This document shows, piece after piece, positions 1-64,000 of a stretch of DNA of 64,000 bases (the stretch's first letter is position 1; every line of letters starts with the position of its first letter). The translations under genes were made by a program, and so were the position numbers. The notes under the pieces were generated by a model. The model was not told the DNA's origin, did no database searches, and saw only the letters and a list, made by a program, of their open reading frames with translations. The stretch covers positions 138,758,001 to 138,822,000 of the forward strand of contig NW_024704742.1 in assembly GCF_018977255.1 (NCBI RefSeq), read 5' to 3'. Source of the DNA: Callorhinchus milii (Eukaryota).

Positions 1-221
1 GGTTAAATGGCCTTCTTTGTGTTGTAGTTTGTATGTTTCCATATTGCCATCAATAAGCAATAAAGGAGATAATTTAGCATTAAAAAACTACATTTGTAGT
101 GAGGGTTTCATGCAGTACATTTTGTAAATTTGGCTCTGTGTGCTTATAAATGATACTAGGTTCATTTTAATTATTTAAACTTAACTATGGTACTGTATAT
201 CATTCACATCATAGTTGGCCA

Positions 222-603
222 TGGAGTCCTGTAGCTCAGTGGTTAGAGCACTCCCTCGCATGCAAGAGGACCTGGGTTAAATTCCCGGAGAGGACAAAAA
301 ATGTTGGGCAAGTTTCCTTGCTTCGCACGCCTCTGTTTACTTAGCGGTAAGTAGGAACCTGGTTGTTAGTTAATTGGCGAATCGCTTTTCCGGGGATAAT
401 AATCCCTTAAAAAAATATTTGGTCACTCAATCCATGACTGTTTATGGAGCACTGCTGTGTGCAATTGGCTGTCATGTTTCGCCCACAAAATATACAGTCA
501 ATTCACTTTACCGTATATTCTGTGAAGCGCTTTGAGACGCCTCGAAGATGTGATAAAGTGCTATATCAAATGCAACGATTATTATTATTATTATTACTAT
601 TAT
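222..603 (+). mobile_element. tRNA-derived SINE, long (older) form with Deu-like body and L2-type tail
   Basis: Head TGGAGTCCTGTAGCTCAGTGGTTAGAGCA (A box) and degenerate B box; ~60 bp internal segment gcctctgtttac..taggaacc; Deu-like ctgtgtgcaattggctg; tail gtgaagcgctttgagacg..tatatcaaatgcaa(tta)n. Confidence 0.9.
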
Positions 604-868
604 CATAGTTGGTTATAATTTACAAGATTACACAGCCCAGTGTGGTTAAGGTCCAATTTAATTATTTCATGTGCATAAAGAAAATTGCTTCTGAATTATT
701 GTCATAGGGATATTTGACTAGAAATATTGAAATGAGTAGAACAATCCTGACCTCACTATATGGGAGTGCTCAAAACAGAGTAACCTTCAAGCTTTCACAA
801 TATTGGCTTTGTATGGTTCTGTTGGGAAAGCAAATAAAAGTTGCTGAGTTGTTGTTTGGATCTGGCAG

Positions 869-990
869 GAGGGGTCCAATATTTGAAGTTGAGCAACAGT
901 TGTGCTGATTTGGACTTTGCTGCTTTGGGCTCCAGGCCAGCTCAGATCGGATTCAGTCGTCCTGCAATCTGTAACCTGGACCACTACCAG
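869..990 (+). CDS. Putative coding exon of an unidentified upstream gene (GVQYLKLSNSCADLDFAALGSRPAQIGFSRPAICNLDHYQ)
   Basis: Non-repeat sequence; acceptor tctggcag|GA, donor CAG|gtaaat; open frame phase 1 to phase 0; family not recognised. Confidence 0.4.
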
Positions 991-1194
991 GTAAATATGT
1001 CAAATTGATGAGGCAACGTTTCTGCCATCAGCTAACACAGCCACTATTGATTGGGTTGTTTTTGTTCAAATTGGCTGTATTTTATTTGAAATGAAAGAAA
1101 CTAGGCAGGCGTCCAGGCACTGGTCCTTTTACTCTCCTGTCAAGAAACAATTTTAAATCAGATAAATAATTTTCCTTTGGTCAAACAGTAGAAC

Positions 1195-1385
1195 AACAAC
1201 TTGCATTTTCTGGCAGCCTTCACGTGGGGTAGCCCTTGACAGTGGAGGAGTCTGATCCCAAGCCAGGGGGAGAGGGATTGGGGAGGTGACCATAAGCACA
1301 ATCAAAAAGGAAGGTTATTAGGTGGGATTTTAAAGTGGAGAGGGGAGGCGGCAAGGTGGAGGGATTGAGGGAGACAGTTTCAGAG
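1195..1385 (-). mobile_element. L2 LINE 3' end fragment
   Basis: Minus strand reads LKSHLITFLFDCAY (L2 ORF2 C-terminus) followed by an L2-type tail ending in (ttg)n. Confidence 0.7.
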
Positions 1386-1559
1386 AACCTACCTAATTCC
1401 CTTTTGAAAGGCTCCTGTTTGCTACAAAACAGTAGCAGTTTTCTTAGCGGTTCCACCATCAGAAACTTTGCTACTGCTACCAAGATTGCGGTTAGAAATA
1501 ATAATCTTTGTATTTGATATTGCGCTTATAACACAAAAGTGTTTCACAGTTTAGTGCTG

Positions 1560-1880
1560 CCAAGTTTAGTGACTGTTGCCATTTTGCATAGCGTAAGGTC
1601 TATAAAAAGACATGAAATGAATGACCAATTTGTCTGGAAGATTAATGGCAAGGACCGACGAGAAATTTCTTTCTCTTTTCAAATAGTGTTGTGGGATCTT
1701 TAACATCCATCTGAGCAGACAGGCAGAGCCGTGGTTTAACATCTCCTCTGAGGATTGCACCTGTGACAATGCAGCGCTCCCCTGTGCTATGCCTGTGCTC
1801 AACCTATAGTGCTGACATGAGAATTGAACCCACAATCTTCTGACCCAAAAATGAGAGCATGCCTGACTGAGACAATGTGA
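1560..1880 (-). mobile_element. Old Deu-domain SINE (SacSINE1/AmnSINE-like)
   Basis: Minus strand carries gggtcagaagattgtgggttcaa and ttaaaccacggc..agatggatgttaaagatcccaca, typical of Deu-SINE bodies. Confidence 0.65.
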
Positions 1881-1973
1881 CACTATTTTCTCATTCCCTC
1901 ATTCCTGTCATCACAAGGTCACAAGATTGGTCTGGATAAAGATAGCTCTGGGCCCATTTGATTTCATTCCTCC

Positions 1974-2246
1974 ACAATTCCAGGCAGGGCGAAACCTTGG
2001 GCAAGTTTCCTTACTCCACACGCCTAATAATAATCCCTCCAAAAAACCCAAAAACAATAATAAATTGGTCATTTTCAATCTACGACTGTTTGTGGGACAT
2101 TGCTGTGCGCAATTGGCTGCCGCGTTCGCCCACAAATATACAGTCAATTCACTTTACAGTATATTCTGTGAAGCGCTTTGGGACGTCCTCCCGACGTGAA
2201 AAGCGCTATATCAAATGCAAGGATTATTATTATTATTATTATTATT
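1974..2246 (+). mobile_element. SINE, short (young) form, 5'-truncated
   Basis: Near-identical to copies at 6316 and 60215; (tta)n tail. Confidence 0.9.
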
Positions 2247-2408
2247 AATACCCACCTTACCATCCTCCCATCACAGCATCAAGCTGCTTTTTAAAAGTCC
2301 ATTGTCCTGGCCTCAACAACAACAACACATTACATTTACACAGACTTTCACCCTTCCTTGGCAAAGTGCTGAATGCCTATATGCCAAAATATAGGTGTAT
2401 TTGAGTCC

Positions 2409-2705
2409 TGGAGTCCTGTAGCTCAGTGGTTAGAGCACTCTCTTTGCAAGTGAGAGACCTGAGTTCAATTCCAGGCAGAGGGCCAAACCTCGGGCAAGTT
2501 TCCTTACTCCACACAGAGCCTAATAATAATCCCTCCAAAAACAAAAACAATAATAAATTGGTCATTTTCAATCTACGACTGTTTGTGGGACACTGCTGTG
2601 TGCACAAATATACAGTCAATTCATTTTACAGTGTGTTCTGTGAAGCGCTTTGGGACGTCCTCCCGACGTGAAAAGCGCTATATCAAATGCAAGGATTATT
2701 ATTAT
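2409..2705 (+). mobile_element. SINE, short form, small internal deletion
   Basis: Full tRNA head; lacks the attggctgccgcgttcgcc segment present in sister copies. Confidence 0.9.
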
Positions 2706-2802
2706 AAAATTGAAAACAATTAATATTTGCTAAAGCCCCAAGAGTAAACCCAGAGCAGAATAGCAGATCTGAAAAGCAGTCTCATGTTGATTGCCATGGC
2801 AG

Positions 2803-2853
2803 AAAAATATTCAGTCCGCAGACCTGTTGATTCAGTTTATGACGTCAGGATGA
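2803..2853 (+). CDS. Putative last coding exon of the upstream unidentified gene (KNIQSADLLIQFMTSG*)
   Basis: Acceptor ccatggcag|AAA in phase 0, compatible with exon 869-990; ends TGA; weak polypyrimidine tract. Confidence 0.3.
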   Translation, partial: KNIQSADLLIQFMTSG

Positions 2854-3301
2854 ATCTGGGTTCAACGAATCTTGAGAATTAGCATCTGATTAAACACAGG
2901 GGTCTCTTCATAACTACCTTGTCTGTCTGAGATAGCTGGTGAGGCTTGGGGTGACAGCTGCCGGAGGGCACTACCTAAAGTCTGAGTTTGTGAACACATG
3001 TTCATATACCCAGGGCTGGGTATCTACCTTGATTGGTATGGAGAGAGGTTTTCATCAACTATCCAATAGACATAATAATAATCCTTGCATTTGATATACT
3101 GCCTCATCATGTTGTTAAGATGTCTCAAAGTGCTTCACAGAATATATTGTAATGAGGATTGACTGTATAGCGCCTTATCACGTCGTTGAGACGTCACAAA
3201 GTGATTCACAGAATACATTGTAAAATGAATTGACTGTTTACTTTGTGGGCAAAAATGTGGCAGCCAATTGCGCACAGAGGTGTCCCACAAACAGTCATTG
3301 A

Positions 3302-3645
3302 TTGCTGCTGAAACCCTCATTCACACATTCGTCACATCTCGGCTCGATTACGCCAACTCCCTGCTTGTCAGCCTTCCCAACTTTTCCCTCCACAGATCCC
3401 CCAAACTCTGCAGCTCATGTCCTCTCCCACACCAGACTCCATGACCCCATCACCCCAAACCTCGCCCGGCTCCACTGGCACTCCACCCCTCAGGATAGAG
3501 TTCAAAATCCTCGTCTTCGCCTTCAAAGCCCTCCACGACCTTGTCTCTCCCTACCTCTGTGACCTGCTAACCCCATTTCAACCTGTCCACCCCCTCCACT
3601 CAGCGGACTCTGGCCTGCACCACTTCCCCCGCCTGGCCATTGATG
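3302..3645 (+). mobile_element. L2 ORF2 C-terminal fragment
   Basis: [25 protein letters not shown] and RIEFKILVFAFKALH motifs. Confidence 0.85.
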
Positions 3646-3964
3646 TTTAACCTACTTTTACATGATGTCCCTCCCAGCACTGGCTTTTCTGTGACTTGGG
3701 AGCTAACCATTGGTTGTGATGACCAATGTTTTTATAAATCATTTATTGATTTCTGTGTAACTGATCAGACATTTACAGGGACAAAACAATAAACAGTAGA
3801 CACTCGAGAATGTAAAACCCTGTGTTGGTACATTGTGTGCTCACCACGTCAGCATTACATTTGCTGATCAGTTGATACTATTGGGTTCAAAGGTATGTCA
3901 AGCAGTGGCCTAACCATTCTGTGATGCTTGGCCAGCAGTGGAACCGTTACGTCTGGGAAAAAAT

Positions 3965-4445
3965 TCCTGGAGCTTAATGGTTAGCACACTCAGCTTGCAA
4001 GTGAGAGGATCTGGGTTTGATTCGCGGGCAGGGAGAAACTTTGGGCACATTTTTTTACTGCACGCCTCACTTTCTCCCTCGCCTCCTTCAAAGCCGGTTT
4101 CAAGACCCTTCTCTTCAACTGTGCCTTTGGTCTCCCTCCCACCTCTCTGCCTTCCGTCACCCCTACACCACCCCTCCCCCATGCTCAGGCCCCGATACCT
4201 GACTGTTCAGCGCTTTGGGACGTCCTCCCAACGTGAAAGGCGCTCTATAAATGTCATTTTGTTGTTGTTTACCTTGCAGCAAGTAGGAACCCGGTTGTTA
4301 GTCAATTGGTGGATCACTTTCCCGGGGGTAATAATCCCTTCAAAAAACAAATAAACACAAATAATTGGGTCATTCAATCCACAATTGTTTGTAAGAAACT
4401 GCTGCCAAGTTTCGCCCACAAAATGCAAAGTCAATTCACTTTACT
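3965..4445 (+). mobile_element. Long-form SINE interrupted by an L2 3' fragment (~4070-4268)
   Basis: SINE head to ~4068, L2 tail ending gttgttg, then SINE body resumes at taccttgcagcaagtaggaacc. Confidence 0.8.
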
Positions 4446-7442
4446 TGAGCAGAGAGCCCAGTAGTGTGAGGAGAGAACTGAGTGAGGTGGAACAGAGTGA
4501 AAACTCTGTTAAGAAATTTGGTGAGCATGGGAATTCTTCAGCAAGGGAGATACCAGAGAGCAAGAGAGAACTCTTTTATTCAACAGAAGAGTGGGAAATC
4601 TATCTTGAAGTAGAGGCAACCTCATAAGGAATTTGGTGAGAGTGGGAATTCGGTGCAGAGGGGGAAAGAGGTTCATAATTATAAAATATATGTTATATTA
4701 AACTAATATAAAACGTGTCTGGGAATATGACAGGGCAGCTGAGACCGGTTGCCTGCACAATGTGTGCCATGTGGGAGCTCCAGGAGGCTTTGTGAGCCCT
4801 GCACAGACACGTGTGTAGAAGTGCCTCCGGCTGCTGGAGCTCAGGGTTTCCGAGCTCGAGGAGACGCTGGAGTCACTACATGGCATACGGGAGGCTGGAG
4901 AGTTCATGGATCGAACGCTTCAGGAGGTGGTCACCGTACAGCCACAGAGGGTTCAGAAGAAGAGTGAGTGGGTGACCACCGGCCTGGTAGGAAGAGGGGA
5001 CGGCAGTGCAGAAACCCCCTGAGAGTGTGGCACTCACAAACCAGTCTTCAGTACTGAATACCAGTTAGGGTGATGGCACCTCTGGGGAGCGGAGTCAAAA
5101 GCTAATGGATGCCCAGAGGAACACAGGAAGAGTGTCATTGCAATTGTCATTGGGGACACAATGGTGAAGGGAGTAGACAGGCGTTTCTGCAGCCAAAGCC
5201 GTGATCTCACACGGTCTGTGGCCTCCCTGGTGTCAGGGTTGAAGACATCACAGAATGGGGCCAAATATTCTACAGGGGGAAGGGGAACAGCCAGAAGTCG
5301 GGGTCTATGTTGGGATCCACGACGTAGCGAAAAAAAGGGCTGAGATCCTACAGGGAGAGTATCAGAAGCTCGGGAATAAGCTAAAGAGTAGGGCCTCAAA
5401 AGTGGTGATCTCTGTATTACTCCCAGTGCCTCGTGCAAGTGAGGATCAAAACAGCAGATCAAACACATGAATGAATGGCTGGAGAAATGGTGCAGAAAGG
5501 AGGGCTTCAGGTTCCTAGATCATTGGGACCAGTTCTGGGGCAGGTGGGACCTGTACAAGGTGAATGGGTTACATCTGAACAGGGCTGGGACCAATGTCCT
5601 GACAGGGAGGTTAACTAGTGCTGTAGGGAAGGGTGTAAATAAATTTTGAGGGGGGAAGGGAATCAGGTTGTAGCATCAGAGCGGACAACCAAGTTACACA
5701 GAGGGCTGGGAGAGACGGATAGCAATGTAATAAGGAATAATCCAGAAAAAGGAGGGATTAGACGGGGGAGAAATGCAGATCAGACTCAGTCGGTCTTGGA
5801 GTGCATGTGTGTAAATGCACGGAGTGTGACAAATAAGCTTGGTGAGCTGCGGCTCAAGTTGCCACATTGGGTTATGATGTAGTGGCAATAACGGAGACTT
5901 GGCTCAAACAAGGGCAGGAATGGGAGCTGAATATTCCTGGCTACGATGTACTCAGGAGGGATAAGGAAGGGAAAAAAGGAGGGGAGGGGGTGGCAATATT
6001 GATTAAAGACACGGTTACGGCCCTGGAAAGGGATGATGTGCTTGAGGGTCCCAAAACAGAATCTGTTTGGTTAGAGTTAAGGAGCAGAAAAGGAGTTGTT
6101 ACTCTGTGAGGTGTGTACCATAGACCTCCAAATAGTGGGAAGGAGAGACGAGCAAATCTGCAGATTTCAGAAAGATGCAAAACCAATGGAGTAGTAATAA
6201 TGGGGGACTTCAATTATCCGAACATAGACAGTGCAAAGGGCAAGGAGGGGGAGGGTTCCTGAAAGGTGTGCAGGAGAACTTTCTGGATCAGTATGTTTCC
6301 AACCCAACGAGGAAGTGGAGTCCTGTAGCTCAGTGGTTAGAGCACTCGCTTTGCAAGTGAGAGACCTGAGTTCAATTCCAGGCAGAGGGCGAAACCTTGG
6401 GCAAGTTTCCTTACTCCACACAGAGCCAAATAATAATCCCTCCAAAAACCAAAAACAATAACAAATTGGTCATTTTCAATCTACGATTGTTTGTGGGACA
6501 TTGCTGTGCGCAATTGGCTGCCGCGTTCGCCCACAAATATACAGTCAATTCACTTTACAGTGTGTTCTGTGAAGCGCTTTGGGACGTCCTCCCGACGTGA
6601 AAAGCGCTATATCAAATGCAAGGATTATTATTATTATTATAAGGAAGCAGAGCTGGATCTCGCTCTGGGGGATGAAGTGGGGAAGTGGAGCAGGTTTCAG
6701 TAGGAGAGCATCTGGACAACAGTGACCACAACATCATTAGGTTTAGAGAATTTATGGAAAGGGACAAGGAACAATCAAAGGTGAAGATACTCAACTGGAA
6801 GAGGCTAATTTCAATGAGCTAATTTAAACAGGGACCGAGCCAATGTGGACTGGAAAGAAAGATTGTCAGGTAAAACAGCTAACGAGCAATGGGAAGCCTT
6901 CAAGGAGGAGATTGTTGTCAGGTCCCAAATACGGAAGATAATCAAATAAAATATAGAAAGTACAGAGGAGAACTGAAGAGGAAATAAGAGGGGCAAAGAG
7001 ATTGTATGAGAAAAAATTAGTGGGTAACACAAAAGGGAACCCTAAGGTATTTTATAAGCATCTAAAGAATAAAAGGTTAGTCAAAAGTAGGGTGGGTCCA
7101 ATTAGGGACCAAAGAGGAAATCTTCTTGTGGAAGCAGAGGGCACGGCTGATGTACTGAATGAGGACTTTGCATCTGACTTCACAAATGAGTATGCAGCCA
7201 ATGCCACAGTATTGGAGGAGATGGGAGAGAAATTAGATAAGATAAGAATAAACCAAGGGGAGGTACTAAAAAGGTTGATGGTGCTCAAGGTAGATAAGTC
7301 ACCCGGCCCGGACGGGATGCATCCTAGGTTACTGAGGGAAGTAAGGAAATAGCAGAGGTTCTGGCCACAATCTTTCAACCCTCCTTGGACACCAGGGTGG
7401 TGCCAGCGGACTGGAAGGTTGCAAATGTTACTCCCCTGTCTC
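4446..7442 (+). mobile_element. CR1 LINE, decayed: 5' UTR, ORF1 (zinc finger, coiled coil, SGNH esterase), ORF2 endonuclease and start of RT
   Basis: VACTMCAMWE, LELRVSELEETL, IVIGDTMVKG, WDQFWGRWDLYKVNGLHLN; CVNARS, AITETWL, DKSPGPDGMHPRLL; many frameshifts. Confidence 0.93.
6316..6640 (+). mobile_element. Full-length short-form SINE inserted in CR1 ORF2
   Basis: aggaag on both sides (target-site duplication); CR1 reading resumes after the insertion. Confidence 0.93.
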
Positions 7443-8264
7443 AAAGAAATGATAAGGCACTATATCAAATGCAAGGATTATTAAAAGATTTGGTCAGAAT
7501 ATGTTTTGTGATCTCTCCCTCCTCCTACTTCCCACACCACGGCTAATTGAGGATCACACTTCAGCTAATGCAACACTCAGTCACCTACCTACAATCGGGT
7601 CTCTTGCAAATGTGATGTCAGCCACAATAAAAATCAGATATCACCAGTAATAATCATTGCATTTTATGTATTATAAACAACAACTTTATTCATAAAGCAT
7701 AAGCATTTCAGAGCTTTATAATAATTACTGAAATGTAGTAACTATGTACTTAAAAGGTAATGTAACAACTAATTTCTGCACCATAACAACAACAGCTTGT
7801 ATTTATGTAACGCCTGTCACATGGGATGGTGTCTCAGAGGCCCTAGCTGTGATGGAGCTTGGGAAGTGATGTAGGCATGGTCGAAGAGGAAGGTCTTCAG
7901 ATGCGATCTGAAGACAGTCAAGGAGGGCTCAAGATGGAGGGATTGAGGCAGAGCGTTCCAAAGTGGTAGAGCATAATATTCGCCCACAAATATACAGTCA
8001 ATTCACTTTACAATGTGTTCTGTGAAGTGCTTTGGGATGTCCTCCCGACGTGAAAACGCTATATCAAATGCAAGTATTATTATTATAGTGGCTAAAAGCA
8101 CAGCCACCAACGGTGGAGCAGAGGAGACAAGGGATATGCAGGAGGCTGGAGCCAGCTGAGTGAAAGGGGCTTTGTGAAGAGAGCAAGCTGAGTGATGTGA
8201 GCAAGTGAGCGACCGAAACAGATATGAACAAGAGACTAATGGGACCGGATCAGCCTGAGCAGAG

Positions 8265-9370
8265 GCTCCTTCTCGGCGATGTCATTCGCAGACATGGGGT
8301 CAATTTCCACACATATGCGGGTGACACACAAATCTACTTCTCCTCCTGTAACTGCGATTTCAAGTCTTGCCGATCAGCTTGTCTGGCAGACATTAGGGCC
8401 TGGATGAGCACAAACTACTTACAGATAAATGTTGACAAGACAGAAGCCATAGCCTTGGCTCCCATCAAGGAGTCCTGTAACTCAGTTGTTAGAGCACTCG
8501 CCTCACAAGCGAGAGACCTGAGTTCAATTCCTGGCAGGGCGAAACCTTGGGCAAGTTTCCTTACTCCACACACCTGATACTAATCCCTCAAGAAAAAAAA
8601 GCACAATAATAAAATTGGTCATTTCAATTCACAACTGTTTCTGGGACACTCACTGCTGTGCTTAATCGGCTGCCGTGTTTCACTCACAAATATACAGTCA
8701 ATTCACTTTACAGTATATTCTGTGAAGCGCTTTGAGATGTATAGAAGTCGTGAAAAGCACTATATCAAATGCAGGGATGATTATTATTTTTATCAGTGTC
8801 TTCGTCCTGCGGTTCTGACATCCTCAACCTCCCCAGCCTATCCCTCAGATGGAAACGGTGTGCGACCTTGGCGTCAGGTTTCACCCACAGCTGTCCTTCC
8901 ATTATCCACAAAATCCAACTAATCCAAAACTCCACAGCCCGCACATTTCATCTGCTCCAAACTCCGTACCCTCATTATACCAGTTCTAGCCACACTCCAC
9001 TGGCTCCCTGTCATCGAACAGATCGATTTCAAGATCCTTGCACTCAAATCCCTTCATATCCTGGCACCTCTCTACCTCTCCGACCTGCTTACTTCCCAAC
9101 ACACGATCCGCTGCCTCCACTTGACCAGCCTCTTGCATGTCCCTCGTGCCCTCTGTTCTACCATCGGTGGCCACGCTTTCGACCACAACACCTCGAAACT
9201 CTGAAACGCTCTTCCTTTATTCCTCTGCCTTGCCCCTTCTCCATCTTCAGGTCATGCCCGAAGACCTTCTTTTTCGACCGTGCCTATGGTCATTCCCCTC
9301 ACCCCCCGGCGCTGCGTCATGCTCTGCCACTGTCAAGCGCCCTGGGACACTGCCCTGTGTAAATGCAAGC
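8265..9370 (+). mobile_element. Degenerate L2 RT/C-terminal fragments split by a SINE (~8469-8790)
   Basis: LGDVIRRHGVNFHTYAGDTQIY, IQLIQNSTAR, KTFFFDRAY. Confidence 0.8.
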
Positions 9371-10557
9371 TTTTGGGGTTCTGGGTGATCTGGAGCTTGT
9401 GGAGGAGGGAGCATAGGAGCAGAGTATTGGATAAATCTACTCTGAAGGTGACTAATGAGTGGATGAGGGCTTTTTGCAGTGTAGGTAATAAGGTAAGGCT
9501 GGACACTGGCAATAGTGCTAAGATGGAGGAAAGTGGATTTTGTCAAGGACAAATGGAAGGTTTAAAGGCGGTTGAACAAAACTCTGCGATTGCCATTGGC
9601 TCCATGAGCTGATGGAGTAAGCAACCTGAGAATTTGATACAGTCACAGCCACTTAAAAGTACACCAGTCCTTTCTTCTTGCTGAGAGTGAAGCAATGTGC
9701 GTCGCATATCCTGTTGTGAAGCATTTCTGTAAATATTGACATATTGGCTGGAACATTCATATACTCATTAGCCTGTGGTAGGGCCATGGTCACTCTGACT
9801 ACATCAAGCCAGAGAATCTGTGTTGTTACTGCAGATGTTGAGAGCTTGCTTACTGCCAAAGCCCCTCACAGCATTCTCTGTCAGGTTACCAGCTCAATGA
9901 GATGCTGTATATTGCGTGTGAATGATCAGCCAACAGGTCAACATTGCATCCTATAGCCCATAATCTTACAGATCTTAACAGAGCAGACTGGATAGTTGTT
10001 GGATAGTTGACCATGATAAGCTGTTTCATCTTGTCTTGATCAGTAAAATCAGAGGACACGGCCTGCGATTGAAACGGGGTCCCAGCGCCTTGGGACATCC
10101 TCCCGAAATGAAAGGTGCTCTATAAATGTAATTTGGTTGTTGTTGTAAATTCAGAACAAATCTGCAAAACTCTATATCAGGGAGCGATTAGTAAACGTAT
10201 GGAACAGGTTCCCTCGGGAGAGACGGTGGAAGCAGAAAATGTTGTTTGTTTCAAGAACAAATGAGATAGATTTCTGCTGGGAAAATAATATCTGGGAATG
10301 TAATATATAGTTTGGGCCACGACATATCAAGTGACTGCCAGGATGGTGGAAGGTGAACCTTGGTCTTCTTTCACCAGCAAATTCTTATGGTCTTATGTTC
10401 TTAATCTTAACCACCATTACTTTAACTAGATGCCTAATTATATTGAAGGTGAGATCCTTATCTCTGATCTTTAACCCAGTTTATAATGATCTTATGTTCT
10501 TATTGTAAATACATGGGGAGCTGGTGTTGGAGAACTCCTTAAAAGTTAGCCCCATAT

Positions 10558-11260
10558 GTGGAGGCCTGTAGCTCAGTGGTTAGAGCACTCGCCTCACAAA
10601 TGAGAGGACCTGGGTTTGTTTCCCGGGCAGGGTGAAATATTAGGCAAGTTTCCCTACTCTACAACATAATAATAATAATAATAATAATCCTTGCATTTGA
10701 TATAGCGCTTTTCACGTCGGAAGGACGTCCCAAAGCGCTTCACAGAACACACTGTAAAGTGAATTGACTGTATATTTGTGGGCGAACGCGGCAGCCAATT
10801 GCGCACAGCAATGTCCCACAAACAGTCGTAGATTGAAAATGCCAATTTTATTATTGTTTTTGGTTTTGGAGGGATTATTATTAGGCGTGTGGAGTAAGGA
10901 AACTTGCCCAAGGACAACAACAACTTGCATTTACACACTGCCCTCCTGGGTGGCTTCTCAGAGCACTTAAACTCTACTCTCCACACCTCTGCAGAGCACT
11001 TACTCTACACACCTCTGTTTAACTAGCAGTAAGTAGGAACCTTCTTGTTAGTCGATTGGTGGATTGCTTTTATGGGGATAATAATTCCTTAAAAAAAATT
11101 GGTCACTTCAATCCATGACTGTTTGTGGGACTCTGCTGTGCGCAGCATTTCACCCACAAAGTATACAGTCAACAAACTTTACGGTATATTATGTGAAGCA
11201 TTTTGAGACGTCTCAAACACAAAATAAGGAGCTATATCAAATGCAAGGATTATTATTGTT
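10558..11260 (+). mobile_element. Long-form SINE with a short-form SINE (~10668-10911, minus) nested inside
   Basis: Head at 10558, inverted young copy, then body resumes at tactctacacacctctgtttaactagcag. Confidence 0.85.
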
Positions 11261-11369
11261 AGATGTAGGACCTTTCATTTCATAGCAGTTTGCTTTTTAA
11301 CTCTAAGATTTTAACATGTTATTCTCTGTCCTTAGAAGACGTTAACTTAAATTCAGGGATGCATTTCAC

Positions 11370-11785
11370 AGTTTAGGCTGACACTCTGATACAGTGCTGG
11401 ATTGGTGGATATTTAATTATTGGAAATGCCGTCTTCTGGATGAAACTGAAGTCTCATCTACATGTTTAGGTGGACGATAAAGACCATGGCAGTACTCGAA
11501 AAAGCAAGAGAGTCTCTCCTGGTGTCGCTGGCGAGTTCTCTCAATGTGAAAGGCACTATAAAAATGTAAATTTATTGTTGTTGTCCAAGCCGACAATCCC
11601 CCAAATAAAATCGGTCATTCACTTCATGGCTGTTTGTGCGACATTGCTGTCCGCAAATTGGCTGCAACATTTTCCTGCAGATACACAATCACACCACTTT
11701 ACAATAAAAGGGACTTCACTGTGAAGAACTTAGAGACATCCTCCTAATGTGAGAGGTATTATACCAAATGCAAGGATTATTATAA
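11370..11785 (+). mobile_element. Old Deu-domain SINE remnant
   Basis: taggctgacactc, ggtggacgataaagaccatggc, gctgtttgtgcgacattgctgtccgcaaattggctgc. Confidence 0.65.
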
Positions 11786-12143
11786 ATCCTGTGAAGCACT
11801 TTGAGACATTCTTCTGACACAGAAGGTCAAATCCAAGGAATGTTTAATTTTTGCTATGAAATTGAGCATGGGAACCAGAGGAGGCCATTCAGCCCATCAA
11901 ATCAATTAGAAACATAGGAACAGGAGGAGGACATTCAGCACCTCGAGCCTGTTCCGCCATTCTTTATTATCATGGCTGATCTGTACCTCAACTACAATTA
12001 ACCGCCTTTCCCCCGTATCCCTTGATACCCTGACCACCCAGCTTATTAAATCACTGCAGATCTATTTCCCTGTCTTTTATCCATACCTATTAATCATTTT
12101 ACTTCCCAAGTATCTGTCTCTCTCTTTTAGTCCTGTAGAGTAT

Positions 12144-12500
12144 GTGGACTCCTAAAGCATATTGGTTACAGCTCGTCTCGCAAGCGAGAGGACCTGAGTT
12201 TGATTCCCGGACAGAGGAAATCCTTAGTTAAGTTTCCTTACTCCACACACCTCTGTTTACCTAGCAGTAAGAACCTGGTTGTTAGTCGATTGGTGGATCG
12301 CTTTCTGGGAGAAATAATCCCCTATATAAAAAAAATTGGTGTCACTCAATCCATGACTGTTTGTGGGACACTGCTGTGTGCAATTGGCAGCCGCGTTTCA
12401 CCCACAAAATATAGTCAATTCACTTTAGAGTATATCCTGTGAAGCATTTGAGACGTCTCAACGTTGTGATAAGGCACTATATCAAATGCACATATTATTA
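12144..12500 (+). mobile_element. Long-form SINE
   Basis: Diverged tRNA head, internal segment, Deu-like body and tail. Confidence 0.85.
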
Positions 12501-13586
12501 TTTTAAACATCTCAATTGCTGCTGTCTCTATAGCCTTCTGGGCAGTGCATTTCTACATTTTCAAAATTGTCTGGATGACATAATGTTTGCTGATTTCACT
12601 TATAGACAGTTTAGCTCTAATTCTGAGATTATATCCCCTTGTTTTGGATCCCTCAACTACAGGGAAGAGTCGTCCACTATCGAGCATCCTTGTTTTATAA
12701 CTTTAAAATTGTGTTGCCAAAATAATGTTGAAGCGTTTCGTTGAATCAGAGATTTGTGGTCTTTGTGAAGATTCTTAAACTCAGTGACCAAACTGGGATA
12801 ATCTAATAATAGCATTTGATATAGCGCCTTATTATATCGTTGAGATGTCTCAAAGCAGTTCACAGAATATACTGTATTTATATCAACTATTGAACGAGTA
12901 TAATATATTGTAATATAATATACCATGTGGAGTTCTGTAGCATAGTGATTAGAGCAATCACCCGCAAGCGAGAGGACCTGAGTTCAATTCCCGGGCACGG
13001 CGAAACATTGGGTAAGTTTCTTTACTCCATGCGCCTCTGTTTACCTGCAGTCAGGCAAGAAAAACAGCTAACAAGCCTTCAAGGAGAGATAGTTTGGGGA
13101 CAGAAAAAATACATTCCCACAACGGGGAAAGGAGGGCATCCAAACCTCCCTGGATGAGTGAGGAAATTGGGATTAAAATAAAACAGAAAAAGGCTTATGA
13201 TAAATGTCAGGTCCAAAATACAGAAGATAATCAAATAGAATATAGAAAGTACAGAGGAGAACTGAAGAGGAAATAAGAGGGGCAAAGAGATTGTGTGAGA
13301 AACGATTAGTGGGTAACATAAAAGGGAACCCTAAGGTATGTTATAAGCATCTAAAGAATAAAAGGTTAGTCAAAGGTCGGGTGGGGCCAAATAGGGACCA
13401 AGAGGAAATCTTCTTGTGGAGGCCGAGGGCACGGCTGACGTACTGACTGAGGACTTTGCATCTGTCTTCACAAAAGAAGAGAATGGAGCCAATGCCACAG
13501 TATCGGAGGAGAGGGGAGAGAAATTGGTTCAGAATAAACCGAGAGGAGGGACTAAAAAGGCTGTCGGTACTCAAGGAGATAAGTCA

Positions 13587-14298
13587 CAACAACAACAACA
13601 ACAACAAGATTCCATTTATAAAGCGCCTTTCACGTCAGGAGGACGTCCCAAGGCGCTGCACAGTTGGGTGATGACCCGAGCAGGGGGCAAATGGTCAGGG
13701 TGAGGGGAGGGGAGGGAGGGAGCGAGGAGGGGGGAAATGGTCAGGGTGAGGGGAGGGGAGGGAGGGAGCGAGGAGGGGGGAAATGGTCAGGGTGAGGGGA
13801 GGGGAGGGAGGGAGCGAGGAGGGGGGAAATGGTCAGGGTGAGGGGAGGGGAGGGAGCGAGGAGGGGGGAAATGGTCAGGGTGAGGGGAGGGGAGGGAGCG
13901 AGGAGGGGGGAAATGGTCAGGGTGAGGGGAGGGAAGGGAGGGAGCGAGGAGGGGGGAAATGGTCAGGGTGAGGGGAGGGAAGGGAGGGAGCGAGGAGGGG
14001 GTAGAGAGTCGAGAGGGAGCTGAAGGCTCGGTCAAAGAGAAAGGTTTTGAGACCGGCCTTGAAGGAGGAGAGAGAGGAGGCGGCGAAGGCACTGGGGATT
14101 AGAGTTCCAGAGCCTTGGGGCTGAGAGGCTGAAGGCCCGACCAACAATGGTAGTGCGGTTGGGGCGGGGGACGTGGAGCAGACCGGAGCCAGAGGAACGG
14201 AGGGTACGGGCAGGTAGGTAGGGGGATAGTAGGTTGGAGAGGTAGGAGGGAGCGAGGCCGTGAATGGCCTTGTAGGTGAGGATGAGGATCTTGAAATC
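13587..14298 (-). mobile_element. 5'-truncated young L2 inserted in CR1, with an expanded 3' UTR tandem repeat
   Basis: FKAGLKTFLFDRAFS, (ttg)n tail; aagtc(a) duplicated at both junctions. Confidence 0.9.
13683..14000 (-). repeat. G-rich minisatellite (~41-46 bp unit, ~7 copies) in L2 3' UTR
   Basis: Unit gaggaggggggaaatggtcagggtgaggggagggaagggagggagc repeated in tandem. Confidence 0.95.
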
Positions 14299-15254
14299 AA
14301 GTCAAGTCACCCGGTCCAGACAGGATGTACCCGAGGTTGCTGAGGGAAGTCAGGGTGGAAATAACAGAGGCTCTGGTCACAATCTTTCAATCCTCATTGG
14401 ACACCGGGGTGGTGCCAGAGCACTTACTCCCCTATACAAAAAGGGGCAGAAAAAGGGGAACTACCGGCCAGTGCCTAACATCAGTAGTGGGTAAACTTCC
14501 AGAGACTACAATCCGGGACAAAATAAATTTTCACTTAGAAAAATATGTGTTAATAAAGGACAGGCAACACGGGTTTGTTAAAGGCAAATCATGTCTAACA
14601 AACCTGATAGTTTTTNGATGCAGTAACGGAGAGGGCGGATGAAGGGAGAGCAGCTGATGTCGTTTATATGGATTTTCAAAAGGTTTTTGATAAAGTGCCA
14701 CATAAGAGACTTGTAAACAGAATCGAAGCCCCGGTATTAAAGGGACAGTGGCAGCGGATACAGAACTGGGAGACAGAGAGCAGAGAGTGTGGGGAACGGT
14801 TGTTTCTCTGACTGGAGGGAAGTGTGCAGTGGTGTCCCCCGGGGGCCAGTATTGGGGCCACTGCTGTTTGTGATCTATATAAATGACCTGGGCTTGGGGA
14901 GAGGGAGGACAATTCCCACGTTTGCAGATGATACTGAGCTGGGAAAGTAGTAACCAGTGAGGAGGACAGTCGCAGCCTGTAAATGGCCATAGACAGACTG
15001 GTAACGTGGGCCGACACGGGGCAGATGGCGTTTAATGGGGAGAAATGCAAAGTGATGGAGTTTGTGAGGAAGAATGAGGAGAGGCCATATAAGCTGATGG
15101 TACAATCTTAAAGGGGATGAAGGGACAGAGAGACCTGGGGGTCATATAAGTAAATCTTCGAAGGGGCCGGACAGGTAGATACAGCTGTTAAAAAAGCATC
15201 CGGGATACTACAACAGCGCAAAGGGCAAGGAGGCAGAAATATTCCTAAAATGCA

Positions 15255-17472
15255 TACAGGACAACTTTGTTGATCATTACGTTTCCAGCCCAAAAGGGAA
15301 GGAAGCAGTGCTGGATTTAGTTCTGGGGAATGAAGTAGGGCAAGTGGAGCAGGTTTCAGTGGGAGAGCATCTCGGCAATAGTGATCATAACATCATTAGA
15401 TTCAAAGTGCATATGGAAAGAGACAACGAACCATCTAAGGTGAAGATATTCAACTGGAAGAGGGCAGATTTCAGTGAGTTAAAAAGGGACCTATCCAAGG
15501 TGGACTGGAAAGAAAGATTGGCAGGTAAACCAACTAAAGAGCAGTGGGAAGTCTTCAAGGATGAGATAGCACAGGGACAGAATAAATACATTCCCACAAC
15601 AGGGAAAAGTAGGGCTTCCGAACCTCCCTGGATGATGAATTGTATCTAGAATGAAGCAGAAAAAGGAGGCGTATGACAAATGTCAAACCCAAGATACAGA
15701 AGACAACCAAATAGAATATAGGAAGTGCAGAAGAGGTTTGAAAAAGGAAATAAGAGCGGCAAAAAGATTATACGAGAAAAGGTTAGCGGGTAACATTAAA
15801 GGGGATTCTAAAATATTTTACAAACATATCAAGAAAAAAAGACTAGTCAAAGGTAGGGTGGAGCCAATTAAGGACCAAGGGGGAGATCTTATTGTGGAGG
15901 CAGAGGGCACAGCTGATGTACTGAATGAGTATTTTGCATCGGTCTTCACAAAAGAAGTGGATGCACCAAATTCCACAGTATCGGAGGAGAGAGTAGAGGA
16001 AATGGATAGGATAAGTATAAACAGAGAGGAAGTACTGAAAAGGTTGACTGGGCTGAAGGTGATAAGTCTCCCGGTTTTGGCTACAATTTTTCAATCTTCG
16101 TTGGAACTCCAGACCAGTGCCTAACATCAGTAGTGGGGAAACTCCTGGAGACTATAATCCGGGACAGAATAAATCTTCACTTAGAAGAATATGGGTTAAT
16201 TAGGGACAGCCAACATGGATTTGTTAAAGGCAAATCTTGTCTAACAAATCTAATAGAATTTTTCGATGAGGTAACGGAGAGGGGATAAAGGTAGTGCAGT
16301 TGATGTAGTTTATATGGACTTTCAAAAGGCATTTGACAAAGTGCCACATGAAAGACTTGTAAGAAAGATAGAAGTCCATGGTATAAAAGGGACAGTGGCA
16401 GCGGATCCAGAACTCACTGGGAGACAGAAAGCAGAGAGTTGTGGTGAACGGCTGCTTTTCTGACTGGAGGGAAGTGTACAGAGGGGGTCCCCCAGGGATC
16501 GGTATTAGGACCACTGCTCTTCTTAATATACATAAATGACCTGGACTTGGGTATAGCAAGTACCATTTCCAAGTTTGCGGACGACACAAAGTTAGGGAGG
16601 GGGTAAACAGTGAGAAGGATAGGAGCCGACTGCAGGAAGACATAGACAGATGGTAAAATGGGCGACACATGGCAGATGAGTTTCAATGTGGAGAAATGTG
16701 AGGTAATGCATTTTGGTAGAAAGAATGAGGGGCAATATAGGCGGTAATACAATCTTAAAGGGGGGTGAAGGAACAGAGAGACCTGGGGGGGCAGGTAACT
16801 GAATCCTTGAAGGTGGCAGGACAGGGAGATAAGGCTGTAAAAAGGGCATATGGGATACTGGGCTTTATAAATAGGGGCATAGAGTACAAGAGTCAGGAGG
16901 TTATGATTAATCCATATAAACACTGGTTAGGCCTCAGTTAGAATACGGCCCCAGTTCTGGGCCCCACACTATAGGAAGGATGTTAAGGCATTGGAAAGGG
17001 TACAGAGGAGATTTACGAGGATGGGACCAGGAATGAGGGACCGTGATGATGAGGAAAGGCTGGAGAGGCCGGGATTATTCTCATTGGAGCAGAGAAGGTT
17101 ACGAGGACCTAATAGAGGTCTTCAAAATCATGAGGGGATTTGATGGGTTAGAAAGGGAAAAACTGTTCCCACTGGTGGGAGTGTCAGTGACTCGAGGTCA
17201 CAGATTCAAAATAGTCTCTAAAAGAAGCCGAGGGGAGGGGAGAAGAAATTTTTTCACGCAGCGAGTTGTTGGAGACTGGAACATTGCCTGAAAGGGCGAT
17301 CGAGGCCGATTCGATAACTACTTTTAAAAACGCGGTGGACGGGTATTTGAGGAGGACGGGTTTGCAGGTTATGGGGAAAGGTCTGGGGAGTGGGATTGAC
17401 ATTACATTGCTCTGTTCAAACAGCCGCATAGACTCGATGAGCCGAATGTCCTCTTTTTTTNGCTGTATGATT
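15255..17472 (+). mobile_element. CR1 LINE ORF2 (endonuclease C-terminus to 3' UTR), decayed with internal deletions
   Basis: LDLVLGNEVGQVEQVSVGEHLGNSDHN, DFQKAFDKVPH, FADDTK, TRGHRFKI. Confidence 0.93.
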
Positions 17473-17950
17473 CTACTCGGGTTTATAAACAGGGGCATAG
17501 AATACACAAGTCAGGAAGTTATGATGAACCTTTCTAAACACTGGTTAGGCCTCAGCGAGAGACTGGGTTCAGTTCTGGGCCCCACACTTTAGGATGTCAA
17601 GGCGTTGGACCAGGATGGTGCCAGGAATGAGGGACTTCACTAATCAGGAGAGGTAGAGAAGTGAGGATTATTCTCCTGGGAGCAGAGAAGGTTAAGAGGA
17701 AACTTAATAGAAGTTTTCAAAATGATGAGGGGAATCGAAAGAGTGAACAGGAGAAACTATTCCCACTGGCGGTGGGTCGGTAACCCGAGGCACCGATTAA
17801 AAATAGAGAGCGGGGGAGTGGGGTTGATCAGGGCTATGGGGAGAGCACGGGGGAGTGGGGTTGATTTGGAAGCTCTTTTCAAAGAGCTGGCATAGACATG
17901 ATGGGCCAAATGACCTCCTTCTGTGCTGTATAATTCTATGATTCTATGAT
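17473..17950 (+). mobile_element. CR1 3' end fragment
   Basis: LGFINRGIEY and tail ttctatgattctatga; two copies of the 36 bp 3' UTR motif. Confidence 0.85.
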
Positions 17951-18787
17951 CCTAAGTAGGAACCTGTTTGTTAGCTGTGGATTGCTTTTCTGGGGGTAAT
18001 AATAATGCCTCCAAAGAAAATTAATGATAATTTGATTATTATTCAATCCACGACTGTTTGTGGGACACTGCTGTGGACAAATGGCCTGTTGCGTTTCATC
18101 TACAAAATGTACTGTCACTACACTTCACAGTATATTCCGGAAGCACTTTAAGGTGTCTCGAATACATGAAAATATTATTTGGCTGCCGACCAGCGAGTGG
18201 AAGAGAGTAAGTGAATAGCGTTTGGTGAACCGACAGAACATATAGAAAGAGTTAATCAGAAGTCCTCGTTAGTATCTGTCATTTTTGTTAAATATTTTCT
18301 CATTTGAGGAACACTTTGTACAGATTTTACCCATTTCTTCAACTGTTTGATTGTCCTTTTGTTCTGGTGCAACAGTGACAACCGCTTAAGGGTATAATAC
18401 CTGCCATTATAATTTGACTTAAGTACAAAGTAAAGCTCCCTTCACACAATTCCATCCTCAAGTAGGCTTCAGCCCAGTTTAGATGCAGAATAAACCAGTA
18501 ATACTTGCATTTGTTATTGTTCATGTCAGGAGAATGTCTTATCTCACTCAAGGTGAAGTGTATTGTATCTGTGGCAGATTTGTGAATATGGCAGTCAATT
18601 TGCACACAGCAATGTCCCCCAAGTAGCCGTAAAGGGAATGACCAATATTATCTGGGAGATTGTTAGCCATGACACGGGCACGTGAAAGCTCCATACAAAT
18701 TTCATTTTTTGTTGTTCAAGTAGACAATAAAGATCCCATGGCACCATTCGAGAAGACTTTCCTCTTGAACTATGCCTATGCTTACCT

Positions 18788-19420
18788 CATAGAATCATAG
18801 GATAATACAGCACAGAAGGAGGCCATTCAGCCCATCGTGCCTGTGTGGCTCTTTGAAAGAGCTACCACCTCATCCTACTCCCTTGCTCATTACCCCATAG
18901 CCCCGCAAATCTTTCCTTTTCAAGTACTTATCCAATTTCCTTTTGAAAACTGCTATCAAATTTCTTCCACCACCCTGTCAGGCAATCCATTCCAGACCAT
19001 AACAACTCTCTGGGTAAAATATTTCCTCCCCGTTTCCTCTCTGGTTCTTTTGCCAATTATCTTAAATCTATGTCCTCTGGTTACTGACCCACATTCCAGA
19101 GTAAACAGTTTCTCTCTGTTTACTCTATCAAATCCTTCATAATTTTGAACACCCCCAGTAAATCCCCTAAACTTTCTCTGCTCTAAGGAGAACAATCCCA
19201 GCTTCTCTAGTCTTTCCCCATAATTCAAGTCCCTCATCTCTGGTACAATTCTAGTAAATCTCCTCTGCAGTCTCTTCAAGGCCCTTGACATCCTTCCTGT
19301 GGTGCTTAGAATTGGACACAATATTCCAGCTGAGGCCTAACCAGTGATTTATAAAGGTTTAGCATAACTTCCTTGCTTTTGTACTTTATGCCTCTACTTA
19401 TAAAGCCAAGGATCCCATGT
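18788..19420 (-). mobile_element. CR1 3' end fragment
   Basis: LEKLGLFSLEQRK, TRGHRFKI on the minus strand; tail complement catagaatcatag. Confidence 0.88.
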
Positions 19421-19599
19421 GCTTTAATCTCCTAACCAACTCTTCCTTCTCCCCAGCTCATTGTCAAGCTATGCCATTGTTAAGTGCTTTGGGATGCTAC
19501 CCCACATGAAGGGCCCTGTATAAATGCAAAGGTGTTGCTGTTTATAATAATTTGCTGTGCCATAATCGCCTACAAATTGTTGAGGGTTGATCTATTTAA

Positions 19600-21320
19600 C
19601 GAAATTACGGATTAATGAAAACCTTCTTCAATATAACATCGACAAAACAGAGGCCATACTCCTTGGCTCCCTCACTTCTGACCTCCCTCTCTCTCAAACT
19701 CTCCAAATCGGTTCTTTGTCCAGCCTTCCCTTTTCCCTCACATCCGGTCCCTCATCAAGACCACTGTCATTCACCTCTGCTACATCATCTGCTCCCACCT
19801 CTAGTTCACATCCAAACGGCTAAAACACTTATTCATGCCTTCATCAAAACTCCCTTAGACTTTTCAACACACTCCTTGCTGGTGTCCCGAGCTCCACAAT
19901 TTACAAACTACAACTCACAAGCAAACCTTATGCCTGCATCCTTATCTGCACCAAACTCTGTATACCCATCACCCCAATTCTCACCAGTCTCCACGGTCTC
20001 TGTCTCCCAGCAGATTGATTTCAAGGTCCTCACCGTCGCCCATAAGTGCATCCACTTCCTGGCACCTCCTTACCTCTCCAATCTTCTCCTCCCCTCCTCC
20101 TCTGCTTGCCCCCTCCACTCAGCTAACTTGTGTTAATTCAAGAATTCAAGATCCTCGCTCCCTCCTACCTCTCTGACCTACTCTCCCCCTACTTACCTGC
20201 CCGTGCCCTCCGTCGGGAGGACATCCCAAGGCACTGTACAGTTGGGTTAGGACCGGAGCAGGGGGGAAATGGTCAGGGTGAGAGGAGAGAAGGGAGGGAG
20301 CGAGGAGGAGGGGAGAGAGTTGAGAGGGGAGCTGAAGACACAGTCAAAGAGAAAGAGAGAGGAAGCGGCGAAGGCACTGGCGGATAGAGTTCCAGAGCCT
20401 CAGGGCTGAGAGGCTGAAGGTCCGGCCACCAATGGTAGGGCGGTTGGGGCGGGGGATGTGGAGCAGACCGGAGCCAGAGGAACGGAGGGTACGGGAAGGT
20501 AAGTAGGGGGATAGTAGGTCAGGGAGGTAGGAGGGAGCGAGGCTGTGAATGGCCTTGTAGGTGAGGATGAGGATCTTGAATTCAATCCTCTGGGGGATGG
20601 GGAGCAGTGGAGGCGAGCGAGGGTGAGGGCGAGAGTGAGGGTGAGGGCGAGCGAGGGCGAGGGTGGGAGTGATGTGGTCACGAAGCCTGGTGCGGGACAG
20701 TACACGAGCTGCAGAGTTCTGAATGACCTGCAGCTTGTGGAGGGAGGTGCCGGGAAGGCCGACGAGGAGAGAGTTCCCATAGTCCAGACCTTAGTGTCTT
20801 GTTGGACCGCCAACTGTCTACATCTGGGCTTTTTCCTCACTCAATTTTCTTGCACCTCTGCAACATTGTTCAAGATCCTTGTCCTCACCTTTAAAGCCAC
20901 CCATGGCCTTGCCCTCTCCTACCTCTCTGACCTGCTGACTCTCTACCAATCTGCCCACTCCCTTCGTTCAGTGGGCTCCGGCTGTTCCATGTCTCCCGAC
21001 CGACCCGCTCTACCATCGGTGGCCGGGCTTTCAGCCTCTCTGCCCCCACACTCTGGAAGTCCATCCCACGATCCCTTCGCCTCGCTTCCTCCCTTGCCTC
21101 CTTCAAGGCCGGTCTCAAGACCCTTCTCTTTGATCGTGCCTTTAGTCTCCCTCCCACTTCTCTGCCTTCCCTCCCCCCTACCCCACCCCTCCCCCCATCC
21201 CACCCCTCCCCCTACCCCACCCCTCCCCCATGCTCGGGCCCCGAGACCTGACTGTTCAGTGCTTTGGGACGTCTTCTCGACGTGAAAGGCGCTCCTCAAA
21301 TGTAATTTTTTTGTTGTTGT
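19600..21320. mobile_element. Cluster of L2 C-terminal fragments (~19600-20130 +, ~20210-20795 -, ~20865-21320 +)
   Basis: IDFKVL, FKILVLTFKATHGLA, FRTLQLVYCPAPG; L2 tails gggacgtc..gtgaaaggcgc. Confidence 0.85.
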
Positions 21321-22774
21321 TGTTTGTTTCTGTTACTTTCCCTCCTCTGGGTTCCTGAGACCTCACTCACACCTTTATCAATTTTGATAACCCTGGATCC
21401 TCACTAGATAAGCCGTAAACCATCCATAACTCTGCAGACCATGACCTCTCCTGCAGCAGGCTCCACAAACCTATCACCCCAGCCTTGCTCAGCACCATTG
21501 GCTCCATCCTCCAATGGTCCTCAGAATCCTTGTCCTCACCTTCAGATCCCTTCATGGCCCCATCCCACACTATGTTTGTGATCTCCTGCAAATCTATCAT
21601 TCCCTCCGCTCAGTGAATACTGGCCTGCTTCAATGCCCTGCCTCACCATTGGTAGGAGAGCTTTCAGCCATTCTGCTTCTGCTCTCTGACATTATTCAGG
21701 AGTCCCTCCCAACCTTCCTACTCACTTTAAAGCCCAACTTAAAACGCATGTTTTATTTAATCCCTCCTCCATTCCACTCTCCTCGGTTCCTCAACACCCA
21801 CCCATCCCCCCACCCCCCACTCCCCACTCCCCACCCCATCTCTGATGCCCGTTAGGTGGGTCAAACACTTTGAGATGTTCTCTCAACATGTAAGGCGCTA
21901 AATGTAAATTTATTGTACAGTATGTTCTTATGTAGACAATGCTCTTCTTATAACTATCCTATAACTCTATCCTCTCGTCACTGGTAGGGGAGTCAGTTTA
22001 AGATTTCCACATACGTATGCCACACACCCCATAGAAATTTCCCTGTGCTTGGAATTGAATCTGCATTGCCCCCAGAGAACACACCCCTCTTACCTAATTC
22101 AGGAGATTATTAGGCATAGGTTGGTGAGAACCAAGGCTTGGGGTCCCTAGAGTGAGCTTTAGGGTAACTGGACTCCAACCAGCTAATCTGTATACCTAGC
22201 CACTGTTTGGCAAGCTTCCCGCTGCTTGATGGCTAACCTTTCATTAAAAGGACACGTAGATCAGTTACAAAATTAAATGCAGGATATAAAGTCTCAAATT
22301 AACAGAGCAGTTCCGGGTGGTCTAAACCATGCAGCAGCAAGCCAGCCAGATGCTGGTTTTAATCAAGAAGCTAAATAGTAGACAACTCATCCCTCTGGTA
22401 GAGGGATTCTTAAACAATCTTGATTTTAGAGATATTCGAGACATTGAGAATGTGCATAATAATAATATAATAACCCTTCCATTTGATATAGCGTCTTATC
22501 ACGTATCCTAGATGTCTCAAAGTGCTTCAAATAATCTATTGTAAAGTGTAGTGACTGTGTATTTTGTGGGGGAAAAATATCTAGAATTCCAGTTCATTAA
22601 ACACATCATCAAGGTCCCTGTACTCTTATTCCCTTATGACAGAGAGGAGAGCTGCACTTGGACTCCTTTCTCACTTAATACACAGTTCAATGCCGCAATG
22701 GAAAGATGCAGAATGGGTATTCTAGAAGGATAAGGTCAATCAAATGAGCTGAAGGATCTTCTTCAACCAAATGT

Positions 22775-23845
22775 AAGCGAGAGGACCTGGGTTTGAATCC
22801 AGGGCAGGGCGAAAGTTTAGGCAACAACAACAAAATTCCATGTGTAAAGTGCCTTTCATGTTGGGAGGATGCCCCAAGGTGCTGGACAGGCAGAGTTACA
22901 CACCCGAGCTGGGGGTTGGGGTGGGGGAGTGGGGGTGGGCAGGGGGAAAGCAGGGAAATCGAAATCCCGGTCGAAGAAGAGGGTCGTGAGATGGGTCTTG
23001 AAGATGGCGAGAGAGGGGGTGAGGGAGGGACGCGAGGTGGAGGGACTGCAGGATGGAGTTCCAGAGGGTAGGGGCAGAGTGGCAGAATGCCCGCCTATCA
23101 ATAGTTGGGCGAGCGAGGCGGAGGGAGTGAGCAGGATGGTAAGGGGTTAGGAGGTGGCAGAGGTCGGGGGGAGCAAGGCCATGGGAGGCTTTGAAGATGA
23201 GGACCAGAATCTTGAACTGTATCCTCTGTGTGATGGGAAGCCAGTGGGGTCGGGTGAGGATGGAGGTGATAGGGTCACGGAGCCTGGTGGGGGAGAGGAC
23301 ACGGGCTGCAGAGTTAGTTCGGGATGATCTGCAGTCTGTGGAGGGAGGAGTTGGGGGCCGACAAGCAGGGAGTTTGCATAGTGGAGCCTCCATGTAATGA
23401 AGGTGTGTGAGGGTCTCAGGGGCTGCGGTGTGAGACAGTGGGGGAGCCGGGCGATGTTGCGGGGGTGGGGAAGGCAGAGTGGGTCATGGGGCAGATGTGA
23501 GGTAGAAAGGATAGTTGAAGGTCAAACAAGACCCCAAGACAAGTTTCTTTACTCCACACGCCTCTGTTTCCCTAGCAGGAGGTAGGAACCTGGATATTAG
23601 TCGATTGGCAGATCTCTTTTCTCGGGGTAATAATCCCTTCAACAAAATAATAATAATAATTTGGTCAATCAATCCATGACTGTTTGTGGGACATTGCTGT
23701 GTCTGTCACATTTCGCCCACAAAATATGTAGTCAATTCGCTTTGCAGTACATTTCTGTGAATCGCTTTGAGACGTCTCAAAGATGTGATAAGGAACTATA
23801 CCAAATGCAAGGATTGTTGTTTTTATTATTATTATTATTATTAAA
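22775..23845. mobile_element. Long-form SINE (+) split by an inverted L2 fragment (~22823-23535)
   Basis: SINE head ends at ggcaa and body resumes caagtttctttactccacacgcc; insert reads NSAARVLSPTRLRDPITSILTRPHWLP on minus. Confidence 0.85.
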
Positions 23846-24247
23846 CCTCTCAGGTGATTTGCTGTATTTTGGCCAGGTTTGAAGCATACTAGATGAAATG
23901 GCAGTTAACAGTGCATGAAGAAACAAAACATTTTTACATTAAATTTTTCAAAGATTTTCTTTCATTAGGGGTGAGCCTGGCTCACATCTGGGTCGGAAGG
24001 TTGTAGTCTCTCACTCTGTATTGGGACTTGGTCTCAGTCTAGACTGACATTTCAGAGAGCAGCATTTTCAGAGGTCTTTTTCAGATGAGATGTTAAACCA
24101 GGGTCCCATCTGCCTTTTCAGGTGATGAAGTAATTGTTTGAAACTATTGGAAACATTTTTCCTCTAGCCAAGAAACCTCTTGATTAATTGATGATTCACT
24201 GTATGTGTTTGTCTATAAAAACAGTCACTACATTTGACAGTCATTAC

Positions 24248-24965
24248 ATCTGCCTCCACCCTCAACTCCACGACTACTGGCGTTCTGACCAAACTGCCTA
24301 TCCCAATCAAGTCCTGGACGAGCGACAACTTTCTCCAATGTCAGCAAGACGGAAGCCCTCCAGATTGGCTCGCAGGCGCCTCCGCACCTCGGGCACTGGC
24401 AGCATCAGCCTCGACGGCTGCACACTCAACCTCACTAAGCCGGTCAGGAACCTGAGGGTCTTGTGTGACCCTGAACTGTCCTTTCTGCCCCACATCCGCG
24501 CCATGACTGGCACTGCCTTCCACCACCTCCACAACATTGCCAGACCCTGCCACTGCCTCACCCTTCAGGCCCCCAAACCCTCACCCATGCAATCGTCACA
24601 TCAAGGCTCGATTACAGGAACTCCCTCCTCATCGGCTTTCCAACTCTCCATGTCTCCTGCCCAACCCGCCCTACCATCGGTGGCCGAGCTTTCAGCCTCT
24701 CTGCCCCCACACTCTGGAACTCCATCCCATGATCTCTTTGCCTCTCTTCCTCCCTCGTCTCCTTAAAGGCCGGCCTCAAGATCCTTCTCTTCGACCGTGC
24801 CTTTGGTCTCCCTCCCACCTCTCCGCCTTCCCTCACCTCTACTCCACCCCTCCCCTCTACCCCACCCCTCCCCCATGCTCGGGCCCCGACACTGACTGTT
24901 CAGCACTTTGGGACGTCCTCCCGACATGAAAGGCGCTCTATAAATGTAATTTTGTTGTTGTTGTT
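24248..24965 (+). mobile_element. L2 3' fragment with internal deletion
   Basis: PVRNLRVLCDPELSFLPHIR; tail gggacgtcctcccgacatgaaaggcgctctataaatg(ttg)n. Confidence 0.88.
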
Positions 24966-25149
24966 GATAGCAAATACTGTGAAGAACTTTGAGACATTTC
25001 AACATGCTATAAAAATGCAAGTTCTTCTTATTAATTTCTGTACAGAGTTACTATGGCGAGTTTTATGAGGAACTCTCTGTCTATTCCTGTGGAAGGTTTC
25101 CACTTTAAGGTGTTGTAGAGTATCTTCCCAATGAAATGATTTGCCTCGT

Positions 25150-25329
25150 TACGAGTTGCAAATTGACTCTGAGATGTAAATCACGCCCCATATATTTGCT
25201 GAATCCTTGGTATATAAGGCTCCCGCATACACAAGAATAAAGAGACACAGCAGAGCCTTACACAGCAGAGCTTTACACAACAGAGCCTTACAGTGACGTC
25301 TCTTAATTGGACTGAGACTTTCCTCAGGG
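25150..25329 (+). promoter_or_regulatory. Putative promoter and 5' UTR of the secreted repeat-protein gene
   Basis: TATATAAG at 25211; TGACGTC (CRE-like) at ~25294; three copies of a 15 bp unit acacagcagagcctt; unique sequence directly upstream of a signal-peptide exon. Confidence 0.55.
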
Positions 25330-25390
25330 ATGGAATTTACTTTCTTCCTATTTCTGACACTTATTTTCCAAGTGCAACCTCCTATAGCAG
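25330..25390 (+). CDS. First coding exon encoding a signal peptide (MEFTFFLFLTLIFQVQPPIA-G)
   Basis: gggATGG Kozak-like context, hydrophobic core, small residues near a likely cleavage site, strong donor CAG|gtaagc (phase 1). Confidence 0.7.
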
Positions 25391-26044
25391 GTAAGCAGAT
25401 TATCCATAGATAATGGTGTGGTAACAAAGCAACAGCTTGAAGTTCTGCTCGAGTTGTATTTTAGAGTACTTTGAAAATGATTATCTGAGTAAAAATGTTC
25501 CAATAATTGCATTGGCAGGTTTTATGTGAAATTTCTGTATTGTTCCTTAATCATCCATGACAACAGAAGGAAACAAGAATTTGTCAGGTCAAGGTACATC
25601 CAAAAGAAGACCAAAGTACATCCAGTTCGCCTGCCACCATCCTGGTAGTCGCTTGACATGTCATGTCCCATGCTATATATTATATCCCAAGATTTTATTT
25701 TCTAACAGAAATCTATTTAATTTGTTCTTGAAACAAACAACACTTTCTGCTTCCACCATCTGTCTCCCTAGGGAGCCTGATCCATACATTTACTACTCAC
25801 TCCCTGAAGTCGTGCCTCTGCAGATTTGTTCTGAATTTACCCCCTTCAATTGCAGGCTGTGTCCGGTGGTTCTGCTGTTCAGTACAAGATAAAGCAGCTT
25901 ATCGTGGTCTACATTGTCCAATCTCTTTAAAATCTTTCTAGTCCCTTTAGAAGCTTAGATGTGAAAGGTGCTATACAATGTAATTTGTTGTTGTTGCCAG
26001 AGGACTCCACAATACGCTGCTGGACTCCACGGTAAAGCTATCTC

Positions 26045-26975
26045 AAATCACATCTTCATTTCCCTTAACCCCTCCATTCCCCTTCCGACCACCCAACCCA
26101 CCTCTATCTCTGACTGTACCTGGAGGTGAGAACGTTGTGTGCTGCTGAAAGCAGCTGGCTCAAATCTGTGGCCAGTGCTTCCTCTGTCTTCCCATCCTCC
26201 TTGATCAATGGCACCTTCGACACTGTCGACCATTCTATCCTTCTCCTCCACTTCTCCTCTCAGCTCAATCTTGCCCTTGCCTGGATCAAATCTTACCTTT
26301 CCCACTGTCTCCATTTTGTGTCCAAAACGTCTTCTCCTCCAGCCACCTCACCGTCTCATGCAAGTGCTCTGAGATGCTACCGTGTGTGGAGGGTGCTATA
26401 TAAGTAAAAGTTGTTGTAGTGTTCCTCAGGGCTCTGTCTTTGGTCCTCTTCACTTGAATATCTATATGCTCCCACTTGGTGACAAGCTTCCACATATATG
26501 CAGATGACACCCAACTCTATCTCTCTGCCTCCACCCTCCTCTCCAGGCCCAGTTGAATGTCAACGAAACCGAGGCCTTCCTGCTTGGCTTCCATCAATAA
26601 CTCCACACCTCCATGACCCATTCTTTGGAAGTCCCTGCTTGTTGGCCTCCCCAACTCTTTCCTCCACAAACTGCAATTCATTCAGAACTCTGCAGCCCAT
26701 GTCCTCTCCTGCACCAGGCTCCGTAATCTTATCACCCTTGCCCGACTCCACTGCCTTCCATTCCACCATCAGTGGCCACGCTTTCAGCCATTTCGTCTCA
26801 AAACATGGGAACTCTCCTCCTTTATCCCTCTACCTTGCCCCGTCTTTCCCCATTTTCAGATCGAGCCTGAACTTCTTATGGTCGACTCCCACCGGCTCGG
26901 CGTCAAGCATCACCTCTGTCAAGCTCTCCGGGATGCTACACTGCGTGAGGGGCATTAAATAAATGCAAGTTGCTG
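26045..26975 (+). mobile_element. Highly decayed L2 fragments
   Basis: FDTVDHSILL, YADDTQLY, LQFIQNSAAH motifs. Confidence 0.8.
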
Positions 26976-27000
26976 TATTTTATTTATTATTCTTTTAAAG

Positions 27001-27052
27001 GGCTATGGAAGATTGGCAATCCTCACAGTCATGAAAGAAAAACTGAAATACA
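27001..27052 (+). CDS. Candidate internal exon (GLWKIGNPHSHERKTEIQ)
   Basis: tcttttaaag| acceptor; phase 1 to 2 bridges exon 1 and the 27557 exon; the donor gtaata overlaps a SINE tail, so it is weak. Confidence 0.25.
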
Positions 27053-27403
27053 GTAATAATAATACTAATAATTCTTGCATTTGATATAGCACCTTTTATT
27101 ACATCTTTGAGACTTCAAAGCGCTTCACAGAATATATTGTAAAGTGTAGTGACTGTATATTTTGCAGTTAGCTAATTTCGCACAGCAGTATCCCACAAAC
27201 AATCATGGATTGAGAGACCAAATTATTATTATTTTTTAAGAGATTATTAGCCTGGGAAAGCGATCCGCCAATCGACTAACAACCGGCTTCCAACTTACTG
27301 CTAGGGAAACAGAGCCGTGTGGAGTAAGGAAACTTTCCTAAGGAATCAAACCCAGGTCTTCTCGCTTGCGAGGCGAGTGCTCTAACCACAATGCTGCAGT
27401 ACT
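27053..27403 (-). mobile_element. Long-form SINE
   Basis: Reverse complement of head, internal segment and tail. Confidence 0.85.
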
Positions 27404-27556
27404 CTTAAAGAGAAGACACAAACAGCACGCAAACCATGTTGTCCAAGTACCATGAATCTGACATCATTAGAGAGTGGGCTGCGGCTATCAGAGACATTGG
27501 GTGTAGGTGGTAGCACTTTGTTTGCATACAATAACATTTTCCAAATTTTATTTCAG

Positions 27557-27590
27557 GACTAAACTGCATGAGACTAAGCGACAAATAGAG
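27557..27590 (+). CDS. Candidate micro-exon (TKLHETKRQIE) with GC donor
   Basis: Good acceptor attttatttcag|; GAG|gcaaat; open in phase 2 to 0, matching the 36504 exon. Confidence 0.35.
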
Positions 27591-27808
27591 GCAAATTTGT
27601 CTCTCGATTTATTGATATTTTATTGATGTATTAATAAAGTGGATAATTATTTGGGGAGAATGAGTTTGCAGGGCTATGGGGAGAAAGTAGGGGAGTGGGA
27701 TTGAATTGGAAAGCTCCTTTCAGAGAGTCAGCACAGACATGATGGGCCGAATGGCCTCTTTCTATGCTGTAACGTTCTATGATTCTATGATTCAATGAAT
27801 GTGAATCG

Positions 27809-28133
27809 TGGAGTCCTGTAGCTCAGTGGTTAGAGCACTCGCTTTGCAAGCGAGAGACCTGAGTTCAATTCCAGGCAGAAGGCGAAACCTTGGGCAAGTT
27901 TCCTTACTCCACACAGAGCCTAATAATAATCCTCCAAAACCAAAAACAATAAGAAATTGGTCATTTTCAGTCTACGACTGTTTGTGGGACATTGCTGTGT
28001 GCAATTGGTTGCCGCGTTCGCCCACAAATATACAGTCAATTCACTTTACAGTGTGTTCTGTGAAGCGCTTTGGGACGTCCTCCCGACGTGAACAGCGCTA
28101 TATCAAATGCAAGGATTATTATTATTATTATTA
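27809..28133 (+). mobile_element. Full-length short-form SINE
   Basis: Near-identical to other young copies. Confidence 0.93.
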
Positions 28134-28499
28134 ATGTGTATTATCTCTGGAACTCCATCCCACGGTCCCTTGACCTCACTTCCTCCCTTGCCTCCTTCAA
28201 GGCGGGTCTCAAGACCCTTCGCCCGTGCCTTTGGTCTCCCTCCCACCTCTCTGCCTTCCCTCCCCACTACCCCACCCCTCCCCCATGCTCGGGTTCCGAC
28301 ACCTGACTGTTCAGCACTTTGGGACGTCCTCCCGACGTGAAAGGCGCTCTATAAATGTCATTTTGTTGTTGAATCAAGTGTCAGCCTGGTTCATTTGGTA
28401 GCATTCTTGCCTCTGATTCCAGCAGACAAAGTATAGGCTAAGTATAGTTATTATTTCATTTATTTTATTATTCTCAACTCTTCCTTGCCCCTGATCCTT

Positions 28500-28575
28500 T
28501 GCCACCCAGTTGGTCCATTCTTCTCTCTGGCATTGATCCAAACAATGCCAGAGAGAATGGACCAACTGGGTGGCA
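28500..28575. repeat. Near-perfect inverted repeat (33 bp stem, 3 nt bulge, 7 nt loop)
   Basis: tgccacccagttggtccattc[ttc]tctctggcattg-atccaaa-caatgccagagagaatggaccaactgggtggca. Confidence 0.95.
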
Positions 28576-28934
28576 TGAGTGGCATCCCCTCTCCTCCCCC
28601 GCCGTGCCTGCTGAATGAAGGGATGGAGGTTGTCAGGTGTTAAGAGGTCACAGAGGTAGGGAGGAGCATGACCTTGGAGAGCTTGAAAAGTGATCTTCTG
28701 TGTGATGGGAAGCCTGTGGAGCCGGCGAGAGTAGGGGTGATAGGGTCACAGAGCCATGTGCGGGAGAGGACACTAGCTGCAGAGTTCTGGATGATCTGCA
28801 GCTTTTAGAGGGAAGAGTTGGGAAGGTCGACAAGCAGGGAATTGGCAGAATTGAGCCTAGACGTGAATAATGCATGAATGAGGGTCTTGGTGACCCAAGG
28901 GGTCTTGTTGTTGTTGCTCCATGTCCCCCGCTCA

Positions 28935-29722
28935 GCCCTTCGTGCCTGCTCCGCCATTCAATAAGATCATGGCTGATCTTCTCACCTAACTCTGATTACC
29001 TGCCTTATCCCCATATCCCCTAATCCCTCTATTTTTTAAGAATCTATCAGTCTCAGCCTTGAAAATGTTAAAGGACTGACATCTACAGTCTTCACTACCC
29101 TCTGAGTGAAGAAATGTCTCCTCAACTCTGTTCTAAAAGGCTGACCCTTAATTTTCAGACTGTGACCTCTGGTTATAGATTCTCCTCCCGGGGAAACAGT
29201 CCCTTTGTGTCTACTTTATCAGCCCTTTAAGAATCTTATAAGTTTCAATAAGATCTCCCCTAATTCTTCTGTACTCGAGAGAATACAGCCCCAGTTTATT
29301 CAGCCTCTCCTCACAGGTCATCCCAGGAACTAACCGAGTGAATCTACGCTGCACCCCCTCGAGGGCAAGTATGTCCTTTTTTAAATAAGGACCAAAACTG
29401 CACACAATACTCTCGGTGCGGTCTCACCAAAGCCCTATACAGTTGCAGCAAGACTTCCCTACTCTTATATTCTGAACCTTTTGCAATGAACGCTAACTGC
29501 AGTTCGCCTTCTTAGTTGCTGCTGCACTGCAAACTAACTTTTTGGGACTGGTGTACACGGACACCCAAATCCCTTTGAATACTAACTCTATCTAACTTCT
29601 CCCCTTCCAAAAAATAATCTGTTCTTTTATTCTTGCTACCGAGGTGAATAATTTCACACTTGCTAACATTGAATTCCATCTGCCACCTACTTGCCCACTC
29701 CCCGAGCCTATCTATATCCTGT
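28935..29722 (-). mobile_element. Young CR1 3' portion
   Basis: [32 protein letters not shown]; near-identical to 37610-38640 and to 61490-62175 plus 63030-63160. Confidence 0.93.
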
Positions 29723-32270
29723 TGAGGCGAGTGAGGGTGGGAGTGATGTGGTCCCGAAGCCTGGTGCGGGACAGTACACGAGCTGCAGAGTTCTGAATGA
29801 CCTGCAGCTTGCGGAGAGAGGTGCCGGGAAGGCCGGCGAGGAGAGAGTTCCCATAGTCCAACCTTGAGGTGATAAAGGCGTGGACCAGAGTTTCAGCCGT
29901 GTGAGGGGTGAGGTAGTGCCGTAGTCTGGCGATATTCCGGAGGTGATGGAAGGCGGTGCCAGTTGTGGCGCGGATATGAGGGAGAAAGGACAGCTCAGGA
30001 TCAAGCAGAACACCCAGGTTCCTGACTGGCTTTGAGAGGTGGAGAGTGCAGCATTGGATGGTGATGCTGTCAGCGCCTGAAGTGCGGAGGCGCTGACGTG
30101 AGCCAATCGGGAGGGCCTCAGTTTTACGCACATTGAGCTGAAGAAAGTTGTCTCTCGTCAAGGACTCGATGTCGGACAGACAGCTGTCAGGACATCGGGG
30201 GTCATGGAGTTGAGGGTAGAGGAGGAAAGGTAGAGTTGGGTGTCATCCGCATACATGTGGAAGTGAACCCCATGTCTGCGGATGATGTCACCACAGGGGG
30301 AGCATATAGAGGGTGAAGAGGAGGGGACCAAGGACAGAGCCCTGAGGGACACCGCACGAGACAGTGCGGTGGGTGGAGGAAAAGTCGTTCGTGGAAACAA
30401 AGTGAAGACGGTGGGAGAGGTATGACCTAAACCACTCAAGGACAGGGCCTTGAAGGTTGAGGTGGGAGGACAAGCGGTGGAGGAGGATAGCGTGGTCGAC
30501 CGTATTGAATGCTGCCGGTAGGTCCAGGAGGATGAGGAGGCAGAGGGAGCCCTGGTCACAGATGGTCAGGATGTCATTGGTGACCTTGACCAGGGCAGTT
30601 TCTGTGCTATGTACAGCACAGAAATCCGACTGAAGGGGTTCGAATAATGAATGGGTGGAGAGGAAAGAGCGCAGCTGGGAGGCCACAACTCGTTCAAGGA
30701 CCTTGGACAGGAAGGGGAGGTTGGAGATGGGCCGGTAGCTTGATAGCTGCGACGCATCAAGGGAGGGGTTTTTCAAGGTGGGAGTGATGGTGGCAGTTTT
30801 CAAGGGAATGAGAACAGAGCCAGAGGAGAGGGACAGGTTGACGACGTCTGTGATATGTGGGGCAAGAAGGTGGAGCTGGGAGATGAGGAGTGGAGTGGAG
30901 ATGGGGTCAAGGGAGCAGGTGGTGGGTTTCAGGGATAGGATGAGTTTGGTGACAGAGGGTGGGGAAACGGGTACAAAAGTGTGTAGGGGAGGATGGGTTG
31001 GAGTCGGAGTGTGGGAGAGAAGGGGTGGGTGGTGGGTGGAGGTTGGAGGGGAAGTGACCGCGGAGCGGATTCCGTTGATTTTGGATTGAAGGAAATCCAG
31101 CATCTCCTCACAGTGAAGATTGGAGGAGATGACCTGCGCGGAGTGATGGGGGGGATGGAAGAGTCGGGATTTGGTAGAAAACAGTAGCCTGGGGTTGTTC
31201 TTCGCCTCCAGGATTATCCTGGAGTAGAAGGACGACTTGGCCGAGACTGGAGTGGAGCGTTAGGTTTTGAGGAGGTCCAGCCAGATTTGTCGGTGGACCG
31301 TTAGGCCAGATTTGAGGCAGTGCATTCAGCGGCCCGCACCTGGCTCTTCAGTGAGCGGAGGTGGGTGGTGAACCAGGGGGAGGAGCGAGAGTAGGAGACA
31401 GTACGGGAGGTGATGGGGGCAAGAGTGTCGAGTGATTCATGCATTGCAGCAATCGCCAGGTCGAGTGGGGTGACCATGGATGTGAAGGGTGGAATTAATA
31501 TGGAAGGAGCGGTTGTGAGAGGAGAGGAAGGAGAAGTCAGCGGCGGTGGAGTAAGAAGGTTGAAGTGGAGGTTAAAGCCGCCTAAGTTGAGGAGGCTTTC
31601 AGAACTGAGGCAGAGGAAGGTAGGAGGGTGGAGGTGTCAGAGAGGAAGATGGAGGATGGTTTGGGGAGATGATAGACAAGGAGAATATTAAGGGAAACAT
31701 TGAAGATATGATAGAGAGTGAGAAGGAAGGAAATGATGTGGAGGAGTAAGGGCAAAAAATGAGTGAGGACCTGGAGGTATATGATGGAAGCTGTATCTGG
31801 TTGGTGTAGCCTCAGTGAGGGGGAAGGTGTCACCTGGAGTAATCCAGGTTTCAGTGAGGGCCAGGGTAGCAATGCTTTTATTGACAATGAGGTCATGGAT
31901 GGTGAGGGCTTTACTGAAGAGAGAGCGGACATTTTGTAGGGCAATGTGGAGGTGACAATCGGCAGAGGCATGTGTGAGATGAGAGGGGGGAGAGGGAGAA
32001 TTGACAAGGACGGTAGGAATATGTAAAAGAAAGGAGAGGTTCGCTCCCAGGGGCTGGGACCAATGGATATGGGAGATTGGGCAGTCAGTGTGGCTACTAC
32101 TGTATAACCAACAGAGAGTGCCACGGTGAGCCCAACAACGATTCCCAGAGGGAGGCTGTGGGATGGTCAAGTGGGGAAAGGAGGCAAGGAGGATGGTAAG
32201 CAAAGAAGAAGCGAGTGGGAGTAATGGAGGCTAGGCAGCCAAACACACACCCAAGACTAAGAAGGAAAAA
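29723..32270 (-). mobile_element. L2 LINE ORF2 (endonuclease and RT), near full-length, frameshifted
   Basis: [53 protein letters not shown]. Confidence 0.93.
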
Positions 32271-32319
32271 AAATGGAAAATTACTTAGCAATAATCCTCA
32301 AATAAAATCAATCATTAAT

Positions 32320-32892
32320 TTGGCTTTATAAATAGAGGCATCGCTAGTTAGGCCTCAGCTGGAGTATTGTGTCGAATTCTGGGCACCACACTTTTTAAGA
32401 AGGACGTCAGGGGCTTGGAGGAGATTTACAAGAATGGTACCAGGGATAAGAGACAACAATTATGTGTGGAGGCCAAAGAGGCTGGGTTATTCTCCTTAGA
32501 GCAGAGAAGGTTGAGGGGAGATTTGATAGAATTGTTCAAAATGATGAGTGGTTTTGATCAGGAGAAACTATTTCCTCTGATGGCTGGGTTGGTAACCAGG
32601 GGACACAGATTCAAGATAATTGACAAAAGAACCAGACAAGGAGAATTTTTTTTAACCCAGAGAGTTGTTATGTTCTGGACTACACTGTCTAAAAGGCTGG
32701 TGGAAGCTGTTTGTTAGGTCAGGGGATCAAAAAGGTTTCAGAAGGGAATTAGATAGGTACTTTAAAAGGAAAAATGTGCAGGGCCATGGGGTAAGAGCGG
32801 GGGAGTGGGACTAGTTGACAGCTCTTTCAAGGAGTCAGCACAGGTACGATGGACCGAATGACCTCATTCTATGCTTCTATGATTCTATTATT
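32320..32892 (+). mobile_element. CR1 3' end fragment
   Basis: GLFSLEQRRLRGDLIE, TRGHRFKI, ttctatgattcta tail. Confidence 0.88.
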
Positions 32893-34206
32893 CTACTTCA
32901 AGGATGTTTATGGGACATTTGTGTGTGCAAACTGATTGCCTACGAAATATACAATCATTTCACTTAACAGTGAATCCTGTGAAGCATTTTACTACATCCG
33001 CCTGATGTAAAAGGTGTAATATCCTATGTAAGGATTAATATAATAATGGGGTTGGCTATGTTTCTATTGCTGGGTGAAAGTAACAAAACTAAAATGGTCA
33101 TGGAACAGAATCCGAGCCTGAAATGATAGGTCATTCAAGTCAAAGAGATCTTCCTTGTTGATTCAGCCACACGTTCCATTTCACTGATTGACTACCAATT
33201 CTCTTCTGTCTCTGGGGCCTGCGGAGTGGGGAGAGGAAGTCATTTTTTTAGTACTGAAATCAGGAGGCAGTTTTTCACCCAAAGTGTTGTGGGAATCTGA
33301 ATCTGGAACTCTCTCCCCCAAAAGGCTGTGGATTATGGCTGGATCCATTCACATTGTCTGGACTGAGGTGGAGAGATGTTTGTTAGGTCAGGGGACCCAG
33401 GGATATGGGGCAAAGGTGGATAATTGGAGTTGAGGTACAGATCAGCCATGGTCTTATAGAAAGCAAGGGTATGGGGAAAGAGCGGGGGAGCAGGACTGTT
33501 TGGGTAGCTCTTCTAAAGAGCTGGCACAGGCACAATGGACCAAATAGAGTACTTCTGTGACGTAATATTCTATGATTCTATGAATGGTGAAACATGCTTG
33601 AAGGGCTGAACGGCCTACTCCTGTTTCTATGTTGTATGGAAACTAAACACACAAAGATGGGAATGTCAGACCAAAAGGCATTAACGTCTTAACCTACCTC
33701 AGTTGGTAGTACACTTGGTTAATAATAATAATTCTTGCATTTGATATAGCGCTTTTTACGTCTTCTCGACGTCTCAAAGCGCTTCACAGAATAGACTGTA
33801 AAGTGAATTGACCGTATATTTGTGGGCGATATGTATATATTGACCATAGGTTTGTGGGTTCAGTAATCGTATCCTTACTCTGCCAATTCTCTGCTTGTAT
33901 TAATGTGGGCAGCCCAGAAAGTTTTCTTTCTTGATTGACATTGAGGCCTGAGGCTAAGTAGAGGCACCACTATGGGTGAATGTTGCTCCCTGTGGGTTTA
34001 ATAAAACAGCAATGGTTGTTCCCACTAAATAACAGCTTCTAACGTAGCATAAGGTTAGTATAATGTCCCAAATCATTTACAGAGCTAGAGTGGGAGCTCG
34101 AGCTAGGTGAGAGATAGTGGGAAAGTGGCCAAAACCAAGTCAAGATTGAAAAGTAAGTGGGAAGCACATTTTAACCCTTATGTACCCCCAAAATAACTCT
34201 ATGTTA

Positions 34207-36290
34207 TATAATCATAATAATCCTTGCATTTGATATAGGGCTTTTCATATTTTCTAGATGTCTCAAAGCACTTCACAGAATATACTGTAAAGTGAATTGA
34301 TTGTATATATTGTGGGTGAAACGTGGTAGCCAATTGCGCAAAGCAGTGTCCCACGAACAGCCGTGGAATTGAGTGACCAACATTTTTTTGAAGGATTACC
34401 CCCAGAAAAGCGAACCTCCAATCGACTAATAGCAACAACAGCTTATATTTATATAGTGCACTTCACATGGGTAGGATCCCGGAGTCTTGACAGTGGCGGA
34501 GTCTGACCCCGAGCCAGGGGGAGAGGGAGGGGGAGGTGACCGTCAGCACGATCAAAAAGGAAAGTCTTTAGGCGGGAGTTGAAGGTGGGGAGGGATGGGG
34601 CAAGGCGGAGGGATTGAGGGAGAGAGTTCCAGAGCTTCGGGGAGTAGTGGCTGAAGGCGCGGCCACTGATGGTGGAGCGGAGGGGACGAGGGACAAACAG
34701 GAGGCTGTATCCAGCTGAGCAAAGGCCGCGGGTGGGGCAGTGGGGGTGAGCAGGTCGGGGAGGTAGGGAGGGGCGAGGACATGAAGGAATTTAAAAATGA
34801 ATGATAGGATCTTAAAGTCAACCTGTTCAGTAATTGGGAGCCAGTGGAGCCTGGCAAGGACTGGGGTGATGCGGAGACAGAGTTTTGTGCGGGTGAGAAT
34901 CTGGGCAGTGGAGTTCTGAATTTGTTGTATTTTGTGTGTGGTGGAGCTGGGGAGACCAACGAGGAGGATATTGGAATAGTCCAGCTGGGAAGTTAGGAAG
35001 GCGTGGATGACGGTTTTGACTGCTTTTTGTTGTGAGGTACAATCAGAAGTGGGCAATGTGGTGCGGGTAGAGGAGGGTGTTCCTGGCCAGGGAATGGATG
35101 TGTGGTAGAAAGGAAAGCTACAGATTGAACTTAACGCCTTGATTGCGCACGGGTTCGGTGAGTCTGAGGGAGAGCCCAGGGAGGTTGAGAAGTTTAGATC
35201 CCCAAGAGGGAAGTTGTTAACGGGAGCCAAGGGTATGGCTTCCATCTTGCCGACATTCAGCTGCAGGAAATTTGTGCTCATCCAGGCCTGATGTCCGTCA
35301 AACAAACGGACAGGACATCAGTGGACTGACTGAGAGTCGCAGCTACAGTAGATTTGTGTTGTCAGTATACATGTGGAAGTTTACTCCATGTCTCCGGATG
35401 ACATCACCGAGAGGGAACATATAGATGAGGAAAAGAAGGGGACTAAGGAAAGAGCCTTGGGGTAGCCCACAGGTGACCGGGTGGGGGCCGGAGGAGTAAC
35501 CGTTTGCCAAGGTGTTTTAAGAGGGAGTGGGACAGAGTCTGAGGAGAGGGATTGGTTGATTGTGTCAGCCATCAGTGGGCAGATGAGGGAGATTTGGGTG
35601 ACCAGAAGCTGGATGGGGAAGTGCTTAAGATCGCAGGTGGTGGGCTTCATCTTGGTAATGGTGGGGGAAAAGGAAGCAAGAGAGCTGGACGCAAATGAGT
35701 GTAGGGTGGGGGCCGTGGAGGAGAGGCTGGTGAAGAAGGCATGGGGAAGGAACCTTGAGAGAAAGAGCGGTGGAAGGTATGAAGAGGCTAGAGCTACAGT
35801 TGGAGGTGAACCGTGAGGCCGGTTTTGTGCCATCTGCGCTCGAGAAACTGGCTTTGGGATTTGAGGGAGTGGAGTAACTGTTGTGCCGGGGGAGCGGGTA
35901 GGTTTGCTGATGGTCCTGGATTTCAGGGGGACAAAGGAATTGAAGGTGGAGGAGAGGCGATTGTTCAGCACCTTGACGGCTGCATCAGGATTGCTGTGGG
36001 TGGAAGGCCAGAGGGAGAGAAGGTCCGAGGATGAGAGGGCATTTCTGAGGGACTCAGGTGGAAGCTTTTTCCATGGGTGGAAAAAGATGATGGAAGGCTT
36101 GGAGATGTTGGAGGAGAGGGAGATGAGGAAGTAGTCAGAGATGGACTTGTTGTGATGGACAGCCCAGGGTTCCTATTTACTGCTAGGTAAACGGAAGCAT
36201 GTGGAGTAAGGAAACTTGCCTAAGCTTTCATCCTATCCAGTAATCTCGCTTATGAGACGAGCGCTCTAACCACTAAGCTACAGGACTCCA
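34207..36290 (-). mobile_element. Long-form SINE split by an older L2 (~34432-36160), all on minus
   Basis: SINE head 36290-36165, body 34430-34207; insert has WMSTNFLQLNVGKMEAI and LARLHWLPITEQVDFKIL. Confidence 0.85.
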
Positions 36291-36503
36291 GCAGATGTGA
36301 GCTGAGATTCCTGTAACCAAGTGTCCAGAGCTGAGATTTGGAAGATGAATGCCCGATCCAGCTAGATAAGTGGCAGTATTGATGATGCGCATGGGACAGT
36401 GTACACAGAACATCAAGGTAAGGGTGCTTAAAAATGTCAGTCCCCAATAACTTGCAGTAGAATCAATTAAATTTTATGGTGTATGCTGTTTGATTTTTCA
36501 TAG

Positions 36504-36540
36504 GATGAATCCAACTTACTCGGTGAGAAATCTCAAGAAG
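36504..36540 (+). CDS. 37 nt micro-exon (DESNLLGEKSQE-G)
   Basis: Strong sites tttgatttttcatag| and AAG|gtaaga; phase 0 to 1; peptide resembles DEANLGEKMSDE at the start of the large exon. Confidence 0.6.
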
Positions 36541-37221
36541 GTAAGATATTAGAATAGAGTTAAAAAATGAAATGTGTGGAGTTAATTACTTAGAAGTAAA
36601 GGTTGCAAGAAGTATGCATAAGAGTAAGGGAAATGGAACTTAAAAAACCTCCATTATCCATTAAACTAACAGCCTGGACCCAAAGACTAGGAACATAGGA
36701 ACAGGAGGAGGCCATTCAGCCTCCTGTTTTTACATTTTAGGTAACGTCATAATAAAAAAAAATTAAAAAACAATGTCCTGGCAGCCCCTGTCACTGCCCC
36801 CAGCCATGAGCACACAGCCTGCGGCTGATGCCGTCCCACTGATCGCTTACTCCCGGTCTTTTGGTGCAAGTTTTGGCTGCCGCCCTGACCCGAGCCTCCC
36901 CCTCCCCCTCCACTCCAAATGTCTCTCCTCCCACCCACCTCTACCCGCTACTCCCCCTCCTTCCTTCTCTCCCACCGCCCTCCCCACCTTCTCTCTCTCC
37001 TCGACCCCATCACCACTTCCCTCTGCTCCAGCCTGGGCATCCTCTGCTGGACCCATCGTGGCTCCCGGCAATGGCTGTCCCAGAGCAGCCACCCCACGTG
37101 TCCCATCATTCACTCCCTCCGCTCAAACCGCCTCCTTAAGGCAAACCCAACTCCCCCCTCTCTCATACGTACCCTCCCCAACTCTCCACTCCCCCCATTC
37201 TCCACAAACTCCACAAAAAAA

Positions 37222-38678
37222 AAATTTTTTTGAGGATGTATCCAGGAGGTTGGATAAGGGGGAACCAGTAGATGTGGTATATTTGGATTTTAGGAAGGCA
37301 TTTGACAAGGTGCCACCCAAAAGGCTGTTACTCAAGATCAAGGCCCACGGGATTAATGGGAAAATATTAACATGGATAGAAGAGTGGCTATCGGGTAGAA
37401 AGCAGAGAGCAGTGATAAACGGATCATTCTCGAATTGCAGGATGTGACTAGTGGAGTGCCACAAGGATCAGTGCCTCGGCCTCAGCTATTTACCATTTAC
37501 ATCAATGATCTGGACGAGGATATTGAATGTAATGTGTCTAAATTCGCGGATGATACTAAACTACGGAGCAGAGTGAGCTCTCAGGATGATGCAAAAAGAT
37601 TGCAACGGAATATAGATAGGCTCGGGGAGTGGGCAAGTAGGTGGCAGATGGAATTCAATGTTAGCAAGTGTGAAATTATTCACCTCGGTAGCAAGAATAA
37701 AAGAACAGATTATTTTCTGGAAGGGGAGAAGTTAGATAATGTTAGTATTCAAAGGGATTTGGGTGTCCTTGTACACCAGTCCCAAAAAGTTAGTTTGCAG
37801 TGCAGCAGCAACTAAGAAGGCGAACGGCAGTTAGTGTTCATTTCGAAAGGTTTAGAGTACAAGAGTAGGGAAGTTTAATAATAATAATCCCTTCAAAACC
37901 AAAACAATAATAAATTGGTCATTTTCAATCTACGAGTGTTTGTGGGACATTGCTGTGCGCAATTGGCTGCCGCGTTCGCCCACAAATATACAGTCAATTC
38001 ACTTTACAGTGTGTTCTGTGAAGCGCTTTGGGACGTCCTCTCGACCTGAAAAGCGCTATATCAAATGCAAGGATTATTATTATTATTATAACTGTATAGG
38101 GCTTTGGTGAGACCGCACCGAGAGTATTGTGTGCAGTTTTGATTTCCTTATTTAAAAAAGGACATACTTGCCCTCGAGGGGGTGCAGTGTAGATTCACTC
38201 GGTTAGTTCCTGGGATGAGAGGACTGACCTATGAGGAGAGGCTGAATAAACTGGGGCTGTATTCTCTGGAGTACAGAAGAATTAGGGGAGATCTTATTGA
38301 AACTTATAAGATTCTTAAAGGGCTGATAAAGTAGACACAGAGGGTCTGTTTCCCCGGGAGGAGAATCTATAACCAGAGGTCACAGTCTGAAAATTAAGGG
38401 TCAGCCTTTTAGAACAGAGTTGAGGAAACATTTCTTCACTCAGAGGGTAGTGAACTTATGGAATTCACTCCCCCAGAAGGCTGTAGATGTCAGTCCTTGA
38501 ACATTTTCAAGGCTGAGACTGATAGATTCTTGAAAAATAGAGGGATTAGGGGATATGGGGATAGGGCAGGTAATCAGAGTTAGGTGAGAAGATCAGCCAT
38601 GATCTTATTGAATGGCGGAGCAGGCACGAAGGGCCGAATGGCCTACTCCTGCTCCTAATTCTTATGTTCTTATGTTCT
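37222..38678 (+). mobile_element. Young CR1 RT and 3' UTR with SINE 3' half inserted (~37877-38090)
   Basis: [31 protein letters not shown]; tail (cttatgtt)n. Confidence 0.93.
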
Positions 38679-38689
38679 TATCTCTCCTG

Positions 38690-39415
38690 TACACCCCCAA
38701 ATCCTCTCTGCATCACTCTCTCCTCCCTCCACCTCTTCAGCAAACCCACCTGCATTTCTGTTCAAAATGTCCGTTCCGTCTCAAACAAAGCCATGACCAC
38801 CCATGACCTCATCCTGGACGAGCACCTCGACATTCTTGGGCTCACAGGAACCTGGCTGTCCCAAATGACCCCGTCCCCCGAGTGGAAGCCTCCCCTCCAG
38901 GCTACACCTTCCACCACACTCCCCGTCCAAACCAACACGGTGGCGGGGTGGCCCTCATCTCCAAAGCCTCTCTTGGTCTCATCCCCTACTCCTCTGGCTG
39001 CTTCCCCTCCTTCGAGCACCTCACCCTCTTCCACCCCTCTCTCCCACGGAAAATCCTCCTCGTCTACCCCCCCACTGAGGCCCCCGGCTCCTTCCATACA
39101 GACATCTCCACTCTCTTCTCTTCCCTGTCCCTCTGATCCGAACGCCTCTCATAATGGGCGACTTCAACCTCCACCTAAACTCCCCTTGCACCACTTCTTC
39201 TGCCTTCACTGCCCTCCTCTTCTCCCTAAACCTCACCCTTCACATAAACTCACCCACCCACAACCGTGGCCGTGCCCTCGACCTCGTCATCACCCACGGC
39301 CTTGACATTCCCGACCTTAGCATAATGGACAAGGCCATCTCAGACCACTTCCTCATCTCCTTCTCCTCTCACATCCCTCTCTCCTCCACCAAGCCCTCAA
39401 CCATCCTCTACCCCC
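38690..39415 (+). mobile_element. L2 endonuclease fragment
   Basis: QNVRSVSNKA, GGGVALI, MGDFNLH, LDLVITHG, ISDHFLI. Confidence 0.85.
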
Positions 39416-39419
39416 TGAG

Positions 39420-41795
39420 ACCCTCATAAAGGCCCTCACATCCTCAAATATCCTATCCTGCACTTCACCCCCTCCTACTCCATCTCCTCAGACTTCTCTT
39501 CCCTGCTCTCCTCGCTCAACCTCTCCCTCCACATCAACTCCCCCACTCACAGTCACGGCCACCCACTCGACTTGGTGATCACCCGGGGCCTCAGTGTCTC
39601 GGATGTCACTATCACCGACAAGGCCGTCTCCGACCACCACTTCATCTCCTTCACCACCTCCACACCCCTCCCCACCTCCACCAGACCCACCACCATCTTC
39701 TACCGCCCCTGGAAGAAGTTACCCCCACAATCCCTAACCGCTGCCTTGGAGTCCTCTGAACTCCTCTCCCTCTGGCCTTCAACCCTCACTGACCCCTCTT
39801 CTCTTCTCACCCTCCTCCACAACACCCTCTCCTCCACACTCGACACTCTGCCCCCATCACCTCCCGTACTGTCTCCTACTCCCGCTCCTCCCCCTGGTTC
39901 ACCACCCACCTCCGCTCACTGAAGAGCCAGGTGGGCCGCTGAACGCACCTGCGTCAAATCTGGCCTAACGGTCCACCGACAAATCTGGCTGGACCTCCTC
40001 AAAATCTACCGCTCCACTCTAGCCTCGGCCAAGTCGTCCTTCTACTCCAGGATAATCCTGGAAGCGAAGAACAACCCCAGGCTACTGTTTTCTACCACAT
40101 CCCGACTCCTCTGTCCCCCCCGCCACCCCGCGCAGGTCATCTCCTCCAACCTTCACTGCGAGGAGATGCTGGATTTCCTTGAATCCAAATTCAAGGGAAT
40201 TCGCTCCGCGGTCACTTCCCCTCCAACATCCACCCACGCCCCACACTCTGACTCCTACCCATCCTCCCCTACACACTTTCGTACGCGTTTCCCCACCCTC
40301 TGTCACCAAACTCATCCTATCCCTGAAACCCACCACCTGCTCCCTTGACCCCATCCCCACTCCACTCCTTATCTCCCAGCTCCACCTCCTTGCCCCACAT
40401 ATCACAGACATCGTCAACCTGTCCCTCTCCTCTGGCTCTGTTCCCATTCCCTTAAAAACTGCCACCATCACTCCCACCTTGAAAAAACCCTCTCTTGATG
40501 CGTCGCAGCTATCAAGCTACCGGCCCATCTCCAACCTCCCCTTCCTGTCCAAGGTCCTGGAACGAGTTGTGGCCTCCCAGCTGCGCTCTTTCCTCTCCAC
40601 CCATTCATTATTCGAACCCCTTCAGTCGGGTTTCCGTGCTGCCCATAGCACAGAAACTGCCCTGGTCAAGGTCACCAATGACATCCTGACCATCTGTGAC
40701 CAGGGCTCCCTCTGCCTCCTCGTCCTCCTCGACCTATCGGCAGCATTCGATACGGTCGACCACGCTATCCTCCTCCACCGCTTGTCCTCCCACCTCAACC
40801 TTCAAGGCCCTGTCCTTGAGTGGTTTAGGTCGTACCTCTCCCACCGTCTTCACTTTGTTTCCACGAATGGCTTTTCCTCCACCCCCGCACTGTCTCGTGT
40901 GGTGTCCCTCAGGGCTCTGTCCTCGGTCCCCTCCTCTTCACCCTCTATATGCTCCCCCTGTGGTGACATCATCCGCAGACATGGGGTTAACTTCCACATG
41001 TATGCGGATGACACCCAACTCTACCTTTCCTCCTCTACCCTCAACTCCACGACCCCCGATGTCCTGACAGCTGCCTGTCCGACATCGAGTCCTGGACGAG
41101 AGACAACTTTCTTCAGCTCAACGTGCGTAAAACTGAGGCCCTCCTGATTGGCTCACGTCAGCGCCTCCGCACCTCAGGCGCTGACAACATCAGCATCCAA
41201 GGCTGCACTCTCCACCTCTCAAAGCCAGTCAGGAACCTCGGTGTTCTGTTCGACCCTGAGCTGTCCTTTCTCCCTCATATCCGCACCACAACTGGCACCG
41301 CCTTCCATCACCTCCGGAATATCGCCAGACTACGGCACTACCTCACCCCTCACACGGCTGAAACTCTGGTCCACGCCTTTATCACCTCAAGGCTGGACTA
41401 TGGGAACTCTCTCCTCGCCGGCCTTCCCGGCCCTCCCTCCACACTGCAGGTCATTCAGAACTCTGCAGCTCATGTACTGTCCTGCACCAGGCTTCGGGAC
41501 CACACCCTCGCCCTCGCCCTCACTCCCACCCTCGCCCTCGCTCGCCTCACTGGCTCCCCATCCCCCAGAGGATCGAATTCAAGATCCTCATCCTCACCTA
41601 CAAGGCCATTCACGGCCTTGCTCCCTCCTACCTCTCTGACCTACTATCCCCCTATCTACCTGCCCGTACCCTCCGTTCCTCTGACTCCGGTCTAATCCAC
41701 ATACTCCTGCTCAGGTCCTGACCCAACTGTACAGCGCCTTGGGACCTCCTCCCGATGTGAAAGGTGCTCTATAAATGGAATCTTGTTGTTGTTGT
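39420..41795 (+). mobile_element. Young L2 LINE ORF2 and 3' end
   Basis: 322 aa RT ORF with PLQSGFRAAHSTETAL, DLSAAFDTVDH, YADDTQLY; near-identical inverted copy of ~29723-31580; (ttg)n tail. Confidence 0.95.
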
Positions 41796-43810
41796 ATCCC
41801 TCTGGCCTTCCACCCATGGAGATCCTGAAGCTACCGTCCAGCTGCTCCATGATCGCCTCTCCTCCACCTTCAACTCCCTCGTCCCCCTGAAATCCAGGTC
41901 TATCTCCAAACCCACCTGATCCCCCGGTACAACAACCATCTCCACTCCCTAAAAACCCAAACCCGGCTGCTCGAGTGCAGATGACAGAAAACTGGCCACA
42001 ACCCCAAAGTCCTTTTTTCCACCACCCACTACCCCCCTAAGGCCCCTCAATCTTCACATCCAATGCCAATTCCGAGGAGGTCATGGACTTCTTTTCATCT
42101 AAAATAAACAACATCTGCCAGACAGCCTCATCCTCCTGCCTCTTGTCACCCACCACCACCCCCTCTCCGTCCCCCTCAGCCTCCCCATCATCAGCTCCTA
42201 CCACCACTCCCATCCTATCTTCCTTCCTCCCCATCTCTCCCTCCTCCCTCTCACTCACCATCACTTCAATGAAACCCATTACTTGCTGCCTCGCCCCACT
42301 CCCCACCAACTTGCTGGTCACCCAGCTCCCACTACTGGCTGACGTCATCAACCAGTCCGTCTCCTCCGGATCAGTCCTGCCCCCCTCAAAACTGCTGTCA
42401 TCACCCCCCTCCTCAAAAAAACCTTCCCTAGATCCCTCAAACCCCAGCCATTACTGCCCCATTTCTAACCTGCCCTTCCTCACCAAAGTCCTAGAATGCG
42501 TTGTTGCCAACCAACTCCACGAACAACTCTCCTCCCACTCCCTCTTCGAACCCCTCCAGTCCGGTTTCCCCCCATAGTACAGAGACTGCGCTTGTGAAAG
42601 TCTCAAACACCATCTTCTCTATCTGTGACCAGGGCTCCTTCTGCCTCCTTGTCCTCCTGGACCTCTTTGCCACTTTCGACACAGTCAATCACGCCATCTT
42701 CCTCCCCCACCTTTCCTCCATCATCCACCTCAGTGGGACCGCACTCGCCTGGTTCGGGTCCTACCTCACAAACCGCCAGCAGTACATCTGCACCAACGGC
42801 TTCTCCTCCCGCTCTCACCCAGATATCTGTGGGGTACCTCAAGGATCCACCCTTGGCCCCCTCCTCTTTCTGATCTACATGCTCCTTCTTGGGGATGTCA
42901 TCTGTGGGGTACACTTCCACATGTACGCGGACGACACTCAACTCTATTTTTCCACCTCTCTTTGCGCCCCCCCAGTCCCCTGATGTTCTTCTGTCAGATC
43001 TCAGGGGCTGGATGAGCGCAAACTTCCTTCAGCTGAACGTTGACAAGACGGAAGCCATACTCTTTGACTCTCGTCAACGTCTAAAATCATATGGTTCCCA
43101 TCTCCTCCACCTACCCGACCTCCCCCCTAAAACTCTCCGAACCCATATGGAACCGAGGAATGAGGTTCAACCCCAATTATCCTCCTCCCCCACATCCGGT
43201 CCCTCACCAGCACCGCCTACTACCACCCGCTCCACGATCCCCCCAGTCCTGACCCCACCCGTCCTCCCCCACCCCCAAACCCCGCTCCCCGATCCCCCCA
43301 GTCCTGGCCCCACCCGTCCTCCCCCAAACCCGGCTCCCCGATCCCCCCAGTCCTGGCCAGACTGCACTGGCTCCTGTCCCAGAGAGGATCCACTTCAAGA
43401 CCCTCACCTCATCTTCAAATCCCTCCACTCCTCTGCCCCCCCGACCTCTCTGACCTCCTCTCTCCTCACAATAGTACCCGTTGTCTTCACTCCCCCGGGT
43501 CTGGCCTCCTCCTCGTCCCCCGAGCCCTCCGCTCCCCCCTCGGCGGCCGTGCCTTCAGCCCCTGTGCCCCGAGGCTCTGGAACTCCCTTCCTCACTCCCC
43601 TCCCCATCGCCCCCTCTCTTCCTATTCTCAGGTCTCGGCTGAAGACCTTTCTTTTCGACCTTCCTCCCCCTCCCCCTCCCCCTGGCTCCTCCCCCTCCCC
43701 CTGGCTCCTCCCCTTCCCCCTGGCTCCTCCCCTCCCATGGCTCCTCCACTGGCTCCTCTCATTCCCCATGGCTCCGCCTCCTCCCCCGGCTCCTCCCCCT
43801 GGCTCAGCCC
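41796..43810 (+). mobile_element. Second L2 subfamily, RT to 3' end, with C-rich slippage repeats
   Basis: ISNLPFLTKVLE, GVPQGSTLGPLLF, WMSANFLQLNVDKTEAI, RSRLKTFLFD. Confidence 0.88.
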
Positions 43811-43835
43811 CGGATCCGTTTCTGTGAAGCTCAGA

Positions 43836-44147
43836 GATAATAATAATAATCCTTGCATTTGATATAGCGCTTTTCACGTCGGGAGGACGTCCCAAAGCGC
43901 TTCACAGAACACACTGTAAAGTGAATTGACTGTATATTTGTGGGCGAACGCGGCAGCCAATTGCGCACAGCAATGTCCCACAAACAGTCGTAGATTGAAA
44001 ATGACCAATTTATTATTGTTTTGGTTTTGGAGGGTTATTATTAGGCTCTGTGTGGAGTAAGGAAACTTGCCCGAGGTTTGGCCCTCTGCCTGGAATTGAA
44101 CTCAGGTCTCTCACTTCCAAAGCGAGTGCTCTAACCACTGAGCCACA
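43836..44147 (-). mobile_element. Short-form SINE
   Basis: Reverse complement of the young SINE. Confidence 0.92.
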
Positions 44148-44184
44148 GGTTGCCGTCCAGCGAGGCGAAACGAGCTTCCAAATT

Positions 44185-45345
44185 AACCCACTCCCCCGCT
44201 CTCTCCCCATAGCCCCGATCAACCCCACTCCCCCGCTCTCTCCCCATAGCCCTGATCAACCCCACTCCCCGCTCTCTCCCCATAGCCCCGATCATCCCCA
44301 CCCCCCACCCCCCATAGCCCGATCAACCCCACTCCCCCGCTCTCTCCCCATAGCCCTGATCAACCCCACTCCCCCGCTCTCTCCCCATAGCCCTGATCAA
44401 CCCCACTCCCCGCTCTCTCCCCATAGCCCTGATCAACCCCACTCCCCCGCTCTCTCCCCATAGCCCTGATCAACCCCACTCCCCCACTCTCTCCCCATAG
44501 CCCTGATCAACCCCACTCCCCGCTCTCTCCCCATAGCCCTGATCAACCCCACTCCCCCACTCTCTCCTCATAGCCCTGATCAACCCCACTCCCCGCTCTC
44601 TCCCCATAGCCCTGATCAACCCCACTCCCCGCTCTCTCCCCATAGCCCTGATCAACCCCACTCCCCCACTCTCTCCCCATAGCCCTGATCAACCCCACTC
44701 CCCGCTCTCTCCCCATAGCCCTGATCAACCCCACTCCCCGCTCTCTCCCCATAGCCCTGATCAACCCCACTCCCCCGCTCCCTCCCCATAGCCCTGATCA
44801 ACCCCACTCCCCGCTCTCTCCCCATAGCCCTGATCAACCCCACTCCCCGCTCTCTCCCCATAGCCCTGATCAACCCCACTCCCCCACTCTCTCCCCATAG
44901 CCCTGATCAACCCCACTCCCCGCTCTCTCCCCATAGCCCTGATCATCCCCACTCCCCCGCTCTCTCCCCATCGCCCTGATCAACCCCATTCCCCCGCTCT
45001 CTCCCCATAGCCCCGATCAACCCCACTCCCCGCTCTCTCCCCATAGCCCTGATCAACCCCGCTCTCTCCCCATAGCCCTGATCAACCCCACTCCCCGCTC
45101 TCTCCCCATAGCCCTGATCAACCCCACTCCCCGCTCTCTCCCCATAGCCCTGATCAACCCCACTCCCCCGCTCTCTCCCCATAACCCTGATCAAACCCAC
45201 TCCCCCGCTCTCTCCCCATAGCCCTGATCAACCCCACTCCCCCGCTCTCTCCCCATAGCCCTGATCAACGATCAACCCCAATCCCCCGCTCTCTCTCCCT
45301 ATAGCCCTGATTAACCCCACTGCCCCGCGCTCTCCCTATAGCCCT
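44185..45345. repeat. Minisatellite, 36-37 bp unit, ~31 copies, derived from a CR1 3' UTR
   Basis: Unit ccccactccccgctctctccccatagccctgatcaa; flanked by minus-strand CR1 3' sequence (to ~45590). Confidence 0.95.
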
Positions 45346-45924
45346 GCAAACTTGTCCTCCCCAAATAATGATCTACTTCTCTCTTAAGTTGTTATGGAAT
45401 TGGCTTCCCTCAGCCTTTCAGGCAATGCATTCCAGATCCCAACAACTCACTGTGTGGAAACATTTCTCCTCACCTCCCCTCTATTTCTCTTGACAACTAA
45501 GAGAGATTACCGACCCACCCACCAGTGGGAATAGTCTCTCTTTGTTCATCCTATCGAATCCCCTCATAATTTTGAAAACTTCTATTAAGTCAAAGTCAAG
45601 ATCCTCTCACTCTCATGTTCAAATCCCTTCACTCCCTGGCACTTCCCTCCCTCTCCGACCTCCTCACTCCCCAACCCTTCACCCGGTCAGCGCCTTCGGT
45701 CAACTGGCACCAGCTCCTGGTCATTCTCGCACCCTCCGCCTCACTATCGGAGGTCGCGCTTTCAGCTTCACTACACCCCAAACTCTGGAACACTCTCCCT
45801 CAGTCCCTCTGCCTTGCCCCCTCTCTACCCTTTTTCAATTCCCGCCTGAAAACCTTCCTCCTCAACCGTGGCTCCACTACTTTTAAACGCTCTGAGATGC
45901 TGCCCTGCGTGCAGGGTACTAGAT

Positions 45925-47500
45925 AAGTACTGAAAAGGTTGACTGGGCTGAAGGTGATAAGTCTCCCGGTCCGGACGGGATGCAGCCGAGGTTACTATGG
46001 GAGGCACAGGTACAAATAGCGGAGGCTTTGGCTACAATTTTTCAATCTTCGTTGGACACAGGAGTGGTGCCCGAGGACTGGAGAGTGGCCAATGTGTCTC
46101 CTCTGTACAAAAGGGGACAGAAGGACAAACCTGGGAACTCCAGGCCAGTCAGCCTGACATCAGTAGTGGGGAAACTCCTGGAGACTATAATCCGGGACAG
46201 AATAAATCTTCATTTAGAAGAATATGGGTTAATTAGGGACAGCCAACATGGATTTGTTAAAGGCAAATCTTGTCTAACCATTCTAATAGAATTTTTCGAT
46301 GAGGTAACGGAGAGGGTGGATGATGGTAGTGCAGTTGATGTAGTTTATATGGACTTTCAAAAGGCATTTGACAAAGTGCCACATGAAAGACTTGTAAGAA
46401 AGATAGAAGTCCACGGTATAAAAGGGACAGTGGCAGCGAATCCAGAACTCACTGGGAGACAGAGAGCAGAGAGTTGTGGTGAACGGCTGCTTTTCTGACT
46501 GGAGGGAAGTGTACAGAGGGGGTCCCCCAGGGATCGGTATTAGGACCACTGTTCTTCCTAATATACATAAATGACCTGGACTTGGGTATAGCAAGTACCA
46601 TTTCCAAGTTTGTGACGACACAAAGTTAGGGAGGGGGTAAACAGTGAGAAGGATGGGAGCCGACTGCAGGAAGACATAGACAGATGGTAAAATGGGCTAC
46701 ACATGGCAGATGAGTTTCAATGTGGGGAAATGCGAAGTAATGCATTTTGGTAGAAAGAATGAGAGGAGGCAATATAGGCGGTAATACAATCTTAAAGGGG
46801 GGTGAAGGAACAGAGAGACCTGGGGGGGGGGAGGTAAATGTATCTTTGAAGGTGGCAGGACAGGGAGATAAGGCTGTAAAAAGGGCATATGGGATACTGG
46901 GCTTTATAAATAAGGGCATAGAGTACAAGAGTCAGGAGGTTATGATTAACCCATATAAACACTGGTTAGGCCTCAGTTAGAATACTGCCCCAGTTCTGGA
47001 CCCCACACTATAGGAAGGATGTTAAGGCATTGGAAAGGGTACAGAGGAGATTTACGAGGATGGGACCAGGAATGAGGGACCGTGATTATGAGGAAAAGCT
47101 GGAGAGGCCGGGATTATTCTCATTGGAGCAGAGAAGGTTACGAGGACCTAATAGAGGTCTTCAAAATCATGAGGGGATTTGATAGGTTAGAAAGGGAAAA
47201 ACTGTTCCCACTGGTGGGAGTGTCGGTGACTCGAGGTCACAGATTCAAATAGTCTCTAAAAGAAGCCGAGGGGAGAGGTGAGAAGACATTTTTTCACGTA
47301 GCGAGTTGTTCGAATCTGGAACATTGCCTGAAAGGGCGATCGAGGCCGATTCGATAACTACTTTTAAAAACGTGGTGGACGGGTATTTGAGAAGGACAGG
47401 TTTGGGGAGTGGGATTGACATTACATTGCTCTATTCAAAGAGCCGCACAGCCTCGATGGGCCGAATGGCCTCTTTTTGTGCGGTACAATTCTATGATGCT
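45925..47500 (+). mobile_element. 5'-truncated CR1 (RT and 3' UTR), sister of 16030-17472
   Basis: PEDWRVANV, QHGFVKGKSCLT, DFQKAFDKVPH; tail ttctatga. Confidence 0.93.
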
Positions 47501-47694
47501 ATGGCTCTATGATAAGTGCAAGTTGGTGGTGGTGTTGTTAAGTCTCCTCTTAACCTTCTCTGCTCCCAGGAGAATAATCCTCGCTTCTCTGGCCTCTCCT
47601 GACAACTGAAGTCCGTCATTCCTGATACGATCCTGGTCAATTTCCTTTGCACCCTCTCCAGTGCCTTGACATCCTTCCTAAAGTGTGGGGCCTT

Positions 47695-49325
47695 TTTGCT
47701 GGTATATTTAATTTCCGTATTCCCATTATGGGCGACCTCTTCTGGTGCCTCTTTTCTGTTTTTACACCATCCCTTTTTCAGCATTCTGAATTACCTAACT
47801 TATCATATCTCTTTTGTTTGCTTCTCTAGTCTCCTTCTCCTGTATTGTTGCCTTTGCTATTTCCCATACCTGGATTTCCATTTCTTTTTTTATTTGCTCG
47901 TCCTCTTCATTCGTCTTTTGACTGGTGGCTTGAATTAGTCTGTCTGTCAAATATAACGTTTTCTCTGGTTTGTACTGAAAGTATGGAGTCCTGTAGCTCA
48001 GTGGTTAGAGCACTCACCTTGCAAGAGAATGGGTTCAATTCCAGGCAGGGCGAAACCTTGGGCAAGTTTCCTTACTCCACACAGAGCCTAATAATAATCC
48101 CTCCAAAACCAAAAACAATAATAAATTTGTCATTTTCAATCCACGACTGTTTGTGGACTCTGCTGTGCACAATTGGCTGCCGCGTTCGCCCAGAAATATA
48201 TAGTCAATTCACTTTATAGCATATTCTATGAAGCGCTTTGAGATGTCTAGAAGACGTGAAAAGCACTATATCAAATGCAAGGATTACTATTATTATCAAA
48301 GATAATGCTATATCTCTATAGCCATATTCTTTGTAGTCTTGGCAGTGTTTCATTGAGCCCTTTTCTCAGAATTATCTCTAATGGTTTGTGATCATTTTCT
48401 ATCATCATTTTTTTCTCAAATATATCTAGCGATAACATCCGCTCTTTTTTTCTTTTTCTGTATGCAGTCTCTTAATGATTTTATTGCATCAATATTATAC
48501 TCCTCAATTATACTCCATCAATTTCCATCATCTCTTCTGCATTTCTTCTGCTCATGTGTTTTGGACATTTCTTCTATAACAACTATTTGCAGAGCTTTTT
48601 GCAGCAGTCTCCTACTTCAAGAGTTTGCTGCATATTTATTATCGTTCTATCCTATTACAATTTCGTCTCTGATCATCTCTTCTCTTAAAGCTCCATAATC
48701 ACATGTCTTACTTAGTGATGGTAATACCACACAGTACGGATAAAATGATTCCGTAGGCCCTTGATCCCTTGTTCCAAATTTATATCTATCCACTGTGACG
48801 TTGTTTTACTCACATCATCTTTCCCGCATGACTTTTATCATCTCATCTAATGACATGTTCATATCTTTCTCCGTAGTTGCAAAGTAATCCCTCACTTCTT
48901 CTGCCACATTTAGGAAAATAGCCAACTGCTGTATTTGTGCCAATTCCTTCACATTTGAGGCGAGTGCAAATATCTCAAAATCCCGCCAATTACATCTTAA
49001 GTTGCCTTCTAGCCTCAATGTACATGGTATTTGCATATATCTTGGTATGGCATCCGTTTCTGCTTCTCCACAATTAATTTTGTCTTGTTTATCGTCCCTG
49101 TTGAATCTCATAGTCTTTTCCGATTCAGTTCAGTTTCATTTCTGACACCATGTTGTGTTCTCACAACTCAAATGTAGAAATCACTATTTTATTCTCAGCT
49201 CTCAAAACACAATCCAACAATACAACGAAAACCTCTTCAGTTAGTTCCCCTGCCTCCTGCTTCATATTTTCTGATCCCCTTTCATTGGTTCCCAGTTAAT
49301 TTGGGTCATTTCTTCTTAAAGGGGA
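47695..49325 (-). mobile_element. Gypsy-type LTR retrotransposon remnant (LTR, PBS, gag, RNase H end), internally deleted
   Basis: LTR end ..acaaca followed by TGGTGTCAGA (49150-49141, tRNA-Leu-type PBS); gag-like LEGNLRCNW, DRYKFGTRDQ, CDYGALREEMIRD; RNase H-like NDHKPLEIILRKGLNETLPRLQR and QYKPEK. Confidence 0.8.
47984..48296 (+). mobile_element. SINE inserted in the Gypsy remnant
   Basis: Full head; short-form body with older-type tail tttgagatgtctagaagacgtg. Confidence 0.9.
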
Positions 49326-50668
49326 TCTAAGATAGAGTGTATTGGAGACTGTGTCTTAGAAGAATATGTTAGGATGTCCCCACTAAAAAGCCACTACAGG
49401 GCTCGACTTGATGGTGGGAAATGAGCCTGGACACGTGAGCAATGTGAAGGTAGGAGAACATTTGGGGAACACTGGGGGTGGGGTGGAGTCAGAGACAGAA
49501 GAGATCAGGTAAACTGTGTTAGAGGGACTCTGCAACCTGCTCCTGTCACAGATCCATGCAATGCCCACTGTTTCCCCTGCTTACCTAATTCCAGAAAGAA
49601 TGAGGCACAGGCTGACAAGAGCTATGTCTTGGGACCGCAGAGTGTGCATTGGGCTAACTACTGGAGTCTAACTGGCTAAAACCACATAGCTTGCCATTGA
49701 AAGCACTGTCTGGCAAACTCCCTATTGCCAGCTGGGACCACACTAACTGTTAGGGCTTTGGTTTGCAAGGTTAACAGGAGCTGCTTAATCCGGATCATCA
49801 TGTGAGTTGCATTGGCAAATAGAAGTGCCCACTTTGAAGCTGACTCTGACAACAGAGAGCTCAATGGAGCTCAGGGAAAGAGTGCACATCCCATTCCAGG
49901 TTCAGGAATTTCCATGTGTAGGTGGGATGCATGGAATGCTTAGTTTGGTTGGGATACTCTTTAGCATGGTGAGTGGTTTCCATACGAGTCAGACACCCGA
50001 CTGACCAAAAGCGTGGGTGAAAACATTTCTCCTGACCTCCCCGTTTGCTCATTTACTTACTATTCTAAACTGATGACCTCTCGTTATAATAAATAATAAT
50101 AATCCTTGCATTTTATATAGCGCTTTTCACGTCTTCTAGACATAGCACCTTATTAGATCATTGAAATGTCTCAAAGTACTTCACAGAATATACTGTAAAA
50201 TGAGTTGCCTATATTTTGTGGGTGAAACGTGGCCAATTGTGCACAGCAGTGTCCCACAAACAGTTGTGGATTGACCAAATTATCATTTTTTTTGAAGGAA
50301 TTATTATCCTCAGAAAGGTGTTGGAACCCTTTAGCCTCCTCTCAAGGACCTTCCAAATGATTGCTTTCAGCAGGAGGGTGAATTAACTCATTGCTCCAGG
50401 ATATCGGAGGCACCTGTTTTTGAAGACTGATTGAGCTGCAAACCTTCACGTCAGCCTCTTGGAGCCAGCAGCCTCTCATCACTGGCTCCCCCAGGCTGTA
50501 CAGCGAGAGTGGGATCTCGACACTGCCCACTCCAAGGCTGAAGGCCAGGAATTTGGTGTTAGGAGCTCATTCTTAGCATATTCTGCTTACAAACCAGCCA
50601 CTCATGGCCTCAATCAATCTTCCTCTCGATTATGCAGCCTGAGTGCATTACAGTATGATCATGATAGT

Positions 50669-50965
50669 GGAGTGCTGGAGCTCGGAGGTTAGAGCACTCA
50701 TCTCGCAAGTGAGAAGGGCTGCGTTTGATTCTCGGGCAGGGCGAAACCGGACAAGTTTCCTACTCTACATGACTCTGTAATAACCCCTTCAAAAAAAAAT
50801 TACGTCACTCAATCCATGACTGTTTGTGGGATGCTGCTGTGCACAATTGACAGCCATGTTTTGCACACAAAATATACAGTTAAATTACTTTATAATTTGT
50901 GAAGCACTTTGAGACGTGTTGAAGATGTGATAAGGTGCTATATCAAATGTGAGGATTATTATTAT
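50669..50965 (+). mobile_element. Diverged SINE
   Basis: Head tggagtgctggagctcggaggttagagcac, Deu-like body, tail. Confidence 0.8.
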
Positions 50966-51489
50966 CAAGGAGATGAGCATGAAGGAACTGGTAAGGTAGT
51001 GTTCCAGATCCATGAGGGTCTGTGGTTGAGGTTCTGGTACTCAGAAATTACAAGATCACCAGATTAGATCAGATGAAGAAACCCCTTTGGATGAGACCAG
51101 ATGTTTTTAAAAATGATTTCATGTCACCACTCTCCTTATAACGTTTCGCCCACAAAATATAGTCAATTCACTTTATAGTATATCCTGTGAAGTGCTTTTG
51201 ACATCTTGAAGATGTGACAAGGCACTATATCAAATGCAAGGATTATTAATGTGGGATTACATGGGATCACATGTGAATTGGTAACTGAATCTGGAGCACT
51301 TCTCAGGGATGTCACCACCTCTGTGATATGCATTCCACTATTCATCACTCATATTCATGTTATCATTCTTTCTCTTTCCCTGCTGCTTGTCGTATCTACA
51401 TGTAATAATAATCTTTGCATTTGATATAGAGCTTTTCATGTCTTCTGTAAAGTGAATTGACCGTATATTTGTGGGCGAAACAGCGTCTT

Positions 51490-52450
51490 TCAAATTGAGA
51501 GCACTCCCAAGGCACTGGATAGTCAGGGATTTGGGCACAGCAAGGGGTTGGGATCAGAAGGCATGGAGGGCAGGGAGGGAAGGGTAGGAGGGTGACTGAA
51601 GGCGCGGTGGAAGAGGAGGGTCTTGAGATGGATCTTGAAGGAAGCGAGGGAAGAAAGCAAGGCAAAGGGACTGTGGCATGGAATTCCAAAGCGTGGGGGC
51701 AGAGAGGCTGAAGGCCCGACCACCAAAGGTGGGCCGGGCCAGGTGGGAGACATGGAGCAGGCTGGAGCCTGCTGAGTGGACGGAGTGGATAGGTTGATAT
51801 GGGATTAGCAGATCACAGAGGTAGGAAAGAACAAGACCATGGAGGGCCTTGAAGGTAAGGATGAAGATTTTGAACTCTATCCTCCTAGGGGATGGGGAGC
51901 CATCGTAGCTGGGTGAGGGTGGGGGTGATAGGGTTACGGAGCCTGTTGCAGGAGAGGACATGGGCTGCAGAGTTCTGAATGATCTGCGGTTTTGTGGAGA
52001 GAAGAGTTGGGGAAGACCGACAAGCAGAGAGTTGGTGTAGTCGAGCCTAGATGTGATGAATGTGTGGATGAGGGTCTTGGTTGCCTGTAGGGAGAGGCAG
52101 TGACAGAGCCGGGCAATGTTGCGGAGATGGGGGAAGGCAGATCGAGTACGGATGTGAGGTAGAAAGAACAGTTAAGGGTGAAACAAGACACCAAGGTTCC
52201 GGACTGGCTCAGTGAGGTGGAGTGTGCAACCATAGATGGTGTTGCTGTCAGTGCCTGAGGAGCTGGCTGGAGGCAATCAGGAGGGCCTCGGTCTTGTTGA
52301 GAAAGTAAGCTTTCATCCAGTCTGTCAGGACCAGCAGTGGTCCTGGAGTCGAGGGTGGAAGCAGAGAGGGACAGTTGAGTGTCATCCTCATAAATGAGGA
52401 AGTTGAACCCATGTCTGTGGATGATGTCACCAAGAGGAAGCATGTAGACC
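51490..52450 (-). mobile_element. L2 RT/C-terminal fragment
   Basis: [42 protein letters not shown]. Confidence 0.88.
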
Positions 52451-52452
52451 AT

Positions 52453-52719
52453 GATCAGGTCACCTTCAGCCTTCTTTATTCCAGCAGAAAAAGTCCAATT
52501 TCCTCTGGTCTCCACTCAAAGGCCAAGCCACTCAACCCCATTATCATACTCGTAAATCTCTGTTCCCCTCTATCTCCCTGATGTCTTTCCTAAAAACTGT
52601 GGTGACCAATACTGGACACAATATTCTGACTGTGGTCTGATTAACGATTTATACATATTTAGCGTTACCTCTTTGCGTTTATATTCTATACCCTTATTTA
52701 TAAAACCCAAGGTTCCATG
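52453..52719 (-). mobile_element. Old CR1 fragment abutting the large exon
   Basis: Minus strand reads GTLGFINKGIEYKR..; similar to 19320-19420. Confidence 0.75.
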
Positions 52720-55700
52720 AGCTTGGATGTCAGCTCACACCATGATGTGAACGTTCCTGATGAAGCAAACCTTGGAGAGAAGATGTCTGATGAGAAGATG
52801 TCTGATGTGAAGTTTATTGGTGATCAAGTTTCTGGTGTGAAGATTCCTGGTGTGAAGACTCTTGGTGGTCAAGTTCCTGGTGTGAAGATTCCTGGTGCAC
52901 AAATTCCTGGTATTGATATGCCTGGCATGGTGACATCTGGTGTGAAGATTCCTGGTGTGAAGACTCTTGGTGGTCAAGTTCCTGGTGTGAAGATTCCTGG
53001 TGCACAAATTCCTGGTATTGATATGCCTGGCATGGTGACATCTGGTGTGAAGATTCCTGGTGTGAAGACTCTTGGTGGTCAAGTTCCTGGTGTGAAGATT
53101 CCTGGTGCACAAATTCCTGGTATTGATATGCCTCGCATGGTGACATCTGGTGTGAAGATTCCTGGTGTGAAGACTCTTGGTGGTCAAGTTCCTGGTGTGA
53201 AGATTCCTGGTGCACAAATTCCTGGTATTGATATGCCTCGCATGGTGACATCTGGTGTGAAGATTCCTGGTGTGAAGACTCTTGGTGGTCAAGTTCCTGG
53301 TGTGAAGATTCCTGGTGTACAAATTCCTGGTATTGATATGCCTCACATGGTGACATCTGGTGTGAAGATTCCTGGTGTGAAGACTCTTGGTGGTCAAATT
53401 TCTGGTGTACAAATTCCTGGCATGGTGACATCTGGTGTGAAGATTCCTGGTGTGAAGATTCTTGGTGGTCAAGTTCCTGGTGTACAAATTCCTGGCATGG
53501 TGAAATCTGGTGTGAAGATTCTTGGTGGTCAAATTCCTGGTGTGAAGATTCCTGGTGCACAAATTCCTGGTATTGATATGCCTCGCATGGTGACATCTGG
53601 TGTGAAGATTCCTGGTGTGAACATTCTTCGTGGTCAAATTTCTGGTGTACAAATTCCTGGCATGGTGACATCTGGTGTGAAGATTCCTGGTGTGAAGATT
53701 CTTGGTGGTCAAGTTCCTGGTGTACAAATTCCTGGCATGGTGAAATCTGGTGTGAAGATTCTTGGTGGTCAAATTCCTGGTGTGAAGATTCCTGGTGCAC
53801 AAATTCCTGGTATTGATATGCCTCGCATGGTGACATCTGGTGTGAAGATTCCTGGTGTGAACATTTTTCGTGGTCAAATTTCTGGTGTACAAATTCCTGG
53901 CATGGTGACATCTGGTGTGAAGATTCCTGGTGTGAACATTCTTCGTGGTCAAATTTCTGGTGTACAAATTCCTGGCATGGTGAGTTCTGGTGTGAAGATT
54001 CCTGGTGTGAAGATTCCTGGTGTGAAGATTCTTGGTGGTCAAGTTCCTGGTGTACAAATTCCTGGCCTGGTGAAATCTGGTGTGAAGATTCTTGGTGGTC
54101 AAATTCCTGGTGTGAAGAGTCCTGGTGCACAAATTCCTGGTATTGATATGCCTCGCATGGTGACATCTGGTGTGAAGATTCCTGGTGTGAAGACTCTTGG
54201 TGGTCAAATTTCTGGTGTACAAATTCCTGGCATGGTGACATCTGGTGTGAAGATTCCTGGTGTGAACATTCTTCGTGGTCAAATTTCTGGTGTACAAATT
54301 CCTGGCATGGTGAGTTCTGGTGTGAAGATTCCTGGTGTGAAGATTCCTGGTATGAAGATTCTTGGTGGTCAAGTTCCTGGTGTACAAATTCCTGGCCTGG
54401 TGAAATCTGGTGTGAAGATTCTTGGTGGTCAAATTCCTGGTGTGAAGATTCCTGGTGCACAAATTCCTGGTATTGATATGCCTCGCATTGTGACATCTGG
54501 TGTGAAGATTCCTGGTGTGAACATTCTTCGTGGTCAAATTCCTGGTGTACAAATTCCTGGCATGGTGACATCTGGTGTGAAGATTCCTGGTGTGAACATT
54601 CTTCGTGGTCAAATTTCTGGTGTACAAATTCCTGGCATGGTGAAATCTGGTGTGAAGATTCCTGGTGTGAAGATTCTTGGTGGTCAAATTCCTGGTGTAC
54701 AAATTCCTGGCATGGTGAAATTTGGTGTGAAGATTCCTAGTGTGAACATTCTTCGTGGTCAAATTTCTGGTGTACAAATTCCTGGCATGGTGAGTTCTGG
54801 TGTGAAGATTCCTGGTGTGAAGATTCCTGGTGTGAAGATTCTTGGTGGTCAAGTTCCTGGTGTACAAATTCCTGGCCTGGTGAAATCTGGTGTGAAGATT
54901 CTTGGTGGTCAAATTCCTGGTGTGAAGATTCCTGGTGCACAAATTCCTGGTATTGTTATGCCTGGCATGGTGACATCTGGTGTGAAGATTCCTGGTGTGA
55001 ACATTCTTCGTGGTCAAATTCCTGGTGTACAAATTCCTGGCATGGTGACATCTGGTGTGAAGATTCCTGGTGTGAACATTCTTCGTGGTCAAATTTCTGG
55101 TGTACAAATTCCTGGCATGGTGAAATCTGGTGTGAAGATTCCTGGTGTGAAGATTCTTGGTGGTCAAATTCCTGGTGTACAAATTCCTGGCATGGTGAAA
55201 TTTGGTGTGAAGATTCCTAGTGTGAACATTCTTCGTGGTCAAATTTCTGGTGTACAAATTCCTGGCATGGTGAGTTCTGGTGTGAAGATTCCTGGTGTGA
55301 AGATTCCTGGTGTGAAGATTCTTGGTGGTCAAGTTCCTGGTGTACAAATTCCTGGCCTGGTGAAATCTGGTGTGAAGATTCTTGGTGGTCAAATTCCTGG
55401 TGTGAAGATTCCTGGTGCACAAATTCCTGGTATTGTTATGCCTGGCATGGTGACATCTGGTGTGAAGATTCCTGGTGTGAACATTCTTCGTGGTCAAATT
55501 TCTGGTGTACAAATTTCTGGCATGGTGAAATCTGGTGTGAAGATTCCTGGTCTGATGTTTCCTAGTATGACATTATTTAATGTGAACACGCCTTTTGCAA
55601 CGCTTCCTGCTATGTTGTTATTCAATCGGCAGACTCCCAGCATGGCCAATCTCAGGTTGTGGTTACCTGATATGATGAGACCTGCTGGTGAGAGGTTCCC

Positions 55701-56400
55701 AGGTTGGAGTTTCCCAGGTGGGAATTTTCCTGATGGGAGACAACCCAATATGGGGTTTCCTGGTGTGATCCCAGGTTGGAAGCTTCCTGGTGGGTGGCTC
55801 TTCTTTTTGAGAACGGCTGGTACAGAGTTTCCTAATGTGTTCCCTAGTGGGACATTCCCCTTTTTGAGAATGCCTGGAATGGATTTTCCTGGTTTCACAT
55901 TCCCTGGTAGGCACAGACTTGGTTTTGGCTGGAACATACCTGGTGTGCAGTTTCCTGGTTTTGGCTTCCCTGGCAGGAACATACCTGGTGTGCAGTTTCC
56001 TGGTTTTGGCTTCCCTGGCAGGAACATACCTGGTGTGCAGTTTCCTGGTTTTGGCTTCCCTGGCAGGAACATACCTGGTGTGCAGTTTCCTGGTTTTGGC
56101 TTCCCTGGCAGGAACATACCTGGTGTGCAGTTTCCTGGTTTTGGCTTCCCTGGCAGGAACATACCTGGTGTGCAGTTTCCTGGTTTTGGCTTCCCTGGCA
56201 GGAACATACCTGGTGTGCAGTTTCCTGGTTTTGGCTTCCCTGGCAGGAACATACCTGGTGTGCAGTTTCCTGGTTTTGGCTTCCCTGGCAGGAACATACC
56301 TGGTGTGCATTTTCCTGGTGGAAGACTCTCCTTTTGGTGGACAAACAGCATGGAGGTTCCTGATGGGAGATCAGATGTTTGGAGGATGCCTGGTATGTAG
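52712..56400 (+). CDS. Large exon of a Gly/Pro/Val/Ile-rich pentapeptide-repeat protein (1227 aa ORF from 52717), probably secreted and structural
   Basis: Only frame open across both the repeat arrays and the degenerate linker at 55550-55930, where the xPG periodicity persists at protein level; candidate acceptor cccaag|GT TCC ATG in phase 1. Confidence 0.75.
52830..55550 (+). repeat. 15 bp coding tandem repeat (~180 units) with 105, 240 and 480 bp higher-order periods
   Basis: cctggtgtgaagatt consensus; lines at 53401/53641 and 54721/55201 are duplicated. Confidence 0.97.
55930..56318 (+). repeat. 45 bp coding repeat (RNIPGVQFPGFGFPG, ~8.5 copies)
   Basis: Internal copies identical at the nucleotide level. 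Confidence 0.97.
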
Positions 56401-56796
56401 ACTCCTGTTGCAAATTTACATGATGTGAAGATGCCTGTAGTGATGTCTGTTGTGTGGCTACCTTGTGTGAATATTCCAAGTAAAAGTGGGAGGTTACCTA
56501 GTGTGAAGATTCCTGACATAGACATTCCTGATGCGGAGTTTGGGGTGCAGCTGGAGTTTGGGGTGCAGCTGGAGTTTGGGGTGCAGCTGGAGTTTGGGGT
56601 GCAGCTGGAGTTTGGGGTGCAGCTGGAGTTTGGGGTGCAGTTGGAGTTTGGGGTGCAGTTGGAGTTTGGGGTGCAGTTGGAGTTTGGGGTGCAGCTGGGG
56701 TTTGGGGTGCAGCTGGGGTTTGGGGTGCAGCTGGGGTTTGGGGTGTATACAGACGTTTTGAAACATCGTCTGGTTAAGAATGACACTGTATCAAAT
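56401..56796 (+). other. In-frame open continuation after the TAG, ending at a splice donor; includes 18 bp repeat EFGVQL (~11.5 copies, ~56536-56745)
   Basis: TPVANLHDVKMP..SVKIPDIDIPD retains the pentamer motif; AAT|gtaaga donor in phase 0. Confidence 0.6.
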
Positions 56797-56829
56797 GTAA
56801 GAATTTGTTTGTGGATAGTGTTGTTTACT

Positions 56830-57030
56830 GGGGCGGAGGTGGGGTTAGCGGGAGGGGGTGGTTTAGTGGGGGGCGGGGTTAGTGGGAGGGATGTTAGTGG
56901 GAGGGGGTAGTTTAGTGGGAATGGGTGGTTTAGTGGGAGGGGTGTTAGTGGGGAGGGGTGTTAGTGGGGAGGGGTGGTTTAGTGGAGGGGGGGGTTAGTG
57001 GGAGGGTGGGTTGGGGATACAGGGGATGGG
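56830..57030 (+). repeat. G-rich degenerate repeat (gggaggggtggtttagtg)
   Basis: About 9 imperfect units with G-runs immediately downstream of the donor. Confidence 0.85.
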
Positions 57031-57514
57031 TTGAGGAGTGAGGTGTAAGCAAATTGGAGAGGTAGGAAGGTACCAGGCATGAATTGATTTGAACATGAGT
57101 GTGAGGATCTTGAAATGGATACGTTCAGTGCCTTGGGACGTCCTCCCGACGTGAAAGGCGCTATGCAAATGTAATCTTGTTGTTGTTGTTGTGTGACAGG
57201 GAGCCAGTGGAGCCTGGTTGTTGAAGACAGGTTTGACAGTGTGTCAAATCAAGTGGGAACTAGACCAATACAGGAAACTCTTGATACTGCAATCTATTTA
57301 ACTAGTCAGCACCAATTAGGTCACTATGCCCCGCTGTCAGTACCCCGATAACTTCCCATGCACAATGTTAATAAGGGACTCGTCACACCCCCTAACACCT
57401 AACTGGTCACATTCTAGAAATTCTTGTGAGTAATTACAATGTAAAATTGATCAGATAAGTCGTCCTATAGATGGCTTCTTGCATCAAAGAATCCTCTGGT
57501 CTATTGGAGAACCA

Positions 57515-57822
57515 TGCCTCTGGCTCCGGCCTGTTACATGTCCCCTGCCCCCACCATCAGTGTCGGGACTTCAGCCTCTCTGCCCCCACCCTTTGGAACT
57601 CCATCCCACAGCCTCTTTGCCTTGCCCCTCCCTTGCCTCCTTCAAAGCCCGGTTCAAGATCCTCTTCGACCGTGCGTTCGGTTACCCTCCTATCTCCACC
57701 CTCTCTACCCTCCACCCCTCCTGAACCCAACCACCAGCTCAGGTCCAAATCCTTGGCTGTCCACCATCTTGGGACATCCTCCTGATGTGAAAGGCGCTGT
57801 GTAAATGTAATGTGTTGTTGTT
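57515..57822 (+). mobile_element. L2 3' end fragment
   Basis: [16 protein letters not shown] and L2 tail. Confidence 0.85.
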
Positions 57823-58441
57823 ACCTTCCTCCCCATTCTGTGACAATAGACCAAAGGCCTCTGCAACAGAATAAGGCAGGGCTCTTCAATAAACCAGAGG
57901 CCTCTGCGTGCCTCTGAGCATATGCGCCCAACCTCTACTGATTAACCCCACCCGTCACAGCGCCCCCTTGTGACCTACAGCTAACTCACCACTCTGGATA
58001 ACTCATTGCTGAGCTCTTTTCCCTTGGAGTAACACTTTTTCAGAGTTTATTGTACCTTAACAACAACAACAACAAGATTGCATTTATAGAGCGCCTTTCA
58101 CATCGGGAGGACGTCCCAAGGCGCTGTGTAAGTTTCTACGGTTCTGTGTTATGGGGTTGTGGGCTGACTTACGTCTCTCCTGAATGTGTCAGCTTGCAGT
58201 CAGCAGTTGTAGATATTTGTGAAGATTAAATGATACACAGTCATCCCTGTCTTCAATCAGGGGACTGGGCCAAAGTGGCCTTTATGTAGGGGTGGCCTCT
58301 GAGTAAGGCTTTGTTGGTGTGTGAGTCTGGCTGTTGGGCTGTGCCAGGGTGATTGTTAACAAGGGGGTGGTTGCTGAATGGAGGTGGTTGCTTCAACAGA
58401 TTTGACTGTAATGTATTCAGCTTAGTTTTTTGTCTTCACAG

Positions 58442-58532
58442 GTACTGGACTGGAGAAGTGGAATGATGGAACATGTGAAAGTGTGATGGCATACCTAGAT
58501 CCAGATGGAAAATATTGTTCTCTGCAAATAAC
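58442..58532 (+). other. Candidate downstream exon; phase 0 reads VLDWRSGMMEHVKV*
   Basis: Strong acceptor ttttttgtcttcacag| and donor AAC|gtaagt in unique sequence. Confidence 0.5.
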
Positions 58533-58699
58533 GTAAGTGGAGGCTGTGATGGTTCAATAAGAGGTTGCAGCTCCTCTTCTTATTATACATCACTCTCATC
58601 CACCTACCCACTCACGGACCCCCCAACCCCGCCGCACACATAATGACACACGGGCACAGTTCAAGCACTGACAGGGGAGCCTTAGCAGCCACTACACAG

Positions 58700-59110
58700 A
58701 TCTCATTACACCAGCTTCACCAGCTCCCAATTATTGAACATATCAATATCCTCTCACTCGTTTTCAAATCCCTTCAGGCCCTCCCCCCTCCCTACCTCTC
58801 CAATCTGCTTCCCCCACCCGCTGCCTCAGCTCGGCTGGCTCCAGCCTCCTGTTTGTCCCTCGATCACTCCGTTCCACCATCGGTGGCCTTGCCTTCAGCC
58901 ACTACTCCCTGAAACTCTGGAACTCTCCCCCTCAACTGCTCCGCCTTGCCCCCTCCCCACCCACTTTCAAATACCGCCTAAAGACCTTACCTTTTAAATG
59001 TGCTTACGGTCACCTACCCGTTCCCTCTGCCCTGGCTTGAATCCAAAACTACCAAGCACTCTGGGACGCTACCATGCATGAAGGATGCTGTATAAAGGCA
59101 AGTTGTTGTA
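58700..59110 (+). mobile_element. Older L2 3' fragment
   Basis: LHQLPIIEHINILSLVFKSL and tail. Confidence 0.75.
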
Positions 59111-59299
59111 ACTTGGACAGTCAAGGGTTTGCACCCGATCTGGAGGTTAGGTTCAAGAGGAATGGGGCCAAGGAAGGGGGGTCCATGCTCTCTGGAGCTC
59201 TGCAACTCACACTCTCTCATTTAAAGCACAACCAGCAACATAAAGCCCTTTGAAACATCCACTTTTGAGAAAGGTGCTATATAAATGTAAATGATGTAG

Positions 59300-61449
59300 T
59301 GCATTTTATTATAGGGGGTTACGATGTGGTGGCAGTAACTGAGACATGGCTTAAGCCAGGACAGGAATGGGAGATAAATATTCCAGGGTATAATGTGTTC
59401 AGGAAGGATAGAGAAGGAAGAAAGGGTGGAGGGGTGGCAATATTAGTTAAGCATACAATTATAGTTGTAGAAAGGAACGAGGCTCTGAAGGGCCCGACAA
59501 CAGAATCGATCTGGTCAGAGGTCAGAAATAGGAAAGGAGTGGTTACACTGATAGGGGTTTACTATAGACCACCAGATAGCGGGAAGGAGATAGAGGAGCA
59601 GATCTGCAACCAGATCACGGACAGATGTAGGGCGAACAGAGTTGTCATAATGGGGGATTTCAATCATCCCAATATAGATTGGCAAAATAGTAGCGTTAAG
59701 GGCAAGACAGGAGAAAGATTCATCAACTGTGTACAGGAAAATTTTCTTGAGCAATATATCTCCAGTGCTACAAGGAAGGAAGCATTGCTGGATCTTGTCC
59801 TAGGGAATGAAGTAGGTCAGGTTGAACAAGTTTCGGTAGGGGAGCATCTAGGTAACAGTGACCATAATATTATTAGATTTAGATTACTCATGAACAGGGA
59901 CAAAGTACAGTCAAGGGTGAAAATGCTTGACTGGAAAAGGGCTAATTTTGATGGGCTAAAAAGGGACCTAGAGTTGGTGGACTGGCAAGTAAGAATGGCA
60001 GTTAAAACGACTCATGAGTAATGGGAAATTTTCAAAGATACGATAGCTCAGGGTCTAAATAGATATATTCCCACAAAAGGGAAATGTGCGAGAACCAAGC
60101 CAGCCTGGATGGCCAGGGATATTCTGTCTAGGATGAAAAAGAAGAAGATGGCGTATGACATTTCGCGGATGCAAGACACTGAGGATAGCAAAGCGCATTA
60201 TAGAGAATGCAGAAGTGGAGTCCTGTAGCTCAGTGGTTAGAGCACTCGCTTTGCAAGTGAGAGACCTGAGTTCAATCCCCGGGGGGTCAGGGCGAAACCT
60301 TGGGCAAGTTTCCTTACTCCACACAGAGCCTAATAATAATCCCTCCAAAAACCAAAAACAATAATAAATTGGTCATTTTCAATCTACGGTTGTTTGTGGG
60401 ACATTGCTGTGCGCAATTGGCTGCCGCGTTCGCCCACAAATATACAGTCAATTCACTTTACAGTGTGTTCTGTGAAGTGCTTTGGGACGTCCTCCCGACG
60501 TGAAAAGCGCTATATCAAATGCAAGGATTATTATTATAAGTGGTCTTAAAAGAGTGATAAGACAGGCTAAAAGATCGCATGAGAAGAGTAACATAAAGGG
60601 GAATCCTAAAATATTTTACAAGCACATAAAGGAAAAAAGGTTAGTTAAAGGTAGGGTGGGGCCAATCAAAGGCAATGACGGCCATCTTGTTGTGGCGGCA
60701 GAGGGATGGCTGATGTACTAAGCGAGTACTTTGCATCTGTCTTCACAACGGAAATGGATGCCCCAAATGCCGCACTATTGGATGAGAGTTGTAGAGGACA
60801 TAGATCAGATTACTATAGACAGAGAGGAAGTTCTGAAAAGATTGACTGGGCTGAAAATTGATAAGTCACCAGGACCAGATGGGTTTCACCCAAGGTTGCT
60901 GTGGGAGATACGGGTTCAAATAGCGGAGGCTTTGGCCATTATATTTCAATCTTCATTGGACACAGGAGTGGTGCCAAGAGACTGGAGAGTGGCTAATGTT
61001 ACCCCACTCTACAAAAAGGGGCAGAAAGACAAACCCGGAAATTACAGGCCAGTCAGCCTAACTTCGGTAATAGGAAAACTACTGGAAACCATAATCCGGG
61101 ACAGAATAAATCTCTACTTAGAGGAACACGAGGTAATTAGAGACGGCCAACATGGATTTGTTAAAGGCAAATCTTGCCTAACAAATCTAATAGAATTTTT
61201 TGAAGAGGTGACTGCGAGGGTTAATGAGGGAAATGCGGTGGACATTATTTACATGGATTTTAAAAAGGCTTTTGACACAGTACCGCATAAGAGGTTAATA
61301 AAAAAACTGGAAGCCCACGGTATTAAGGGGACAGTAGCCGTTTGGATTAGGAACTGTCTGAGTGACAGAGAGCAGAGGGTGGTGGTTAATGAGTGTTTCT
61401 CGCAATGCAAGGAGGTGTGCAACGGTGTCCCCCAGGGATCGGTATTGAG
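59300..61449 (+). mobile_element. CR1 ORF2 (endonuclease and RT N-terminal half) with SINE insert
   Basis: [45 protein letters not shown]. Confidence 0.95.
60215..60537 (+). mobile_element. Full-length short-form SINE in CR1
   Basis: aagtgg at both junctions. Confidence 0.93.
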
Positions 61450-64000
61450 CATAAGAACATAAGAATTAGGAGCAGGAGTAGGCCATTCGGCCCTTCGTGC
61501 CTGCTCCGCCATTCAATAAGATCATGGCTGATCTTCTCACCTAACTCTGATTACCCGCCCTATCCCCATATCCCCTAATCCCTCTATTTTTCAAGAATCT
61601 ATCAGTCTCAGCCTTGAAAATGTTCAAGGACTGACATCTACAGCCTTCTGGGGGAGTGAATTCCATAAGTTCACTACCCTCTGAGTGAAGAAATGTTTCC
61701 TCAACTCTGTTCTAAAAGGCTGACCCTTAATTTTCAGACTGTGACTCCTGGTTATAGATTCTCCTCCCGGGGAAACAGACCCTCTGTGTCTACTTTATCA
61801 GCCCTTTAAGAATCTTATAAGTTTCAATAAGATCTCCCCTAATTCTTCTGTACTCCAGAGAATACAGTCCTAGTTTATTCAGCCTCTCCTCATAGGTCAT
61901 TCCCCTCATCCCAGGAACTAACCGAGTGAATCTACACTGCACCCCTTCGAGAGCAAGTATGTCCTTTTTTCAATAAAGAGACTAAAACTGCACACAATAC
62001 TCTCGGTGCGGTCTCACCAAAGCCCTATACAGTTGCAGCGAGACTTCCCTACTCTTGTACTCTAAACCTTTCGAAATGAACGCTAACTGCCGTTCGCCTT
62101 CTTAGTTGCTGCTGCACTGCAAACTAACTTTTTGGGACTGGTGTACAAGACACCCAAATCCCTTTGAATACTAACATTATTCGGCGTTTTGTTCGACCCT
62201 GAGCTGTCCTTTCTCCCTCACATCCGCACCACAACTGGCACCGCCTTCCATCACCTCCGGAACATCGCCAGACTACGGCACTACCTCACCCCTCACTCGG
62301 CTGAAACTCTGGTCCACGCCTTTGTCACCTCAAGGCCGGACTATGGGAACTCTCTCCTCGCCGGCCTTCCCGGCCCTCCCTCCACACTGCAGGTCATTCA
62401 GAACTCTGCAGCTCGTGTACTGTCCCGCACCAGACACCGCGCCCACATCACTCCCACCCTCGCTCGCCTCCACTGGCTCCCCATCCCCCAGAGGATTGAT
62501 TTCAAGATCCTCATCCTCACCTACAAGGCCATTCACGGCCTTGCTCCCTCCTACCTCTCCAACCTACTATCCCCCTACCTACCTGCCCGTACCCTCCGTT
62601 CCTCTGGCTCCGGTCTGTTCCACGTCCCCCGCCCCAATCACCCTACCATTGGTGGTCGGGCTTTCAGCCTCTCAGCCCCTAGGCTCTGGAACTCTATCCC
62701 CCAGTGCCTTCGCCGCTTCCTCCCTCTCCTCCTTCAAGGCCGGTCTCAAAACCTTTCTCTTTGACCAAGCCTTCAGCTCCCCTCTCGACTCTCTTCCCCC
62801 TCCTCGCTCCCTCCCTTCCCTCACCCTGACCATTTCCCCCCTCCTCGCTCCCTCCCTTCCCTCCCCTCACCCTGACCATTTCCCCCCTCCTCGCTCCCTC
62901 CCTTCCCTCCCCTCACCCTGACCATTTCCCCCCTGCTCGGGTCATGACCCAACTGTGCAGCGCCTTGGGATGTCCTCCTGACGTGAAAGGCGCTTTATAA
63001 ATGGAATCTTGTTGTTGTTGTTGTTGTATTATCTAACGTCTCCCCTTCCAGAAAATAATCTGTTCTTTTATTCTTGCTACCGAGGTGAATAATTTCACAC
63101 TTGCTAACATTGAATTCCATCTGCCACCTACTTGCCCACTCCCCGAGCCTATCTATATTCCGTTGCAATCTTTTTGCATCATCCTGAGAGCTCACTCTGC
63201 TCCCTAGTTTAGTATCATCCGCGAATTTAGACACATTACATTCAATGTCCTCGTCCAGATCATTGATGTAAATGGTAAATAGCTGAGGCCCAAGCACTGA
63301 TCCTTGTGGCACTCCACTAGTTACATCCTGCCAATTCGAGAATGATCCGTTTATCACTACTCTCTGCTTTCTACCCGATAGCCACTCTTCTATCCATGTT
63401 AATATTTTCCCATTAATCCCGTGGGCCTTGATCTTGAGTAACAGCCTTTTGTGTGGCACCTTGTCAAATGCCTTCCTAAAATCCAAATATACCACATCTA
63501 CTGGTTCCCCCTTATCCAACCTGCTGGATACATCCTCAAAAAATTCTAAAAGGTTAGTCAAGCATGACTTCCCTTTTGTAAAGCCATGTTGACTCTGCCT
63601 AATCTTTTTATGGTCTTCCAGGTATCCCATAACTACGTCTTTTATTAAGGACTCAAGAATTTTCCCTACAACTGACGTCAAACTAACTGGTCTATAGTTT
63701 TCCCTATTTTTTCTCCTGCACTTTTTAAATAGTGGAGTTACGTTTGCAATCTTCCAATCAATGGGAACTTTTCCAGTATCCACAGACTTTTGGAAGATTA
63801 TAGACATGCCATCCACTATCTCAGTAGCCACCTCCTTTAAAACTCTCGGATGCAGGCCATCCGGTCCAGGGGATTTATCGGTTTTAAGACCCGACAATTT
63901 ACCTAGAACCATCTCTTTACTAATGTTAATCTCCCTAAGTTGCTCGCTAACATTGTCTTCTTGGTCCTCTATTTTTGGTATGTTTCCAGTGTCTTCTACG
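61450..64000 (-). mobile_element. Young CR1 (RT to 3' tail), running off the window end
   Basis: Uninterrupted ~295 aa RT stretch [19 protein letters not shown]; tail complement cataagaacataagaa. Confidence 0.95.
62181..63027 (+). mobile_element. 5'-truncated young L2 inserted in the CR1
   Basis: attat duplicated at both ends; FDPELSFLPHIR..LARLHWLPIPQRIDFKIL; ~3 copies of the 3' UTR minisatellite. Confidence 0.95.

Follow-up and report, generated by a model that had tools for sequence, protein, structure and literature searches.

A candidate gene for a secreted pentapeptide-repeat protein with elastin-like repeats between SELENOP and NIPBL in the chimaera Callorhinchus milii

Elastin is nearly synonymous with the elastomeric proteins of vertebrates, and the cross-linking domains of tropoelastin carry a Lys/Ala motif. 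Lamprin is a lamprey cartilage matrix protein with a Tyr-containing Gly pentapeptide, shark egg cases contain hybrid collagens, and the clotting proteins of the seminal vesicle, like the trappins, are transglutaminase substrates. In tropoelastin, hydrophobic domains alternate with cross-linking domains, and repeats of the GVPGV type coacervate without cross-linking domains, as described in passages of PMC5703643. According to a passage of PMC8786786, which cites Rauscher 2006, repeats low in Pro and Gly (PG) tend towards amyloid, and intermediate ones are reversible. Transglutaminases cross-link the KGQDPV repeats of trappins via K and Q, and the pertinent sections of PMC2831891 describe trappins as eutherian-specific. 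SCPP genes have phase-0 first coding introns and lie beside sparc-L, as outlined in part of PMC9122587. The literature searched gave no description of proteins of chimaera egg capsules or gland secretions.

The window analyzed here is a stretch of 64,000 nucleotides of the C. milii genome (contig NW_024704742.1, positions 138,758,001 to 138,822,000); feature coordinates count from its first letter. The candidate repeat gene sits between SELENOP and a shortened NIPBL, and its neighbour genes are SELENOP, GHR and NIPBL. A 1227-codon repeat open reading frame reported in the first-pass annotation was confirmed at 52712-56392, where an AG acceptor is followed by 3681 nt that begin and end in phase 1. 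Stop codons number 117, 27 and 0 in the three plus-strand frames and 14, 5 and 34 on the minus strand, so that one plus-strand frame alone of the six is stop-free. This frame spans an acidic leader, array A, a linker and array B without a frameshift, and the exon as a whole contains no Tyr.

The leader has 38 residues (52712-52827, 9 D/E), with Asp often at the Gly position of the pentamer. Array A, at 52828-55557, consists of 182 pentapeptides in unbroken register, most commonly IPGVK (24), TSGVK (17), IPGMV (16), ILGGQ (14) and ISGVQ (11). Position 3 is Gly in 162 of the 182 units and position 2 is Pro in 105, and the array holds 96 Pro-Gly pairs. Position 5 is Gln in 64 units and Lys in 63, which suggests transglutaminase cross-linking. 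The array is hydrophobic by GRAVY (+0.5) and strongly basic (K+R 91 vs D+E 9), with neither Cys nor Tyr. Its composition (G 21.4%, P 11.6%) gives a P+G content of 33%, far under the 60% that GVPGV has, and elastic behaviour is thus not certain. Synonymous change within the array was not in excess, the Pro codon is CCT throughout, and the minus strand is likewise open across it. The aromatic-rich linker (55552-55932, 127 residues) is a decayed form of the 15-nt unit of array A (58% identity vs 40% shuffled), and its sole strong match in the genome is itself. Array B (55933-56337) repeats a 15-residue Phe/Gly/Pro unit, with 8.8 copies of 45 nt at 99% matches. AlphaFold2 models of 140 residues of array A and of the linker with array B were uninformative (mean pLDDT 34.6 and 38.3, respectively).

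The TATA box and the putative signal-peptide exon claimed earlier are also present. A TATA box, TATATAAG, lies at 25211-25218 on the plus strand, about 120 nt 5' of an ATG at 25330 (context GGGATGG), and a 15-nt repeat of 3.2 copies occupies the 5' UTR at 25245-25292. The coding part of exon 1 (25330-25390) comprises 61 nt, or 20 codons plus 1 nt, and closes on a phase-1 donor, AG/GTAAGC, with a score of 7.2. By eye, the encoded peptide has an 11-residue hydrophobic core with small residues towards the exon end and is predicted to be a signal peptide. A copy of the promoter and exon 1, 87% identical, was located 610 kb away on the minus strand (G000:C1:138173161). It retains the TATA box, ATG, frame and donor; three of its five coding substitutions are synonymous, and the indel is 3 nt long. 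There is no repeat exon behind the copied exon, and chemokine genes lie 24 kb downstream on the same strand; these carry signal exons of their own, for which blastn found no likeness to exon 1.

Splice sites were scored with an approximate matrix over about 91 kb of unique sequence, from both strands of 264 kb. Just four acceptor/donor pairs reached the strong cut-off, bounding an exon of NIPBL, an exon that we take to belong to CCDC152, an exon 3.8 kb past the window's end, and the micro-exon of 37 nt at 36504-36540 that the first-pass annotation had called clean. The micro-exon is thus exon-grade; it is single copy by genome search, is bounded by TTTTCATAG/ and AAG/GTAAGA, and runs from phase 0 to phase 1 in an acidic frame. 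Its phase-1 end suits the acceptor at 52712, as had been proposed, though that acceptor scores weakly (-2.4). The micro-exon fits the giant exon in phase and not exon 1. When the two were joined, the junction read GGA TGA, with codon 22 a stop, because exon 1 ends in phase 1 and the DESNLL frame requires phase 0. Between 25392 and 36490 no exon running from phase 1 to phase 0 and bounded by usable sites came to light. The proposed chain from exon 1 to the micro-exon was not confirmed. The micro-exon needs a missing exon or a different first exon, or is skipped.

Exon 1 spliced straight to the giant exon is in frame and gives an open frame of 1249 residues; up to 52712, the search turned up no alternative exon that would pair convincingly with the signal exon. 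The site at 36418, a strong donor 86 nt 5' of the micro-exon, is in phase with the micro-exon. The possible exon ending there (36371-36417) ends in phase 0 in an open frame with two in-frame ATGs, and has only poor acceptors (-9.5 and -7.7). The likeness between DESNLLGEKS in the micro-exon and DEANLGEKMS in the giant exon, which had been taken to link the two islands, is indeed, self-matches aside, the highest-scoring pair in a six-frame comparison of the window (score 31, reached by 70 of 20000 shuffles). It is only modest evidence, since three unrelated places in 1.06 Mb match at the same score, and the micro-exon does not link the islands as claimed, since it cannot directly follow exon 1.

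Two possible ends were found in the tail of the giant exon (56338-56400): a phase-1 donor of moderate score at 56393 (CTG/GTATGT, 3.9) and an in-frame TAG at 56398-56400. Beyond the stop, 56401-56535 continues the frame and the unit of the giant exon (68% identity to the 15-nt unit vs 40 ± 3% shuffled) and then passes into an 18-nt repeat; a frame that runs past the TAG may be a mark of decay. If the TAG ends the protein, an AATAAA at 57888-57893 on the plus strand is the candidate polyA signal, and none lies nearer the stop up to 57429. The donor at 56393 chains in phase with a 91-nt exon at 58442-58532 (phase 1 to 2) and with a 32-nt exon beyond the window at G000:C1:138825796-138825827 (phase 2 to 1, strong splice sites). 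Each has a single open frame and two Cys, and together they give the spacing C-x13-C-x8-C-x3-C and end in phase 1. By our own estimate, a downstream chain in phase would arise by chance about once in nine times.

For NIPBL, the neighbouring gene, some 770 residues were not found, so sequence is probably absent from the assembly downstream. The repeat gene adjoins the truncated NIPBL, and its own 3' end is therefore possibly absent as well, through the same probable loss. Nothing usable came from family searches aimed at the lost part of NIPBL (PF12830) and at CPLANE1 (PF15392), which had no control and do not imply absence, or from a search for any contig that overlaps the last exon.

No homologue was found in protein, Pfam or PDB searches, the protein searches covering proteins of up to 2146 residues. 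Pfam gave nothing significant for four of four pieces, the best PDB match by sequence had an E-value of 0.12, and the N-terminal 45 residues matched no protein of 44-140 residues. The sole match for residues 940-1226 among 5677 candidates of near length was a bacterial RHS protein, which is not a homologue; among shorter proteins, of which the best 8000 candidates were scored, two FPG low-complexity proteins matched. A phmmer search of 1.84 billion representatives with the frame of the 58442 exon returned three repeat-driven matches, an unrelated repeat protein and two DUF285 proteins, all rejected. Weak genome matches were rejected as a 15-bp satellite (C15, C471) and as a GC-rich minisatellite (C23), the latter next to an exon that is presumably IGFBP-like. 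None of the sequencing runs listed as containing the sequence was on record as RNA. Four sequencing runs of one study, their kind not on record, contained 0.69-0.93 of the words of 55500-56500. Three runs guessed to be RNA contained 0.04-0.13, which is no evidence either way. Four guessed-RNA runs compared with 25100-43000 gave mostly SINE/LINE contigs; none of the 15 joints listed, of 479, lay at exon ends, which is uninformative on the junctions.

The reading that we favour, at somewhat less than an even chance, is a single lineage-restricted gene for a secreted, disordered Gly/Pro protein with elastin-like repeats that is cross-linked by transglutaminase. The original proposal of one gene for a large secreted Gly/Pro-rich protein remains the best reading: exon 1 and the giant exon are in frame, the promoter and exon 1 are conserved in the paralogous copy, and no known family matches. 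The wiring through the micro-exon as first proposed does not hold. In this model the signal exon, with its phase-1 donor, would be joined directly to the giant repeat exon, and the product of about 1250 residues is predicted to be secreted, disordered, basic and Gly/Pro-rich. Such a protein could self-associate through its hydrophobic x-Pro-Gly-x-x repeats, by analogy with the hydrophobic domains of elastin, and transglutaminase could join Gln and Lys at the fifth repeat position, as in trappin-type substrate repeats. On this view the micro-exon is alternative or orphaned, and the protein would either stop at the TAG or continue into a small Cys-rich module partly missing from the assembly. 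A role in a tough extracellular material seems plausible, in a tissue outside standard RNA panels such as the egg-capsule gland, reproductive ducts or skin; the 2014 polyA RNA panel, as given in part of PMC3964593, lists neither oviducal gland nor skin. A bolder version, which we regard as doubtful, is that jawed vertebrates evolved an elastin-like protein a second time, independently, and that this one is confined to chimaeras or cartilaginous fishes. The 1250-residue chain would then be a block copolymer of acidic leader, Lys/Gln pentapeptide block and aromatic Pro-Gly block, which would phase-separate on secretion and, with transglutaminase in the place of lysyl oxidase, be locked into a biomaterial such as an egg capsule or reproductive plug.

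A real secreted repeat protein might instead harden into something stiff, rich in beta-sheet or amyloid-like, as in lamprin or chorion, with the Gln/Lys pattern incidental. We consider this unlikely. The alternating Ile/Val/Met of array A at its 33% P+G and the Phe-rich array B point that way, as does the tendency of low-PG repeats to amyloid, intermediate ones being reversible (in the passage of PMC8786786), but the Pro that 105 of the 182 units have at position 2 breaks long strands, array B has 45% P+G, and the protein itself has no Pfam Lamprin match. That the locus is a decaying gene or non-coding minisatellite, its long frame a by-product of the 15-bp repeat and its small exons relics or untranscribed, is rather improbable. 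Against it stand 3.7 kb, non-repetitive parts included, without a frameshift, whereas the C15 satellite changes frames, together with three junctions that keep phase (from exon 1 into the giant exon, plus the two downstream), splice pairs of top rank, and a TATA box and signal exon intact in two copies. An open frame is nevertheless cheap in a 15-bp repeat: 183 codons remained stop-free in 6-20% of runs of a neutral decay simulation, and other loci of this genome carry 15-bp satellites with open reading frames of 320-636 codons. The in-frame TAG breaking a frame that runs on, the clash in phase between exon 1 and micro-exon, and the failure of searches to find a protein record also fit decay.

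The symmetrical phase (1/1) of the giant exon would suit a lineage-specific insert, a spacer or anchor, within an older gene; the part that does the work would be a Cys-rich module at the C-terminus, Sushi- or TNFR-like and mostly lost from the assembly. The Cys spacing and phase-1 end of the downstream exons agree with this, and the unfound NIPBL residues point to missing sequence. The downstream peptide, itself only a fragment, was not favoured over shuffles by HMMs built from this genome (1620 of 1884 reported shuffles scored as high with 30 Sushi domains, mostly 4-Cys, and 760 of 1965 with 21 TNFR domains); Pfam gave no match, and phmmer only the repeat-driven non-homologues, and we judge an insert improbable. 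Very unlikely, in our estimate, are two transcription units, in which the signal exon belongs elsewhere and the giant exon starts near the micro-exon from the ATG exon that closes on the donor at 36418; the protein would then lack a signal peptide. Here the 36418 donor, micro-exon and giant exon are all in phase behind two in-frame ATGs, and the copied exon 1 lies upstream of chemokine genes with no repeat exon behind it; yet the signal exon has no other convincing partner before 52712, and the signal exons of those chemokine genes are unlike exon 1.

If the favoured reading of one secreted, transglutaminase-cross-linked repeat protein holds, the protein would be nature's equivalent of engineered elastin-like polypeptides, with Gln and Lys at one position, and a chimaera Pro-Gly pentapeptide polymer built by a route other than elastin. 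It would also be a candidate component of the egg capsules or glandular secretions of chimaeras. Large repeat genes that are invisible to protein searches may yet lie concealed in a reference vertebrate genome, and the locus also flags a probable assembly loss in which NIPBL is truncated too.

Collagen, tropoelastin, SCPP and lamprin are excluded by the features tested, in line with the earlier view that the protein is neither collagen nor canonical elastin. The longest Gly-X-Y run is 6 residues; a secreted structural role would be common to this protein and the hybrid collagens of shark egg cases, and Gly-X-Y runs longer than 6 residues are absent here. Like the hydrophobic domains of tropoelastin and (GVPGV)n, the protein, with predicted secretion, has pentapeptides in which a Pro-Gly turn is flanked by aliphatic residues, its 96 Pro-Gly pairs lying in 182 units in register. 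The cross-linking domains of tropoelastin are not matched: there is no poly-Ala, KAAK/KAAAK occurs 0 times, Ala is 1.3%, and the repeats lie in a single giant exon. Like lamprin, it would be a non-collagen, Gly-rich pentapeptide protein of matrix type from an early-diverging vertebrate lineage; unlike lamprin, it has 0 Tyr, is Pro-rich and has no PF06403 match at E up to 10. With SCPPs, including the elasmobranch scpp described in part of PMC9122587, it shares predicted secretion, low complexity and short acidic early exons, but by the traits given there it differs in a phase-1 first coding intron, a location not beside sparc-L, a basic character and no Tyr-rich region. The cementoin repeats of trappin/elafin also follow a signal peptide, here a predicted one, and also carry both Gln and Lys in short repeats; here Gly-Gln is followed by Val-Lys or Val-Gln within five residues, and a small Cys-rich module possibly comes after the repeats. 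The C-terminal WAP domain of trappin has eight Cys, whereas four Cys and no WAP match were found here, where the 3' end is perhaps missing. The period is five residues and not six, the array is about 900 residues long and there is no sequence match; the likeness to trappin is one of analogy only.

The window (G000:C1:138758001-138822000 of the 991.5-Mb assembly) probably contains a real, orphan gene for a secreted repeat protein, in a region about half of which is repeats (49% masked), chiefly SINE and LINE. All elements listed in a first-pass annotation were present where it had placed them. The plus-strand giant exon (52712-56392, 1227 codons) was the sole stop-free frame among six. An acidic leader of 38 residues is followed by array A, with 182 pentapeptides in unbroken register (Gly third in 162, Pro second in 105), an aromatic linker of 127 residues, array B (~9 copies of a 15-residue unit) and an 18-residue tail. 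The whole exon encodes 20% Gly, 13% Val, 12% Pro and 12% Ile, with neither Cys nor Tyr, and the fifth position of array A is Gln in 64 units and Lys in 63. The linker had 58% identity to array A's 15-nt unit, compared with 40% for 500 shuffles (maximum 46%), and by sequence comparison is a decayed form of that unit.

Exon 1 (25330-25390, signal-peptide-like) is 61 nt long with a phase-1 end and, joined directly to the giant exon, gives a 1249-residue reading. The micro-exon (37 nt, 36504-36540) has an acidic frame beginning in phase 0. The annotation had joined all three exons in one gene; exon 1 fits the giant exon and the gene is probably real, but the micro-exon could not be placed directly after exon 1, as this join stops at codon 22. 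Scans of the 11 kb between these two exons showed no phase 1-to-0 exon with usable sites, and the three weak candidates listed lie within a minus-strand LINE. The micro-exon is preceded at 86 nt by a strong donor of matching phase, whose possible acceptors score only -9.5 and -7.7; the splice matrix was our own approximation, so scores are usable as ranks only. Four acceptor/donor pairs reached the strong cut-off on the two strands of 91 kb of unique sequence, two being neighbour-gene exons. The micro-exon was among the four and still looks genuine, as had been proposed. Its claimed peptide echo in the leader was above chance in the window (70 of 20000 shuffles reached it), but was equalled at three unrelated places in 1.06 Mb. 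The long intron also holds a C-rich minisatellite (44187-45346, 37-bp unit, ~32 copies).

The 3' end can be read in either of two ways. In one, a phase-1 donor at 56393 leads to 58442-58532, open solely as phase 1 to 2, and then to 67796-67827 (L003:3796-3827, beyond the window; coordinates above 64000 extend its numbering into adjoining stretches), open solely as phase 2 to 1. These two exons combined encode four Cys spaced x13, x8 and x3; the peptide, a fragment only, was not favoured over shuffles by own-genome Sushi and TNFR profiles. No further convincing exon followed 67796-67827 in scans. In the other, the giant exon extends to a TAG at 56398-56400, and the end lies near the AATAAA at 57888. 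The frame runs on for 45 codons beyond the TAG in the 15-nt repeat unit (68% identity), and the TAG occupies a unit position that is usually AAG (Lys); thus the giant exon was formerly longer, or the stop is recent. Right after this post-stop frame lies an 18-nt repeat (56535-56745, 11.7 copies), the same frame being open to 56907.

Ahead of the window are a GHR exon, at 76 kb (Pfam GHBP, E 4e-73), and SELENOP, at 10 kb on the minus strand (SelP_N, E 4e-26); NIPBL lies past its far end, also on the minus strand (Cohesin_HEAT; PDB NIPBL chains, E 2e-17). From translations read by eye, we take other surrounding genes to be CCDC152, LIFR/OSMR, RICTOR, FYB, DAB2, EGFLAM and SLC1A3. A near-identical LIFR/OSMR-like exon set occurs twice, 49 kb apart (G000:C1:138346228-138359400 and 138400561-138408557), and GHR exons likewise occur in two copies, 95 and 89 kb ahead of the window, by either tandem duplication or assembly duplication. 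The DAB2-GHR interval holds a lone Ig V-type exon (G000:C1:138605482-138605196, minus strand). The last NIPBL exon found corresponds to residues 840-884 of a 1652-residue PDB chain; by-eye recognition over 1.06 Mb (one 200-kb part on a single strand) showed no exons for the remaining ~770 residues. Because these were not seen and no gap is marked across L003-L004 (G000:C1:138825827-138840459), an unmarked assembly loss, by deletion or misjoin, is likely between 67827 and 82459, and may have taken the end of the repeat gene too. A 220-bp unique stretch occurs twice in L003 (5254-5472 and 8399-8612), flanking a CR1-type LINE.

One other copy of the promoter and exon 1 was found 610 kb upstream, inverted on the minus strand (G000:C1:138173161-138173097, L097), with 87% identity over 351 nt. 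It retains the TATA, ATG and donor, with a 3-nt insertion and three of five coding substitutions synonymous, a conservation pattern that is suggestive, not significant. Homology ends ~0.6 kb into intron 1 and is patchy over ~6 kb of upstream window sequence; no copies of the micro-exon, giant exon or Cys exons were found in 1.06 Mb or genome-wide. Two minus-strand CC-chemokine genes, each with a signal exon of its own, start 24 kb past the paralogous exon 1 (G000:C1:138148876-138147670 and 138140084-138136900, L101 and L102; Pfam IL8 match for one). Both have TATA boxes and phase-1 signal exons, and the 5' UTR of one repeats the word ACACAGCAG, resembling that of the repeat gene.

Word-seeded searches of 5.8 billion proteins, phmmer against 1.84 billion representatives, and Pfam and PDB sequence searches returned no homologue, only low-complexity look-alikes, in keeping with the description of the gene as unrecognised. 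AlphaFold2 gave no confident model. No published description was found in a search chiefly of the main text of open papers, and no protein record encoded by the window within the lengths searched. The 2014 genome paper used a polyA panel that, in the portions available, lacks oviducal gland and skin (PMC3964593), which could account for the missing record. The word "protein" appears nowhere in the accessible part of an oviducal-gland survey (PMC8471067).

Judged from sequence, a real protein-coding gene is strongly favoured over a non-coding or decayed repeat whose open frame is a by-product of 15-bp periodicity. The minus strand of array A is also open, 6-20% of simulations of neutral decay without indels retained 183 codons free of stops, unrelated 15-bp satellites yield ORFs of 320-636 codons, and the acceptor at 52712 is weak by the approximate matrix, all as a mere repeat would allow; against it, one frame stays open through the non-repetitive parts too, with no frameshift in 3.7 kb, the downstream exons are in phase, there are splice pairs of top rank, and the TATA/signal exon is intact in two copies. 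One such satellite, probably subtelomeric, is common to the ends of contigs C15 (L183:4374-7348) and C471 (L184:1-1912), with its ORFs in several frames. A 15-bp minisatellite also lies in an intron directly after a first exon that we take, by recognition, to be IGFBP-like (L002, G000:C23:7633294-7636497).

In membership tests the gene fell outside SCPP, as that family is described in part of PMC9122587. It likewise failed those for lamprin, collagen and tropoelastin, the last two as the annotation had held. Elastin cross-links via Lys/Ala domains, which are absent from the repeat protein. Array A resembles elastin's hydrophobic repeats, with Gln/Lys at the fifth position where elastin has Gly. 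Since it is elastin-like, carries these residues and lacks Lys/Ala domains, the predicted protein would be secreted and self-associate hydrophobically, and Gln-Lys isopeptide cross-linking would then give an insoluble matrix. The available portions of two papers describe coacervation of elastin hydrophobic repeats without cross-linking domains (PMC5703643) and Gln plus Lys repeats as a mark of transglutaminase substrates, e.g. trappin KGQDPV (PMC2831891). With 33% P+G, array A may have greater stiffness than elastin, by analogy with part of PMC8786786; the 45% of array B would leave it more disordered. In its mode of action the protein would come closest to an elastin-like polypeptide bearing cross-link sites of the trappin type.

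Follow-up and report, generated by a model that had tools for sequence, protein, structure and literature searches.

The DNA analysed here (the window) is a stretch of 64,000 nucleotides of the genome of Callorhinchus milii (assembly of 992 Mb; C1:138.76-138.82 Mb). The upstream neighbours are GHR and SELENOP, recognized by the Pfam domains GHBP and SelP_N, and the downstream neighbour is NIPBL, which is encoded on the opposite strand; CCDC152 presumably lies between GHR and SELENOP. The plus strand of the window carries a frame of 1245 codons without a stop (52663-56400) that contains a long array of pentamers. Together with a candidate signal-peptide exon about 27 kb upstream of the array, a spliced exon behind it and a predicted exon past the window end, this frame forms the putative gene described below (Table 1).

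Table 1. Features of the array gene and its surroundings (window positions unless a segment is named).
Feature	Position	Strand	Remarks
TATA box TATATAAG	25211..25218	+	119 nt before the ATG of candidate exon 1; putative promoter; unchanged in the paralogous copy
Candidate exon 1	25330..25390	+	20-codon hydrophobic signal peptide, strong phase-1 donor; link to exon 2 predicted
Old interspersed-repeat fragment	52567..52724		likely exon-2 acceptor AG (52710-52711) and ATG at 52717 both lie inside it
Exon 2	52712..56392	+	3681 nt, phase 1 to phase 1; 3' end from RNA junction, 5' end predicted, weak acceptor
Pentamer array	52819..55548	+	182 units of 15 nt, 910 aa
Linker	55549..55923	+	degenerate, 125 codons, stop-free
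45-nt repeat block	55926..56319	+	8.8 copies; 15 residues rich in Phe, Pro and Gly, one Arg
Intron start	56393..56544	+	degenerate pentamers persist in the same frame beyond donor and TAG
Exon 3	58442..58532	+	91 nt, phase 1 to 2; RNA junction
Predicted intron 3	58533..64000	+	runs beyond the window to predicted exon 4
Predicted exon 4	L004:3796-3919	+	3.8 kb past the window end; second half of TIL module

The array runs in strict register from GDQVS to the last GVKIP and is composed of 27 distinct 15-nt units that encode 27 distinct peptides. All 10427 pairs of repeated 24-mers within it are spaced by multiples of 15 nt, and higher-order repeats of 105, 330 and 480 nt are present. Slot 1 is G in 162 of the 182 units, slot 2 is V, G, M, I or A in 177, slot 3 is Q or K in 128 and slot 4 is I in 119, while slot 5 is occupied by P (105), S (43) or L (31). 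The array contains 91 K+R versus 10 D+E (net charge +81), 95 PG pairs, 38% Val/Ile/Met/Leu/Phe, 8% Ser+Thr and 1% Ala, and exon 2 has no N-glycan sequon. A preliminary description of the sequence had proposed about 180 pentamers in a strict five-residue register preceded by EANLG-EKMSD-EKMSD-VKFIG, which agrees with the in-register count and with the lead-in found. Its unit formula, G-(V/A/G/I/M)-(K/Q/N/D)-(I/V/M)-P, fits exactly 100 of the 182 units, the rest being GMVTS-type units and units ending in S or L. The 1227 residues lacking Cys and Tyr that it reported correspond to 1227 codons from the ATG at 52717, but not to a stand-alone gene, as a splice donor terminates the frame; that description had overlooked both the exon structure and the cysteine-rich tail, a putative route to disulfide bonding. 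The spliced model contains 4-8 Cys, all C-terminal, and 2 Tyr.

The array is bordered at both ends by degenerate pentamers, which on the 3' side extend about 50 codons into the following intron. Because they persist in frame past the donor and a TAG, exon 2 likely once extended further 3'. Of 18 distances from one Pro to the next in the linker, 15 are divisible by 5, and the 45-nt block is devoid of Ser and Thr (0%). The stop-free state of the degenerate parts has a chance of 4-18% under neutral change, which is modest evidence of selection. The array is single-copy, with no second copy among 146 matches in its own genome; the 4 matching loci that were checked are other minisatellites which, taken as non-coding, give frames of 290-640 codons, so that a long open frame alone is little proof of coding. 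Two further minisatellites occur in the window, one of 37 nt upstream of the array (44187-45346, 32 copies) and one of 18 nt in the intron, in the old pentamer frame (56535-56745, 11.7 copies).

Splicing of the frame is indicated by one contig (number 15) of run X2, which is presumed to consist of RNA reads; the runs are neither recorded as RNA nor labelled by tissue. This contig (266 nt, depth 16) fits 56280-56395 and continues with 150 other letters, the first 30 of which occur at 58445-58474 and at no other place in the window or the genome. The breakpoint is ambiguous by three letters, which agree with either side; a GT-AG reading ends exon 2 at 56392, with GT at 56393, and starts exon 3 at 58442, behind the AG at 58440-58441. 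This splice leaves the TAG at 56398 in the intron. Exon 3 has a single open frame, and this frame continues that of the array, so that coding on the plus strand, as the preliminary description had it, is likely. Coding on the minus strand was considered, as one antisense frame is open for 945 codons. It was rejected because this frame does not reach beyond the array and only the plus strand gives the junction GT-AG ends. Contigs on the array are present in 4 of the 4 presumed-RNA runs found with the array. Run X9 gave no contig on the stretch. The junction is supported by one contig of one run, and contig depth is a poor measure of abundance. In the intron (56486-57060) no contig of X1 or X2 was found, and X5 has one just behind the donor; X1 and X2 also have no contig at 55580-56030, although such holes prove nothing. 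A wider mapping of contigs over 16 kb was swamped by interspersed repeats. One contig of X5 (depth 12) differs at window position 55553, where C replaces T and turns a Leu of the linker into Pro.

The 5' boundary of exon 2 is less firmly placed. The nearest phase-1 acceptor is 52712, and all phase-1 acceptors near the exon start score weakly with the rough matrices built for this analysis. The acceptor lies in an old repeat fragment that is 68-85% identical to several local copies and is presumably LINE-like. A phase-1 acceptor at 55775 and the pyrimidine-rich CAG of the 45-nt units outscore 52712, and splicing of the mature mRNA could in principle enter exon 2 only within the linker or the 45-nt block, which would yield a short secreted peptide and leave the array mostly intronic. 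The shallow 45-nt repeat loop of X2, only 1.7 times the depth of the junction (about 5 times in X5), would fit such a transcript. Conversely, the array contigs of X2 exceed the junction (16) in depth, with 82-123 for the three longest and 22 and 44 for two shorter ones, no splice joint falls inside 52560-57060 among the joints listed for run contigs, and acceptors in the 45-nt units would shift the frame, all of which makes a mostly intronic array very improbable.

The gene likely starts at the TATA box and signal-peptide exon listed in Table 1, with the join of exons 1 and 2 being deduced from sequence. A scan of 264 kb gave 113 stretches from an ATG to a donor; 13 of them are hydrophobic, and this exon is the only one with a phase-1 donor and a TATA box as well. 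The promoter and signal exon have a paralogous copy 610 kb away (G000:C1:138172895-138173345, minus strand; L114), 87% identical and part of a duplication of several kb. In this copy the ATG, frame and donor are kept and 56 of 61 nt of the exon are identical, the differences comprising 3 silent changes, 1 changed codon and an in-frame indel of 3 nt, compared with 173 of 210 identical positions in the intron. Within 200 kb of the paralogue there is no match to exons 2-4. It adjoins two tandem CC-chemokine genes (Pfam IL8; L125-L126, G000:C1:138136000-138149000, minus strand), which by synteny we take to be likely of CCL28 type.

At the other end of the gene, exon 3 and predicted exon 4 likely represent the remnant of an otogelin-type TIL module, an assignment drawn from sequence and intron phase. 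The join of exons 3 and 4 is a prediction; downstream of exon 3, L004:3796 is the earliest acceptor that is single-copy and followed by an open frame in phase 2. Exon 4 could end at a strong donor after 32 nt (score 8.9), which would cut the TIL module, at a weak ancestral donor after 80 nt (-1.4) or at a TAA, and depending on this end the gene models comprise about 1295-1318 residues and 4-8 Cys. The phases of exons 1-4 join in frame. Compared with PDB entries, the exon 4 frame matched the end of TIL3 of VWF (E 0.7). Compared with TIL-bearing loci of the same genome (12884 frames from 40 stretches of 10 kb), its top two matches were exons of two otogelin-family genes, both of 80 nt and phase 2 to 1, which align without gaps (13/27 and 12/27 identical). 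One of these genes carries AbfB, a marker of otogelin (PMC4948705); the other was assigned by exon pattern. Exon 3 corresponds to the first half of a degenerate TIL and matches the preceding otogelin exon with P = 0.0012 (5000 shuffles) and the same phases, and exons 3+4 jointly score 80 against otogelin, versus a mean of 26 and a maximum of 54 in 5000 shuffles.

Otogelin and OTOGL, proteins of the acellular gel-like membranes of the inner ear, likewise encode their third TIL, which follows D3, in two exons of phases 1-2-1, the last of 80 nt. The array gene shows the same division, with a predicted exon 4 and a weak 80-nt donor. Elsewhere the TIL intron positions differ, being further on in VWF and after LEG in mucins. 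The array gene also shares with the otogelin/OTOGL TIL the positions of Trp, Cys, Asp-Pro and LDE..T.RCV, predicted secretion, and a large low-complexity exon beside the TIL. In contrast to OTOG/OTOGL, this large exon precedes the TIL instead of following it and encodes a cationic, hydrophobic Pro-Gly repeat rather than a Pro/Thr/Ser one. Cysteines 1, 3 and 4 of the nine otogelin ones are replaced and one extra Cys is present; among the lost residues is the counterpart of Cys1142 of VWF, a residue through which VWF chains are linked (PMC8847404). VWD, C8, AbfB and cystine-knot exons were not found by tblastn with 1131 frames of two otogelin loci (40 and 50 kb, partial genes) on unmasked DNA from -8 to 83 kb, a search that recovered only the last TIL exon and that small diverged exons escape, as exon 3 did. 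No C-terminal cystine knot or D4 unit was detected up to 18 kb past the window, where NIPBL looks cut and the assembly may be broken.

Other affinities were considered for these exons. Exon 3 has a WND motif and some likeness to C-type lectins (E 0.5-1.4), which was rejected for want of the closing Cys and because the likeness is accounted for by the match to otogelin. A short Cys-rich frame on another contig (G000:C9:16446329-16446418, minus strand; L042), without a Pfam hit or clear acceptor and presumably similar to a BCMA/TACI-type repeat, scores above the otogelins against exon 4 with its read-through tail (19.4 bits), whereas its 10.6 bits against the 80-nt form fall short of theirs. A kinship of exon 4 with TNF receptors was set aside, as it leaves exon 3 and the phases unexplained. 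A likeness to periaxin and AHNAK was dropped in view of the signal exon and the TIL exons.

With respect to its material properties, the pentamer array shares with tropoelastin and VPGXG polymers a pentameric Pro-Gly periodicity, hydrophobicity and Lys. The preliminary description suggested a coacervating elastomer of this kind, cross-linked at Lys or Gln by lysyl oxidase or transglutaminase, and the 95 PG pairs, the hydrophobic fraction and the many Lys and Gln are in its favor. Elastomers require a 2P+G of at least 0.60, below which aggregation into more stable or amyloid-like forms may occur (PMC7061623; bioRxiv 2024.12.03.626628). This value is 0.44 for the array and 0.45 for the whole exon, and only the 45-nt block (0.66) lies above the threshold. 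The array moreover lacks VPGVG, any V/I-P-G-x-G unit, Ala-rich cross-link domains and K-A/P-K cross-link motifs (0). Elastin is encoded by many small alternating exons, unlike the single giant exon with a cysteine tail described here. An elastin-like elastomer is, on these grounds, quite improbable.

The second proposal of that description, a beta-helix of the pentapeptide-repeat type, would make the array a regular beta-solenoid rod with four or three pentamers per coil and hence a stiff fibre. Its strict five-residue period, common to Rfr proteins such as MfpA and Qnr, and the hydrophobic slots 2 and 4 agree with such a fold, and a single-sequence structure model is strand-rich, its best Foldseek rows being beta-helical pentapeptide-repeat proteins. 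This likeness is weak (E 0.65 or worse, TM 0.43), and model confidence is low (pLDDT 48, and 34 for a model from an alignment of repeat copies). The Rfr consensus is [STAV][DN][LF][STR]G; in the array D/N occurs at 11%, central L/F at 0%, and Pro fills the next position in 57% of the units (105/182). The profile search that had been proposed matched no Pfam family at E up to 1, Pentapeptide included. Units have been gained or lost singly or in pairs between higher-order copies, which also speaks against such a rod, and the predicted context is that of a secreted vertebrate protein. Membership of the pentapeptide-repeat family is accordingly not supported and a regular solenoid is unlikely, while a secreted structural repeat protein is the best reading.

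Gel-forming mucins and Xenopus MucXS/Otogl2 offer a closer analogy, as they combine a signal peptide, a giant repetitive region and a Cys-rich end (PMC5789918, PMC4948705), and by this analogy the array gene may share with them a role in an extracellular gel. It differs from them in the absence of D domains and of any sequon in exon 2, as well as in its TIL intron positions; a Pro/Thr/Ser-rich, O-glycosylated central domain is not found, given the Ser+Thr contents of array and 45-nt block stated above. The array gene likely resembles mucin/otogelin gel or matrix proteins most, yet is no member of either group, as it has no D domains, AbfB or Pro/Thr/Ser domain (PMC4948705, PMC5789918).

Among the single-base steps between unit types, 0 of 20 are silent versus 4.3 expected (P about 0.004), so that there is no sign of purifying selection in the array; counted from the same comparison, these steps amount to 18 distinct codon changes, and silent shares of 0.21-0.29 give P of 0.002-0.014. 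The lack of silent steps was noticed post hoc, and older multi-base differences between units do include silent ones. Diversifying selection, a constraint on the RNA, or chance may account for it.

Taken together, the data are interpreted as an exon-shuffled, lineage-specific gene whose product, a secreted protein of about 1300 residues, is predicted to self-associate into a gel or fibrous matrix, a reading for which the balance stands close to even and in which self-assembly is argued from composition. The signal-peptide exon, under its TATA box, would target the product for secretion. With their pattern of Gly, hydrophobic, polar, hydrophobic and Pro residues, the pentamers would form short strands and Pro-Gly turns that stick through their Val/Ile faces, the Pro/Gly level being below that which keeps elastomers disordered. 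Lys side chains may bind polyanions such as mucins or glycosaminoglycans, and the resulting screening of charge would lead to condensation after secretion, with the 45-nt block as a flexible, sticky spacer. Since three of the nine otogelin cysteines are lost, the TIL remnant would not adopt a TIL fold, and its remaining Cys could cross-link chains by disulfides.

Several observations speak against a matrix protein: the weak, likely repeat-derived exon-2 acceptor, the weak 80-nt donor of exon 4, the one-contig junction, the shallow 45-nt loop of X2, the lack of a purifying-selection sign and the failure to find an orthologue. Some of them would be explained if the locus were a decaying chimera, transcribed but non-functional, in which an amplified minisatellite exon is spliced to relic otogelin exons and no protein function is selected. 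The loss of three TIL cysteines, among them the chain-linking one of VWF, the old frame that enters the intron and contains a TAG, the low contig depths and the long frames of other minisatellites point the same way. Such a chimera would hardly be expected to keep exons 1-4 in frame, a TATA box, signal peptide and donor intact in two copies, degenerate flanks that are stop-free and retain the Pro period, and a spliced exon 3 with a strong acceptor; decay is thus judged rather unlikely, though a serious contender. A more ambitious form of the matrix-protein reading is speculative and, in our judgement, unlikely. In it, a duplicated promoter and signal exon, a LINE-supplied acceptor, the cationic beta-turn block of 182 pentamers and an otogelin Cys module would have produced, in chimaeras, a new vertebrate extracellular biomaterial, a non-glycosylated, beta-rich gel or fibre triggered by polyanions, with a repeat under diversifying selection (the 0/20 silent steps) as in an egg-coat, seminal or surface-defence protein.

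Database searches, whose reach is limited for short or repetitive queries, returned no orthologue or other homologue of the array gene. One homologue search gave 4 matches, all unrelated repeat proteins, an exact sequence look-up was negative, and matches in an atlas were all under 0.9. No paper on this gene was found in the literature covered, which excludes most subscription journals and all supplements, where annotation tables could name the gene. If the matrix-protein reading is true, the gene is one that the protein databases searched here do not contain, and a cysteine module of the mucin superfamily has found new use beside a repeat that is cationic and non-glycosylated, in place of a Pro/Thr/Ser domain. 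The locus would retain the traces of its assembly: duplication of the first exon, an acceptor supplied by a repeat, a shift of the donor into the former array, and borrowed exons of matching phase. The two natural repeat blocks, which straddle the Pro/Gly threshold of elastomers, would allow a simple test of that rule and provide a possible template for protein materials.

The neighbourhood shows features of its own. NIPBL exons on the minus strand, 18-94 kb past the window end (L005-L013), reach L005:8540, which corresponds to chain position 873 of the 1467-1652 in PDB entries; from there towards the window no further NIPBL-like exon was seen, and searches with PF12830 did not place the rest of the gene. 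A misassembly or rearrangement may have moved the 3' part of NIPBL elsewhere and could likewise have truncated the array gene at its end. Four laminin-G/EGF exons, presumably EGFLAM-like, occur twice, about 11.4 kb apart, around a gap of 25 N (L115-L116, G000:C1:138031000-138047200), probably as an assembly duplication. In the same genome, a GC-rich 15-nt minisatellite at the end of exon 1 of a gene that we take to be IGFBP-like (L002:1327-2244) is an intronic repeat. The first coding exon of SELENOP (L014:852-1071, minus strand) has an in-frame TGA at the expected selenocysteine position.
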